From a virus, in IMG/VR virus record IMGVR_UViG_3300023112_000003: a DNA stretch of 42,816 nt; one strand, given 5' to 3'. Below, piece by piece: positions 1 through 42,816 of this stretch. The notes beneath the pieces are model-generated. The model was not told the DNA's origin. It ran no database searches and saw only the letters and a list, made by a program, of their open reading frames with translations. How positions within the stretch are numbered: the first letter of the stretch is position 1; the number at the start of each line of letters is the position of its first letter. The translations under genes and the position numbers were made by a program.

Positions 1-127
1 TCCATATAGATGTTGTAGTTAGGGTGGTTGTTCATCCAAGGTCTAAGCTCCATATATACGTCCTCAAGTAGAGTAATATCCCTTTTATTGTAAAGTTTCA
101 TTTTCTTCCAGGCTTTAGGGTCGTCAT
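1..127. repeat. terminal overlap copy 1 (identical to 42690..42816)
   Basis: Base-by-base comparison of the two window ends gives 127/127 identity. Confidence 0.95.
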
Positions 128-608
128 CAACAGCACACCCTTTCCATAACTCCCATCCCCCTGTTTCTATCTTACCCCCTAATCCTAAGGTATGACCCAG
201 GTCGTCTAGCTTATTAGATGTAAATTTGAAATATCGTCGGGCAACTTTTAGTGTGTCTATACTTTTAAACGGTTTAGGTGGTGAAAACCCATGGAAGGCA
301 AAGCGGGCCTGTGCTTTCTTTATATCGAATGCATCTCCATTGTGGGATATGAGTACGTCAGCCTCATCAAAAAGCTCCCACAGCTCCTTACAGAGCCTCT
401 TATCATTAGTCTTATCGTTCTTGTAACCTTTGTAATCGGGGAGTGCCTTAACATAGGACTTCTTTTCACCGAGCCATTTGTAGGCGAACGTGAGCATGTA
501 CCACTCTTTCTCGAAGCTGATAACATTTTGTTCGTATTTCCCCCAAACGTAGGCTAGATTAGCCATCGTCTCGATGTCAAAAACTAAAACCTTTGGCAGG
601 TCAGGCAT
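1..608 (-). CDS. DnaQ-like 3'-5' exonuclease (RNase H fold), N-terminal part; gene wraps through the terminal overlap and ends at 42539 (252 aa in total)
   Basis: Own translation from ATG 608..606: MPDLPKVLVFDIETMANLAYVWG... Exo I DIET, Exo II SHNGDAFD, Exo III YNKRDITLLEDVY. Absent from the ORF track because its stop lies beyond this edge. Confidence 0.8.
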   Translation of the reverse strand, partial: MPDLPKVLVFDIETMANLAYVWGKYEQNVISFEKEWYMLTFAYKWLGEKKSYVKALPDYKGYKNDKTNDKRLCKELWELFDEADVLISHNGDAFDIKKAQARFAFHGFSPPKPFKSIDTLKVARRYFKFTSNKLDDLGHTLGLGGKIETGGWELWKGCAVDDDPKAWKKMKLYNKRDITLLEDVYMELRPWMNNHPNYNIYM

Positions 609-620
609 GCAAAGATTATA
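606..620 (-). promoter_or_regulatory. TATAAT-N6-ATG leaderless-type promoter/start (exonuclease), extended -10 TGG
   Basis: Minus strand reads TGGTATAATCTTTGCATG; no SD. Confidence 0.5.
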
Positions 621-739
621 CCACTTTTATAATAGATGTGTCGGGGTACTTGCATAAGTGTTAAAACACATATAAACTATACTATACCTCTGAAAAGAGA
701 GGGCCAATCTAAGCTGTCGGGTGACATTCTTAAACTGGC

Positions 740-1048
740 CTACTCGTAACCTCTTCGTTTGAAGGGGCGGTGTCGGATCAATCGAGCTGCATACGCATTC
801 TGGTTAGCAAATTTCTTTCTACCAGCCTTGCGATGTATCTCAGATAATCTTTCATGTCTTTTTGCATGACACGGTCTACACACCAATACACCGTTACTGG
901 GATCATCCTTTCCGCCTTCGCTTGTTGGAACTATGTGGTGACACTCAAGCATAGCAAAGTTAGGATGACCCCATTTCACTCCACAATCTCGACACTTGGC
1001 CCCCCCTCGCCCGAAGATAATCTTCCGAACGACCTTTGGAAAGCCCAA
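740..1048 (-). CDS. HNH endonuclease
   Basis: 102 aa with CRDCG..ECHHIVPTSEGGKDDPSNGVLVCRPCHAKRH HNH core. TTG start 6 nt after AAGGAGGTG. Confidence 0.85.
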   Translation of the reverse strand: MGFPKVVRKIIFGRGGAKCRDCGVKWGHPNFAMLECHHIVPTSEGGKDDPSNGVLVCRPCHAKRHERLSEIHRKAGRKKFANQNAYAARLIRHRPFKRRGYE

Positions 1049-1060
1049 TGATCACCTCCT

Positions 1061-1258
1061 TTATACAGCTTTTCCTCTCATATTCTTAGAGAGAATAGTG
1101 TATTTGGCTGCTTTTAGTTCTCCGATGAATTTGTCGAATTTCTCAAAAGCATCCGCCGAATCAACACCCTTAAATGAACGGGTGATCTTCACTATCCCAA
1201 CGGTTCTGGGATGAGTGGCTGATATTTTTGCCGTTAGTAAGAATTTTACTTCCGACAT
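1061..1258 (-). CDS. hypothetical protein (65 aa)
   Basis: ORF preceded by AAGGAGGTTACG-ATG Shine-Dalgarno; no recognisable motif. Confidence 0.5.
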   Translation of the reverse strand: MSEVKFLLTAKISATHPRTVGIVKITRSFKGVDSADAFEKFDKFIGELKAAKYTILSKNMRGKAV

Positions 1259-1273
1259 CGTAACCTCCTTTGG

Positions 1274-1462
1274 TTAGCCTACCCAGTATCCGACTGATAC
1301 TTGGGTGCGTATTTTACTTCCGTCTGCTGTCATGGCCCTTATGTAAGCGTTTTGCCTAGCATGGGCTATTTCTACGGTGGAAGCCCTGAAGTATTTATTC
1401 AGGGTTAAAACCGCCTTACGGGGGGTTACCAAAACCAAGGTCAACTTGATACGGTAACGCAT
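1274..1462 (-). CDS. hypothetical basic protein (62 aa)
   Basis: ORF preceded by AAAGGAGGTACAAG-ATG Shine-Dalgarno. Confidence 0.5.
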   Translation of the reverse strand: MRYRIKLTLVLVTPRKAVLTLNKYFRASTVEIAHARQNAYIRAMTADGSKIRTQVSVGYWVG

Positions 1463-1489
1463 CTTGTACCTCCTTTGTCTACTAGACTG

Positions 1490-1735
1490 TTATTTGACGA
1501 GTTTAGCTTTAACGGCAGGGACGGCTTCTTGAATGAATACTATAGCAAGGTTGATAACCCCGACTAAGTAATCTGCAAGTGCACTGTCCTCTAGCATTCC
1601 CAGTTCAACGGAAATGGCTTTTAATGTGTAGGATACGAAAACATACACAAATACCTTAGCTGTCTTTGGAAGTTTGTTCCAAGTAGTTTTTAATATATCA
1701 GCTACTATTTTTAAGAATTCTTTTACTTTTTTCAT
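1490..1735 (-). CDS. holin-like two-helix membrane protein (81 aa)
   Basis: Internal ATG (MKKVKEF...) preceded by AGGGGTGAA. Hydrophobic helices VFVYVFVSYTLKAISV and LVGVINLAIVFI. Lies directly downstream of the endolysin; the longer track ORF (to 1786) would overlap the endolysin. Confidence 0.5.
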   Translation of the reverse strand: MKKVKEFLKIVADILKTTWNKLPKTAKVFVYVFVSYTLKAISVELGMLEDSALADYLVGVINLAIVFIQEAVPAVKAKLVK

Positions 1736-1739
1736 AAAT

Positions 1740-2618
1740 TCACCCCTTTCTAAATATCTTGGTCCAAATAAATTCGAACCAACCAATTTCTTTTACCTTT
1801 CTCTTAACCTCAATTTTCAAATCTGAGATAGTTTCGTCTCTCTTTAACACCAATTCCCTCTCTTTTTTCAAATTTTCATCCAAATCGCCTATTTTTAGGT
1901 CATTTTCTACCACATAGTTAGCATGCACGTCTTTGAAGGCCGTATATTCGTCTCTAATCAACTTTAACTGCTGGGTGGCATCATCAGTCCCCTTGCGTGC
2001 TGAAATGAGCTGTACGGTCAATTCCTGGCCCTGTTTTTGTTGCTGGTCTATAATTTTGTCTTTAGCAGCAATCTTTTCGACATGTTCAGACCTTTCGTCC
2101 TCTACTTTCTCTTTTAAGTCAAAAACTTGTTGAGTTAACCTCGCAATTTCATCCAAAGGATCTTGTGGATTATTCAAACTCTCAACCCACTCTATTTGAT
2201 TCTTATTAAATGGATCTATATACCCCGCGTAACCATTCCCTCTATCTCTTGGTTTGGGGAATACACCAAAATGTAAGTGGGGTCCTGTGGAGTTTCCTGT
2301 GTTACCAGATTCTCCTATTAAATCTCCTGCGGTTACCTTTGACCCTACGGACAAAGGAGACAAAACCCTCATGTGTGCGTATAGGACACCGCACTCGTCA
2401 TTTTCTATTTTTATGTACTTTCCATAACCACTTGTGTCATTTTCTACTTCTATTATCTTCCCATTTATACAGGAGTATAGGTTGGTCCCGGTTGCGGTAC
2501 CGTAGTCAATTCCGTTGTGGCCCAGCATCCCAAAAGGGGCATACCAGTCTGGATTCTCGCCAAAGCCTTGAGTTAAAGGGAAGTCCCCCTCAAAGAGATC
2601 TTTTTGGAGTTTTATCAT
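1740..2618 (-). CDS. M23 (LytM-type) peptidase endolysin with coiled-coil C-terminal half
   Basis: 292 aa; HNGIDY (HxxxD) and GPHLHF (HxH) metallopeptidase motifs. Charged heptad-like region from about aa 150. Confidence 0.85.
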   Translation of the reverse strand: MIKLQKDLFEGDFPLTQGFGENPDWYAPFGMLGHNGIDYGTATGTNLYSCINGKIIEVENDTSGYGKYIKIENDECGVLYAHMRVLSPLSVGSKVTAGDLIGESGNTGNSTGPHLHFGVFPKPRDRGNGYAGYIDPFNKNQIEWVESLNNPQDPLDEIARLTQQVFDLKEKVEDERSEHVEKIAAKDKIIDQQQKQGQELTVQLISARKGTDDATQQLKLIRDEYTAFKDVHANYVVENDLKIGDLDENLKKERELVLKRDETISDLKIEVKRKVKEIGWFEFIWTKIFRKG

Positions 2619-2630
2619 GTGTTAATTATA
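2616..2630 (-). promoter_or_regulatory. TATAAT-N6-ATG leaderless-type promoter/start (M23 endolysin)
   Basis: Minus strand reads TGATATAATTAACACATG. Confidence 0.5.
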
Positions 2631-2657
2631 TCAATTTAATAATGGATTTGTTTAAAA

Positions 2658-2858
2658 TTACGGTTGAAGGCCCATGTGGATCATTATTTTTACCTGTCTG
2701 TCCACTACCACATCGAGCTTACCCTCTATGGTGTCGTCTCTTCTCTCCTGAGCTTGAACCTGACTATCTATTTTAGCCCCCCATACAACTACAGTTACAG
2801 CTAGCGTAAATAGCCCTAACCAGAATCTTAATTCACCTTTTGTAAGCACGTCCTTCAT
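2658..2858 (-). CDS. small single-pass membrane protein (lysis-cassette associated)
   Basis: 66 aa with TM helix FWLGLFTLAVTVVVWGA, immediately upstream of the endolysin. Confidence 0.45.
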   Translation of the reverse strand: MKDVLTKGELRFWLGLFTLAVTVVVWGAKIDSQVQAQERRDDTIEGKLDVVVDRQVKIMIHMGLQP

Positions 2859-2872
2859 ATACTTTAATTATA
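2856..2872 (-). promoter_or_regulatory. TATAAT-N8-ATG promoter/start (66-aa membrane protein)
   Basis: Minus strand reads TATAATTAAAGTATATG. Confidence 0.4.
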
Positions 2873-2877
2873 CAGCA

Positions 2878-3651
2878 CTATGGGCGGCTGTAGTACCTCC
2901 ATTCGGGCATTGCGTTGATCATGTCTATGTAATTCTGCGGATTCGGCATGTGGGCCTCGTACCTTTTCTTGCCGGGGCGGCCTTCTCTGTCAAACTGCAT
3001 AAAATGTAATAAAGTCTGGGTATCAAAGTCCTCATATTTAAATGATTCTTCATCCATTCCCATATTCGTTGAGATGATATCCCGTAGTGTCTCGTCATAG
3101 GCCCTGGCGTTGTCAGATAAGTCGCCGTAATCTAGTAATTGGTTATTCCTCATAAGACCTACTGGGTTATCTTTGGGCTGTCTCCCACTCTCTATGGCCC
3201 ATTGTGACGCGGATAGTTCCTCTGGTATACCTAATTTGTTAGTTAAAGGCAACCAGGCACTCTCTAAATAGTTTCTAACATCTGGTCTCACATCGTCTTT
3301 TAGCTGTTGTTTTGTCCACTCAGCGTAAGGATTGTCGGGACTTGTAACTCTTCTTGTTCCTATATCTTCTGATTGGGGCCGTACTCCCTCATTAAATTTT
3401 GCCGCCGCTTCTGGATCTACTAGATCTGGTAGAGGCTCTGGCTCTCTGTCAAAGGACTTGCTTATGGTTTTACTCCCAAACAAGGAGCTTAGGAAGCCTT
3501 CTTTTGGTTCCTCTGCCTTAGCCTGTACTCTCTCTTGTGCCTCTTGCTGTTGGGCACCTAGAACTTCTCTAGGCTCTCCGGCCAAAGGACGTATCAGTTC
3601 TCGTGGTTCCTCTTCCTCACCGAATAATTTTCTTAGCCATTCAGGTAACAT
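2878..3651 (-). CDS. virion-associated protein with possible GH73 glucosaminidase-like domain
   Basis: 257 aa. SQWAIESGRQ..NPVGLMRNN..YGDLSDNARAY loosely follows the ESGWG / NNxFGIK / Y pattern of FlgJ-type glucosaminidases. TAATG coupling to the upstream 867-aa gene. Confidence 0.4.
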   Translation of the reverse strand: MLPEWLRKLFGEEEEPRELIRPLAGEPREVLGAQQQEAQERVQAKAEEPKEGFLSSLFGSKTISKSFDREPEPLPDLVDPEAAAKFNEGVRPQSEDIGTRRVTSPDNPYAEWTKQQLKDDVRPDVRNYLESAWLPLTNKLGIPEELSASQWAIESGRQPKDNPVGLMRNNQLLDYGDLSDNARAYDETLRDIISTNMGMDEESFKYEDFDTQTLLHFMQFDREGRPGKKRYEAHMPNPQNYIDMINAMPEWRYYSRP

Positions 3652-6254
3652 TATCTTACCTTAGCCTTTCCAAATATACTTGTCTCATAAAGGACTCCCT
3701 TATCTCTGAGTTCTCCCTGTAATTCTTTTAATAAATCTTTCTGTCTATATTCTCTCTGTTGTTCAATGTCAAAAGAACCTTCTAATTTCTTTGACTTAAT
3801 ACCAAACAGTTGCTCCAATGAGGTTACGCCCGCTGTCTTATCCCCCTCGGCAAGCCTTGTACCAGTGAATAAGAACCTCCCAGCCATTGCTGTAAGTAGA
3901 TGCCATCTAACTGGATCGGCAACTTTTGTTTTTTCGTTATATCCTACGGCGTTCTTTATAATCTTGGGTGCTTTGGCAAACCCTTTAGGCGGTCTGTTGG
4001 ATTGGTCCAGGGGCCTATCAAAGAAGAAGTTCTTGTTAGTTATTAATTCCAAAGGTACCTTGATGAAAGGGCTCATTAAGCTTGTGATGTCGGCCTTGTT
4101 GAGTTTGTTTATGTCTCCCACAGGAAGTCCTAGGTTATAGAGGATTCTAGGAACTCCGTCCTTCTCCCCCGCCTTAATAACGAAACCTTCCTTCATATAG
4201 TCTGGTAGTGCCTCTACATCTATATCACCTTTAGCTGTCCTGCCAACCTTACCTAGGGCGGAGAACTTACCTGGCTGTGCAATTAATTGTTCAAATTGTA
4301 ATGGGATGTTCTTCCTTGTCCATGTATAGAAAGGGACTATTCTTCTCATGACGTTTCTTTCAAATGGTGTAAAGGCTTCTGGTGCATAGTCAAAGTGGAA
4401 TTTAAATACCTTCTTTGTAGCGTCAGCGAATGTGTCCCCTTTATGTAGTGAGTCTAATAGGAGTGTTCCTCTAAGGCGAGTTTCAATGGCGTTCATTACA
4501 TTTTCTGGCCCTTTAGATACCAGCCTACCAACTTTACCTGTCTTACCTGCCTTGGCAACATCTGTGGTTTTGTCTACAGTGGCAGCGATATCTAAGAACC
4601 CCTGACCCCCAACAATACCCCTTTGACTCATAAGCTCTAATAGAGATTTGTATGTTTGTTTCCTACCAGCTATATCTAGTTGCTTTCCACCTATCATGAT
4701 AGCTTCGTCTGCACCTCTGGCTAGTTTCTCTGCCTGTGCGTATCTAGCAGGATTCTTTACTCCCGCTAAGAAGTTGTTAAACATACCACCCATCATGTTT
4801 CTGCCGTGGAATGCTGGGAAGAACCCTGTTACGGATTTCTTCCAAAAGTTTAAGGCCTTGTCGTAGTTCTGTGCCAACTCATTAGTGGCTTTGTCGTTTA
4901 TAAATAACTTGTTCATGGCCTTTAGCTCTTCCGCTATGGCCTCTGGTACATATCTTTCCCCTACACCCTCAGCTAAATCCCCGCCAAGTTTGTTTAGTTT
5001 TTCTAAATCGTCGCCAAAAAATTTAAGAGCGTCACTTGGGGTCTTAACATAGTGTACCCCGTCTTGAATGATCTTGTTCCCAAACTTTGAACCGCCCTTA
5101 CCTAACAGGCCTTCTGCGGTATCGCCAAATACTTTCTCAGCATCTGTTACGATTCCCTTATGTGTTAGGGCTCTGAGGCTGGACTTCTTTCTAACTGTAA
5201 ATGCTTTTAAGGCGTCTTCTTCAAATAGGTCAAATGGCTCTACTCCGGCCTTTTCCAATAGTTCTCGGTAACTCTTGTTCACCTCTACTGCGGAACCTTC
5301 TAACTTTCTACCCTTTTTAAAACCTAGTTTTGTAGGATCGAAACCACCATCCACACCCTTGAAGAACTTTCTTGCTTCTGGTGTTAGGACGTGAGCCATA
5401 TAGTTATCTATGTTACTTTTAATAAGACCTGCGGATGCTTCTTCCCCAAACATGTCTTTGAAACCCTTTTGTAGATATTCGCCTACTGGTTTTAGTTGTT
5501 CTGGTAGTGCTTCCAGGGATCCTGATTCTAACGCTTCTCCTACGAGTCTTCCTGCGTCCTCTGTCTTTGCTACCTCTGGTGTGATGAGTTTTCTTAAACC
5601 TTCTTCTGCTTCCCCTTCTAGGAAACGTCCCTTCTTTAGACTGACGTCAAAGGCCTCTTTGACCTTGGCACCCTCTTTGAATCCGCCCTTCTCTAAACCG
5701 GCCAGGGGGTCAAACGCTTTTCTAGCAAGAGCTGCGGCCTCGTCGGCACCAGCAACTACTTTACCTACGACTGGGGCCTTTCTTAGGGCCTTACCAATCT
5801 TACCTGTTTTACCTACACCTTTAGCCACCTTACCGGCAACCTTCTTTCCACCTTTAGCAAGGAATCCACCAAAATAAGTTGTGGGGTCAAGGAATATATC
5901 TCCGGCAAGACCGCCTATTCTGGCAGCAGCACTGTCTTCTTTTACTCCAAATTCTTGTTCCAGGATATCTTCGTATGTGGGGGCGTCTGTTAGACCTTTC
6001 CCTGAGATTCTCTCCCCGGAAACCTTAGTCTGTTTCTTTAAAGCCTCACCAAATCCTTCCCCTCTAAGAAGACTTTGGGCGAGTGGTGCTGTTTCGAAGG
6101 TGCTTAGAGCACCAAATATTTTATTTAAAAGTGAGACTTTTGGTTTGGGCTCTTCTACGGGGACACCTTCTTCTCTAGCAAGGTCTAGAAGGCTTTCTAT
6201 CTTCTCTTGTGACTCTCCCTTTTGTTTCTTGAGGTTATCGGCAATAATTCCCAT
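3651..6254 (-). CDS. large internal virion / ejection protein candidate (867 aa)
   Basis: Long ORF with GTTAAGGAGGTAAA-ATG SD. Its position after the tail genes and before lysis matches podovirus core proteins. No catalytic motif recognised. Confidence 0.55.
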   Translation of the reverse strand: MGIIADNLKKQKGESQEKIESLLDLAREEGVPVEEPKPKVSLLNKIFGALSTFETAPLAQSLLRGEGFGEALKKQTKVSGERISGKGLTDAPTYEDILEQEFGVKEDSAAARIGGLAGDIFLDPTTYFGGFLAKGGKKVAGKVAKGVGKTGKIGKALRKAPVVGKVVAGADEAAALARKAFDPLAGLEKGGFKEGAKVKEAFDVSLKKGRFLEGEAEEGLRKLITPEVAKTEDAGRLVGEALESGSLEALPEQLKPVGEYLQKGFKDMFGEEASAGLIKSNIDNYMAHVLTPEARKFFKGVDGGFDPTKLGFKKGRKLEGSAVEVNKSYRELLEKAGVEPFDLFEEDALKAFTVRKKSSLRALTHKGIVTDAEKVFGDTAEGLLGKGGSKFGNKIIQDGVHYVKTPSDALKFFGDDLEKLNKLGGDLAEGVGERYVPEAIAEELKAMNKLFINDKATNELAQNYDKALNFWKKSVTGFFPAFHGRNMMGGMFNNFLAGVKNPARYAQAEKLARGADEAIMIGGKQLDIAGRKQTYKSLLELMSQRGIVGGQGFLDIAATVDKTTDVAKAGKTGKVGRLVSKGPENVMNAIETRLRGTLLLDSLHKGDTFADATKKVFKFHFDYAPEAFTPFERNVMRRIVPFYTWTRKNIPLQFEQLIAQPGKFSALGKVGRTAKGDIDVEALPDYMKEGFVIKAGEKDGVPRILYNLGLPVGDINKLNKADITSLMSPFIKVPLELITNKNFFFDRPLDQSNRPPKGFAKAPKIIKNAVGYNEKTKVADPVRWHLLTAMAGRFLFTGTRLAEGDKTAGVTSLEQLFGIKSKKLEGSFDIEQQREYRQKDLLKELQGELRDKGVLYETSIFGKAKVR

Positions 6255-6267
6255 TTTACCTCCTTAA

Positions 6268-7185
6268 CTAAGGGTTCCTCTTTTTAAACTCCTTAAATTG
6301 TTCTTCGAGTTCTGGTGGTACTACCCCTGTTTTTAGATAGGATTCAAGGGCTGCCGGAGTCTGAGGTAAGCCTGTTTTAGGAGTTACCAAACTGTTTACT
6401 GATTCTCTTCTGAAACTTCTAGTGGCTTGCCTCCCCGCTGTGGCTGGGTCTACAGAGATAGGATATACCAATGCTAATTGTTCCATAGCTTCGTCTACTG
6501 TCATAGCACCGTCTCTAACGGCTCCTGATAAGGCTATAACGTCTTCTTTAAAGCCGGGGATATCTGCACCCTCTGTTTCTTCCAGTGCTGTTAGGTATGT
6601 TCGATATCTAGAGCCGAAGTCTGCTGAGTCTTCTGCTGTGCCTGGGGCTGTCTTATCCGCCTGTTGTGCAGAGAACCTTCTTTCAGCTAGTTCGTTCTCT
6701 ATTCTTCTTTGTTCTTCATCAGACTGGAACTTCAACATCTCCAGTGCATCTTGTGCCTGTTGTGCCTCGGATTCTGCCTCAGCCCTCTTTCTCTTGGCTT
6801 GTGCCAAAAGTGAGTTTGCTTCTGCTTCTATGACGCCTGCTAAATCCCCTTCTTGCTGGGTTAATGCTGTGGCTTGTGTGCCCAGTGTTCCTAGGTTTTG
6901 TGCCCTTTGTCTTGATGTTAAAAAGTCTACACTTGTAGGGTCTACTATGTCTCCAGCACGTTCTTTAATCCCGATAGGATCACTTACTAGCTGTCCGGAT
7001 GTTGTACCAACGTCTTGTGCCAATGTACTTATACCCCTCTGTGCCCTGTCAGCCCTAACGGCTTCCATGACATTACCATGTAGAGATGTTGCTGTTGCTT
7101 CAAAACCACCTGCTCCTCTTGCTGTACTTGCGGCGGATTTTCTTTGTTCTTCTATTTTTCTAATATCAGATTCTTGTGTAGGCAT
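6268..7185 (-). CDS. internal virion protein candidate (305 aa, Ala/Gln/Glu-rich coiled coil)
   Basis: ORF in the same operon with a tight junction to neighbours. Composition is typical of ejection/core proteins. Confidence 0.5.
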   Translation of the reverse strand: MPTQESDIRKIEEQRKSAASTARGAGGFEATATSLHGNVMEAVRADRAQRGISTLAQDVGTTSGQLVSDPIGIKERAGDIVDPTSVDFLTSRQRAQNLGTLGTQATALTQQEGDLAGVIEAEANSLLAQAKRKRAEAESEAQQAQDALEMLKFQSDEEQRRIENELAERRFSAQQADKTAPGTAEDSADFGSRYRTYLTALEETEGADIPGFKEDVIALSGAVRDGAMTVDEAMEQLALVYPISVDPATAGRQATRSFRRESVNSLVTPKTGLPQTPAALESYLKTGVVPPELEEQFKEFKKRNP

Positions 7186-7186
7186 A

Positions 7187-8209
7187 TTATCCTCTCAACC
7201 TGTCCAACTCTCGCCTCTTTTGGGCGGCGGTTGCCAAAACTTTTTCTCTTTGAAATTCTCGTTCTTGTTCTCTAGGGGCTAGTTCTCCTGCCTGTAATTC
7301 TTGCTTTCTGGACTCTACTCCCTTTCTTCTTTCTTCTTCTAAATCTGTGATTCTGGTCTTATCAAAAACTGGGGTTATGGCCCTTTCTTTCCTTAGTCTT
7401 TCGACCTCTGTAACGGAGCCTAGCTCTTCCCCAACACCTAAACCTGCGGTTTCCCTGGCTGCTGCCCTTGTGGCTGCTGTTTGGCCGGGATCCCCAATCT
7501 GTCTTATTCTATCCTGTTCTGCCTTTTCCCTAGCTAGTCTGATGTTTTCAACGTCGTATTTTCTACCAGTTTCTACTCTTGTGGCCTCTGCCTCTGTTCT
7601 TCTCTGTAGTCTCTGGAGCTCTAATTCTCTTGTTGTCTCTTCTTTTTGTCTCTCAATACCACCAATACCGCTGGTTAAAGTACCTGCCTGTACCTGAGAT
7701 GTCCTTACATCTTCAAGCCTTTGTGTCCATTCATTCTGCTTTAGGGCGAGGTCTTCCTCTCCCGTGGACGTAATGTCAGAGATTCTATTTATAAATTCTT
7801 CTTCCGTTTGTGCTGATTGTAAATCGTAGTAGGCTAGTTCACTTGAGACTTCCTCTTCCACTTCTCTTATAGTTAATAAGATATCTTCGGCTGTTCTGAC
7901 TTTACCCTCTTTTAATCCTGCCTCTAATTCAGCGGATTTTCTGTCGTAATAAGGTTGTACTTCTTGGATAGCCTTTTCTAAGAACTGTTGCTTTTCCTCA
8001 TCAGTTAAGCCCAGAGGGCCCAACTCATCAAGTTGCCTGTCTAGTGCTATAAGCTCTTTAGTTATTGCCTGTTGTAGGGGTGCTGAGTCGCCACCAATAG
8101 AGTTCCAGTAATCTTCAGTATTATCAAAACCCGCCCTCTCCGCACGTTTCTCAAATTCCTTCTTACCAATACCTAGCTGTTGAGCAGCCCTAGATTTAGA
8201 ATATGCCAT
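7187..8209 (-). CDS. coiled-coil virion protein candidate (340 aa from MAYSKS...)
   Basis: Start chosen at ATG 8209, 9 nt downstream of a TATAAT box. The track ORF extends to 8254. Sequence is highly charged with heptad character. Confidence 0.5.
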   Translation of the reverse strand: MAYSKSRAAQQLGIGKKEFEKRAERAGFDNTEDYWNSIGGDSAPLQQAITKELIALDRQLDELGPLGLTDEEKQQFLEKAIQEVQPYYDRKSAELEAGLKEGKVRTAEDILLTIREVEEEVSSELAYYDLQSAQTEEEFINRISDITSTGEEDLALKQNEWTQRLEDVRTSQVQAGTLTSGIGGIERQKEETTRELELQRLQRRTEAEATRVETGRKYDVENIRLAREKAEQDRIRQIGDPGQTAATRAAARETAGLGVGEELGSVTEVERLRKERAITPVFDKTRITDLEEERRKGVESRKQELQAGELAPREQEREFQREKVLATAAQKRRELDRLRG

Positions 8210-8224
8210 ATATGTGTAATTATA
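8207..8224 (-). promoter_or_regulatory. TATAAT-N9-ATG promoter/start (coiled-coil protein)
   Basis: Minus strand reads TATAATTACACATATATG. Confidence 0.4.
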
Positions 8225-8240
8225 TCGTGTTCTGAGGTTC

Positions 8241-8507
8241 TTATACAGCCCCACTTAGCTTTTTTCTCAGAAACAACTCACCTTTCTCATCCGGTACTAC
8301 TTCACAATCTAGCACCTTAAACTTGTTTTTTCCTAGATATTCCTCTATTTCCAGTGTTTTCTCTAGATCCAGGATACTTCTAGATACATACTTTTTCTCT
8401 ACCCCTTTGGGTTGTATGAGGTTTGGCTTCAGTTCAAACTCGTTGTGTACCCTGCCCATGATTGCCCCATATACCTTACCTGTTAGGTTGTTGTAATAAA
8501 TTATCAT
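8241..8507 (-). CDS. hypothetical protein (88 aa)
   Basis: ORF with ATGA start/stop overlap to the upstream gene. Confidence 0.55.
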   Translation of the reverse strand: MIIYYNNLTGKVYGAIMGRVHNEFELKPNLIQPKGVEKKYVSRSILDLEKTLEIEEYLGKNKFKVLDCEVVPDEKGELFLRKKLSGAV

Positions 8508-8947
8508 GATGTTTCTACCTCTTCCATGAATAATACATAGTCAAACGTGTAGGTATTAGCCAAGCCTGTCCAGGTCCCTGACATAGGCACAAACTGATAT
8601 TTATTAGCAGTTACATATATGTGTGTTGATGTAGCATATGCTGTTAGTGTTTCCGTTGCGTAGTCTCCATCTTTCCCTATTGTTGTAGTGTAATCATAGT
8701 CGCAGTTGACGTAAGCCCCATTAAAATCATTAACCACAAACACCATGAACTGAGGGATATAACCGAAGTCGTGTTGAAAACTACCTACCACGGCGGCAGA
8801 GTCTACATCTGTTGTAGTCGTAACATCTATACTTCCAACTGCCTTTATACTCTTATTCCTGTATTTACTCCAAAAATGATAATCCGAGGGCGTTGTGCTT
8901 GTTATGTCGTTGCCTTCCTTGGCAATTTTTATTCCGTAATTTCCCAT
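8504..8947 (-). CDS. tail-module protein, YGIKIxKEG paralogue family member 1 (147 aa)
   Basis: MGNYGIKIAKEGNDI..HDFGYIPQF..FDYVLF matches the pattern in 10076..10414 and in the C-terminal domain of 8949..10076. Confidence 0.6.
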   Translation of the reverse strand: MGNYGIKIAKEGNDITSTTPSDYHFWSKYRNKSIKAVGSIDVTTTTDVDSAAVVGSFQHDFGYIPQFMVFVVNDFNGAYVNCDYDYTTTIGKDGDYATETLTAYATSTHIYVTANKYQFVPMSGTWTGLANTYTFDYVLFMEEVETS

Positions 8948-8948
8948 G

Positions 8949-10076
8949 TTAACTTAGTGGGTCGTAAAAAACTACATATCTGTAATCCAAGGTCTCAGAC
9001 CCTGCCTTGGCAGTATTAACATCCAATTCTATTGTTGTAGTGGTAGCCCAGGCATCATATTTAGAAGAGACTCCCAGACCTGCGTACTCTGACCAACTAC
9101 ACATTCGTAACTTCTCAATCTCGGTACCCGAAGTTATATCTGCATAGTTTATCCAAACATAAAACATGGGTAAATAACCAAGGTTGTGTGTAACCACGGT
9201 CTTACTTCCTGCCCCGCTGGATAGAGTTAAAGTTCCAGATCCTGAGGATTGTATTTTTAAAAGTGGATATACGGAGTTAAATATTAGATTGTTATCCCCA
9301 TCAATATAGTCAAATCCCTCCTTTGCTATCTTTATCCCGTAATCTAATGGTGAAGACGGAGATGCGGATACCGAGGATGATTCTGAGGCAGACTCCGAGG
9401 ATGAAGGTGAAACAGACGAAGATTCCGAGGAAGACTCTGATAAGGAAGAGCTTGCCGAAGAAGATTCGCTACTGCTTGGAGAATTAGATGTACTCAGAGA
9501 AGCAGATTCACTAGAACTGGCACTAGAACTGATAGACGAGCTTTCGGAAGAAGCTGAATATGTAACTGTAAGGTATAAGGAATCACCGGGAATATCATCA
9601 TGTGATTGAAATTCTAAAACAGCCCCAGAAGTATCACTACTGTCGTCGTCGATAATGAATCCCATAGAGTTGCCTGATGACCACCCACCCCTATCCACTA
9701 TCTCTTGAACTATTGAGACTAAGCTCGGGGAGGTGAATGTAGGTCCACCAGACCCTGGGTTAGCAACATCCCAATCTGCACTAGCTGTAGTTTTGGTTCT
9801 ACCAGTAGGGTCCGAGGTCATTATACCGGTGTCGTCTTCGTCTATACCCCAGACTTTAGTTCTAAGGGTATTAGATCCGGAGTTATCTTCCGAGGTACCT
9901 GTTATTGTTGCAGTGAGTATGGTTGCAGCATTAGGGATAGTGACACTTTGGAACCTCACCCCTATAGTATAAGACCCGCCCCCATAACCAAAACCTATGA
10001 AACCATGGTCTACTTGCCAGGTTCCACCAAACTTATATCCGTCGTCGTCATTGTGTGATACTTGAAATGTTGCCAT
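8949..10076 (-). CDS. tail-module protein: N-terminal beta domain + poly-Ser linker + YGIKIxKEG module (375 aa)
   Basis: Start reassigned to ATG 10076 (TAATG overlap with the stop of 10076..10414). MATFQVSHNDDDGYKFGG...; Ser-rich aa 174-242; C-terminal DYGIKIAKEGFDY..HNLGYLPMF..YVVFYD. Confidence 0.7.
   Translation of the reverse strand: MATFQVSHNDDDGYKFGGTWQVDHGFIGFGYGGGSYTIGVRFQSVTIPNAATILTATITGTSEDNSGSNTLRTKVWGIDEDDTGIMTSDPTGRTKTTASADWDVANPGSGGPTFTSPSLVSIVQEIVDRGGWSSGNSMGFIIDDDSSDTSGAVLEFQSHDDIPGDSLYLTVTYSASSESSSISSSASSSESASLSTSNSPSSSESSSASSSLSESSSESSSVSPSSSESASESSSVSASPSSPLDYGIKIAKEGFDYIDGDNNLIFNSVYPLLKIQSSGSGTLTLSSGAGSKTVVTHNLGYLPMFYVWINYADITSGTEIEKLRMCSWSEYAGLGVSSKYDAWATTTTIELDVNTAKAGSETLDYRYVVFYDPLS
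9351..9557 (-). repeat. poly-Ser (SSSESxS) coding tract, 69 aa, in 8949..10076
   Basis: SASSESSSISSSASSSESASLSTSNSPSSSESSSASSSLSESSSESSSVSPSSSESASESSSVSASPSS. Confidence 0.9.
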
Positions 10077-10414
10077 TATGGTTGATCCAAATAAATTATA
10101 TAAAAGAGACTGTCGGTTCCTGAGTTCTCGTCGCAATAAAGGTATGTAGCATCTGCCATTACATCCCAGGAGGCGTTGCCGTAGCCTGTGGCTGGATGTG
10201 CTTCTGTTAAACTGTTTTGTAAAATGTAAGCATCCCACATAGGTATAAACCCTAATCCATGCTCTATGTTGGTGTCAGAGGCTATAACTGCCTGTGTGGA
10301 GACCTTTGGGCAAGTGTCAGTGCTGAGGATAGTATAAAACTTTTTGGTTGTCTCGGTAGGGGCGGATTTAACATCAGTACCCTCCTTAGAGATCTTAATA
10401 CCGTAGTTACCCAT
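10076..10414 (-). CDS. tail-module protein, YGIKIxKEG paralogue family member 3 (112 aa)
   Basis: MGNYGIKISKEGTDV..HGLGFIPMW..FYIIYLD. Confidence 0.6.
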   Translation of the reverse strand: MGNYGIKISKEGTDVKSAPTETTKKFYTILSTDTCPKVSTQAVIASDTNIEHGLGFIPMWDAYILQNSLTEAHPATGYGNASWDVMADATYLYCDENSGTDSLFYIIYLDQP

Positions 10415-10824
10415 TAGAACCCCGCTAACTGATAGCCTATTAGAATTCTGTCGTTAGTGCCATCACTAATTAATATACGGTTATTTGTCCCGTCTATTTG
10501 GACATTGGCATCACCAAGACTGAAGTCACCGGTAAAGTCCTGCCCTGTTCCTGTTAACGCAATGTATCCTGATATTGTTCCTGAGGTAGCTACGAAGTTT
10601 CCATCCATATCAACCGAGAAAGGTGCGTCGGCGAAAACGTCGTTTCCTATGTAAAGTCCTTGCTCATCGGCTTTAACTACCTTATCTGCCTCGCCTATAA
10701 ACATGCTGGTAGATTTAATAGATCCTGGGGTAGAGAAGTTCCTAGTCTCGCTTGGGGACCTTCTTGGGGAGGTTGTTATTGTCTTTATTCCTAGGGAGTT
10801 GTAGCCTAAATCTCTATAGCTCAT
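10414..10824 (-). CDS. tail fibre-like protein (136 aa)
   Basis: GLYIGNDVFADAPFSVDMDGNFVATSGTISG resembles the G(L/I)W(I/L)G..F..APF.V...G motif common in phage tail fibre/host-specificity proteins. Confidence 0.5.
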   Translation of the reverse strand: MSYRDLGYNSLGIKTITTSPRRSPSETRNFSTPGSIKSTSMFIGEADKVVKADEQGLYIGNDVFADAPFSVDMDGNFVATSGTISGYIALTGTGQDFTGDFSLGDANVQIDGTNNRILISDGTNDRILIGYQLAGF

Positions 10825-12404
10825 TGTTTGGTTTCCTCGTCTTCTCTAAACTTAGGTTTATAACCAACCTCAATTGTATGTAATTCATACATATTTTCTT
10901 TGCTGACCTCTTCTAGTAAGAATTTAATTCTCTTTCCAGATACCTTTAGTTTAATGAAATCCGAGAAACCGTCTACTTCGCCTATAGACTTCCATCCTTT
11001 GTCGTCTACTTTATATCTGACCTTGAGGCCACTTAAAAGCTCTCCATGTGCCCATAGTTCTCTGAAGTCATCAACTATCTTAGGCCCGCTGCCGTAAATC
11101 CAAGGCGTCTCAATAAAGGAAGAGAATGGTGCCGTGTTCTGGGTTCCTGATGTGAACATCTGGAATACTTCCCCGTCGTCGTTACCTATAAATAATTCTC
11201 TGCTGGAACTTGTTGTGAACATGTGGGCGTTCTTTACGCTGTCAGCTAGTTCAAGTCTGGACCAGTTATTTTGTAAAATGTTGTAGTCTAGGACCACGTT
11301 TGTTAGAGATCTACCATCAATGGAGACGTCCCCTATAAAGATATATAAATGATGTCCTCTTACCTGTGCTTTAATTTCTGATAGATTGGCTGTAGGTATA
11401 GCATCCCAGTAATCCTGTACTGGTAGGGAAATCTTAGTGTCTTGTCCACCATCGAATAGGTACATGCCGTCTGTTGAAGGCCAGAACAACCACTGTCCAT
11501 ATTCTGAGATACCCTCGTGTGAAACACAGCCGTGGTTAGATATCTGATATTTCTCGTCTGCTAATGTGAAAACATAACATCCGGCTTCGCCGCCAACAAA
11601 CATTCTCTCTCCTACCTTACCTGCCCCTGTGATGATGTCGTTAAACGTAATCCAAGCATCTGAAGCCCATGTGATAGGGGATGTTTCAGTTGTGGTTGAT
11701 CTGTAGGCTCTGCTGACGTGGGTTACGCCGTCGTAAACTGTATGTAATAAATAGATTCTGTCACCAAAATGGATGACATATTTAGCCTTTGGTGCTCCTA
11801 CGGTCTCCACAGCACTTGGGCTAGAGGAAACTGATGAGCTTTCAGAGGTTGAACTAGAGGCAGAAGAGCTAATAGAAGAGCTTGGGGAGTTACTTACCGA
11901 AAGGGAAGCACTCTCAGAGCTTGAAACTGAAGCTGAAGATGAAGCTGAAGATGATGTGGATGCTGATTCGGATGAGGATTCCTCACCTGTAGACCACTCT
12001 GTACCATCATAACTTCTTGTTGCGTCTGCGAAGTTAGCTACAAATAGTGTGTCTAAGGCCGGAGAATAGGCAAAGTCTACTTTATTTCCTGCTGTTAAAG
12101 CCTGTGATTGGCTTGTCCAGGTCCCTGTTACGTCCTTGTAGATACCTGCATTAGAAGCACCATCTATAGCAACGTAGTGTTCGTGTGTTCCGTCAGCCCT
12201 GGCAAAGTCTATACCACCTAGTATGTCCTGACCTGACGTTATTTGGGCGTTTTTAATTGCATAATCACCGGATTTCTTTAGGACCCCGATCTTACTGTAT
12301 ATAAAGTTTTGGATTTCAGCTAATTCACCGTCTTCAACGAGAAAGTGTGAGGCGTTTCTATTTATTCCTCCGGCGAGAGGTATTGTTTTATATTTAAATG
12401 CCAT
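10821..12404 (-). CDS. tail nozzle / tubular-B-like beta-propeller protein with internal poly-Ser insertion (527 aa)
   Basis: Repeated beta-blade-like segments (IYLLHTVYDG, MFVGGEAGCYVF, MYLFDGG, LYIFIGD). Ser-rich aa 142-197. Functional call rests on gene order only. Confidence 0.45.
   Translation of the reverse strand: MAFKYKTIPLAGGINRNASHFLVEDGELAEIQNFIYSKIGVLKKSGDYAIKNAQITSGQDILGGIDFARADGTHEHYVAIDGASNAGIYKDVTGTWTSQSQALTAGNKVDFAYSPALDTLFVANFADATRSYDGTEWSTGEESSSESASTSSSASSSASVSSSESASLSVSNSPSSSISSSASSSTSESSSVSSSPSAVETVGAPKAKYVIHFGDRIYLLHTVYDGVTHVSRAYRSTTTETSPITWASDAWITFNDIITGAGKVGERMFVGGEAGCYVFTLADEKYQISNHGCVSHEGISEYGQWLFWPSTDGMYLFDGGQDTKISLPVQDYWDAIPTANLSEIKAQVRGHHLYIFIGDVSIDGRSLTNVVLDYNILQNNWSRLELADSVKNAHMFTTSSSRELFIGNDDGEVFQMFTSGTQNTAPFSSFIETPWIYGSGPKIVDDFRELWAHGELLSGLKVRYKVDDKGWKSIGEVDGFSDFIKLKVSGKRIKFLLEEVSKENMYELHTIEVGYKPKFREDEETKQ
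11814..11981 (-). repeat. poly-Ser coding tract, 56 aa, inserted in 10821..12404
   Basis: ESSSESASTSSSASSSASVSSSESASLSVSNSPSSSISSSASSSTSESSSVSSSPS. Confidence 0.9.
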
Positions 12405-12407
12405 CTT

Positions 12408-13532
12408 TTACCAGTCATACATATCCTCACCAAAGATCACTTGAACTTTAGGAGAGGTTATTTTCTGTCTACCCTGTGCTAGGAATTCCATTAACTCCTC
12501 CATTGAGTCTTTGAATAGGCTTTTGAAGGTTGAGGCTGTGTCTTCGTCCTTAGTCAACCAAGCCTTATATAGAGCGTAATTTACCAATATATCCCTGGAA
12601 CCATAAGGTAATCCATGTTCTGAGGCCTCGGTGGACATTGATGTAGGTGCTTTCCAGTACCAAATAAATGCCATTCCAGAGCCACTAGGTGTTGGTCTAA
12701 TAACATAATTAGCTCCCCTAATAGCGATTTGTGGGTTTGTAGGAGAAAAGACCGTGTTTGACTCCCCCTCGAACTCACTTGTAAATTCAGCCTTGTAGGC
12801 GTTAGTTGCCACTGTGCCTGTAGGGTTTACGTCAACTCGGACGAAACCTAAGAAGTTAGTTGGTAATGTGTAAGTGGCTGTCCCGTTAGTCAAAGAGTCT
12901 GTTGTGTAGGCCTTTAAGAACTCTGGGAAGTATGTAAATATCTGATTTGTTACTTTTCTAACCCCGCCTTTAAGGTATTTGGCTACCTGTTCTCTGGTTA
13001 ACTCTTTACCTTCTGTGTCTCCGAAGTCTTCTAATACCTCGTCTGTCATAGACTTTAAGGAGTCATCTTCATATCCCGTGCCTTGAACAGCTACAGAAAG
13101 GGAAGAAAGGCTTGTTGTAGTAGCGTTGTAGTATCTAATCTTATACCAGGTAGATGAAGTACCTGCCGTGTCGTCGTATGATGTTATTGGCTGATCTAAT
13201 GTCAAATCTACTGTTGCCAAGAGGCTGTAAGAGCCACTCTCAGAAGAGGCACTGTAAATCTTAACCTGATTATATTTTATTTGGTAAATAGGAGTTCTGG
13301 CTGAATGTGCAAAGATAGGACCAGTTGTATGACCTATTGTTGTATTACCTGTAGTGCTTGTAAGCTTGATAATCTCTGTCAACTCTTCAGCAGGAACACC
13401 AAACACTGTGTAGTCGTTTGTTGCAAAACTTTTGTTATTTTCCACTGTCGAGGACGTGGCGGATGCCGCTACGTCTGTAGATAGTCTTGTATCTTGCGGT
13501 CCAAGTTTAGGATGTTCTATTTCGATTATCAT
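12408..13532 (-). CDS. head-tail adaptor / tail tubular-A-like structural protein (374 aa)
   Basis: Position between fibre and nozzle-like genes. N-terminal FN3/Ig-like segment (WYKIRYYN). Function inferred from order only. Confidence 0.4.
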   Translation of the reverse strand: MIIEIEHPKLGPQDTRLSTDVAASATSSTVENNKSFATNDYTVFGVPAEELTEIIKLTSTTGNTTIGHTTGPIFAHSARTPIYQIKYNQVKIYSASSESGSYSLLATVDLTLDQPITSYDDTAGTSSTWYKIRYYNATTTSLSSLSVAVQGTGYEDDSLKSMTDEVLEDFGDTEGKELTREQVAKYLKGGVRKVTNQIFTYFPEFLKAYTTDSLTNGTATYTLPTNFLGFVRVDVNPTGTVATNAYKAEFTSEFEGESNTVFSPTNPQIAIRGANYVIRPTPSGSGMAFIWYWKAPTSMSTEASEHGLPYGSRDILVNYALYKAWLTKDEDTASTFKSLFKDSMEELMEFLAQGRQKITSPKVQVIFGEDMYDW

Positions 13533-13544
13533 AGGTTAATTATA
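13530..13544 (-). promoter_or_regulatory. TATAAT-N6-ATG leaderless-type promoter/start (adaptor-like gene), extended -10 TGT
   Basis: Minus strand reads TGTTATAATTAACCTATG. Confidence 0.5.
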
Positions 13545-13548
13545 ACAT

Positions 13549-16500
13549 TTAGTCGTTATTAATAGTGAGTCTAATGCTTTCAGTACGGACTCTAAAAACG
13601 GGAATATCTTCAGCAACATCCCTGATACCGTGCTCTAAAATAGGAGCTGATGGGCTTGAGGACTCACTTGAAGAAACAGATGAGGATATTGAAGACGAGG
13701 CCGATGATGACACTGAAGAACTCTCTGATGAAGAGATAGATGGGCTCTCGGAAGATGATTCCGAAGATGATTCGGAACTAGACTCTGATGAAGAAGCCGA
13801 GCTACTTACTGATGATGACGGGCTTGAAGACTCCGATTCTGATTCTGACGAAGATGCAGAGCTGCTTTCTGACGAAGAGGCAGAAGATGATTCCGAGCTG
13901 GACTCGGAAGACGATACAGAACTGCTAACGGAAGCACTCTCAGATTGAGAAGAGCTCTCGCTTGAACTCACGGAAGAACTTACAGATGAAGATTCTGATG
14001 TTGAAGACGACTCCGAACTACTCTCGCTGGATGAAGCACTAGAGGATATAGAGCTACTCATAGAAGCACTCTCAGATTGAGATGCTGATTCCGAGCTAGA
14101 CACCGATGAGGATACACTAGAACTCTCAGACAAAGAGGCTGACTCGCTTGAGGAGGCGGAGCTAGATATTGAAGACGATGCTGAGGAGGACACAGAGGAA
14201 CTCTCAGACATAGATGCAGATTCTGAGCTACTTATAGATGACGATAAAGATGAGCTTGGTGACCCTGATGCCGACTCTGAGGATGAGACAGAGGAAGACT
14301 CCGAAGACGATTCTGACAATGAAGCGGACTCAGAACTGGATTCAGAAGAGCTTACAGAAGAACTAACAGAAGCACTTTCCGAACTTGATTCAGATAATGA
14401 CGCAGATTCTGAGGAAGATTCAGAACTACTGACTGAAGATGATTCTGAAGATATGTCTGAATAGACATAAAATATAGCGTCGAAAGCACCACTATAATCA
14501 TTCCAAGAACTACTTTCAAGGGATGCGTAGTTTCCTGGGTGACTCCCTATACTGCCGTTAGAAAGGCCTGCCTGTAAGTAGTCGGTAGCGTGACCAGGAA
14601 ATTCAACAGTTACTACATATTTTGTGTCATTTGTTAGCGTTATCTTGTTAGCCCCGGTGAAGTTGAATGATATTAAACCAAACGATGTAGTTATTGTAGA
14701 GATATCCACATTCTCGGACGTAGCCAATGCCGCCCCAGTAGGTACAGAGGAGCTTCCGTAAACCCCACTATGGGCATATATCTTGGAGACCATGTTACCT
14801 GTTGGGGAATTAACTTTTCTTAAATAAAACTTTGATAGTTTAAGTATCTCCCCGTTACCGTTAAATGATTGGGAGGTTGCATCTGTCACAGCATCGTGTG
14901 TGTTGTATGTGGTTTGGTTAGCTTCCGGGTGACTAGATACTATACTTGGTGGGATTTCCCCTTCTGAAGGTGATGGTGATTCACTAGATGACTCAGAACT
15001 ACTTATAGAACTGGAGGCAGATGATGACTCAGAGCTAGAAATGGATGAAGAAACACTGGAAGATTCGCTTGACGATTCTGATAATGATGCTGATTCGCTG
15101 GATGACTCGGAAGAGCTTGCTGAAGACGATATAGAACTGCTGGCTGACGAGGACGCAGATGAACTTTCCGAAAGTCCCTCCGCCGTCCAGAATGTACTTG
15201 GTGAGTTTTGGTTGTTGTAAACTGTAGTTACCCAATCATCTGTCCTAGACCCGTTAATAACTCTAGCCTCATCTAAAAGACCGGACATATAGTCAGCAGC
15301 GTTATCTCCAGCTCTTCCTAACGAAAAGTTTGAACTGGATGCAGTTGGAGAACCACTTGCTGTACCTTCAGTCTTAGTTGTGTTTACAAATATCTTTAAT
15401 TTAGTATTGGATGAATCATAGATACCAGTAATCAATCTCTGAGTACCCGTACCTGTATAGGCTGAGGCGGAGTATATCTCACTTGTAGTAGTAAGACCGT
15501 CCATTCTAAAAGAGAACTTATCAGCGTTACCGCCTCCTTGGTCTACCTTAGCCCTGAATAAGAACCTTGCAGAACCTCCCCCGCTGTCTCTTAATCCCAT
15601 CAGCTTCATGTTAACTGCATTATCGTCTCTTGCTACCCAAGCCTGAAATACCTGAGAACCAGATATATCAGTGTTTGCTGCTGCATTAGTTAGGTACTCT
15701 GTGGAAGCGTCATCAAAATCCCAACCATCTCCTATTTTAGCTGCAGCGTAATCTGGTGCTGTGCCTGGAGCCATGTGATATTCATTAGAAGTACTATCGT
15801 TACCACTGTTACCGTGCCAAACTCCTTGATAACCATTGCTCCATACAGCCTCACTACCATAAGAAGCTAAATCTCTAGCTTGCGGTGTAGCTGTAGCGTT
15901 GTCCCCCCATAGATAAATAGTATCGTCTGCATCGTATTGTAAAGTTGGAATCTTAACGTGTACCTCTGCGAGACTATTCTCTGTATCCCATGTAACTATT
16001 TCATGTGCAAGTTGTGTTGTTCCCGCTTCGTCTGAGGAGAATCTAACGTCTGCTCCTCCGTTGTACATAGCAGTTATTTCTGCGTCTGATAAAGCTCTGT
16101 CCCAAATGGCTACATCATCCAAAGTGCCATCCAGCGGGAAAAAGCCGTCATACTGTCTAGCTAGGTTGAAAGTACCGTTAACATCTGTTGCACTTCCAGT
16201 CGCAGATTCTTCGTATTTTACCCCGTTAACAAATATCCCAAGTTTACCCGCCGCTGAGTCATATCTACCAACAATGTGATACCAATTATTGATTTGGAGG
16301 GCAGTCGGGTGGATTACGCTTGTGTCCGTCAGACCAGGCATATCAAAACGTGGTTTGTATGTGGTGGCACTTATAATTAACCTTTTGTTTCCAGTTGCAG
16401 ATGACTTACTCATTAAATGATGCCAGTTAGCCAAAACATCTGGGTTAACCCAGCAACTCCATGTCTGTGAACCCGATATTTCTAAGTTCGCACAAGAAGC

Positions 16501-16848
16501 GTCTGCGACGGTTAGATAGTCACCTGCGGTGTCATCCGTTCTAACAAAGTCTGCACCATTACCAAACTTTGCTGCTGGGTATGAAGGGCCATCTGCCGTT
16601 GTCAAAGTATATCCATTACCAGAACTATCGGTTCCATCCGCTTCCAACCTCCAATAACCCTGTAAATTAGCGTCATTTAATAAATAGTTTGTGTTTATTT
16701 CCTGTCCCTGGGTATTGGTAAAAGTTCCAGCGGTAATTTCCGATTCAGTTATAAGTAATGGGATGTTGGTATGATCGGAAGAACCAGACACTTTCGTATT
16801 GTCTGTTGTTAGTTTTTCTAATGCTGTCCATCCAGTAGGGAATGCCAT
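13549..16848 (-). CDS. giant lectin-like fibre: LamG + DUF2341-like + LamG + poly-Ser + beta domain + 269-aa poly-Ser tail (1099 aa)
   Basis: Two Laminin_G_3 signatures: LDDVAIWDRALSDAEI at about aa 240-258 and LLDEARVINGSRTDDW at about aa 523-540. DUF2341-like DVRFSSDEAGTTQLAHEIVTWDTENSLAEVHVKIP..IYLWGDN. Ser-rich aa 559-628 and 799-1067. Confidence 0.8.
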   Translation of the reverse strand: MAFPTGWTALEKLTTDNTKVSGSSDHTNIPLLITESEITAGTFTNTQGQEINTNYLLNDANLQGYWRLEADGTDSSGNGYTLTTADGPSYPAAKFGNGADFVRTDDTAGDYLTVADASCANLEISGSQTWSCWVNPDVLANWHHLMSKSSATGNKRLIISATTYKPRFDMPGLTDTSVIHPTALQINNWYHIVGRYDSAAGKLGIFVNGVKYEESATGSATDVNGTFNLARQYDGFFPLDGTLDDVAIWDRALSDAEITAMYNGGADVRFSSDEAGTTQLAHEIVTWDTENSLAEVHVKIPTLQYDADDTIYLWGDNATATPQARDLASYGSEAVWSNGYQGVWHGNSGNDSTSNEYHMAPGTAPDYAAAKIGDGWDFDDASTEYLTNAAANTDISGSQVFQAWVARDDNAVNMKLMGLRDSGGGSARFLFRAKVDQGGGNADKFSFRMDGLTTTSEIYSASAYTGTGTQRLITGIYDSSNTKLKIFVNTTKTEGTASGSPTASSSNFSLGRAGDNAADYMSGLLDEARVINGSRTDDWVTTVYNNQNSPSTFWTAEGLSESSSASSSASSSISSSASSSESSSESASLSESSSESSSVSSSISSSESSSASSSISSSESSSESPSPSEGEIPPSIVSSHPEANQTTYNTHDAVTDATSQSFNGNGEILKLSKFYLRKVNSPTGNMVSKIYAHSGVYGSSSVPTGAALATSENVDISTITTSFGLISFNFTGANKITLTNDTKYVVTVEFPGHATDYLQAGLSNGSIGSHPGNYASLESSSWNDYSGAFDAIFYVYSDISSESSSVSSSESSSESASLSESSSESASVSSSVSSSESSSESASLSESSSESSSVSSSESASGSPSSSLSSSISSSESASMSESSSVSSSASSSISSSASSSESASLSESSSVSSSVSSSESASQSESASMSSSISSSASSSESSSESSSTSESSSVSSSVSSSESSSQSESASVSSSVSSSESSSESSSASSSESSSASSSESESESSSPSSSVSSSASSSESSSESSSESSSESPSISSSESSSVSSSASSSISSSVSSSESSSPSAPILEHGIRDVAEDIPVFRVRTESIRLTINND
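13648..14454 (-). repeat. poly-Ser coding tract, 269 aa, C-terminal region of the 1099-aa fibre
   Basis: Residues 799-1067 are almost entirely S with periodic E/A/V/L/I/P (SSSESASLSESSSESxSVSSS...). Confidence 0.95.
14965..15174 (-). repeat. poly-Ser coding tract, 70 aa, internal linker of the 1099-aa fibre
   Basis: Residues 559-628: LSESSSASSSASSSISSSASSSESSSESASLSESSSESSSVSSSISSSESSSASSSISSSESSSESPSPS. Confidence 0.95.
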
Positions 16849-16860
16849 GTGTTAATTATA
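16846..16860 (-). promoter_or_regulatory. TATAAT-N6-ATG leaderless-type promoter/start (1099-aa fibre)
   Basis: Minus strand reads AGGTATAATTAACACATG. Confidence 0.5.
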
Positions 16861-16865
16861 CCTTT

Positions 16866-17837
16866 TTATAGCGTGGGAGTAGAGTCCTTGACCTGTTGTA
16901 GCTCCTCTTCTGTCCAGCCTGGAACAGGCCAGAATTTCTCTAGAAGCCATGACAGGGGCAAAATCTGTCCCTCAAAAGTGCTGTTGTAAAATACTTCTTT
17001 CGCTTTCTTCTTGGCCCTTCTTACTTGACTTCCGGGTAACTTGTATGGAAACCCAAAATCCCCTCCTTGAGTTCTAAACATATGTCCATAATAGGTGTCG
17101 TGGTTTATTACCACTCTCCCACCAGAAAGCCATGTTTTTACTGCCACTTCGATGCCTTGAGATCCCCAACTACCAAATGTTTCGCTATCGCAGATCTTCA
17201 ATTCCCAATATTTGTCTCTAGTCATCATAAAACAAGACCCTTGTAAGGACATGGAGTCTGTTAAACCCTCTCTTTCTAGGGCCTCTAGATACTCATGTCT
17301 CTTATAGTATTCTCTAAAGTATTGAAAGTGTGGTTCTGAATCGAATCTATAAGCCCTGCTCTGTGGGTTGGTCTTAGCCACCCACATCATTTTTCTTCTT
17401 ATCTTATCCGTCTTGCCACAATCAGGGCATTTATCTGGGGTTCTACCTTGGTAGGTCTTCCATCCGCAGTGATAACATTTCCAATCAAAAGCCCAAAGGT
17501 TTCTCATTATAGGGGCCATAGTGTAGTTATCCTTCATCTTAGCCATCATTTTTACATCAAAACCTTTGTCAAATGCACAATGAGCGTCAACCTTCATCAC
17601 ATACTTAGCCTCAGACAGCTTACAAGCCTCATTTGTGGCCTCTCTCTGTCCTACAGACACTGGGTGGTATATGATGGTCACTCTGTCGTCCTGAACGACT
17701 GGGGGGTCACTCCAGGCCCCGTCGAGCACTGCTATAATTTCGGTGTTACCTTCAATGTTCTCTAAGGCATTCTCTATAGTTTTTGCCAAAAATATTTCAT
17801 TCCTAGATGGGATTAAGATGGATAGGTCGTATTTCAT
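16866..17837 (-). CDS. GT2-family glycosyltransferase (GT-A fold, DxH type) with Zn-ribbon insertion
   Basis: LSILIPSRNE, VLDG, KVDAHCAF, GSQGIEVAVKTWLSGGRVV. CYHC..CPDC insertion at aa 121-141. Paralogue of 20466..21356. Confidence 0.8.
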   Translation of the reverse strand: MKYDLSILIPSRNEIFLAKTIENALENIEGNTEIIAVLDGAWSDPPVVQDDRVTIIYHPVSVGQREATNEACKLSEAKYVMKVDAHCAFDKGFDVKMMAKMKDNYTMAPIMRNLWAFDWKCYHCGWKTYQGRTPDKCPDCGKTDKIRRKMMWVAKTNPQSRAYRFDSEPHFQYFREYYKRHEYLEALEREGLTDSMSLQGSCFMMTRDKYWELKICDSETFGSWGSQGIEVAVKTWLSGGRVVINHDTYYGHMFRTQGGDFGFPYKLPGSQVRRAKKKAKEVFYNSTFEGQILPLSWLLEKFWPVPGWTEEELQQVKDSTPTL

Positions 17838-19060
17838 ATATCCTCCAAGATACTTAGATCAACAGTATTGCTTGCAACCAAGGTTTCACTGAGACACCCC
17901 TTGTACCTGTAAATATATTTGAAGTGTTCTGGAATTCTCCTATAGCCATAGAATCTGTCTAATTCCTCCTCGGCATCATGCATTATAATGAAATCGGCGT
18001 TATCCTTTAACCTAATAGCATCTATATGTCTTCTCTTAGCTGGTTTGTGGTCTATTAAGACAACTCCCCAATGAGTATCGTCGATATCTGCTAGATTCCA
18101 ATTGTCTATTTTTTCCACTTTGTGGTAATCGCTATGATATTGTCTATTTATTTCATAGTATTTAGGATCATTCTCATAAGATAGGATTTGTCTTTTCTCT
18201 TTAGCACACATCATGTCTATTAAAGGGGTGCTGTATTGTCCCATACCCATCTCTAAAACGGGCCCCTCGGATAGACTCAGGGCTCTAGATAGAACAGGCA
18301 TATGGGTCCCCCCTAGATCATTGTCTTTAAAGTTAGGTGAATTAGGTGGTCGCCACAGATCCATAACATCGTTTACAGACCCCCATGGGTTTAGCCAATC
18401 TCCTCTAAGATTTCCTAGTTGTTTGTTGGGACCTGGTCTTCCTCCTGTTATATATCCTAGAGCGTGTTCGTGTGAGAAAACTACATTAGGATAAGCAGAG
18501 TAGTGTTCTTCTGTCTTTACTGGGGTCACACCAAGGTGTTTATCGTACCTACCTGGCTCACCGCAATATTTGTTATCGTATTCGGGATATTTGGCAAACC
18601 TTTCTTCCATAGCCTTAATGAATAGTTCTCTATTACATACCATTGAGTTAATAATCTTTCGTCTCCTCCAAGAGAAAACTAAAGGATCCGACCATGTAAA
18701 AAAGGAATATTTGTTCATCTCATAGGAGATAGTGTCACTCTTTGGCCTATGGTGGAAGTAGTCAGGTGAGTACAAAACGTCGTCTTCTGCCATTGCAATA
18801 TACTCAGTCTTGGCTGCCTTGGCTCCAATTAGTATTTGCATAAACACATTCTTAAAAGATCTTCCTATATCCCCAACGCAGATGTTCTCTCCGAAATCCA
18901 TGGGTTGGTGAGAGACAGAGATCAAAGGGGTATCTAGTATAGACTCCTTTAAGATTCTTCTAGTGTTCTCTACAAAGTAGGGATTGGTCTTGTCTAGGTG
19001 ATTAGCCGTATAATAGATGACAGTGAGGTCACTATGAGTCTTCGGTTTGGCATGCTTCAC
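17834..19060 (-). CDS. two-domain protein: GT-A-like N-domain + Rossmann/class I methyltransferase-like C-domain (408 aa)
   Basis: LTVIYYTAN..IAMAEDDVLY (acidic DxD-type motif). C-terminal GPVLEMGMGQYST..VVLIDHKPAKRR resembles SAM-MTase motifs I and post-II. GTG start overlapping the HNH stop (GTGA). Confidence 0.55.
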   Translation of the reverse strand: MKHAKPKTHSDLTVIYYTANHLDKTNPYFVENTRRILKESILDTPLISVSHQPMDFGENICVGDIGRSFKNVFMQILIGAKAAKTEYIAMAEDDVLYSPDYFHHRPKSDTISYEMNKYSFFTWSDPLVFSWRRRKIINSMVCNRELFIKAMEERFAKYPEYDNKYCGEPGRYDKHLGVTPVKTEEHYSAYPNVVFSHEHALGYITGGRPGPNKQLGNLRGDWLNPWGSVNDVMDLWRPPNSPNFKDNDLGGTHMPVLSRALSLSEGPVLEMGMGQYSTPLIDMMCAKEKRQILSYENDPKYYEINRQYHSDYHKVEKIDNWNLADIDDTHWGVVLIDHKPAKRRHIDAIRLKDNADFIIMHDAEEELDRFYGYRRIPEHFKYIYRYKGCLSETLVASNTVDLSILEDI

Positions 19061-19428
19061 AGTATTTTATCCTTCCCGTTGCCAAACTCACGCTTCTCTA
19101 TCCTTTTTATTGTATTACAGTTTGCACATAATAGCTGATAACTATTTTCTCTATTCTCCATGACTTTTTTGTAAAAACCAATTACTTGTTTATTTCTATC
19201 TTTCCTACCACCACCATTAACATGGTCTATTTGCAAAGCTCTAATGTCGTCGAAACCACAATGCACACAAGCACCACCCAAATGGTCTAATACTTTTTTA
19301 CGCCATTCTTTCCTGTAGACCTTATGTTTTGTTAACACCTTTAGTTTATTGTTATCGTAATATATCTTCTGTCTGGGATATTTTATCCCAGTTAAGTCGT
19401 CGTGTGTTTTAGGTTTAGCGTGTTTCAT
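19057..19428 (-). CDS. HNH endonuclease (free-standing, inside the glycosylation island)
   Basis: CVHCGF..LQIDHVNGGG..N..LLCANCNTIK; 123 aa. First 13 residues duplicate the N-terminus of the downstream GT gene. Confidence 0.85.
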   Translation of the reverse strand: MKHAKPKTHDDLTGIKYPRQKIYYDNNKLKVLTKHKVYRKEWRKKVLDHLGGACVHCGFDDIRALQIDHVNGGGRKDRNKQVIGFYKKVMENRENSYQLLCANCNTIKRIEKREFGNGKDKIL

Positions 19429-19949
19429 TTTTTATACCACCAACAGGGGTAGCCTTTCTTTTCTTTTAATAAATTCAATTCTACATCTAGTATATCTATC
19501 CATTCATCTACTGCGGACTTTACCCCGTACCTATCACCATCATCGTGGTAGTCGTGTCCCGCCACTATCCCTCCTTCTCTTACCTTATGGTGCCACTCTC
19601 TAATATCCTCAACTGTATGTTCATAGTCGTGGTTAGCGTCTATATAAACAAAGTCTAAGGAGCCGTCCTCAAACTCTTTAACCGCATCCATAGAATAGGC
19701 CTTAATCATGAAGCAATTGTCAAAAGGTTCTAGTCTGTCCTTAGCGTACTCATAAAACTTCTTTGGTGAGTTCTGATTAGCATAGGACTCCCAAGGATCA
19801 ATAGAATATAGAGTTAGGTTTGGGACCTTCTGTAGTAAACACTTAGAGAACCTGCCTAGTTCCACACCTATTTCTGCACCTATAGTGTATCCGTTCTCTT
19901 CAAATAGCTTGGGAAAGTAGTCCCATCTCCTACCTTTTACTATATTCAT
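19425..19949 (-). CDS. class I SAM-dependent methyltransferase (Methyltransf_24/TylF-like, candidate sugar O-methyltransferase)
   Basis: GAEIGVELGRFS..LYSIDPW..LDFVYIDANHDYEHT..GGIVAGHDY. Confidence 0.7.
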   Translation of the reverse strand: MNIVKGRRWDYFPKLFEENGYTIGAEIGVELGRFSKCLLQKVPNLTLYSIDPWESYANQNSPKKFYEYAKDRLEPFDNCFMIKAYSMDAVKEFEDGSLDFVYIDANHDYEHTVEDIREWHHKVREGGIVAGHDYHDDGDRYGVKSAVDEWIDILDVELNLLKEKKGYPCWWYKK

Positions 19950-20476
19950 ATCTTTTTAAACTTGGCGTATTCCCTTCTGTCATGCGGATAAACCGTTATT
20001 GGCCCTTCCAACTTAAATCCGTAGCTCTCTATTAATGCAGTTAGTTCTGTAGGTGTCCACTCCTGAACATGGCGTTTTTCTAAACGTGCTCTCTTGATTG
20101 GGTTAACGACATACAGATAGTCTTCTAAGACCCTGTAAGCCTCTCTAAGAGCTTTTTCAGGTTCTTCTAGGTGTTCTAGCGTGTCACCAAATAACGCAGC
20201 AGAGAACGTACCATCATCCCAGGGGAGCTCATAAGCACTGCCTAATATTACGTTTGCTTCGTGTTCGTTGGCAAGTTTTACACCAGTAGGTTCATTATCT
20301 ATACCAGTAAACCCCATTAAACCAGTAATAAGACCGTCTCCGGCCCCTATATCAAGTACGTTCTTTTCCTTTATCCAATCTTTGATTATCTGGACGTGTT
20401 TATATGTTTTGGTTGTGGGGTCTTCGTATTCTCTCCAATGGTAGTCACCTTTTTTGTCATATTTATCAAACCTCAT
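19946..20476 (-). CDS. class I SAM-dependent methyltransferase (Methyltransf_11-like)
   Basis: VLDIGAGDGLITG motif I; AALFGDTLEHLEEPEKALREAYRVL. Start taken at MRFDKY (20476); an alternative ATG is at 20515. Confidence 0.75.
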   Translation of the reverse strand: MRFDKYDKKGDYHWREYEDPTTKTYKHVQIIKDWIKEKNVLDIGAGDGLITGLMGFTGIDNEPTGVKLANEHEANVILGSAYELPWDDGTFSAALFGDTLEHLEEPEKALREAYRVLEDYLYVVNPIKRARLEKRHVQEWTPTELTALIESYGFKLEGPITVYPHDRREYAKFKKI

Positions 20477-21356
20477 ATTTCTGGTATTCCTCGGGCCAAC
20501 CAGGAACAGGGCCATATGTATCGGTGAATTTAGCTATTAACCATTCGATTGGGTATATTTGTTTGTGAAACATTGTTCCCATCTCCATCCATCCTAAGAA
20601 AGGATCTGGGTTGGGGTGGAATGTTCCTTTAGGTACAGGGTATCCTCTACCATACTTCTTACCTTTATGTAGGTGTGCGTACCAAGTAGCTTTGTTTCTA
20701 ACTACCCTACCCCCTGATAACCAGCAGTTTAATCCTATTTCCAGAAACTCATTCCAGAAAGGCCCATACTGTTCTTCATTACAAAGCTCTAGTTCATAGA
20801 AATAATCCTTATGCATAAACCAACAGGAACCTTGTGCTGACATTAAATCAACGATATGTTCCTCTGGTAATGGATCTTTATTATTCAATTCTTTCCAGAG
20901 ATCTCCGTGGAGTCCTCTTTTTCTACCATCTGCTAATTCCAAGTATGGGTATGTTAGATACATGTAGTCAATATCTGGTCTGCCGTCTTCGGTGAATACC
21001 CAAGCCTCTGGGTCTAGTCTCTTTCTTTTAGGTACAACTACCCAGTTCTTCTCGCAGTCTGCAACGAGCTTAACATCATAGCCCTCATCTAGCATACAAT
21101 GGGCGTCAATTTTCATGATGTATTTACCTTTGGCTATAGCAACAGCTGAAGCAATCCCATTTCTCATGCCGTGGGATTTTCCTCTGTGGATAATATGTAA
21201 TCTGTCGTCTTCTGGGAGTTCGTTGGGTTCGGTCCAATAACCATCTAATATAACAATAATCTCAATCTCTCCTCTGGCTTTCTCCAGTAAATCTTTTACC
21301 GTCTTGCCTAGGAAACGCTCATTTCTCGATGGTATTACTACTGATACAACGGGCAT
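20466..21356 (-). CDS. GT2-family glycosyltransferase (GT-A fold, DxH type)
   Basis: VSVVIPSRNE, ILDG, KIDAHCML, NEFLEIGLNCWLSGGRVV. Start taken at ATG 21356 (MPVVSVV), 6 nt downstream of TATAAT; the track ORF begins at GTG 21371. Confidence 0.8.
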   Translation of the reverse strand: MPVVSVVIPSRNERFLGKTVKDLLEKARGEIEIIVILDGYWTEPNELPEDDRLHIIHRGKSHGMRNGIASAVAIAKGKYIMKIDAHCMLDEGYDVKLVADCEKNWVVVPKRKRLDPEAWVFTEDGRPDIDYMYLTYPYLELADGRKRGLHGDLWKELNNKDPLPEEHIVDLMSAQGSCWFMHKDYFYELELCNEEQYGPFWNEFLEIGLNCWLSGGRVVRNKATWYAHLHKGKKYGRGYPVPKGTFHPNPDPFLGWMEMGTMFHKQIYPIEWLIAKFTDTYGPVPGWPEEYQKYEV

Positions 21357-21368
21357 AAATTTATTATA
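21354..21368 (-). promoter_or_regulatory. TATAAT-N6-ATG leaderless-type promoter/start (GT2 gene)
   Basis: Minus strand reads GTGTATAATAAATTTATG. Confidence 0.45.
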
Positions 21369-21391
21369 CACGAATTGTAGGGAGGTGCAAA

Positions 21392-21754
21392 CTATGCTTC
21401 TATGTAGAGATAGACTGTAAACTCAACGTCAGCGTTATTCTGCTCGGCAGATGCCGTGACTGTTACTGTTACTGGTCCAACACATGGGATTCTAAGAGGT
21501 GTTTCCTCTGTAGCTCCAAATGCTTGGCTAATATCAAGAGTTGTTGAACTCTCGGCTAGGGAACCAACTTCATATATAGTGACGTTGTTTACGTCAGTTA
21601 TTTTAACTGTGTAAGTATCTGAACCATCCAAAGCCCCTGCTGTGGAAGCAACACCTACTATAAATCCTGCTGGGATCTCTTGTGTAGCAGATGCAATAGC
21701 TGTACTTTCGTCAACTATGGTTAATGGAATCGCAATACTTTGTACTTTTGCCAT
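21392..21754 (-). CDS. hypothetical beta-rich protein (120 aa), possible minor structural protein
   Basis: ORF with TATAAT-N6-ATG start, located inside the late operon. Confidence 0.5.
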   Translation of the reverse strand: MAKVQSIAIPLTIVDESTAIASATQEIPAGFIVGVASTAGALDGSDTYTVKITDVNNVTIYEVGSLAESSTTLDISQAFGATEETPLRIPCVGPVTVTVTASAEQNNADVEFTVYLYIEA

Positions 21755-21766
21755 ATGTATATTATA
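21752..21766 (-). promoter_or_regulatory. TATAAT-N6-ATG leaderless-type promoter/start (120-aa gene), extended -10 TGA
   Basis: Minus strand reads TGATATAATATACATATG. Confidence 0.5.
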
Positions 21767-21784
21767 TCAGGTAAGGGGGAAAGG

Positions 21785-22000
21785 TTACACAATGGTTTTC
21801 TTATTCATCATCCTGGCGACCATCTTTGAGATCTCCATTATGTCATCATCACCAACGTCCTCTTTTTTCCTGTCGATCTGGGAGTTGTAATAATCAAGGA
21901 AAGTCATCATATCTTGGACACTATTGAAGTCCTCTAAATCAATCTTTCCTTTAGCTTCCATCTTTCCTTTTAGTTCTTTGAACTTGTGAGGTTTAGGCAT
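21785..22000 (-). CDS. hypothetical protein (71 aa)
   Basis: ORF overlapping the stop of the upstream GT gene by 8 nt. Confidence 0.45.
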   Translation of the reverse strand: MPKPHKFKELKGKMEAKGKIDLEDFNSVQDMMTFLDYYNSQIDRKKEDVGDDDIMEISKMVARMMNKKTIV

Positions 22001-22670
22001 CTGGGAAGCTCGTCTTTCCAGTCTGGGCTGCGTAAGCCACTAGGTTAGCGATCCAGAGCAAATCTACCATCTTATAATGAGATCCAACATGGTTGAAATC
22101 CACAAAGACGGGAATATCTAATTTTTTACATTTAATACAGAAGGACATATCGTCGTTTGTTATCATAGTACCGTCTTCTTTAAACATATCGTTGAATGGG
22201 CCCCCAAACTCTTCTACCACCCTCTCTATTACATCTCTTTTAATACACATTAATCCTGTACCCACAGCATCTACTTGTTTTACCCCGTCTCTAAACTCAA
22301 GTGGGTACTGCTTAAATCCTACTTCTTCTGGGAAGTTTTCTCCAAACTGATAGACATGGAAATGCACACCCCTCTCACTCCTGCCTGGGTAAACTCCTGC
22401 TATAACTGGTTTATCTTCGTCTAATAGGTCAAATGGGTTTATGTGCGGGGGGTTGTCGTCATCAACCATAAATAGATAGTCCCAATCTCCTTCTAAGAAG
22501 TCTTTAACTATCTGATTTCTGTTATTAGCAATTGGTCTTGCGGAGGGGAAGAATATGCGAAATTCGTAGTCTTTGGCCTTTTCCTGCATCCAGGCAAATA
22601 GGCTAGTTTCAAATCCGGTAATTGTTGTGCCTTGATTTAACACGTTTACCATTACTTTCTTTCTTGTCAT
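21993..22670 (-). CDS. GT-A fold glycosyltransferase (DxD type)
   Basis: 225 aa; YLFMVDDDNPP acidic metal motif, then GTGLMCIKRDV and DDMSFC segments typical of small GT2-like enzymes. Confidence 0.6.
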   Translation of the reverse strand: MTRKKVMVNVLNQGTTITGFETSLFAWMQEKAKDYEFRIFFPSARPIANNRNQIVKDFLEGDWDYLFMVDDDNPPHINPFDLLDEDKPVIAGVYPGRSERGVHFHVYQFGENFPEEVGFKQYPLEFRDGVKQVDAVGTGLMCIKRDVIERVVEEFGGPFNDMFKEDGTMITNDDMSFCIKCKKLDIPVFVDFNHVGSHYKMVDLLWIANLVAYAAQTGKTSFPDA

Positions 22671-22682
22671 GACTGAAGTATA
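22668..22682 (-). promoter_or_regulatory. TATACT-N6-ATG leaderless-type promoter/start (GT-A gene)
   Basis: Minus strand reads TATACTTCAGTCATG, just after a hairpin. Confidence 0.4.
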
Positions 22683-22687
22683 TCACC

Positions 22688-22715
22688 AAAGCCCCGTATG
22701 TTTCAACGAGGCTTT
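22688..22715 (-). terminator. hairpin between the decoration-like gene and the GT-A gene (weak terminator/attenuator candidate)
   Basis: Minus strand reads AAAGCCTCG-N10-CGGGGCTTT: 9-bp stem with one G-U pair. Confidence 0.3.
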
Positions 22716-22726
22716 TGCATTCAGCG

Positions 22727-23545
22727 TTATGCGGATGGTGATGGGCTCTCTGAGCTTGATTCTGAAGAGCTTGTACTTAATGACGAGCTGGCAGAACTTG
22801 AGGCTGAGGAGCTGATTGAGCTAGAAGCAGAACTGGATACAGAACTACTAATAGATGCGGAAGCAGATTCTGAGCTACTTTCTGAACTAGATTCTGAGGC
22901 TGACTCGGAGGCCGACTCGGAACTAGAAGCGGAGGAGCTGACAGAACTACTTACAGAAGCTGATGCTGATTCAGAACTACTCTCGGAAGAGCTGACTGAT
23001 GCAGATGAGCTTGCTGAGCTACTCTCTGAGCTGCTCACGGAAGCTGAAGAGCTTGCGGAACTGCTTATTGAAGAGCTCGCTGAAGAGCTGATAGATGAGC
23101 TTGCTGAATTGCTCAAAATATCTTGCCCTGTAATAGATCTAAATTCTAGTTCTACAACCATGTTTCTAAGGTCCGTAGTGGTTCCTGAGAAATCAAGGCC
23201 TACTCTATCACCCTCTTTAAACTTGGTGACGAAAGGAACTAGGTGTTTAGCTTTAGCTATGTCTACTGTATCAACTGTAACTACTGTACTTGCGGTGGAT
23301 TCTAGATCGAAAGAAGAGGACAGAAGGTCATTACCTTCGGTTGATGTCTCTGTGTTTCTTAACTTCTCTACCATAAGGGTAGCGGTTGCTCCTGCTGCGA
23401 CTGTGTGAACCTCCTTAATGGAGACCAATTCGCAATCTTCAGGGACTATTCCGATAACTACATCTGAGAAGCCATGGGACAATTGGTACCTAATAACAAA
23501 GCTATTTCTATGTGTTTCAACTATATTTCTTAATTTTATTGCCAT
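22727..23545 (-). CDS. head decoration/cement-like protein with 128-aa C-terminal poly-Ser tail (272 aa)
   Basis: The first ~140 aa are paralogous to 23583..23981: VVIGIVPEDCELVSIKEVH vs KVIGIMPVRAQLVAVKEVH; EGDRVGLDFSGTTTDL vs AGDRVGVNMTGTTTSL. Residues 145-272 are SSSxSxS repeats. Confidence 0.6.
   Translation of the reverse strand: MAIKLRNIVETHRNSFVIRYQLSHGFSDVVIGIVPEDCELVSIKEVHTVAAGATATLMVEKLRNTETSTEGNDLLSSSFDLESTASTVVTVDTVDIAKAKHLVPFVTKFKEGDRVGLDFSGTTTDLRNMVVELEFRSITGQDILSNSASSSISSSASSSISSSASSSASVSSSESSSASSSASVSSSESSSESASASVSSSVSSSASSSESASESASESSSESSSESASASISSSVSSSASSSISSSASSSASSSLSTSSSESSSESPSPSA
22730..23113 (-). repeat. poly-Ser coding tract, 128 aa, C-terminal tail of the decoration-like protein
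   Basis: Residues 145-272: SNSASSSISSSASSSISSSASSSASVSSSESSSASSSASVSSSESSSESASASVSSS...SESPSPSA. Confidence 0.95.
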
Positions 23546-23582
23546 ATTTTTTCACCCCTTTCATTAGGGTAACTTTGTACTA

Positions 23583-23981
23583 TTAGGCGTCTACTGGTCT
23601 AAACTGACAAGCAACGATCATTGTGTCTAAGGATGTTGTTGTTCCAGTCATATTAACTCCGACTCTGTCTCCAGCTTCGAATATATGAATGTTACTGGCT
23701 GTGACGATTGTTCCAGACTGTACGGTGTCTGCTGTGCCTTCTGCATCAATTGTTGCAGCAACCACCTGATCTCCTGTTCCGGATGTTTCTGTGCCCTGTA
23801 ATCTTTCGATAGATACGGTACAAGTTTGTCCTGCGGCGGTTCCATGAACCTCTTTAACAGCTACTAATTGTGCCCTAACAGGCATTATCCCGATAACTTT
23901 ATCAACCACAGTTGCGGACTGTAGGTCAGTTATTAGGAATGTGTCTCTTGCTTCTACGTCTAAGTTTCTTCTGTATATCAT
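23583..23981 (-). CDS. head decoration/cement-like protein (132 aa)
   Basis: Immediately downstream of the capsid gene and its terminator. Strong SD (GAAAGAAGGTGA). Paralogue of the N-domain of 22727..23545. Confidence 0.55.
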   Translation of the reverse strand: MIYRRNLDVEARDTFLITDLQSATVVDKVIGIMPVRAQLVAVKEVHGTAAGQTCTVSIERLQGTETSGTGDQVVAATIDAEGTADTVQSGTIVTASNIHIFEAGDRVGVNMTGTTTSLDTMIVACQFRPVDA

Positions 23982-24000
23982 TTCTATTCACCTTCTTTCA

Positions 24001-24036
24001 ATTTAAATACAATAACCCCCTCCACTAGGAAGGGGG
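24001..24036 (-). terminator. intrinsic terminator downstream of the capsid gene
   Basis: Minus strand reads CCCCCTTCCTAGTGGAGGGGG (GC-rich stem with one bulge) followed by TTATTGTATTTAAAT. Confidence 0.6.
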
Positions 24037-24105
24037 CCATGTTTTGGATAGTTTACCCCTCTTGCGAGGATACTTCATTTATAGTTTGAATAAACTCTTA
24101 GATGT

Positions 24106-25311
24106 TTATTGAACGTCTCTAAGGAACGAGTGAGCTCTAGGACGATCTGTTACGAAGTCTGCGTACCAGTAAAGGACGGCTTCATAAGCATCGGAACCTG
24201 AAACTCTAGATAGAACTGCTCCATCTTTGTCCATCCAGGACCAGCTGTTCATTTGCATTATCTGCAAGTGATCTGTGTCTATGAAGAACAAAGTGTTAGG
24301 CATACAGTCTACGTCTGCAACTAAAGGTACTCCATTGATTTCTAATCCCTTGAAGCCACCATCTAGATCCATTGTGTTAACGTATCGCTTGTCGGCTACG
24401 ACTAAAGCTGCGTAAGCATCTCTCATGTCGTGGTCACCGATAACCATTTTTACGCTACCACCGTTCTTCTCTACTGCTGAGAACCCTGCTTGAATCAATG
24501 GGAGGGTTAAGTCTCTCAAAGTTCCAGAGTTACTGTCATTAGTAAATGTAGAACACTTCCACCATGCGTAGGTACCTCTTGCGAGACCGTGCAAAGTGTT
24601 AACGTAGGTGTTGTCGTCGACAATACCCTTTAATCCCATCATTTCGTAGGATGTCAATGCCTCGTCTGTTGCGTTAGCTCTAGATACGATGTCATTGTCA
24701 GCTACGTCAGCGTTGATAGCTGCGGAGAGTGTTACTTCTGTGGAAGAGTCAACTGTAGATACAGTTAAGTCGTTACCTGAAGTTGTTAATGCTCCTGTTG
24801 CTGGGTCAAGAATGTCGATAAGCATACCCTCAAAGAAGTAGTTAGTACCGGGAGCGTCCAATGTCAATGTTGTACCTGTGCCAGGATCTCCGTTAATAAC
24901 GGCTCTTGTACCTGTACCATCGTTATGAAGCTGGTAGTTAATGTCTTTCTTTAAGTCGCGTGTTACACCCTTAATTTCGGAATCTAGTGCCCTTACGATT
25001 GCTCCAGTGTCATTCCTAGAAGCAGCGATAGTAGGTCCGGAAACCTGGATTCTACCTCTGTTGTATTTAACAACACCATTAGGATTCAAGTAAGCTTGAT
25101 TTCCTGCTGTTGGTAGTGCGGTTTCTGTACCTGCACCAATTCCTGAGTTTCTCTGGTAGTGAGCAACTGTTTGCCACTGTTTACCAGAAACGTCTCTTTC
25201 GTTTCGTTGTACCTTGTTTAAAAGTACTGTAGCACTTTCCAACTGTTCTCTTACCACTGGTAAGTAGTCAATCTTTAGTGCTTCATCGAAGTTTGTTAAT
25301 GTTTGTGCCAT
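24106..25311 (-). CDS. major capsid protein (HK97-fold type)
   Basis: 401 aa, placed after the scaffold gene and followed by a strong hairpin terminator. Composition and length are typical of HK97-like capsid proteins. Confidence 0.75.
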   Translation of the reverse strand: MAQTLTNFDEALKIDYLPVVREQLESATVLLNKVQRNERDVSGKQWQTVAHYQRNSGIGAGTETALPTAGNQAYLNPNGVVKYNRGRIQVSGPTIAASRNDTGAIVRALDSEIKGVTRDLKKDINYQLHNDGTGTRAVINGDPGTGTTLTLDAPGTNYFFEGMLIDILDPATGALTTSGNDLTVSTVDSSTEVTLSAAINADVADNDIVSRANATDEALTSYEMMGLKGIVDDNTYVNTLHGLARGTYAWWKCSTFTNDSNSGTLRDLTLPLIQAGFSAVEKNGGSVKMVIGDHDMRDAYAALVVADKRYVNTMDLDGGFKGLEINGVPLVADVDCMPNTLFFIDTDHLQIMQMNSWSWMDKDGAVLSRVSGSDAYEAVLYWYADFVTDRPRAHSFLRDVQ

Positions 25312-25375
25312 GTTATTTTCACAACCTTTCTTATATGTTTAATTATTTGCTATGTTGTTGTTGGGAAAATAAGAG

Positions 25376-26086
25376 TTAGGTCCTCTTGATACGGTTAAAG
25401 GCGTTCTTGGCAGCTTCTTCAAAGTTTTTGGCTTTTTTACCAGCCGGTTTACCTGGTTCTGAGGTACCTGTACTTTCAGTTTTGACGGTGGAACCTTTAC
25501 CCTTTATGGCGTCTTTTATCATGTTATCGTTTATAACATCTCTGTGCAATACACTATACGCAACTTCTGGGTCATAGATTTCTTTATCCATCATGAAAGC
25601 TAAAACATCGTCTTTGGCAAATTTGGGTAACCCATCTTTACCATCGTGTGTCTTTTCGGCAGCATCAAAACGGCTGTTCCATTCACGATCTTTCTCCTCA
25701 CGGGCACGTTCAACTTCACGAGCTTGTTCATATGTTTTAATTGTGTTTAGGGCTATCTGACCGATGGCCTCTTTAACATTCGGATCAACATCTTTTAGGA
25801 GCTCGTTGCTGTCTAGGGCCTCTTGGGCCTGAACTTCCGCTCTCTTCTCCCTCTCAGCTGCTGTCTTTTCAAATTCAGACAACTTTTGAGATCTTTTTGT
25901 GAACTCTGAGTTTAGTTTTGAGTATTCACCCAAAAGCTCGTCTCCCGATAACTCCCTACCGTCTGGTAGTTTGTGTAGGTTGGACACCTCTTGTTCTGTT
26001 GTTTCCGACTGTTCCGGGGTGGCTTGCTGAGTATCTTCTGCGATTGTCTCAGTGCTTTCCTGGCCTTGGTCTAGTGTTTCGTCCAT
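25376..26086 (-). CDS. scaffolding protein
   Basis: 236 aa, acidic N-terminus, long charged helical repeats, located directly upstream of the capsid gene. Confidence 0.6.
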   Translation of the reverse strand: MDETLDQGQESTETIAEDTQQATPEQSETTEQEVSNLHKLPDGRELSGDELLGEYSKLNSEFTKRSQKLSEFEKTAAEREKRAEVQAQEALDSNELLKDVDPNVKEAIGQIALNTIKTYEQAREVERAREEKDREWNSRFDAAEKTHDGKDGLPKFAKDDVLAFMMDKEIYDPEVAYSVLHRDVINDNMIKDAIKGKGSTVKTESTGTSEPGKPAGKKAKNFEEAAKNAFNRIKRT

Positions 26087-26147
26087 AATTTTTTATGACT
26101 GCCTTTCGGCTTGGTCAACATAAGTATAAGGATTTAACGACGTCGTG

Positions 26148-26348
26148 TCAAATGGTTCTATTTACCCGTACGACAGTAATTGCTTCACGAGCTTTCCTGG
26201 CTTCTTCTACCATTTCCCTATGTTCCGCTCTCATAAGGAGATCCCTTATATCAAGAAGTACATCTAGGTTTAGCCTGGCAGCCTTTGCCTCGCCTGATAA
26301 AATCATGGTTTCGTTTGCTATTTTTTCGTAATGTTCTCTTGGTTTCAT
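26148..26348 (-). CDS. hypothetical helical protein (66 aa)
   Basis: ORF with TATAAT-N6-ATG start. Confidence 0.45.
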   Translation of the reverse strand: MKPREHYEKIANETMILSGEAKAARLNLDVLLDIRDLLMRAEHREMVEEARKAREAITVVRVNRTI

Positions 26349-26360
26349 ATCTTTATTATA
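26346..26360 (-). promoter_or_regulatory. TATAAT-N6-ATG leaderless-type promoter/start (66-aa gene)
   Basis: Minus strand reads TATAATAAAGATATG. Confidence 0.45.
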
Positions 26361-26362
26361 TT

Positions 26363-27754
26363 TTAATCTGCTACTAGCACTATATCAAAACCCGCTGATA
26401 CCCCTGCTATATCTGTGTCAGTGTCCATTCTCATTTCAACATCCGTCTTAGCTGAGAATACCTCTGGCTCCTCATAGACATGTTGAATATAAGATGTTCC
26501 TGTGACTGAAATGTTAGATAAGTGTTTTAGCTGAAATACCTGACCAAGTGGTCTGGCCTTTACCTCAATAGTATGCTGGCTGTCTCTTTTTGCACCTGCT
26601 GTCGAGGCGTACCAGTCTCTTATATATCCAGTGTACCCATCAGGGATAGTATAAATAGCCATTAAAGTCTGGTTGTTGCCGTTCTGTATTCTACCTCTTA
26701 TTGTATTGGCTGTATTAGGTACACCTCCCGTTTGTGCTGAACCATTTGTTCTTATATAAACATCCCCTGCTAAGTCTGTAGCACCAACGTTCTTCATTCT
26801 AAAAACTCTGAGCAGGTCAGTCCCAGTTGCTGATATATCAACGTCGGTTGTACCATTTAATGTGATTGTTTGTGTTACCAAATCATAGTTTCCGTCTAAT
26901 CCTTGGATCTCTATGTCTACCGTATCTGCCCCCGAGCTTGAAATAAGACCTATGTCCGCTGTGGCCGAATATGTGTAAAGCATGGGTGGGGACCCCGCAA
27001 ATAAACTGTCATCCGCTGCGTCCCACACAGTAACAAAACCGTCTGCTACGTCAAAGTCAGGGGCCGCACCGAACTTATGAATGAATGTGGTCCCAGTAAC
27101 GTCTCCTTTAGCAATAGCCAATCCACTCTCTGCGTCAGTAACCCGTAGGTTATTAGAGGAAGTAGCCCCAATGTTGATAAATCCTCCGCCGTTAGCCTTG
27201 GCTTTTAACACTGATGTGACAAGCTCTGCATCGTCATCATCAATGATAGCGTCAGCTATTCTGTGTGATGAAGGCTTGACGTTTGTATGTTTAAAAATAG
27301 TTTGCAATCTAAAGTATGTCTGACCCACAGCACCGTTTGTGTAGACCACACGAAAATACCTGAGAGCTGGTTGGAAAGAGAAGGTCTTACCAGAGGTTGC
27401 TGGAACTGTGAAGTAGTCTGTTCCGTCCCAATTAGTCCCATCTGGGGAGAACTGTACAGATAAACCGTCTGTTGCTGAGGCGTGACTAGCTTTTACACCC
27501 ACTATGATAACTGACACATTAGTAATATCTTCCGCGGTTCCAGTAAATGCTATACCTGCATCTAATTTCGTTGAGGAGGAGTTAGCTGTGGAAATGTGCC
27601 CACCACTAACGACAGACAGTTCGCCGTCGTCATTTATAGTAGCTGTGTTACCACCACTGGTAAGTTCAGTGACTGTTCTTACCGCAGTTTCACTGTCGCT
27701 GTTTAAAACGAATTTATCGTGGGTTCTCTGATTAGTAAATGAAGCTAGTGCCAT
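26363..27754 (-). CDS. beta-rich structural protein of unknown role (463 aa)
   Basis: TAATG-coupled to the portal gene. Thr/Gly/Asp-rich beta-type sequence with no motif recognised. Confidence 0.55.
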   Translation of the reverse strand: MALASFTNQRTHDKFVLNSDSETAVRTVTELTSGGNTATINDDGELSVVSGGHISTANSSSTKLDAGIAFTGTAEDITNVSVIIVGVKASHASATDGLSVQFSPDGTNWDGTDYFTVPATSGKTFSFQPALRYFRVVYTNGAVGQTYFRLQTIFKHTNVKPSSHRIADAIIDDDDAELVTSVLKAKANGGGFINIGATSSNNLRVTDAESGLAIAKGDVTGTTFIHKFGAAPDFDVADGFVTVWDAADDSLFAGSPPMLYTYSATADIGLISSSGADTVDIEIQGLDGNYDLVTQTITLNGTTDVDISATGTDLLRVFRMKNVGATDLAGDVYIRTNGSAQTGGVPNTANTIRGRIQNGNNQTLMAIYTIPDGYTGYIRDWYASTAGAKRDSQHTIEVKARPLGQVFQLKHLSNISVTGTSYIQHVYEEPEVFSAKTDVEMRMDTDTDIAGVSAGFDIVLVAD

Positions 27755-29655
27755 TAGACACCTCCGACACCGTGGAATTGCATTTCACCCTGAACGTGAG
27801 CCGCTAGGAACTGTTGTGCTTCAGGGGAGGCAGTCCTAAACATATCTGTTTTCATAAAATCTGTGTGGCTTTGTGTATGTTGAATATCAGCACCCTCAGT
27901 TGGTGGGACCTGTTCTCCCCCCATCATGGCCGCGTTTTCTTTGTCTGCTAACGCCGTCATATCTGCTCCGCCCTCTTGTGGGGCTTCTCCGCCCTGTCCT
28001 CTACCGGCAACAGCTAGGTCTAATTGTCCTTGTTCTAGTCTCTGTTCTTGTGCTTTCTGTGAAAGGTCTTCTGCATTTGGGAACTCGAATTGTCGTAACA
28101 CTTCGCCACCATCTAAGGCCCCTATTTCTGCAAGCCTCATAATAGTTTCTCTCTTGGCTTCTTGCGTGTGTCCCAACCAAGATCCTATTTTAACGATTAT
28201 CTCGTTATCCTTAGTTATTGTTGTTACGTCGTTTTCTAATTGTCCGTTTTCACCCTGTACCTTCACGAAGTTCTGTCCTTCTTCTGGCTCTGCTATTTTC
28301 ATAACCCTAGAAGCTACATACTTGTCGGCGATTATATTTATGATTCTTTCTCCAACGACTGATAGGAAAGATTCTAATGCCTGAGTTAATCCAGTAAGGT
28401 TGTTAGCATCGGCAGCCTGTAGGGCTTCCAGCGTCTTTCCTGACCTGGCACCTGCTGGTAACCTACCTAAAGCAGCGTCATGGGCACCTAAAGTGTCTTC
28501 TATATATTGCCCTAATTCTCCAGAAAGGGAGTCAAACCCTGTAGGCAATGGGTTCATTGTCATCTGCTGGAAGTTTCTGCCTTTGTTTATCTCGATAATT
28601 TCTCCGGCCTCGTTTGAAACCACTCCGGCCCCATGGCCTTTGTCGGCAATGATTCTATAAACCAACGCCTGGTTAACGTACATTATCTTTTGTGAAAGGG
28701 ATCTGTCTAAAGCTTTATTTAAAGGAATGGCGTCTGCCATCCAGGATCTCTGATATACCTTCAATGGGTTCATTGAGATCTGGAAGAAGATTAATGGGTA
28801 CTCTCTCTCAGGTAGATCCTCTTCTCTTAGGACCTCACCGCCCGCATATGTGAATAGTTTTATGTTTCCACCCTTTTCGTTCTTCTCGTCGTCCCAAAGT
28901 AAGAACTCTTTAACGGTGGCCCTCTTAATAACCTTCTCTTCTTTCTCGCTGTTCTCTTTTCTAATAATCTTTGCTTTTAATCTTGAAACTGCTAATTCTT
29001 CGTCAGCCTTTACTTTATCTCTAGCCTTCTTGTTATATCTCTCGTCTACTGCGATAGAGGATAGTGTTCTTCTTGGGGTTTTTGCGGCAAAACTTGAAAC
29101 AAGCCTTCCACCATATAGATAGGAGTTTTGGGCAATCCAAACGTCAAATGGATCGTGATTTCTTACACGAACCTGTCCTTGTCCGCCCTCTGCCTCCTCG
29201 TCCCAGTCTATCTCTACGATTCCAACTGAGGTGTTAAGTCCTGTGTCTACGACGCCATTAATCATAGCCTCTAGGTGTAGTTTTCTAAATATGGAGTCCA
29301 TAACCTTACCTACTCTTCTGGCATTGGCTACTGTGTCTTGGTCTATGTCCCCTGGGGTAACGTCCCACTTTGGTCTGTCACCAGTAACATAGTTCTGTAT
29401 AGCCCTCTTTGAAGAACGTATCTTGTTAACAACCATTCTAACCTCACCTCTTCTTTTAGGTGGGTTAGCTTCTAGTGTTTTAAGTGTGGTGTTGTAGGAA
29501 AGATAGTGTTTTCCGTCCTCGAACATACGGTTTAGGTACCACTCAAGGTCCATTTTCTCTCTGGCTGACTTGGCGTCTTCCAGTAAAGAGTCGCAATAAG
29601 AAATCTTCTCCTTATCGTCTAGTTTCTTCCATTCTTTCTTGTCTACTTTTATCAT
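27754..29655 (-). CDS. portal protein
   Basis: 633 aa, in the packaging operon downstream of terL (separated from it by the 79-aa gene 29652..29891, to which it is ATGA-coupled), with an acidic/Gly-rich C-terminus. Size and position fit portal proteins. Confidence 0.75.
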   Translation of the reverse strand: MIKVDKKEWKKLDDKEKISYCDSLLEDAKSAREKMDLEWYLNRMFEDGKHYLSYNTTLKTLEANPPKRRGEVRMVVNKIRSSKRAIQNYVTGDRPKWDVTPGDIDQDTVANARRVGKVMDSIFRKLHLEAMINGVVDTGLNTSVGIVEIDWDEEAEGGQGQVRVRNHDPFDVWIAQNSYLYGGRLVSSFAAKTPRRTLSSIAVDERYNKKARDKVKADEELAVSRLKAKIIRKENSEKEEKVIKRATVKEFLLWDDEKNEKGGNIKLFTYAGGEVLREEDLPEREYPLIFFQISMNPLKVYQRSWMADAIPLNKALDRSLSQKIMYVNQALVYRIIADKGHGAGVVSNEAGEIIEINKGRNFQQMTMNPLPTGFDSLSGELGQYIEDTLGAHDAALGRLPAGARSGKTLEALQAADANNLTGLTQALESFLSVVGERIINIIADKYVASRVMKIAEPEEGQNFVKVQGENGQLENDVTTITKDNEIIVKIGSWLGHTQEAKRETIMRLAEIGALDGGEVLRQFEFPNAEDLSQKAQEQRLEQGQLDLAVAGRGQGGEAPQEGGADMTALADKENAAMMGGEQVPPTEGADIQHTQSHTDFMKTDMFRTASPEAQQFLAAHVQGEMQFHGVGGV

Positions 29656-29891
29656 GTGTTATCTTTTGCCAAAAGCATTTCCTCTATAGAAATCTCCTCG
29701 ATTGGAACTATCTCTTGTTCCGGCTCCTTCTCGGTATCTTCCGCTACAGTTTCAACGGCCTCTTTATATTCGACTACGTCCTTGCTCATTATCTTTAGAA
29801 GGTGTCTTTCTCTCTCCTTACCGAAAGAAATATCCTTATAAACTATGTAGGCTGTTTGAAGCACTATAATAAAAAGTAGTACAAAGTCCAT
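29652..29891 (-). CDS. small membrane-anchored acidic protein (79 aa)
   Basis: N-terminal TM helix FVLLFIIVLQTAYIVY; TATAAT-N8-ATG start. Confidence 0.45.
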   Translation of the reverse strand: MDFVLLFIIVLQTAYIVYKDISFGKERERHLLKIMSKDVVEYKEAVETVAEDTEKEPEQEIVPIEEISIEEMLLAKDNT

Positions 29892-29905
29892 ATGTGTTAA
29901 TTATA
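29889..29905 (-). promoter_or_regulatory. TATAAT-N8-ATG promoter/start (79-aa membrane protein)
   Basis: Minus strand reads GGGTATAATTAACACATATG. Confidence 0.45.
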
Positions 29906-29907
29906 CC

Positions 29908-31398
29908 CTAGTAGTTCTCACCCATAAAGGGATCAATAGGGCCTTTCTTTCTACTAGACTGTGTCTTTAGTAAGTCTTCAAAATAATTCCCCGATAGGCT
30001 TTGTGCCTGCTCCGGCGGGTCTGCTTCAAATCCTACCTCGTCCATGTCCGTCAAAGCATCGATCATATCATCTCTACGTCCTCTAGGAAACTTTAGTATT
30101 TGTTCTTCTAATTCAAACATATCTCTTTTAATGAAAACCTTACCCCTCTCAAATCTAGGCTGGAGGACTGACCTAATTCTCATCTGTTTTGTAACATGTC
30201 CCCTAGATTTAATCTCTACTAAAGGCAGGTATTTGTTCCTTCTATTTTCCTCGTCGTGAATTGGGGTCATAAGCCCCTGGGCCTGCCCGATTACCTCTAT
30301 TGTCATCGAGAGTGGTTTCCATAAGGCATGAACCGAGAACAGTTGCTCTATAAGTTCTCCAACGGTCCACTGGCCGGTCCTGGCTTCTAGGACATACCAG
30401 TTATTTAATGAGTCTACCCCTACGGTTAGGATGCAGGACTCGTCTGCGTCAGCGTGTTGGCTTACTGCTGGGTCGCAGAGAGAGAATATATTTAAACTTT
30501 TCGGCAATTTTGTATCTTCGCCCTCTCCCCAATATTTAATCTGGTCTTTTTTAATTAAAGCACTCTCTTCGTCGACCGGGTCGTTCAAATAAAACGAGGA
30601 AAACACATAGGATCCCTGCAATTTTCTTAATTCATTTAACTTCTCCTCACTTAAAAGCTCTGGAAAGTACAAACTACCGTCTGGGTGGTATGCCCCCTTA
30701 ATATAAACGTCAACTTCATCAGGCATTTTCTCTAAAATCCATGAATATAGCTCATAGTAGGACCAGCGTGTGCCAATTATTATCATTTCTCCATCGTAAT
30801 CGAGTAAAGAAAAGGCCCGTTTCCACCAATCTATGACTTTATCTGACTGATACCTTGTAGCGGAGTTCTCTAGGTTGACCAAGTCGTCAGCTATTATCAT
30901 ACTATAGTGCCTAGAAACAAGGTTTCCTCCTACTCCTGCTGCTGAGACTGAGGGTTCTCTGACTGAAAGAGGTCGCCCTATAATTTCTATCTCATCTTCA
31001 TTCCACTTCAAGGACTTGTCGTAAAATTCTCCATATAACTCAATAAGTTGGGGGTTTTTTCGTAAATGTTCTTTAATTTCACCCATAAAGTTCTGGGCGT
31101 TGGCTAAAGTTGCGTTAGCTACTAGTATCCTACTACCTCTATCCTCACAAAGTGCCTGTAGAGTCCTCCCAGCGGTAAAGAACGTGCTTTTAAAACACGC
31201 CCGCGGGACCAATATCATTTTAATTCGTTTTGTGGAGTTCTTGTACCAATCAGTCCACTCTCCATGGACATGGTCTACAAGGTACTTTTGGCGTCCGGGG
31301 TCCGATTCTATTATATATTTATTGAAATAATAGAGATCATCGAGCCCCTTGGCCTTCTTTTTTAATAATAAACTTTCATAGAGTTCGCGTTTACTCAT
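29908..31398 (-). CDS. terL: terminase large subunit
   Basis: 496 aa. Walker A-like ILVPRACFKSTF, Walker B MIIADDLVN. C-terminal RNase H-like nuclease acidic residues (CDPAVSQHADADES, GVD, DDMIDAL). Confidence 0.9.
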   Translation of the reverse strand: MSKRELYESLLLKKKAKGLDDLYYFNKYIIESDPGRQKYLVDHVHGEWTDWYKNSTKRIKMILVPRACFKSTFFTAGRTLQALCEDRGSRILVANATLANAQNFMGEIKEHLRKNPQLIELYGEFYDKSLKWNEDEIEIIGRPLSVREPSVSAAGVGGNLVSRHYSMIIADDLVNLENSATRYQSDKVIDWWKRAFSLLDYDGEMIIIGTRWSYYELYSWILEKMPDEVDVYIKGAYHPDGSLYFPELLSEEKLNELRKLQGSYVFSSFYLNDPVDEESALIKKDQIKYWGEGEDTKLPKSLNIFSLCDPAVSQHADADESCILTVGVDSLNNWYVLEARTGQWTVGELIEQLFSVHALWKPLSMTIEVIGQAQGLMTPIHDEENRRNKYLPLVEIKSRGHVTKQMRIRSVLQPRFERGKVFIKRDMFELEEQILKFPRGRRDDMIDALTDMDEVGFEADPPEQAQSLSGNYFEDLLKTQSSRKKGPIDPFMGENY

Positions 31399-31744
31399 CT
31401 AGTCCTTTTAAGGCGGTAATAAGCTCGTCCTTCTTCATTCCAGGCCTGAAAACTCCAGCCTTAGATCCTATGGCTACAAGGGTTTTCCAAGGAACTTTGT
31501 CATAGTCAACCTCAGACGTCGTTATATCTACTGGTTCTGAGGGTGTTTCGACCTTTGTCTCTCCGCCTGTGAACTCAACAAGTCCTAGGCCGTTTTTCTT
31601 TAGTGCATGGTCTGACTCCATTCCGTCTAGGATTCTTTTTTCTCCTGGTTGGAATATGAAGGTCTCTCCACCACATCTAAACTCTTTTACTTCATCGGTT
31701 GGGTTGTGTAACATTTTGGGCTTATATCTCATATTTATCACCAT
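31391..31744 (-). CDS. hypothetical protein with C-terminal HeH/Rho-N-like helix pair (117 aa; may start at 31732)
   Basis: C-terminus VPWKTLVAIGSKAGVFRPGMKKDELITAL. SD GAAGGATGGTGA favours the second ATG (MRYKPK). Confidence 0.45.
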   Translation of the reverse strand: MVINMRYKPKMLHNPTDEVKEFRCGGETFIFQPGEKRILDGMESDHALKKNGLGLVEFTGGETKVETPSEPVDITTSEVDYDKVPWKTLVAIGSKAGVFRPGMKKDELITALKGLDE

Positions 31745-31836
31745 CCTTCACAGGTATAACTAAAAACATAGTTTCTCCAGTTCTCTTATTATAAACAGCT
31801 ATAGGGAGGTCTCCAATATAGGAGTATATTCTCCTA

Positions 31837-32040
31837 CTAAACTTTCTTATGTTTATCTTCTTTATTTTCTTTTTCATCTTTTTTGGCGGGCTCTGGTGTA
31901 GTAATTATGGATATTAGCCCAAATCTTGGACATGCTCCATTATTACAAAAAGGAGCGTCTTTTCCGCCGTCGAAGATGGCTACCGCTTGGACGGGCTCTT
32001 GACAGGCTATACAGTACATAACGAAAGTATACCATGTCAT
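31837..32040 (-). CDS. small Cys-rich protein (67 aa), Lys/Glu-rich tail
   Basis: CIAC...CNNGAC pattern suggests a zinc ribbon. Confidence 0.4.
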   Translation of the reverse strand: MTWYTFVMYCIACQEPVQAVAIFDGGKDAPFCNNGACPRFGLISIITTPEPAKKDEKENKEDKHKKV

Positions 32041-32157
32041 GACTTCGTAAAACAGAACTAGCCGCAGTCGAAACCGCAGCTAGGGAGCAGGTGATTTAAT
32101 AAGTGCCTTCTAAAAGTGACTCTCATCTTTTCCGACTAAAGTATATCCCAAGGACCT

Positions 32158-32613
32158 CTAGGATTCCAGTTCTTGGTTTAGCCTTCGAATCTTCTCGTCT
32201 AATTCCTCTTCTGAGACATCTAAGGAGAGGTTTAGGGTCTTCTTTTCTACCTTTTGTGGGGCGTAAACCCCTAATATTTTGTTAATTTCTTGGATATAAG
32301 CAAGCCTAGTTCTATAGTCTACTGCTAGGTCCCCCCCTTTTATAACACTGGTGGCCTCTAAGCCCTCTTCTAATCGCTTTTCAACCTTGGAGTTAGGGCC
32401 GACTATCTGTTTCTCGTGAAGTCCATCCATTAGATACTTTCTAAATTCAGGTTTCGCAAAATTTTGGGAGGTCATTGATCTGGCTGAGTTTTCTGTGGTT
32501 ACATTATAAAACTTCTTTGTGGACTCTACTGGGTTAGGCTTCTCGCCTTTTTTAATCTTCTCTACTATGTCTTCTGCTACTAGTTTTTGTTTTGCTGACA
32601 GGTTTTTCTTCAT
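32158..32613 (-). CDS. terS: terminase small subunit
   Basis: 151 aa. The N-terminal LSAKQKLVAEDIV..YNVTTENSARSMTSQNFAKPEFRKYL follows the HTH pattern of small terminases. It sits upstream of terL. Confidence 0.55.
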   Translation of the reverse strand: MKKNLSAKQKLVAEDIVEKIKKGEKPNPVESTKKFYNVTTENSARSMTSQNFAKPEFRKYLMDGLHEKQIVGPNSKVEKRLEEGLEATSVIKGGDLAVDYRTRLAYIQEINKILGVYAPQKVEKKTLNLSLDVSEEELDEKIRRLNQELES

Positions 32614-32708
32614 TTGTTTCCTATATAAACTACCAACAATATTATAACAGCTATATATATTATAGATGTTGCGAATAGTGTTCCGTTTTGTGCCATTGTT
32701 ATAATCAT
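32610..32708 (-). CDS. possible 32-aa membrane peptide
   Basis: Own translation MIITMAQNGTLFATSIIYIAVIILLVVYIGNK; ATGA overlap with the terS start. Confidence 0.3.
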   Translation of the reverse strand: MIITMAQNGTLFATSIIYIAVIILLVVYIGNK

Positions 32709-32758
32709 TCTAATCTTAGTGTTAAATAGTAACTACATTTCTACTCCTAAACATTACT

Positions 32759-32917
32759 TTACTTTATCTCCATCCCGACTGGAACGGGCTTATGTGCTTT
32801 CAACAACCTAATGGCCATTTCAATAGCACCCTCATTCTCTTGTGGGCCCCCAAACTCGTCCATAAGGAATTTAGCTAGTATATCTACTTGTTCTTTTAGT
32901 GTTATGTTTTCTTTCAT
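32759..32917 (-). CDS. hypothetical protein (52 aa)
   Basis: Own translation MKENITLKEQVDILAKFLMDEFGGPQENEGAIEMAIRLLKAHKPVPVGMEIK; GGAGGTGAAAATT-ATG SD. Confidence 0.4.
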   Translation of the reverse strand: MKENITLKEQVDILAKFLMDEFGGPQENEGAIEMAIRLLKAHKPVPVGMEIK

Positions 32918-32938
32918 AATTTTCACCTCCTAAACATA

Positions 32939-33013
32939 TAGAGCGAGGCAAAGTGACTTCATTGCCAAATATATCCCAACTGATATCACCTGTTGGTTAG
33001 CACACTCGCTCTA
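32939..33013 (-). other. 75-nt intergenic structured element (outer 9-bp stem enclosing two hairpins)
   Basis: TAGAGCGAG/CTCGCTCTA outer stem; inner GGCAA/TTGCC and CCAAC/GTTGG stems. Confidence 0.25.
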
Positions 33014-33027
33014 CATACTCAGGAACA

Positions 33028-33153
33028 TTATATCCTCACTGAAGCCTTACACTCCAGCCTAGCACGTTCTTCCTTCTCTTTATCTGTTGCCTTAAGACCA
33101 CGTTTATTGTGTATCTCTAAGGCCTTTATTAGCTTTTGTATACTCCTAAACAT
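33028..33153 (-). CDS. possible 41-aa basic peptide
   Basis: Own translation MFRSIQKLIKALEIHNKRGLKATDKEKEERARLECKASVRI; TGATG coupling to the upstream gene. Confidence 0.3.
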   Translation of the reverse strand: MFRSIQKLIKALEIHNKRGLKATDKEKEERARLECKASVRI

Positions 33154-33392
33154 CACCCCTGTTCCTCCGATAGGTATTGTTCACTTAACCAGTCTTCAAA
33201 CGCGTTCCAACCTTCTAAACCAGCTGCAGGGTTGAACTCCTTATAAGCAGCACCCAGTTTTGAAGCAAACCCCTCTACCGCCTCTTTGCGTATTTGCTTC
33301 TCTAGGGGGCTTAGTTTACCTAAAATCTCATTTATAGCCATATCTGGTATATCGTCCCAAGCCTCTTTTATTATTTCTCTTATATCATTCAT
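33153..33392 (-). CDS. hypothetical acidic protein (79 aa)
   Basis: ORF with ATGA-type overlap to the upstream ORF. Confidence 0.5.
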   Translation of the reverse strand: MNDIREIIKEAWDDIPDMAINEILGKLSPLEKQIRKEAVEGFASKLGAAYKEFNPAAGLEGWNAFEDWLSEQYLSEEQG

Positions 33393-33582
33393 TTAATTCC
33401 CCTTCTTTTGACCTAGCTTCCTCTTCGGAGCTAAACCAATACTGTTTTTGTTTGTGTCCCTTCTTATCCTTTGTGACCTCAAATGTAGTTACACACCACT
33501 GACTGGCCTTCTTAACGTACTTAACTAAGATTCGCACTATAGGGCCCTTCTTCAGAATATATACCCTCGGATTTCTCGACAC
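33385..33582 (-). CDS. hypothetical basic protein (65 aa, GTG start; true start uncertain)
   Basis: Overlaps the 3' end of 33521..33793 by 62 nt in another frame. An alternative GTG at 33537 shortens the overlap. Confidence 0.35.
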   Translation of the reverse strand: MSRNPRVYILKKGPIVRILVKYVKKASQWCVTTFEVTKDKKGHKQKQYWFSSEEEARSKEGELNE

Positions 33583-33793
33583 TAATTACCGTGGTTGTAG
33601 GTTCATCTATTTCTGCTATGGGTTGTATTCCCATGGCTTCTATCCCCATTTCATAAGCCCTAATAGAACCTGGAGTTGCGTTGGGGTCTAAAACATAAGC
33701 TACTGGTTTACCGAATCTTGTGATCATGACAGGCAAATCTAGCAGTTCTTCTTTTAAGTTCCTGGAGAATTTTCTAATTTTAACTTCTCGCAT
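33521..33793 (-). CDS. Phd/YefM-like antitoxin-domain protein (90 aa)
   Basis: The N-terminus VKIRKFSRNLKEELLDLPVMITRFGKPVAYVL fits the Phd/YefM pattern (...ITRxGKPVAVL). Confidence 0.45.
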   Translation of the reverse strand: MREVKIRKFSRNLKEELLDLPVMITRFGKPVAYVLDPNATPGSIRAYEMGIEAMGIQPIAEIDEPTTTVISVEKSEGIYSEEGPYSANLS

Positions 33794-33953
33794 TGAGCTC
33801 CTTTAACATATCTCCTTTAAGTTGTTCTAATAAAAAGTCTAAATTGCCCTCATTATCTGGGTAAGGCCATACTTCTACCCAACCGAAAACCGAGTCTTTG
33901 CTTATACCTAGAAGCTTTTTAGCTAAATAATATTTTATATTTTTAATTCCCAT
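33780..33953 (-). CDS. small HTH DNA-binding protein (57 aa), leaderless first gene of the minus-strand arm
   Basis: Own translation MGIKNIKYYLAKKLLGISKDSVFGWVEVWPYPDNEGNLDFLLEQLKGDMLKELNARS. LAKKLLGISKDSVFGW resembles an excisionase/MerR-type HTH. Confidence 0.45.
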   Translation of the reverse strand: MGIKNIKYYLAKKLLGISKDSVFGWVEVWPYPDNEGNLDFLLEQLKGDMLKELNARS

Positions 33954-33988
33954 GTCTTTATCTTACCCTATTGTCTGACTTATGTAAA
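33951..33988 (-). promoter_or_regulatory. sigma70-type promoter TTTACA-17-TAAGAT-N6-ATG (leaderless HTH gene)
   Basis: Minus strand reads TTTACATAAGTCAGACAATAGGGTAAGATAAAGACATG. Confidence 0.55.
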
Positions 33989-34185
33989 GCTATAAAAATA
34001 TTACATAATAGTGTGGGGGTTGATATAAATAACTACCAAATCCAGTCCCATCCCTACCTATCCCCCCCTACCTTTCCTTGCTGTGATAGCTTTGTTTAGT
34101 GTCAGTGAGGTGGTGGAGAACACGCATGCTAGAATGCTGATACTCTACTCTATATCTATATACACTCTTATACTTACCATTTACA

Positions 34186-34326
34186 TTGTCTTTGAGGGTT
34201 CCATGCAGATAGTTGTGTTACCCAATCTGTTATGCGGGTAATATGCGGGATATATTAAGTCCCAATAAGTTGTATATCCCATTACTTCTATCTCTTTATA
34301 GTGTGTTTATGTTGTTTTTGAGGGTT
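34186..34326. repeat. two copies of TTGT(C/T)TTTGAGGGTT (34186..34200 and 34312..34326)
   Basis: 14/15 identity, 126 bp apart, in non-coding DNA. Confidence 0.6.
34231..34249. repeat. tandem TATGCGGG x2 with 11-bp period
   Basis: TATGCGGGTAATATGCGGG in the divergent control region. A related ATATGCGTG sits in the 34463 promoter spacer. Confidence 0.6.
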
Positions 34327-34462
34327 TCTAGTGGTTTGGGGTGGAAAGCGAGGCTGTAGAATGCTCTCTAATCCATTTTTAAGCATATAGTGAGGGTGTA
34401 ATGCCTTGGATGAATGCTGTTGTTGTAGGGTCTATCTAGTTCTACAAGTACCAAGAAAGTCC

Positions 34463-34490
34463 TTGACAATATGCGTGTACTATCTATACT
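34463..34490 (+). promoter_or_regulatory. early promoter TTGACA-16-TATACT
   Basis: TTGACAATATGCGTGTACTATCTATACT followed by AGGTATACAAGT. Lies 41 nt before ATG 34532. Confidence 0.65.
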
Positions 34491-34531
34491 AGGTATACAA
34501 GTAGTAAGTTATAGAGAGGTGGTGATTACTA

Positions 34532-34759
34532 ATGAATGGATACAATGGATATAAGAACTACGAGACTTGGTTGGTAGCTGTACATATAGACAACACACAG
34601 GAGACACAGGAAGCCGCCAAAGGACTGGATCATGAGGAGTTGAAGACATACGTCTACAACATGGTAGACACAACAAGCCTATTTACTGCTGACCTAGCAA
34701 ATAGCACGTTGGAGGAGGTTGACTTTAGGGAACTGGTGGAGACAATTAACGAGGGATAG
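34532..34759 (+). CDS. hypothetical early protein (75 aa)
   Basis: First ORF after the sigma70-like promoter, with GAGAGGTGGTGA SD. The NYETWLVAVHIDN motif is seen in many phage proteins of unknown function. Confidence 0.6.
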   Translation: MNGYNGYKNYETWLVAVHIDNTQETQEAAKGLDHEELKTYVYNMVDTTSLFTADLANSTLEEVDFRELVETINEG

Positions 34760-34785
34760 AGTTGCAACTATAGAGTTGAAGTGTA

Positions 34786-34811
34786 GGTGTTAGGAGCAAC
34801 TCCCTAGCACC
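34786..34811 (+). other. intergenic RNA hairpin (9-bp stem, 8-nt loop)
   Basis: GGTGTTAGG-AGCAACTC-CCTAGCACC with one G-U pair. No U-run. Preceded by the 10-bp palindrome AGTTGCAACT at 34760..34769. Confidence 0.3.
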
Positions 34812-34827
34812 TACTCAGAAAGATAGT

Positions 34828-34965
34828 ATGAACAAAGAAGAAGTAGAAGGATTAATAGCTTGGTGGCTTGAAAGCTACGAGAGCCTACCAAACAAAAATA
34901 CGGTGGAAGCTAAACAGATAGCGGGTGTTTTATCCTATTTAAACCAAAAGTGGGTGACACTATGA
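34828..34965 (+). CDS. hypothetical protein (45 aa)
   Basis: Own translation MNKEEVEGLIAWWLESYESLPNKNTVEAKQIAGVLSYLNQKWVTL; ATGA coupling to YopX. Confidence 0.4.
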   Translation: MNKEEVEGLIAWWLESYESLPNKNTVEAKQIAGVLSYLNQKWVTL

Positions 34966-35318
34966 GAGATATTAAATTCAGAGCTTGGGATAAAGAGAAT
35001 AAAGTAATGTACGACCTCGGTTATTTTGGGGATATATTCTTCGGAACAAACCATGAGGAGGAGTACGGTAACGACCTAACCAAGTATGAGGTAATGCAAT
35101 ACACAGGACTCAAAGACTCAAAAAGAACTGAGGAGTACCCAGAAGGTCAAGAGATATATGAGGGAGATATTGTTAAAGAAACAAATATAGAGGTAAGGGT
35201 AGAGGTAGTAGATAATATGGTCGAGTGGTTACAGCATGTTGGGTTCCTACAAGGTAGGGAACAATGGACAGAGGAAGACGTGGAAGTAATAGGCAACATA
35301 TACGAGGATAGGCTATGA
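34962..35318 (+). CDS. YopX family protein
   Basis: MRDIKFRAWDKENKVMY..MQYTGLKDSK..EIYEGDIV..EVIGNIYE is the canonical YopX pattern. Start moved to ATG 34962. Confidence 0.85.
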   Translation: MRDIKFRAWDKENKVMYDLGYFGDIFFGTNHEEEYGNDLTKYEVMQYTGLKDSKRTEEYPEGQEIYEGDIVKETNIEVRVEVVDNMVEWLQHVGFLQGREQWTEEDVEVIGNIYEDRL

Positions 35319-35467
35319 GAGAGTTACAACGTAAGAGATCTGATCTAGTGATGTTAAGGGGTCAGTTACAGCGTCAGAAAGCCTCTAAGGGGGTTCTGAG
35401 CCGCTTGACCCGTAAGATAGTAGAGGTAGATGCAAAGATATATAACAAAGTTAATTATGGGAGGTAA
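35315..35467 (+). CDS. hypothetical basic protein (50 aa)
   Basis: Own translation MRELQRKRSDLVMLRGQLQRQKASKGVLSRLTRKIVEVDAKIYNKVNYGR; ATGA coupling. Confidence 0.4.
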   Translation: MRELQRKRSDLVMLRGQLQRQKASKGVLSRLTRKIVEVDAKIYNKVNYGR

Positions 35468-35468
35468 A

Positions 35469-35663
35469 ATGAATATACTACATAGATTAAGATGGCTATT
35501 AGGCCTATATAACAAGGAGGGTGTGAAGCCTATGACTTTTGAGGCCTTTACAGAGGCTGAGAAGCTCAATGAGATGGCGTATTGGGATGATATTAATGCA
35601 CAAGTTAACGATAGAGATATCGAGGAAGGTACAAATGAAGAGGCACTACATAATAAGGTTTAA
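35469..35663 (+). CDS. hypothetical protein (64 aa)
   Basis: ATG preceded by GGGAGG; MNILHRLRWLLG... Confidence 0.45.
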   Translation: MNILHRLRWLLGLYNKEGVKPMTFEAFTEAEKLNEMAYWDDINAQVNDRDIEEGTNEEALHNKV

Positions 35664-35850
35664 TGACCTAAGTAATGAGAAGCAAGAGGAAATACTTCTT
35701 GATCTAAGCAATGGGGCTATGGTTGATGCTGATTTAAAGACCTTGGTATTAGAGAATGTACACAAAGACGATGTTGTTGATGTATTAGAGGTATTAATCG
35801 AAAGGGCTACAGATAAGTCTTGGTGTGAATGGGAGGTAGTATTGGAATGA
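35635..35850 (+). CDS. hypothetical acidic protein (71 aa)
   Basis: ATG preceded by GAGGAAGG; MKRHYIIRFNDLSNEKQEEIL... Confidence 0.45.
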   Translation: MKRHYIIRFNDLSNEKQEEILLDLSNGAMVDADLKTLVLENVHKDDVVDVLEVLIERATDKSWCEWEVVLE

Positions 35851-36179
35851 AAACCCCAAACGACTATAAAAAAGAGGCTAAGTTAATACTACAAGAGTGG
35901 GCGTACAGAGTTATGGTATTGGAAATGACACCAGAAAGGCTGGAGGAGACTAAGAAGCTTGGTGTTCCTATTGCCTTTAGCAGTCAGGAACTAGAGAACT
36001 TCATAGAGTCTATGGTTAAAGAGATACTAGATAGTGTAGCGTTGGAAGAGAAAGACATGGGGGGAGAAACCCATTGCAAGACCTGCGCGGGACATATAGC
36101 TGCTGGAGAATGTGACTGTAGCGGGCACAACAAAGCAGTAGCCGAACAAAGAAAGTTACATGAGGAGGTATTAGAATGA
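35847..36179 (+). CDS. hypothetical protein with C-terminal Cys cluster (110 aa)
   Basis: ATGA coupling, GGGAGG SD; HCKTCAGHIAAGECDCSGH. Confidence 0.5.
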   Translation: MKTPNDYKKEAKLILQEWAYRVMVLEMTPERLEETKKLGVPIAFSSQELENFIESMVKEILDSVALEEKDMGGETHCKTCAGHIAAGECDCSGHNKAVAEQRKLHEEVLE

Positions 36180-36304
36180 AGTTATTTATAGCAATAGTTA
36201 TAGCAAATGCCTTGTGTTACCTATTAGGTAGGTGCAATCGTGATTGAATCTATCCTGATAGTGGTAGGGTGTGTGTCATTCCTATGGTTTATGGGTGGGA
36301 AAGG

Positions 36305-36332
36305 TTGACACCACGCCGAAACACTGTAATAT
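36305..36332 (+). promoter_or_regulatory. early promoter TTGACA-16-TAATAT
   Basis: TTGACACCACGCCGAAACACTGTAATAT followed by AGGTTATACAAGT, the same downstream block as at 34491. Confidence 0.6.
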
Positions 36333-36359
36333 AGGTTATACAAGTTATGAAAGGTATTT

Positions 36360-36518
36360 ATGACAGTAGTTACTAAAACAAAGCGTAATACAGAGATACA
36401 CAAGAAGAAAGAGGCCGGTACTACCTACCGACAGCTTTCTGTTGACTATAATCTGTCTATTAAACGTCTGCAAGACATAGTTAATAGAGAACGTAATAAA
36501 TTATTAAAGGACAAATAA
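36360..36518 (+). CDS. small HTH protein (52 aa, resolvase/Hin-type HTH-like)
   Basis: Own translation MTVVTKTKRNTEIHKKKEAGTTYRQLSVDYNLSIKRLQDIVNRERNKLLKDK. First ORF after the second early promoter. Confidence 0.45.
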   Translation: MTVVTKTKRNTEIHKKKEAGTTYRQLSVDYNLSIKRLQDIVNRERNKLLKDK

Positions 36519-37033
36519 TGGCTGAAGCAAAAAAGAAGGTGACGCATACAGAGGCACCAGCAAGCGTAACATATAGTTTAACTAGCCCCAAGGGATTGGG
36601 TGTTCTATTCACAGTGAGGAATGAAGACTCTAAGGAGTTATTGCAAGAGATGATAACAATAGAAGAGAGTCTAATGGATCTAGGATACACAAAACAAGTT
36701 AGATCATACGGGGGTGGCAAAGCTAAAGCACCTGTTAAGTATGTAGAGGGTAAGATGTGCCCTAAGGACGGTGGTAAGCTCTTGGACAAAACCACAAAGA
36801 TGGGTAAGAGTTTCCATGAGTGTGAGAACCGTAAATATGACTTCACTACCAAGCAAACAAGTGGTTGTGACTTCATTGACTGGTTAGACAGCGGTACAGC
36901 AGCTCCTACAGGTGGTAGCGATGCCCCTGCAACCGAGGCCCAAATGAGAGTATTAAAAGAAAAGGGCTTGTGGGAAGAGGGAATGAACAAAGTGAAAGCA
37001 TCTGAGGTTATTGGTGGGGTACTAGGTAAATGA
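36518..37033 (+). CDS. hypothetical protein with topoisomerase-type zinc-ribbon-like segment (171 aa)
   Basis: CPKDGGKLLDKTTKMGKSFHECENRKYDF..GCDF resembles a zf-C4 topoisomerase-like ribbon; TAATG coupling. Confidence 0.5.
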   Translation: MAEAKKKVTHTEAPASVTYSLTSPKGLGVLFTVRNEDSKELLQEMITIEESLMDLGYTKQVRSYGGGKAKAPVKYVEGKMCPKDGGKLLDKTTKMGKSFHECENRKYDFTTKQTSGCDFIDWLDSGTAAPTGGSDAPATEAQMRVLKEKGLWEEGMNKVKASEVIGGVLGK

Positions 37034-37152
37034 TTAAGATAGAAACAAAAGCCAATAAGGTAGTAATGTGGACACTCCTATCTTGGAGCTTATACCAAGT
37101 ATTCTTAGTTAGTTTCTGGATTGGTATCCTTATAGGAGAACTGATTAAATGA
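37030..37152 (+). CDS. possible 40-aa membrane peptide
   Basis: Own translation MIKIETKANKVVMWTLLSWSLYQVFLVSFWIGILIGELIK; ATGA overlaps at both ends. Confidence 0.35.
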   Translation: MIKIETKANKVVMWTLLSWSLYQVFLVSFWIGILIGELIK

Positions 37153-37385
37153 GTGCCTCTCCAGTGCCAACAATAAAAAAGGAAGAATACGAGGATGAGG
37201 TAGACTTCTTTGAGGCCATGAAGGCTGTGGTTGACGGTAAAAGAGTCACCAAGGCTGAGTGGGAAGACATACACCAGTGTGTTTACCTCGCTGATGAGTA
37301 CCTAAAGATTCATATAGACAACAAAGTATCTAACTTTACGGTTAGGCTCCCTGATATGTTAGGGGAGGATTGGATTGTTCTGTGA
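37149..37385 (+). CDS. DUF2829 (Tad2-like) domain protein
   Basis: DFFEAMKAVVDGKRVTKAEW...LPDMLGEDWIVL follows the F.EAl.al..GkkV.r..W ... DllaeDW.v pattern of DUF2829. Confidence 0.5.
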   Translation: MSASPVPTIKKEEYEDEVDFFEAMKAVVDGKRVTKAEWEDIHQCVYLADEYLKIHIDNKVSNFTVRLPDMLGEDWIVL

Positions 37386-37804
37386 GTCTCATCACCGTTG
37401 ATCCTAAAGAGATAGCACTGTTAGCTGAAGAGGGCGACAAGTTCGTCTTTAAAGCGGAAGCCGAAGACCATTTAATCAAGTTATTAGAGGCTCAAAAGAT
37501 GATCGAAGAGGCTGTAGACAGTGTAAAGAAGGGTATAGCCCAAGCGGGCGAGAGTGTTAACCCTAACTTCAAGGGGGTCATCGGTGATAAAGTTAGATGT
37601 ACATACCGTCAATACGGTAAGAAGTACAAGTTCGTATTAAACAAGAGAGAGGAGTTAGAGCCATTCCTTATAGAGAAGGTGTGGTACAACATAGATACCG
37701 GCAAGGTAGAAGAGTACCTTAAAGAGGTAGGGGAGCTACCAGACGGCATTTATGAGGCTGACAGAGACCACCAACTATCAATTTCCTATAAGGCCGATGA
37801 GTAA
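37370..37804 (+). CDS. hypothetical protein (about 140 aa; start TTG 37370 or GTG 37382)
   Basis: Long ORF in the operon with a coiled-coil N-terminal half; no motif recognised. Confidence 0.5.
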   Translation: MDCSVSLITVDPKEIALLAEEGDKFVFKAEAEDHLIKLLEAQKMIEEAVDSVKKGIAQAGESVNPNFKGVIGDKVRCTYRQYGKKYKFVLNKREELEPFLIEKVWYNIDTGKVEEYLKEVGELPDGIYEADRDHQLSISYKADE

Positions 37805-37934
37805 GAGACTTTGTAAGTGTGGGGCCGATATATCCCACCGACACGTTAAAACGATATGGTGTATGGATTGTAGTGTCGAAAGATCCAAAGAAAGAGCTAG
37901 AAAACAACATGAAAAAAATAAGACTATCACATAG
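37797..37934 (+). CDS. possible 45-aa zinc-ribbon protein
   Basis: MSKRLCKCGADISHRHVKTIWCMDCSVERSKE... has a CxC..CxxC pattern. It overlaps both neighbours. Confidence 0.3.
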   Translation: MSKRLCKCGADISHRHVKTIWCMDCSVERSKERARKQHEKNKTIT

Positions 37935-38460
37935 TTTGATGTATTTATGGGAGCGTGGAGACGTTGATGGTGCAGTTAGTACCTATTGTCGCCTTGACCG
38001 TCCCATTACCCGTCAGATGAAAGAGGGTAGAGAAATACACCAAGAAATAGAAGAGCATATAGGTAAATATAATACCTTTCCTGAGTGGTTCTTTGATGCC
38101 GAGTTGAAACTACCACAGCCGGAGAGGGAGGTAGTAGTCAAATACAACGAGATGTTTGATATAAAAGGGATCTTTGACTGCATGGACGTGAGTACCAATA
38201 CCTTATATGAGTTCAAAACGGGAGTGTCAAACTCCTTGGAACACGCCAGAACATACCAAATACCGCTCTACTTTTTTATAGCAGAACTTGCTAATATAGA
38301 TGTTGATAAAGCCTACGTTATTAGGTGGGACCAGTACAATAAGAAAACAGACTGGTGCATAGTACATAATTCAGAGAAGTTGCGAGAGAAGGGTAAAAAT
38401 CTAGTGGACTCGGTGGGTCCTGAGATCTATGCCTTCTTCGAGCAAGAGGGGATAATATGA
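37909..38460 (+). CDS. PD-(D/E)XK (RecB/Cas4-like) nuclease
   Basis: GREIHQEIE, IKGIFDCMD..LYEFKTG (D..ExK) and TYQIPLY (QxxxY) motifs; no Cys cluster. Start at MKKIRLSH. Confidence 0.7.
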   Translation: MKKIRLSHSLMYLWERGDVDGAVSTYCRLDRPITRQMKEGREIHQEIEEHIGKYNTFPEWFFDAELKLPQPEREVVVKYNEMFDIKGIFDCMDVSTNTLYEFKTGVSNSLEHARTYQIPLYFFIAELANIDVDKAYVIRWDQYNKKTDWCIVHNSEKLREKGKNLVDSVGPEIYAFFEQEGII

Positions 38461-38738
38461 TTAAGCCAGTAGCAGATTACATTTTAATAGAACCAATAGA
38501 AAAAGACGGGGCATTAATAATGCCTGAGACATCCAAAGAGGTACCAACAGAAGGTAAGGTTGTCTCAATGGGTATGAAGTTGAGCCTCAGTATAAACCCC
38601 ACAGACCGGGGCTTCCCCACCGTACTAAATGAAGGCGACGTCGTTATTTACAAGAAGTGGGAAGGCACTGAGGTAGAAGACAAAGGCAAGAAGTATATTT
38701 TAATTCAAGAGGAACATATCCTCGCAACAAAGGAGTAA
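38457..38738 (+). CDS. groES: co-chaperonin GroES (Cpn10)
   Basis: MIKPVADYILIEP..GALIMPETSKEVPTEGKVVSMG..GDVVIYKKWEGTEV..YILIQEEHILA is the canonical Cpn10 pattern. Confidence 0.9.
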   Translation: MIKPVADYILIEPIEKDGALIMPETSKEVPTEGKVVSMGMKLSLSINPTDRGFPTVLNEGDVVIYKKWEGTEVEDKGKKYILIQEEHILATKE

Positions 38739-38739
38739 T

Positions 38740-40335
38740 ATGCCCAAAGACATTATTTACGATGAAGAAGTTTTAAAGAAGTTTAGATCCGGTGTGAGTA
38801 GAGTAGCCCGTGCTGTAATACCTACACTAGGGGGCAAGGGAAGACCAGTAGCCATAGATAAAGGCTTTGGTGCTCCTGAGATGGCTGATGACGGGTTTAC
38901 TGTCGCAGACAATATAGACCTTGCAGACAGACACGAGAACATGGCAGCCCAATTAACATTGGAGGGTGCTGCTAAAACCAACAAAGAGGTTGGGGATGGT
39001 ACAGCTTCTACGGTTACATTGATTGAGGCTATCATGGATCTTGGTGTACAAGAGGTAAACGCTGGTAAGAACCCAATGATCTTAAAGGGTGAGCTAAAGA
39101 ACGCTGTTAAGAAGGTCACTGACCACATTGAGAAAACAGCCATTCCTATATCAACAAAAGAAGAAAAGGCTCAAGTAGCCACAGTATCCGCCAAGGATGC
39201 AGAGATTGGCGAAATGATTGCCGATGCTATGGAGAAGGTAGGAGACACTGGGGTTATTACTGTAGATGAGTCCCAAGGCTTTGGGATGGAGCTTGAGTAT
39301 AAAGAAGGTATGCAGTTCCAAAGAGGATACCTATCCCCCTACTTTATTACAGACCCTGATAAGAAAACCGCCGAAATTAATGACCCTTATATATTGGTAA
39401 CGGATATTGGTATTGGTAACGCACCTGAGCTTATGACTATGTTAGAGGGGTTTCTAAAGACCTCAAACGACATCGTAGTTATCGCAGAGAGCATCGAAGA
39501 AGAGGCTCTAGCGGTACTTGTAGTCAATAAGATCAGGGGTAAAATAAAGTCTCTCGCCATTAAAGCACCGGGAGCAAGACAAACCAAGCGTCAAACACTA
39601 GAAGATATCTGTATCCTAACAGGAGCAACTCTTATTACGGAGGAAGCTGGGGGTAAGATTGAAGCTGTAACAGTAAAAGACCTAGGTCGTGCTGATAGGG
39701 TGATCTCTACAGAAGAAGACACCATCATTGTAGGTGGTAAGGGGGATAAGAAGGAGATCGATAACAGAATTGAAAGATTAACCAAAGAAGTAAAAGCAGA
39801 GAAAACCGACTATGCCCGCGAAAAGGTAGCCGAAAGGTTAGCCCGTTTAGCAGGTGGTGTGGCCGTTATTTCAGTTGGGGCGGCAACAGAATCAGAATTA
39901 AAAGAAAAGAAATTAAGGGTAGAGGACGCGGTCAATGCTACAAAAGCTGCTGTGGACAAAGGTGTTGTGGCCGGAGGGGGACTAGCCCTATGGAACGCAT
40001 CAAGAGAACTCAAGGAAGATGACACCGGCTCAATAATCATCAGAGAAGCTATCAAGGTACCTTTGGTTAGAATCCTAGAGAATGCTGGTATCGAAGGCCG
40101 AGACTGGTGGAAGTTCTGGGAAGAAGATCTCTTAGACACCACATTAGAACGAGTTGGGGGTGCCTACGGAGTCGATGTTATCAAGATGCAGCATGCGGAC
40201 ATGTTAGACGAGGGTATTGTAGACCCTGCTAAGGCTGTGTGTTCAGAGTTAAAGAACGCTGAGTCAGTAGCTACTTTGTTATTAACCACTAGCTGTGCAA
40301 TAACTGACCTGCCAGATGAGAAAAAAGAAAACTAA
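38740..40335 (+). CDS. groEL: chaperonin GroEL (Cpn60)
   Basis: 531 aa; [21 protein letters not shown] (ATP site), [41 protein letters not shown]. Lacks a GGM C-terminal tail. Confidence 0.95.
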
Positions 40336-40720
40336 AAGAAAACAACTAGAGACCAAGCTGGATAAATTGTGGAAAAGTAGTGGAAAAGAGGACGCAGTGT
40401 GTGAGATCTGTACCACCCTACCTAAGTCGGAAAGGGTGAACTACAGCCAACTACACCCCCACCACATCATAGGCCGTAAGGCCAAGGGGACCAAGTGGGA
40501 CGTACGAAATAGATTGTGGGTATGTCCTACCCATCACACCATGGGGATCCCTAATAACTGCGTAGAATTCAATTTAGGGGGTTGGTTCTGGGGTGCTGAG
40601 GACGATTGGTTAGGTAACCATCGACCAGAAGATAAAGAATACCTTACAGAGAAGAAGTCTATACCCTACACCCAATGGACAATAGAAGAATTAGAAAATT
40701 TAGTAAAGGAGTTTGAATGA
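40316..40720 (+). CDS. HNH/NinG-like nuclease-fold protein (134 aa)
   Basis: CEIC..LHPHHIIGR..NRLWVCPTHH. Overlaps the groEL 3' end by 20 nt. Confidence 0.5.
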   Translation: MRKKKTKRKQLETKLDKLWKSSGKEDAVCEICTTLPKSERVNYSQLHPHHIIGRKAKGTKWDVRNRLWVCPTHHTMGIPNNCVEFNLGGWFWGAEDDWLGNHRPEDKEYLTEKKSIPYTQWTIEELENLVKEFE

Positions 40721-41469
40721 ACATACTTATAACAGGTATATCAGGAACTTTGGGAACAGAGTTCGCCAAATATCTATCTCCACACCATTTAGTGGTGGGT
40801 ATAGATCACAGTGAAGAGAACGTAGCTAGATTTAAGAGGGAATTCCCAGACATAAAGGTCTATCTCAAGGACTTTAACTACTGGGACTTTAGCCTTTACC
40901 CAATGGATTTAGTTATCCACTGTGCAGCACATAAGCACGTTAACCTAGGGGAAGAGTATCCACATGACTTCGTTAAGAACAACGTGATAAAGACAGCGGA
41001 ATTATTTGAGAACGCCTACGATAACGGGGTAGATATACTATTTATATCAACTGACAAGGCTGTGGAGCCAACCTCCGTATACGGGTATACCAAAGCACTG
41101 GGAGAGGCCCTTTGCCATCAATATGACGGGTCCTTTGCACGACTAGGAAACATACTAAACTCCAATGGGAGTGTGCTTCCCATCTGGGAAAAGGCAATAA
41201 AAGAAGGTTCTCCCGTAAAGATAACTGATCCGGACATGATACGTTACTACATTGATGCCTCTGAGGCCGTAGAACAGATCTGGGAGGGTTTTCTATTCGG
41301 AAATGAGGTTATTATACCTATATGCGATAAACTGTCTCTAATCCAGCTTTTTGGTCAACTTGTAAACAAGATGGGCGTTGATACAGAGGATGTTGAAGTT
41401 GAGATTATCGGTAGGAGGCCCGGTGAGAAGTTCGAAGAGAAGTTAACATGGGATGGGGAGGTGTATTAA
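40717..41469 (+). CDS. short CapD/PseB/FlaA1-like NAD(P)-dependent sugar-nucleotide 4,6-dehydratase (Polysacc_synt_2 family)
   Basis: ITGISGTLG Rossmann motif; FISTDKAVEPTSVYGYTKALGE (S..YxxxK); ARLGNILNSNGSVLPIW; ITDPDMIRYYI; RRPGEKFEE. Confidence 0.8.
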   Translation: MNILITGISGTLGTEFAKYLSPHHLVVGIDHSEENVARFKREFPDIKVYLKDFNYWDFSLYPMDLVIHCAAHKHVNLGEEYPHDFVKNNVIKTAELFENAYDNGVDILFISTDKAVEPTSVYGYTKALGEALCHQYDGSFARLGNILNSNGSVLPIWEKAIKEGSPVKITDPDMIRYYIDASEAVEQIWEGFLFGNEVIIPICDKLSLIQLFGQLVNKMGVDTEDVEVEIIGRRPGEKFEEKLTWDGEVY

Positions 41470-41770
41470 ACTGAAAGATAACATTAAGATAGCAATTATA
41501 ATAGCTTTAGGATTAGCTTTGGCAACTTTTATTTACTCCGATGGGGTTACTAAGAGACAAGAGGCTAGATTCGAGAAGGACCGTCGTGATGAAATGCAAG
41601 CTGAGATAGATCTTATTGACTGTGAAGCTGACGCTTTCACCGCCTACGATTCTTGGTGGGACAGAGAGTGTGAGGACAAAGGCTTAGGTGTGGACTGTTC
41701 ACTACCTAGTTACAACGCAGATCGTCTTCAAGAGTCTTATGAGAGTGATTTAGATAGATGTTATAGGTAA
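41453..41770 (+). CDS. membrane-anchored Cys-containing acidic protein (105 aa)
   Basis: TM helix IAIIIALGLALATFIY followed by a charged, Cys-containing ectodomain. Last gene before the hairpin. Confidence 0.5.
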   Translation: MGRCIKLKDNIKIAIIIALGLALATFIYSDGVTKRQEARFEKDRRDEMQAEIDLIDCEADAFTAYDSWWDRECEDKGLGVDCSLPSYNADRLQESYESDLDRCYR

Positions 41771-41780
41771 AATTTACAAA

Positions 41781-41804
41781 AGCTCTTGCGAATTTGCGAG
41801 AGCT
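41781..41804 (+). terminator. hairpin after the last plus-strand operon gene (weak terminator candidate)
   Basis: AGCTCTTGC-GAATTT-GCGAGAGCT: 9-bp stem with one G-U pair. The downstream tract is AT-rich but not a clean U-run. Confidence 0.35.
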
Positions 41805-41814
41805 AATGTAATAT
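41786..41814 (+). promoter_or_regulatory. promoter-like TTGCGA-17-TAATAT
   Basis: Shares the TGTAATAT -10 context with the 36305 promoter. Overlaps the hairpin at 41781..41804. Confidence 0.35.
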
Positions 41815-41829
41815 TATTCTACTGTGAAT

Positions 41830-41898
41830 ATGCCCATATTATACAATCAAACCGCAAATACTACAACCACCGCAACAGGTGGTATTTTTGTTGCCTGA
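41830..41898 (+). CDS. possible 22-codon Thr-rich micro-ORF
   Basis: Own translation MPILYNQTANTTTTATGGIFVA. About 16 nt downstream of a TTGCGA-17-TAATAT promoter-like site; no SD. Confidence 0.2.
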   Translation: MPILYNQTANTTTTATGGIFVA

Positions 41899-42240
41899 AT
41901 CTTGGGGTTACTGACTCCAGTATCCAGTAAACAAAGGTTGTAAGTCCGCAGGCGTGTCACCAAGATATACTTTGGAAGGACCCTAGTGAAACTTCACAAG
42001 TGGCTGGCCTTTGCAAACTGGAATTTGCCAAAATTTTTAGATGGATTGTTAGAGTTAATATGTCCATTAACTTTAAGAACCTGTCTACAATAGATAGGCC
42101 TCATTCAGTATACGGATACCTCAATCATATGATTAGGAAACGGCTACGAATAGGATATGTCTCCGGGAGGGGGATTTAGGGGGAGGTCGTTAATCCTAGC
42201 GTATCTCATAGTTCCCCAGGGTTTTACCCTATAACTACAT

Positions 42241-42278
42241 AGAAATAACGACATTGAAGGGGTGTTAGAAATAACGAC
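42241..42278. repeat. 12-bp direct repeat AGAAATAACGAC x2 (42241..42252, 42267..42278)
   Basis: Exact copies with 26-bp spacing, 11 nt upstream of the 28-aa ORF. Confidence 0.6.
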
Positions 42279-42288
42279 GTCTATAAAT

Positions 42289-42375
42289 ATGGAATTGTGC
42301 TTAAACTGTAATGAAATAATTGAAGGAATACTAAACAAATGTCCACATTGCGGGTTTTGTTTAATCTGTCTATGA
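42289..42375 (+). CDS. possible 28-aa zinc-ribbon peptide
   Basis: Own translation MELCLNCNEIIEGILNKCPHCGFCLICL; ATGA coupling to the next ORF. Confidence 0.3.
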   Translation: MELCLNCNEIIEGILNKCPHCGFCLICL

Positions 42376-42542
42376 GCCAAGAAGAATCTTTAAAGATAAC
42401 AGGGATGAAAATCCGAACGGCAAAAAATGGTAAAGCTGTTACTAGAGCTATGCAAGCCCACATGGAAGCTTTCTTTCCCAAGTCTAAGAATAAAACTACT
42501 GAGGTTGATCCCACTTTAATTTTTAATGGTGGTGTTATTTAA
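42372..42542 (+). CDS. hypothetical protein (56 aa)
   Basis: MSQEESLKITGMKIRTAKNGKAVTRAMQAHMEAFF... Converges on the exonuclease gene with overlapping TAA stops. Confidence 0.35.
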   Translation: MSQEESLKITGMKIRTAKNGKAVTRAMQAHMEAFFPKSKNKTTEVDPTLIFNGGVI

Positions 42543-42816
42543 CGTACTACTCCACGGCCACTTACAGGTGCCTGTGACCAGGTACCACAATCCAAACACA
42601 CATACCTCTGCTGTTTAGAAGCCCTTGTAGGGGCGAAGCCTCTCTTGTGTAGGTTGTCACTATTACACACGGGGCAGTTATATTGTGTATCCATATAGAT
42701 GTTGTAGTTAGGGTGGTTGTTCATCCAAGGTCTAAGCTCCATATATACGTCCTCAAGTAGAGTAATATCCCTTTTATTGTAAAGTTTCATTTTCTTCCAG
42801 GCTTTAGGGTCGTCAT
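42539..42816 (-). CDS. C-terminal part of the DnaQ-like exonuclease (Exo III motif + C-terminal zinc ribbon); same gene as 1..608
   Basis: MKLYNKRDITLLEDVY...CPVCNSDNL..YVCLDCG. Bases 42690..42816 duplicate 1..127. Confidence 0.8.
   Translation of the reverse strand, partial: DDPKAWKKMKLYNKRDITLLEDVYMELRPWMNNHPNYNIYMDTQYNCPVCNSDNLHKRGFAPTRASKQQRYVCLDCGTWSQAPVSGRGVVR
42690..42816. repeat. terminal overlap copy 2 (identical to 1..127)
   Basis: Same comparison. The overlap is bounded exactly by the window ends and lies inside the exonuclease ORF. Confidence 0.95.

Follow-up and report, generated by a model that had tools for sequence, protein, structure and literature searches.

The window, by which we mean the whole stretch of viral DNA analysed (42,816 nucleotides of IMG/VR record IMGVR_UViG_3300023112_000003), carried all genes from 1740 to ~33800 on the minus strand, and four virion genes among them contained five in-frame Ser-rich tracts of 59-69% Ser. 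One tract lay in the g8949 tail-module protein (9351-9581, 61% Ser), one in the middle of the g10821 nozzle (11814-11993, 55-60 aa, 63% Ser), two in the g13549 fibre (tract 1 at 14932-15204 with its core at 14965-15174, 59% Ser; tract 2 at 13648-14460, 271 aa, 69% Ser) and one at the C-terminus of g22727 (22733-23137, 135 aa, 65% Ser). An earlier note on this DNA had counted six tracts in four virion proteins; the four proteins were confirmed in frame, but the number was five, as in the note's own list, and a six-frame scan of the window revealed no others. The tracts amounted to ~590 residues per protein set, up to ~400 of them serines, with Thr so scarce that the acceptor candidates were almost pure Ser. 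Their grammar was SSSx, with a period of 4 and Glu spacers. Plus-strand ORFs at 13565-13948 and 22698-23408 were rejected as genes, being acidic, Leu-rich antisense artefacts of the tracts.

The capsid-proximal g22727 (22727..23545, minus strand, 272 aa) consisted of a 140-aa N-domain and the 135-aa Ser tract, with nothing after it. Its gene came two places after that of the major capsid protein (24106-25311, phrog_14242), which itself had no tract, and this position is what suggests a virion role. The same holds for the "decoration-like" label of the earlier note: its place beside the capsid gene stood, while no recognisable family did, as g22727 had no Pfam, PHROG or NCBIfam match beyond compositional ones and a protein search returned no homologue. 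The N-domain was paralogous to the adjoining tract-less g23583 (23583..23981, minus strand, 132 aa; 40% identity, E 2e-24), and the pair occurred only in relatives that also have the glycosyltransferase (GT) island described below. Homologues of g22727 in three relatives (L002, L044 and L045) likewise ended in Ser tracts, with other spacer residues.

The 1099-aa fibre g13549 (13549..16848, minus strand) carried two Laminin_G_3 domains and DUF2341, followed by tract 1, a 160-aa domain, tract 2 and a 32-aa C-terminal peptide. Tract 1 occupied a domain-fusion junction, because the corresponding protein of L063 begins at the 160-aa domain, and tract length varied between close relatives. The fibre gene was directly upstream of a tract-less SU10-type head-to-tail adaptor gene (12408..13532, minus strand; PF24175, E 5e-17), which provided a synteny anchor. 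In g8949 (8949..10073, minus strand, 374 aa from the ATG at 10073) the tract separated an N-domain from a C-domain paralogous to g8504 and g10076; a C-domain of this kind is encoded by an ORF of its own in L010, which makes the tract an inter-domain linker here. In these two proteins the tracts thus double as long flexible inter-domain tethers.

The nozzle g10821 (10821..12404, minus strand) differed in that its tract looped out of a beta-propeller. Its AlphaFold2 model had a pLDDT of 86.2, and only residues 143-197, the tract, fell below 50; low confidence in a low-complexity segment is expected and weakly informative. Foldseek matched the model to podophage nozzle/hub proteins, including that of Pa223 (1.5e-23, TM 0.74), VP1, P22 gp10, SU10, GP4 and T7 gp12. 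The predicted nozzle/hub fold, together with a gene position just after the SU10-type adaptor, identifies g10821 as a podovirus tail nozzle. About 93 of 97 nozzle homologues had no insertion, and nozzle tracts were inserted at three different loops in separate lineages.

At the DNA level, all six Ser codons were used in the tracts, in roughly background proportions, and TRF and repeat finding detected only a degenerate 12-nt periodicity of 60-75% identity. The interleaved codon string given as an example in the earlier note was located at 13684-13719 on the minus strand. Codon tabulation agreed with the note that the tract DNA is non-repetitive, as repeated 12-mers numbered 54, compared with 47.9 +/- 12.3 after synonymous-codon shuffling. 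Adjacent Ser-Ser pairs shared a codon in 11.1% of cases, against 19.8 +/- 2.7% in shuffled sequences (0/500 as low). Tract DNA was therefore no more repetitive than random synonymous codons, and identical neighbouring Ser codons were avoided. The peptide reported to be common to two genes, ESASLS(V/T)SNSPSSS, was 14 residues long rather than 16, and its codons differed between the genes exactly as quoted. Between the nozzle tract and that of a relative of ~90% DNA identity, 36/36 serines were kept, 21 of them with a changed codon, while spacer residues changed at 4/20 positions. The shuffling test and the conservation of Ser through synonymous turnover support selection on the peptide rather than on DNA repeats, as had been proposed. 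Spacer residues were genome-specific (similarity 0.95 within genomes vs 0.77 between; 0/2000 permutations), which would fit an acceptor matched to its cognate enzyme set.

On both sides, as the earlier note had described, the tracts flanked a GT island (16866-22670) that was part of the late structural operon and shared its strand. The gene just upstream of that for the fibre, g16866 (16866..17837, minus strand, 323 aa), encoded a GT27-like glycosyltransferase with a four-Cys insertion. Its seven best phmmer matches in the PDB were polypeptide GalNAc-transferases, or ppGalNAc-Ts (1xhb, 2.6e-5), and the best 13 matches of its family profile were all GT27 (ppGalNAc-T1, 3e-11). The next-best profile match was GalT1 (5hea, annotated as a putative glycosyltransferase), which belongs to the streptococcal serine-rich-repeat (Fap1) glycosylation pathway. 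The AlphaFold2 model of g16866 (pLDDT 86.9) retrieved ppGalNAc-Ts as its best 50 Foldseek matches in the PDB (E ~2e-15, TM 0.6-0.66), so that the predicted structure has the GT-A fold catalytic domain of GT27 enzymes. A second GT27-like enzyme, g20466 (20466..21371, minus strand, 301 aa, PF00535), was 34% identical to g16866 (E 1.5e-56) and matched ppGalNAc-T2 and T1 best in the PDB. The resemblance to mucins and serine-rich-repeat adhesins noted earlier was thus more than an analogy, both of these GT2 enzymes being closest to GT27 in the whole PDB.

In mouse GALNT1, Mn2+ is bound by Asp209 and His211 of the DxH motif and by the downstream His344 (PMC4202792). Alignments of the phage enzymes to ppGalNAc-Ts spanned the DxH motif and the WG..E..W..GG....GH.FR block, with DAHC aligned to DAHC/DSHC of T1/T2 and YGHMFR to GHVFR. 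D84, H86 and H252 were invariant in 29 family members, including g20466, which keeps the D-A-H-C and His columns; these residues correspond to the GT27 metal ligands. GT27 enzymes also have a C-terminal ricin-type lectin domain (PMC4202792). A Pfam scan of g16866 and g20466 found the PF00535 catalytic domain only, and because the lectin domain is absent we classified both as GT27-like rather than as GT27 members, to which their identity was only 14-19%. GT27 enzymes transfer GalNAc from UDP-GalNAc to Ser/Thr of polypeptides; for the phage enzymes it is the conserved proximity to Ser-tract genes that suggests a polypeptide acceptor, and a lipid or polysaccharide acceptor is possible in principle.

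The remaining island genes were likewise on the minus strand. The 225-aa g21993 (21993..22670), a probable GT-A glycosyltransferase with an MVDDDNPP motif, belonged to a family whose profile matched the STIV GT-A glycosyltransferase A197 best in the PDB (2c0n, E 1.1e-3), with weak Glyco_tranf_2_3 matches; it was found in every relative, tract-less ones included. Pfam identified a class I SAM methyltransferase (19946..20515, Methyltransf_11) and a Methyltransf_24 methyltransferase (19425..19949), the latter family recurring in nearly all related sugar islands examined. The two-domain g17834 (17834..19060, 408 aa) had a homologue among the island genes of Levybacteria (E 2e-13), and its C-domain resembled a separate gene in the island of a Levybacteria contig. 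The family of its N-domain is multi-copy (2-3 copies in L002, L044 and L013) and keeps an ExD motif invariant; as g17834 matched neither Pfam nor PDB, this domain is only a putative glycosyltransferase. Outside the island, on the plus strand, was a Polysacc_synt_2 NAD-dependent sugar-nucleotide dehydratase-epimerase (40717..41469; PF02719, E 2.6e-50). In L060, the first gene of the GT island is a similar one; the window's enzyme probably supplies a modified sugar donor, and we infer its tie to the tracts.

The GT27-like enzyme was encoded on 460 IMG/VR contigs, with ~5,500 homologous proteins. Of the loci sampled, which are not phylogenetically independent, 41 extended for 5 kb or more downstream of the enzyme. 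In 37 of these a same-strand tract of at least 40 aa followed the enzyme, at a median of 1.2 kb past its stop codon, and four had none; control loci without the enzyme had a tract in 0/16 (184 kb). In seven further contexts, including contigs of Levybacteria and Curtissbacteria genome bins, the enzyme was always paired with a tract protein. On the Patescibacteria-bin contigs these were proteins of 1,257-1,539 aa with a SPSV-type Ser-rich tract of ~900-1,200 aa. Most relatives had spacers of Pro, Val or Ile and lacked Glu there, and several relatives had alternating S-hydrophobic-S or SPSx repeats, or the SxSx dipeptide grammar of L022 and L045. No tblastn match to g16866 was obtained among 50,697 cultured-phage records, and a description of this enzyme-tract pairing was not found in the searchable literature.

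Within the phage group, six contigs had both island and tracts, and four related contigs spanning capsid to tail had neither. By its capsid protein, the window resembled tract-less relatives (73-76%) more than it did the other relatives with tracts (66-70%). Wherever enough sequence of a tract-bearing relative was available, the island was present; L026 and L005 had tracts and no GT within 17 kb of sequence. A finding named in the earlier note as refuting it, tracts common in relatives that lack GTs, was not seen; tract-less relatives also lacked the island. All the computational tests applied, this one included, came out in favour of the note. It is also possible that enzyme and tract genes are held together in a single mobile module by something other than an enzyme-substrate relationship.

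This phage is an uncultured short-tailed virus of the podovirus type, and its host is probably one of the ultra-small Patescibacteria. We consider it likely, judging from the sequences, that the tracts are unstructured, surface-exposed O-glycosylation acceptors on its virion proteins, which the sugar island of the phage would modify. A sugar coat on the virion is probable, since the tracts lie beside mucin-type-like enzymes and the pairing recurs in hundreds of viral contigs; the glycan-acceptor proposal of the earlier note thereby gained support of a computational kind. Polypeptide GalNAc-transferases (GT27) initiate mucin-type O-glycans. By a parallel reaction in the host cytoplasm, g16866 and/or g20466 would move the first sugar onto the serine hydroxyls of the tracts, g21993 and possibly the g17834 N-domain would lengthen the glycan, and the two methyltransferases would cap or modify its sugars, with the 40717-41469 dehydratase supplying a modified donor. 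This would give the virion a brush of glycans close to the capsid, along its fibres, and on the nozzle and a tail protein. Such a brush could shield the particle, keep it soluble, or let it adhere to or mimic a surface glycoprotein of the host.

An unlikely but not negligible alternative is that the tracts serve, with no modification, as polyserine linkers or entropic bristles and that the island acts elsewhere, on the host envelope (the "auxiliary metabolic gene" reading) or on phage DNA. Nothing more than a linker is needed in the fibre and g8949, where the tracts lie at domain junctions and the matching domains are separate or absent in relatives, and in L026 there are tracts but no GT close by. 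In the literature, the sugar genes and ConA-like genes of Patescibacteriota phages are interpreted as serving to modify the host surface (PMC12911398). Modular secreted enzymes offer familiar examples of polyserine linkers, which join the domains of carbohydrate-active enzymes of Saccharophagus and Cellvibrio; these linkers are short, with lengths of 25 and 58 aa in one protein, and no dedicated GT partner is mentioned for them (PMC2386152). However, the terminal tract of g22727 and the nozzle loop link no domains, and tracts extend to 271 aa here and to >1000 aa elsewhere. The enzymes look like polypeptide-modifying GTs, not polysaccharide synthases, and their island is within the late structural operon on the same strand. 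Unmodified linkers would also leave the adjacency of enzyme and tract, and its absence from the control loci, unexplained.

It is considerably less probable that the tracts are structural, forming extended or fibrous segments (polyproline-II-like for SPSx, beta-like for SxSx) that set fibre length or reach, with their chemistry incidental. The possibly regular repeats of several relatives would suit such a role, as would the unlike tract lengths of close relatives and the occurrence of the longest tracts in fibre-position genes. However, the nozzle tract has no predicted structure, the SSSx grammar with Glu spacers lacks amphipathic periodicity, and setting a length accounts neither for capsid-proximal and nozzle-loop tracts nor for the link to the GT27-like gene. 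Another Ser modification, whether S-x-E phosphorylation or lipid or teichoic-type phosphodiester attachment, is very improbable: S-x-E is abundant in the window's tracts and the L066 island has CTP_transf_like and APS-kinase-like genes, but the window ORFs that were scanned included no kinase, most relatives' spacers contain no Glu, and the conserved neighbour is a glycosyltransferase.

Glycosylation of the tracts remains our preferred explanation, and we tentatively extend it, at somewhat under even chances, to a conserved two-gene core that is widespread in Patescibacteria phages and also found on contigs of Patescibacteria genome bins. In such a core, a lectin-less GT27-like polypeptide glycosyltransferase followed by a polyserine/SPSx acceptor protein would be the counterpart, in prokaryotes and viruses, of eukaryotic mucin-type O-glycosylation and possibly related to it by evolution, with spacer grammar co-evolving with the enzymes and a host-surface-like glycoprotein brush coating capsid, fibres and nozzle. 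If the tracts are glycosylated, phages would have a second type of virion glycosylation, independent of the first and widespread in metagenomes (hundreds of IMG/VR contigs have the enzyme), that uses dedicated low-complexity acceptor modules graftable onto a capsid-proximal protein, fibre or nozzle. A mucin-type-like initiating enzyme in bacteria and phages would bear on the origin of GT27, and the "auxiliary metabolic" sugar and ConA-like genes of Patescibacteria phages would be virion-building rather than host-manipulating (cf. PMC12911398). The compact enzyme-plus-tag pair could be leveraged for glycoengineering, and a Ser tract lying ~1-2 kb or less after a GT27-like gene offers a genomic marker for candidate glycosylated virions.

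Several known systems are comparable. The Gram-positive serine-rich-repeat adhesins GspB, Fap1 and SraP have very long Ser-rich repeats encoded beside their own glycosyltransferases. The window shares this arrangement of a long Ser-rich region beside dedicated glycosyltransferases, and L022 and L045 share the SxSx grammar, whereas the window proteins are virion components with an SSSx period of 4. The four tract proteins contained no LPXTG anchor, and, in Pfam scans, the only transferases among the island genes were GT2-type ones and methyltransferases, with no GT-B enzyme like GtfA/GtfB for initiation. Chloroviruses and STIV (A197) use cytoplasmic GT-A enzymes of their own, sometimes together with a methyltransferase, to glycosylate virion proteins at specific sites on the folded major capsid protein. 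Viral GT-A enzymes are common to those viruses and the window, as the best match of the g21993 family reflects, while dedicated low-complexity acceptor tracts occur only here. The polyserine linkers of modular enzymes resemble the Ser-rich spacers between folded domains of the fibre and g8949, but the present tracts are also terminal or in loops, longer, and tied to a GT27-like gene.

Mycobacteriophage GTs are reported to glycosylate capsid and tail-tube proteins (Che8, Corndog and Myrna; Freeman 2023, via PMC12619734, PMC11256854 and PMC13313380). There, phage GTs, often with methyltransferases, target C-terminal regions of structural proteins; in the window, the GTs are inside the structural operon and adjoin tract-bearing virion genes, whose products would be candidate targets. 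The mycobacteriophage acceptors are the C-termini of major capsid and tail-tube proteins and the hosts are Actinobacteria, whereas here the putative acceptors are polyserine tracts of 60-270 aa in accessory, fibre and nozzle proteins and the host is probably one of the Patescibacteria. Homology to Che8-type GTs or acceptors was not seen, judging from the cultured-phage search with g16866 and the tract-less capsid protein of the window. Eukaryotic mucin-type O-glycosylation differs in its ricin lectin domain, membrane anchor and Golgi setting, all lacking in the phage enzymes, which have a four-Cys insertion and low sequence identity, would act in a phage/bacterial cytoplasm and would use acceptors of almost pure Ser. 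The likeness lies in the GT-A fold, the DxH-plus-His metal site and the Gal/GalNAc-T block, in the best sequence and structure matches, and in a long disordered putative acceptor rich in hydroxy amino acids, joined by Pro in the SPSx relatives.

Serine tracts were found in frame in four minus-strand genes for virion proteins, at the positions proposed in the earlier note: in the capsid-proximal gene g22727 (22730-23113), twice in the fibre gene g13549 (14965-15174 and 13648-14454), in the nozzle gene g10821 (11814-11981) and in the tail-module gene g8949 (9351-9557). The note had counted six tracts, which we reduced to five, as a six-frame scan of the window yielded no sixth. Serine made up 59-69% of the five tracts, and the spacers were chiefly Glu, Ala, Val and Ile, mostly falling at every fourth residue (SSSx). 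Our reading of the sequence is that the tracts are probably exposed, unstructured O-glycan acceptor modules served by the adjacent island of sugar genes (16866-22670, -), with an enzyme resembling polypeptide GalNAc-transferases (GT27) as the candidate initiator. The tracts of the fibre and of g8949 would double as tethers. Plus-strand ORFs at 13565-13948 and 22698-23408 were rejected as real genes, being an acidic, Leu-rich antisense reading of the tracts; in the comparison contigs L062 and L063, gene callers placed small ORFs on the non-gene strand near these tracts.

The placement of the tracts differed from protein to protein. A model of the g10821 product, built from a 44-sequence alignment, was a beta-propeller (pLDDT 86.2) whose best PDB neighbours were the podophage nozzle/hub proteins Pa223 (E 1.5e-23, TM 0.74), VP1, P22 gp10, Sf6, SU10, GP4 and T7 gp12. 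In this predicted structure, residues 143-197, corresponding to the tract, were the sole segment with pLDDT <50 and formed a loop that exited and then re-entered the propeller. The 1099-aa fibre (13549-16848), encoded just upstream of the adaptor, carried two Laminin_G_3 domains and a DUF2341, and in g8949 the tract connected an N-domain with a C-domain that has paralogues in the small neighbouring genes g8504 and g10076. In g22727 the tract was purely C-terminal; this protein, encoded close to the capsid gene, has a tract-less paralogue, g23583 (E 2e-24). It had been called decoration-like, a label that its position near the capsid gene supports but that family and homologue searches did not confirm; because the homologue search with its N-domain came back empty, the decoration role stays positional. 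At the fibre position of a tract-less relative, L012 (8936-9982), lies a 348-aa protein of 16% Ser whose N-terminal 60 residues hold short repeats (SVSENVSL, SVSDNITVSE) and no Ser tract, and this may be an alternative solution for that position.

Between g22727 and the fibre, the island encodes two PF00535 glycosyltransferases (g16866 and g20466), two SAM methyltransferases, the two-domain g17834, and g21993. For g16866 and g20466, the first matches among all PDB sequences were polypeptide GalNAc-transferases (1xhb 2.6e-5, T10 3.5e-5, T2 4.6e-4), and a profile of the 29-member family improved the best E-value to 3e-11, its first 13 matches all being GT27. The next match was GalT1 (5hea), which we take to be an enzyme of the streptococcal serine-rich-repeat pathway. 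The AlphaFold2 model of g16866 had a pLDDT of 86.9, and its top 50 Foldseek neighbours were GalNAc-transferases of this kind only. A four-Cys insertion (CxxC...CxxC) was observed in g16866 (16866-17837, -) at residues ~121-140; C121, C124, C137 and C140 were nearly invariant across the family, matches to rubredoxin or zinc ribbons were weak, and we know of no such insertion in polypeptide GalNAc-transferases.

Searches of g21993 and g17834 against the PDB with phmmer gave nothing useful. The best structural relative of g21993 (21993-22670, -) was the viral GT-A enzyme A197 of STIV, a weak profile match (E 1.1e-3). All relatives retained this gene, even the ones with neither tracts nor the GT27-like island (L001, L012, L040, L042); it probably acts on another target, which may be the capsid itself. 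The N-domain of g17834 belongs to a family that is multi-copy in related islands and whose profile matched nothing in PDB or Pfam; it is a putative glycosyltransferase, the sole basis for this being an invariant ExD motif. Upstream of g17834 (17834-19060, -) lies g19057 (19057-19428, -), small, Cys-rich and HNH-like by eye, with no match in a Pfam search. Its first 17 residues (MKHAKPKTH.DLT...) were 76% identical to those of g17834, and the two gene starts had diverged at the DNA level; g19057 looks like an insertion in the sugar island that duplicated its neighbour's start. A Polysacc_synt_2 sugar-nucleotide dehydratase/epimerase was located at 40717-41469.

Enzyme and tract occurred together. 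Among phages with capsid proteins 63-76% identical, all contigs with a GT27-like island bore tracts (the window, 3300025322_000062, L044, L045, L013 and L022), whereas four island-less contigs spanning capsid to tail (L001/L011, L012/L043, L040 and L042) had none, although g21993 was kept. One tract-bearing relative with a different head module, L026, had no glycosyltransferase within the 17 kb examined. By its capsid protein the window stands closer to phages without tracts than to the other tract-bearing phages, indicating that the tract trait does not just track with the capsid gene. Relatives of g16866 are encoded on 460 IMG/VR contigs; 80 loci were sampled, and in 41 of them the downstream sequence extended for 5 kb or more. 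In 37 of these 41, a tract of 40 aa or longer followed on the same strand, the sampled loci not being phylogenetically independent, and the first tract began a median of 1.2 kb past the stop codon of the enzyme (interquartile range 0.7-1.7 kb). In two of the four exceptions the tract was upstream of the enzyme, and 16 loci without the enzyme (184 kb) contained no tract. The window has the typical arrangement: counting its stop codon, the g16866 coding sequence runs to 16866, the fibre start codon follows 18 bases later at 16848, and the first fibre tract starts 1.7 kb beyond that. Close homologues (65-71% identical) were paired with a tract protein in 7/7 sampled contexts. Among these seven were a phage of another type, which has Collar, Amidase_2 and RusA genes (L065 and L066), and contigs from genome bins that carry the names Levybacteria and Curtissbacteria.

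The main rival, which we consider unlikely, holds that the tracts are simple linkers or bristles of polyserine and that the island acts on something else. Polyserine linkers of that kind are known from modular enzymes (PMC2386152), and the literature on Patescibacteriota phages takes such sugar genes to act elsewhere (PMC12911398), but this explanation accounts neither for the terminal and loop tracts, nor for the affinity of the enzymes to polypeptide glycosyltransferases, nor for the enzyme-tract adjacency in 37 of 41 IMG/VR loci.

DNA tandem repeats as an explanation of the tracts were ruled out by TRF, a repeat finder and codon shuffles, the first two detecting only a degenerate 12-nt periodicity of 60-75% identity. 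As the earlier note had argued, the tract DNA was non-repetitive: its repetitiveness matched a null in which synonymous codons were shuffled among positions of the same amino acid, so that repetitiveness is due to the peptide alone. Repeated 12-mers numbered 54 against 47.9 +/- 12.3 in shuffles, and the longest exact repeat was 20 nt against 17.3 +/- 2.0. The sole statistic off this null was the identity of neighbouring Ser codons (11.1% of pairs vs 19.8 +/- 2.7%; 0/500 shuffles as low); triplet runs are actively avoided in the tracts. Phage tracts of other peptide patterns were near the null too (L002 and L022), with L013 somewhat more repetitive. The codon string cited as an example of interleaving was located at 13684-13719, and the peptide ESASLS(V/T)SNSPSSS did occur in two genes with different codons, its length being 14 residues rather than 16.

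Between the nozzle tract and that of L062 (~90% DNA identity), 36/36 serines were kept, 21 of them with a changed codon, while 4/20 spacer residues had changed. Of ~97 nozzle homologues, nearly all 463-476 aa long, four carried Ser tracts at three different loops, which indicates that tract display on the nozzle was gained more than once. Spacer composition was genome-specific, the tracts within one genome all sharing it (cosine 0.95 within vs 0.77 between; 0/2000 permutations reached the observed value), and the Glu-rich, Pro-poor pattern of the window was unusual among sampled loci. Comparison of close relatives showed 82% identity with gaps in the fibre tract and 89.9% without gaps in its flanks; the tract changed faster and varied in length. 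L063 lacks the LamG module with tract 1, which is an addition at the N-terminus. The near-identical contig L032 showed no change in tract length, which is weak evidence because L032 may be from the same population.

On the Levybacteria-bin contigs, the GT27-like gene and a sugar island were followed by the tract protein (12205-16824 in L055/L056; ~12000-16000 in L057) and then by TatA, TatC and a prenyltransferase (PF01255); one copy of the contig also has a gene for ribosomal protein L33. Among the island genes were GHMP-kinase, SIS, HAD-hydrolase and NTP-transferase genes; we interpret these as a pathway for a heptose nucleotide. The protein consists of a 215-aa N-domain, a Ser-rich tract of ~900 to 1,200 aa (SPSV, SPSQ and SPSA units) and a 70-aa C-domain. 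Unlike the phage tracts, its SPSV tract was DNA-repetitive (longest repeat 78 nt vs 24.6 expected), and the protein was length-polymorphic, 1257 vs 1539 aa in near-identical contigs; in one assembly just short ORFs were called across the region. The protein may belong to the host surface or be left over from a prophage, and its N-domain had no detectable similarity to the tract protein of phage L007. The N-domain of the Curtissbacteria-bin tract protein was similar to that phage protein (E 9e-25), and that contig may therefore itself be viral.

A long minus-strand late operon occupies ~1.7 to 33.8 kb of the window, with a gene in the terminase position (29908-31398, -; assigned by position only, the Pfam search giving no match), a P22/SU10-type portal (27754-29655, -), the major capsid protein (24106-25311, -; phrog_14242, 2e-75), an SU10-type adaptor (12408-13532, -; PF24175, 5e-17) and an M23 peptidase (1740-2618, -). 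Judged by this gene set, the window is a podovirus segment. The capsid protein was at most 30% identical to anything in 50,697 deposited phage genomes. The coding strand switches at ~33800-34900, where GC skew jumps from negative to positive, and the plus-strand early region includes a full-length Cpn60/GroEL-type chaperonin gene (38740-40335, +; PF00118, E 2.6e-48). The host is likely, but not proven, to be a member of the Patescibacteria (CPR), as the closest homologues of g16866 are named Levybacteria, Curtissbacteria, WWE3 and 'Patescibacteria group'; a tRNA scan, run for host clues, found no tRNA gene in the window. In L026 (1-16157), the same adaptor-nozzle module and a fibre that shares 71% identity with the N-terminal 555 aa of the window's own stand behind a different head module (SU10-type portal and adaptor, Phage_capsid_4 capsid protein, gp80-like fibre); tail and fibre modules are therefore swapped between head types. 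The terminase homologues of L042 (3364-5628) and L045 (4579-6819) aligned as two pieces with a gap of ~0.7 kb, and in L002 (5302-6605) the g20466 homologue was interrupted by an ORF whose recurring basic motifs resemble those of homing endonucleases; introns, inteins or endonuclease insertions are possible in all three.

Among cultured phages g16866 had no detectable relative, and literature searches on serine-rich tracts and glycosylation in Patescibacteria or phages returned nothing relevant. True GT27 enzymes are defined by a ricin lectin domain; because g16866 and g20466 are without it, they are termed GT27-like rather than members, and their identity to GT27 enzymes was low. The Mn2+ ligands of GT27, a DxH motif and a His further downstream (PMC4202792), were invariant across their family. 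Glycosylation of virions is itself established for mycobacteriophages (Freeman 2023, as cited in PMC12619734 and PMC11256854).

Follow-up and report, generated by a model that had tools for sequence, protein, structure and literature searches.

The island of minus-strand genes at positions 16866-22670 of a phage genome reproduces, in compact form, a gene cluster that is not confined to phages but widespread in Patescibacteria (Microgenomates-type lineages). It includes a pair of remote homologues of the polypeptide GalNAc-transferases (GT27), the enzymes that start animal mucin glycosylation. Given these GT27-like enzymes, and Ser tracts that are confined to the relatives having them, we consider it reasonably probable that, with a module borrowed from the host, the phage O-glycosylates the Ser tracts of its virion step by step in the cytoplasm and methylates the sugars. 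The window analyzed (IMG/VR record IMGVR_UViG_3300023112_000003, 42,816 nucleotides) is a complete circular genome of 42.7 kb with an exact 127-bp overlap of its termini, and the phage host is probably an ultrasmall member of the Patescibacteria. Both phage and host are uncultured.

The island encodes four glycosyltransferase domains of the GT-A type and two SAM methyltransferases confirmed by Pfam, along with one HNH gene and two small ORFs. It is enclosed by the late structural gene block, with the major capsid protein (phrog_14242 match, 2.2e-75) and decoration paralogues on one side and the fibre and SU10 adaptor (PF24175 match, 5.3e-17) on the other, as an earlier note made from the sequence alone had placed it. 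All ORFs named in that note are present on the minus strand, and four-base overlaps chain the genes from 19946 through 16866. The start is ambiguous for two ORFs, with longest forms of 20466-21371 (GTG) and 19946-20515, for which the note had used internal ATGs at 21356 and 20476. All four of its glycosyltransferases were recovered, as were two of its three methyltransferase domains; the third, the C-terminal half of 17834-19060, was not confirmed.

The GT27-like pair is encoded at 16866-17837 (323 aa, including an inserted Cys4 zinc ribbon; PF00535, 2.2e-11) and 20466-21371 (301 aa, or 296 aa if the start is ATG 21356, without the zinc ribbon; PF00535, 1.8e-13), both on the minus strand. The paralogues are 35% identical and have DAHC, WLSGGRV and a subsequent His in common. 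The best PDB sequence matches of the 323-aa protein were ppGalNAc-T1, T10, T9 and T2 (2.6e-5), in alignments spanning the Gal/GalNAc-T motif and GHxFR, and that of its paralogue was ppGalNAc-T2 (4.6e-4); the alignments of both include DxHC, WGxxxxExxxxxWxxGG and GHxFR. When the AF2 model of the 323-aa protein (pLDDT 83) was searched against the PDB with Foldseek, the top 50 matches were all GT27 enzymes (5.7e-14, TM 0.62-0.70). Invariant residues are D39, D84-A-H86-C87, E230, W236, G239-G240 and H252, with the metal ligands invariant across 25 homologues, and C121, C124, C137 and C140 are near-invariant. A low-confidence loop (256-266) after the third His may correspond roughly in position to the flexible catalytic loop of GT27. 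The alignments, conserved residues and structural matches thus bear out the DxH plus Gal/GalNAc-T-like layout described for this pair in the earlier note. The relationship is distant, with 16-18% identity and sequence E-values of about 1e-5. The phage pair retains the Gal/GalNAc-T-like motif, the third His and the DxH motif, but has neither the membrane anchor of GT27 enzymes nor the lectin domain by which these direct dense glycosylation. GT27 enzymes also prefer Thr and Pro-rich contexts, whereas the phage tracts are nearly pure Ser with Glu and Ala. We propose the 323-aa protein as the initiating Ser-O-glycosyltransferase.

The 408-aa product of 17834-19060 is a fusion of a GT-A domain (residues 1-237, 18350-19060, minus strand), from a family without a Pfam model, and a Rossmann-like domain (residues 245-408, 17834-18328, minus strand) that other loci encode on its own. 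The N-terminal half was modeled with pLDDT >85 over residues 1-200, and Foldseek matched the GT-A domain to SpsA (1.1e-6), the WrtF fucosyltransferase and heparosan synthase; E92, D94 and Y97 are invariant in its family and D93 is near-invariant. This type of domain is known as a stand-alone protein (~240 aa) from Patescibacteria, Woesebacteria among them, is joined to methyltransferase domains in three further proteins (P0191, P0198 and P0230), and has three paralogues in the related phage L001; here it is our candidate elongating enzyme. L004 and L001 have homologues of the C-terminal domain as independent proteins of 170-179 aa, and in P0147 and P0221 it occupies the N-terminus. The domain has a G-x-G motif and invariant G22, E26, G28, G30, S33, D93, H117 and D118, its AF2 pLDDT is below 45, and its methyltransferase matches are all sub-threshold (2b25, 0.07; 3r3h, 0.83; Pfam, 0.1-0.2; hhalign probability 0.1).

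Both confirmed methyltransferases, also on the minus strand, are putative sugar methyltransferases. The product of 19946-20515 is a class I SAM enzyme (Methyltransf_11, PF08241, 4.6e-14) that also matches PF13649, PF13847 and PF13489, and a 172-aa Methyltransf_11 gene occurs in a Curtissbacteria cluster (L073). That of 19425-19949 (Methyltransf_24, PF13578, 7e-19) shares 35-43% identity with a pair of Methyltransf_24 genes in a Levybacteria cluster, and Methyltransf_24 is fused to a GT27-like domain in P0301, P0382 and P0336. A soluble UDP-HexNAc 4,6-dehydratase of the PglF/CapD/PseB type, though short (250 aa) and under the NCBIfam PseB cut-off, is encoded outside the island at 40717-41469 on the plus strand (PF02719, 2.6e-50). 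It has STDK and YxxxK motifs and matches PglF/WlaL (4.5e-34), then CapD, FlaA1 and CapE, in the PDB; in the related phage L001 its homologue directly adjoins the glycosyltransferase genes, and it probably belongs to the pathway as a supplier of donor sugar.

The proposed acceptors are five minus-strand tracts in four proteins, with 414 Ser in total (~65% Ser). The first (22730-23140, 88 Ser in 137 residues) is the C-terminal tail of a 272-aa decoration-protein paralogue, whose N-terminal domain shares 40% identity with the 132-aa product of 23583-23981 and whose orthologues in L071, L078 and L089 likewise terminate in Ser tracts. Two lie in a 1099-aa fibre with two Laminin_G_3 domains (3.5e-34) and a DUF2341 domain, at the C-terminal end (13624-14481, 187 of 286 residues) and internally (14932-15204, 54 of 91); the fibre gene starts 17 nt past the stop of the GT27-like gene. 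The others are in a 429-aa protein (9333-9584, 47 of 84) and between two conserved domains of a 527-aa tail or virion protein (11793-12005, 38 of 71). The last protein shares 57% identity along its whole length with its orthologue in the GT27-like-negative phage L070, in which a 58-residue gap is exactly the Ser tract.

Same-strand Ser tracts were counted per 2-kb bin around the homologue in 64 non-redundant loci. Downstream of the glycosyltransferase gene, tracts were found in 23/50, 21/37 and 18/30 loci in the first, second and third bins, versus 2/58, 4/56 and 6/53 upstream (Fisher p = 2e-18, uncorrected for relatedness). A tract started within 3 kb downstream in 21 of the 27 viral loci; in genome loci it usually lay several kb off, starting within 3 kb in only 2 of 14 and within 8 kb in 7 of 9. 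In the capsid-defined phage clade, Ser tracts were present in seven of the eight GT27-like-positive loci and in none of the six negative ones (p = 0.0047), with some of the negative loci partly covered and the loci not phylogenetically independent; the one positive locus without a tract, L085, is on a contig that stops ~250 bp past the last island gene detected. The downstream clustering, the clade co-occurrence, the indel in L070 and the patescibacterial clusters all support the coupling of DxH-type enzymes to Ser-rich proteins that the earlier note had suggested.

In the proposed pathway, the decoration paralogue, the ConA-like fibre and the 527-aa tail and 429-aa proteins would be made late in infection with long disordered Ser tracts, and the soluble GT27-like pair would move the first sugar from a UDP-sugar straight onto Ser hydroxyls. 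Direct transfer in the cytoplasm fits the family scans of the ORFs, which returned no flippase, oligosaccharyltransferase or polyprenyl-phosphate glycosyltransferase, and the lack of transmembrane helices in all island proteins. The identity of the donor is a guess, plausibly a HexNAc or 6-deoxy-HexNAc derivative to whose synthesis the PglF-like dehydratase contributes. The GT-A domain of the fusion would then lengthen the glycan and the two methyltransferases methylate its sugars, leaving head and fibres coated in a host-like glycan that may serve stability, adhesion or mimicry.

Patescibacteria genomes have the same gene set beside giant Ser-Pro repeat proteins. A Levybacteria genome encodes a 67%-identical glycosyltransferase, a second one (295 aa, 37% identical to the 20466-21371 product), three genes of the Methyltransf_24 type and the two halves of the 408-aa fusion, with a 1,539-aa (SPSV)n protein directly downstream. 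This kinship with cellular genes (37-67% identity) is also what would be expected of an auxiliary module directed at the host, keeping up or remodeling the glycosylation of its Ser-rich surface proteins or envelope glycans, which could aid adhesion to the partner cell of the host or superinfection exclusion. Sugar genes in Patescibacteriota phages have indeed been read as AMGs that enhance host surface adhesion (PMC12911398). We regard a host-directed role as unlikely here: the genes sit inside the block of late structural genes, in tight coupling with the fibre gene, the tracts belong to virion proteins of the phage itself, and the scanned ORFs include no integrase. Nor would relatives that lack both the glycosyltransferases and the tracts be predicted from a function directed purely at the host.

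Polyserine linkers are known elsewhere as simple flexible spacers, and other bacteria have them with no proof of glycosylation. The phage tracts could likewise be unmodified flexible or hydrophilic linkers, with the island making an unrelated glycoconjugate (e.g., a methylated oligo- or polysaccharide or a glycosylated small molecule) and the association reflecting shared ancestry or host habits. The saccharide-acting relatives of the fusion's GT-A domain and co-occurrence statistics uncorrected for phylogeny fit such a scenario, but we find it quite improbable: the bias to the same strand and immediately downstream is sharp and recurs in divergent phages and cells, every one of the closest solved structures to the GT27-like paralogues is a peptide-acting enzyme, and no membrane, export or polymerase component was found.

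The 225-aa product of 21993-22670 (minus strand) is a minimal GT-A glycosyltransferase without a Pfam match, and the profile of its own 49-member family, whose DDD motif has invariant D70 and D72, retrieved the viral GT-A enzyme A197 of STIV (2c0n, 1.1e-5), with procollagen galactosyltransferase at 0.03. Weak matches to PHROG glycosyltransferase families were also seen. Capsid glycosylation is the usual context in which STIV A197 is discussed. The earlier note was right about the GT-A fold and DDD motif; its grouping of this gene with the rest of the island probably does not hold, since the gene is kept in GT27-like-positive and GT27-like-negative relatives alike, including those without Ser tracts. 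It is probably a separate, clade-wide module that acts on something other than the tracts.

That conservation regardless of Ser tracts, and the frequency of DNA glycosylation among phage glycosyltransferases (PMC12619734), would suit a role of one or more of these enzymes in hypermodifying phage DNA bases to evade restriction, which is nonetheless very improbable, as the GT27-like pair matches protein-acting enzymes, the closest solved relative of the 225-aa enzyme is STIV A197, and the scanned ORFs of this complete genome (≥90 aa, leaving out two TTG-start ORFs of ~100 aa and smaller ones) include no hydroxymethylase, thymidylate-synthase-like or other base-modification gene. The absence of such genes had been reported in the earlier note, and its preference for protein over DNA as substrate is favored by the GT27 matches and the Ser-tract association.

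Three further minus-strand ORFs, none of them named in the earlier note, complete the island. Two have no family match: a 71-aa ORF (21785-22000) with a 40%-identical homologue at the same position in L071 and L072, and a 120-aa ORF (21392-21754) dissimilar to the decoration protein. The third (19057-19428) encodes an HNH homing endonuclease (PHROG 2255, 9.4e-12) and is a selfish passenger outside the pathway; its first 13 codons duplicate the N-terminus of the downstream glycosyltransferase gene with synonymous differences.

The window spans an entire circular phage genome, as its first 127 bases (1-127) are an exact copy of its last 127 (42690-42816), leaving 42,689 unique bases. The late genes are encoded on the minus strand in the order large terminase (phrog_38, 4.3e-77), portal (phrog_156, 1.4e-39), major capsid protein (24106-25311; phrog_14242, 2.2e-75), two small paralogous proteins (23583-23981 and 22727-23545; 40% identical over the shared domain), the glycosyltransferase (GT)/methyltransferase island (16866-22670), a 1,099-aa fibre (13549-16848), an SU10-type adaptor (PF24175, 5.3e-17), further tail proteins and an M23-type lysin. 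Four-base gene overlaps run from 19946 to 16866, and the last glycosyltransferase gene is followed after 17 nt by the fibre gene. All the open reading frames (ORFs) listed in the earlier note were found in the sequence. A blastn search of the island against 50,697 GenBank phage records detected no relative. The counts from a promoter and terminator scan were at or below the shuffle expectation, so the scan is uninformative on operon boundaries; only a strong GC-rich, partly T-trailed hairpin of 12 pairs just past the capsid gene stop (24012-24040, minus strand) stands out, and it may dampen transcription of the decoration and glycosylation genes that follow. The genome also encodes a GroES-GroEL pair on the plus strand (38457-40335; Cpn10 1.9e-18, GroEL phrog_5725 2.4e-132), which is unusual for a phage of 42.7 kb, and a minus-strand ORF whose motifs (DIET, HNGDAFD) resemble those of DnaQ-like exonucleases spans the circular junction.

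The polypeptide N-acetylgalactosaminyltransferases of CAZy family GT27 start mucin-type O-glycosylation in animals and Toxoplasma. They are type II membrane proteins of the secretory pathway with a C-terminal ricin-type lectin domain, and transfer GalNAc from UDP-GalNAc to Ser/Thr of polypeptides. Two PF00535 proteins of the island, encoded on the minus strand at 16866-17837 (323 aa) and 20466-21371 (301 aa), had these enzymes as their best PDB sequence matches (GalNAc-T1 at 2.6e-5, then T10, T9 and T2). The alignments span DAHC (DxH), a W-G-x4-E-x5-W-x2-G-G segment and GHxFR. Across 25 aligned homologues D39, D84, H86, C87, E230, W236, G239, G240 and H252 are invariant, and D84-A-H86 and H252 align to the DAHCE/DSHCE and GHVFR of GalNAc-T1, T2 and T10. 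The AlphaFold2 model of the 323-aa protein (pLDDT 83, pTM 0.83) was compared with the PDB by Foldseek, as the earlier note had proposed; the best 50 structures were all GT27 (E to 5.7e-14, TM 0.62-0.70) from a target set that contains bacterial GT2 structures. Sequence alignment and fold match agree on a GT-A fold with DxH and a third His, the Mn2+ ligands of GT27, and the flexible loop past the third His appears to be shared as well. The Gal/GalNAc-T motif (reference WGGENxExSxRxWxCGG) is present in a degenerate version, SWGSQGIEVAVKTWLSGG, in which W, G, E230, W236 and GG are kept and the central residues differ. The catalytic core as aligned and modelled resembles that of GT27.

The phage pair shows only 16-18% identity to GT27 enzymes and lacks their ricin-type lectin domain, signal anchor and stem. 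The chain stops ~70 residues past the catalytic core, PF00652 matched neither the window proteins nor any of ten long representatives of the family, and no hydrophobic segment that could act as a membrane anchor was found in the pair (top 19-residue Kyte-Doolittle score 0.61). Because GT27 is defined by its lectin domain and membrane topology, and the pair has neither, we call it GT27-like and not a part of GT27. The phage enzymes would be cytoplasmic, whereas GT27 enzymes work in the Golgi. A CxxC...CxxC insert is nearly invariant in the 323-aa type and missing from the 301-aa paralogue; weak rubredoxin-type matches to it support a putative Cys4 zinc ribbon, which GT27 enzymes do not have.

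Ser tracts are found in four virion proteins: the decoration paralogue (22727-23545), the fibre and two others of 527 and 429 aa. Each tract is 71-286 residues long and ~65% Ser, with 414 Ser altogether; the Ser content of six other phage proteins is 4.9%, and the major capsid protein has no Ser tract. The dense, disordered Ser/Thr-type tract that we infer as the acceptor is a further likeness to GT27, although the phage tracts are Ser-dominated and not Thr/Pro-rich. At the DNA level the tracts are weak, degenerate tandem repeats, which rules out simple recent repeat expansion. A Glu/Leu/Asp-rich 236-aa ORF on the plus strand (22698-23408) arises from the Ser-tract codons read in antisense and is almost certainly no real gene; comparable antisense ORFs also lie opposite the fibre gene. 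Along with its Ser tracts the fibre has two Laminin_G_3 domains (concanavalin A-like, 3.5e-34) and a DUF2341.

Independent comparative evidence links the tracts to the glycosyltransferase genes and supports the proposal of the earlier note that the island is aimed at Ser tracts of virion proteins. For the co-occurrence search suggested there, same-strand Ser tracts were counted in 2-kb bins on either side of the glycosyltransferase gene in 64 non-redundant loci. They were concentrated downstream: tracts were detected in 23/50, 21/37 and 18/30 cases in the first, second and third bins downstream and in 2/58, 4/56 and 6/53 in the corresponding bins upstream (p = 2e-18, uncorrected for relatedness). 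A tract starts within 3 kb downstream of the gene in 21 of 27 viral loci, and a related phage of 65 kb has one in the gene that follows the glycosyltransferase homologue. We also gathered relatives via the capsid protein, obtaining a close clade and seven distant loci. Within the close clade a tract is present in seven of the eight GT27-like-positive loci, and the contig of the eighth stops ~250 bp past the last detected island gene. No tract was found in the GT27-like-negative loci (0/6 in the close clade, 0/7 distant), giving a Fisher p of 0.0047 for the close clade and 6.9e-5 with the distant loci added. The 527-aa protein aligns full-length, at 57% identity, to its orthologue in a GT27-like-negative phage (L070), with a single 58-residue gap that is exactly the Ser tract.

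The remaining island genes are also on the minus strand. A 408-aa fusion (17834-19060) has in residues 1-237 a confidently predicted, generic GT-A fold with a conserved E-D-D-x-L-Y and Foldseek matches to SpsA, WrtF fucosyltransferase and heparosan synthase. This family has no Pfam model and includes ~240-aa proteins in Patescibacteria, sometimes fused to methyltransferase domains. Among the three methyltransferase domains named in the earlier note, the 189-aa Methyltransf_11 (19946-20515) and the 174-aa Methyltransf_24 (19425-19949) are solid by Pfam, and the third, residues 245-408 of the fusion, is unproven. This putative Rossmann-like domain has a conserved G-x-G motif and is a stand-alone gene in other loci, and its AF2 confidence is below 45. 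Methyltransferase matches were at best E 0.07 in a PDB profile search and 0.1-0.2 in a Pfam scan of 16 family members, and hhalign against the Methyltransf_24 alignment gave a probability of 0.1. A 123-aa HNH endonuclease (19057-19428) was recognized by a family match; no family was found for a 120-aa and a 71-aa ORF, and the former has no similarity to the decoration protein. On the plus strand, the genome encodes a soluble UDP-HexNAc 4,6-dehydratase of the PglF/CapD/PseB type (40717-41469), whose homologue in a related phage (L001) directly adjoins the glycosyltransferase genes.

The 225-aa minimal GT-A protein (21993-22670, minus strand), which the earlier note had counted as part of the island, turned out to be a separate module. 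Searched as a single sequence it matched nothing in the PDB or Pfam, and only the profile of its family (49 proteins) gave matches, to STIV A197 (1.1e-5) and then procollagen galactosyltransferase. Its gene is present in the GT27-like-positive group and also in five phages without GT27-like genes or Ser tracts (L070, L075, L077, L086 and L088), and is thus outside the Ser-tract coupling; this enzyme must have another target. In those five loci it is kept shortly downstream of the capsid/decoration genes. It resembles STIV A197 and the capsid/fibril glycosylation enzymes of giant viruses, which are virus-encoded minimal GT-A enzymes thought to act on virion proteins, though its gene is independent of the Ser-tract module. 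We know of no proof of the substrate of A197 itself.

The island proteins showed no membrane segment, and searches for a flippase, an oligosaccharyltransferase or a lipid-carrier enzyme were negative, in keeping with glycosylation that is direct, stepwise and cytoplasmic. The GT27-like enzymes would place the first sugar on Ser, the GT-A domain of the 408-aa fusion would lengthen the glycan, and the methyltransferases would then modify the sugars. Fusions of a GT27-like domain with Methyltransf_24 occur in other organisms and support a shared pathway. Some polypeptides (P0301, P0310, P0314, P0336 and others) reach 1,352 aa and carry three to four matched GT27-like stretches plus Methyltransf_24. 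The presence of the dehydratase suggests a donor of the 6-deoxy-HexNAc type. Acceptor, donor and step order are all inferred, as is the benefit, which could be stability, adhesion or mimicry of a host glycoprotein coat. Enzymes of the seroconversion (Gtr) kind, which act through a lipid carrier with a polyprenyl-phosphate GT (GtrB-like, with transmembrane helices), a flippase and a membrane GT, would be an alternative. GtrB was matched only at rank 38, as a distant, generic GT-A protein; the island proteins have no transmembrane helix, and this reading was rejected. Glucosylation of DNA was considered and set aside. On the evidence of sequence and predicted structure, we regard glycosylation of the virion as reasonably probable.

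Database searching with the 323-aa protein gave 5,530 relatives; among the 120 listed, most are 64-71% identical and one is 96%. Named relatives among the matches listed are from Levybacteria, Curtissbacteria, WWE3 and the "Patescibacteria group", and a scan of species-representative genomes found the homologue in Levyibacteriota, Daviesbacteria, Woesebacteria, Paceibacterota and Saccharibacteria MAGs. One cluster, on a Levybacteria contig that also encodes TatAC, uppS and ribosomal protein L33, has a 67%-identical glycosyltransferase, a homologue of the second one, three Methyltransf_24 genes, a GDP-heptose-type pathway and the halves of the 408-aa fusion as two separate genes. Other Patescibacteria clusters also have DegT aminotransferases, Polysacc_synt_2 dehydratases and many copies of the 230-aa GT-A family. 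From these homologues and the cluster content, the phage island appears as a compact copy of a cellular cluster. By these sequence comparisons the island is of host origin, the host probably being a Microgenomates-type patescibacterium. Copies with 61-66% identity were also seen in MAG contigs titled "uncultured Gammaproteobacteria", "Pseudomonadales" or "Thermoplasmatales" (L047, L048, L050-L052, L056, L057, L059, L061, L062, L065 and L066); these titles may be wrong, or the gene may have spread beyond Patescibacteria.

In a Levybacteria genome, the glycosyltransferase and a UDP-glucose dehydrogenase are followed by a 1,539-aa protein consisting almost entirely of SPSV-type repeats, a candidate for the major surface glycoprotein of the cell. 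It is encoded at 12205-16824 of L004 (a region of MAG GCA_001782715.1), has SPSV/SPSQ/SPSA repeats between globular ends of ~210 and ~100 residues, and adjoins the glycosyltransferase cluster and GDP-heptose-type pathway; its length varies from 1,257 to 1,539 aa over three assemblies. With the module in thousands of Patescibacteria sequences, such loci name candidate glycoproteins for a little-known surface biology. Tentatively, the bacterial and phage loci might be read together as a prokaryotic counterpart of mucin-type O-glycosylation in Patescibacteria and their phages. Soluble, lectin-less GT27 relatives would glycosylate poly-Ser or Ser-Pro in the cytoplasm, followed by the GT-A family and sugar methyltransferases, and the phages would have captured the module with insertable Ser-tract cassettes for host-like glycans on heads and fibres. 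As bacterial relatives of the GT27 initiators of eukaryotic mucin-type glycosylation, the enzymes are open to experimental test, and they would be the closest such relatives if the reading is true. A search of the literature on GT27 or Ser-rich glycosylation in CPR bacteria and phages found no paper describing such a system.

To our knowledge, only a few mycobacteriophages have yet been shown by experiment to glycosylate their virions with phage-encoded enzymes. According to published summaries (PMC12363180, PMC12619734) of Freeman et al. 2023, Che8, Corndog and Myrna glycosylate structural proteins on C-terminal extensions with their own glycosyltransferases, the acceptors being the C-termini of capsid and tail-tube subunits. 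Our phage encodes glycosyltransferases and structural proteins with candidate acceptor tracts. As far as those summaries describe the mycobacteriophage systems, it differs in that the acceptors would be a decoration paralogue, fibre and tail proteins with 71-286-residue Ser tracts, and in that the island is a host-cluster copy with methyltransferases and a nucleotide-sugar dehydratase. Acceptor design (insertable Ser tracts) and host group are different, and the enzyme family is probably different too.

The Gram-positive SRRP pathway (GtfA/GtfB) is started by a GT-B (GT4) GlcNAc transferase complex; the candidate initiators in the phage are GT27-like GT-A enzymes, and all glycosyltransferase domains of the island are GT-A. 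The two would be alike in Ser-rich acceptors and cytoplasmic stepwise transfer: in SRRP, soluble glycosyltransferases encoded beside the acceptor gene O-glycosylate very long Ser-rich repeats (PMC5207161, PMC6973325). The sole sequence link is a weak N-terminal match to GalT1 (5hea, E 0.0077 to 0.23), and the island yielded neither an accessory Sec gene nor any other membrane component. A recent survey of Patescibacteriota phages took their sugar and "concanavalin A-like" genes for auxiliary metabolic genes aimed at the host (PMC12911398), whereas the concanavalin A-like domains here lie within a Ser-tract gene that looks like a virion fibre. Such genes may thus be virion components or virion-modifying enzymes and not host-boosting ones. 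The small soluble enzymes could also serve glycoengineering of Ser-rich tags.

GT27-like genes attract selfish elements. In the island, the HNH ORF (19057-19428) opens with MKHAKPKTHDDLT, which copies residues 1-13 of the glycosyltransferase encoded downstream (MKHAKPKTHSDLT, 19022-19060), and the coding DNAs of the two differ at many synonymous positions. From its sequence, the ORF looks like a homing-endonuclease insertion that brought flanking coding sequence from another allele. Directly upstream of the dehydratase, a 134-aa ORF (40316-40720, plus strand) without a family match has HNH-like His/Cys motifs (HPHHIIGRK, CPTHH) and may be a second homing endonuclease beside a glycosylation gene. 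Elsewhere, one locus (L071; 5299-6994 and 11546-12838) has a glycosyltransferase N-terminal fragment followed by two HNH-like ORFs, and its homologue of the 323-aa protein carries an in-frame insert of ~190 residues after residue 183. Among homologous proteins, P0297 has a Hint/LAGLIDADG intein near residue 120, and in P0311 the GT27-like domain is fused to GIY-YIG/NUMOD3.
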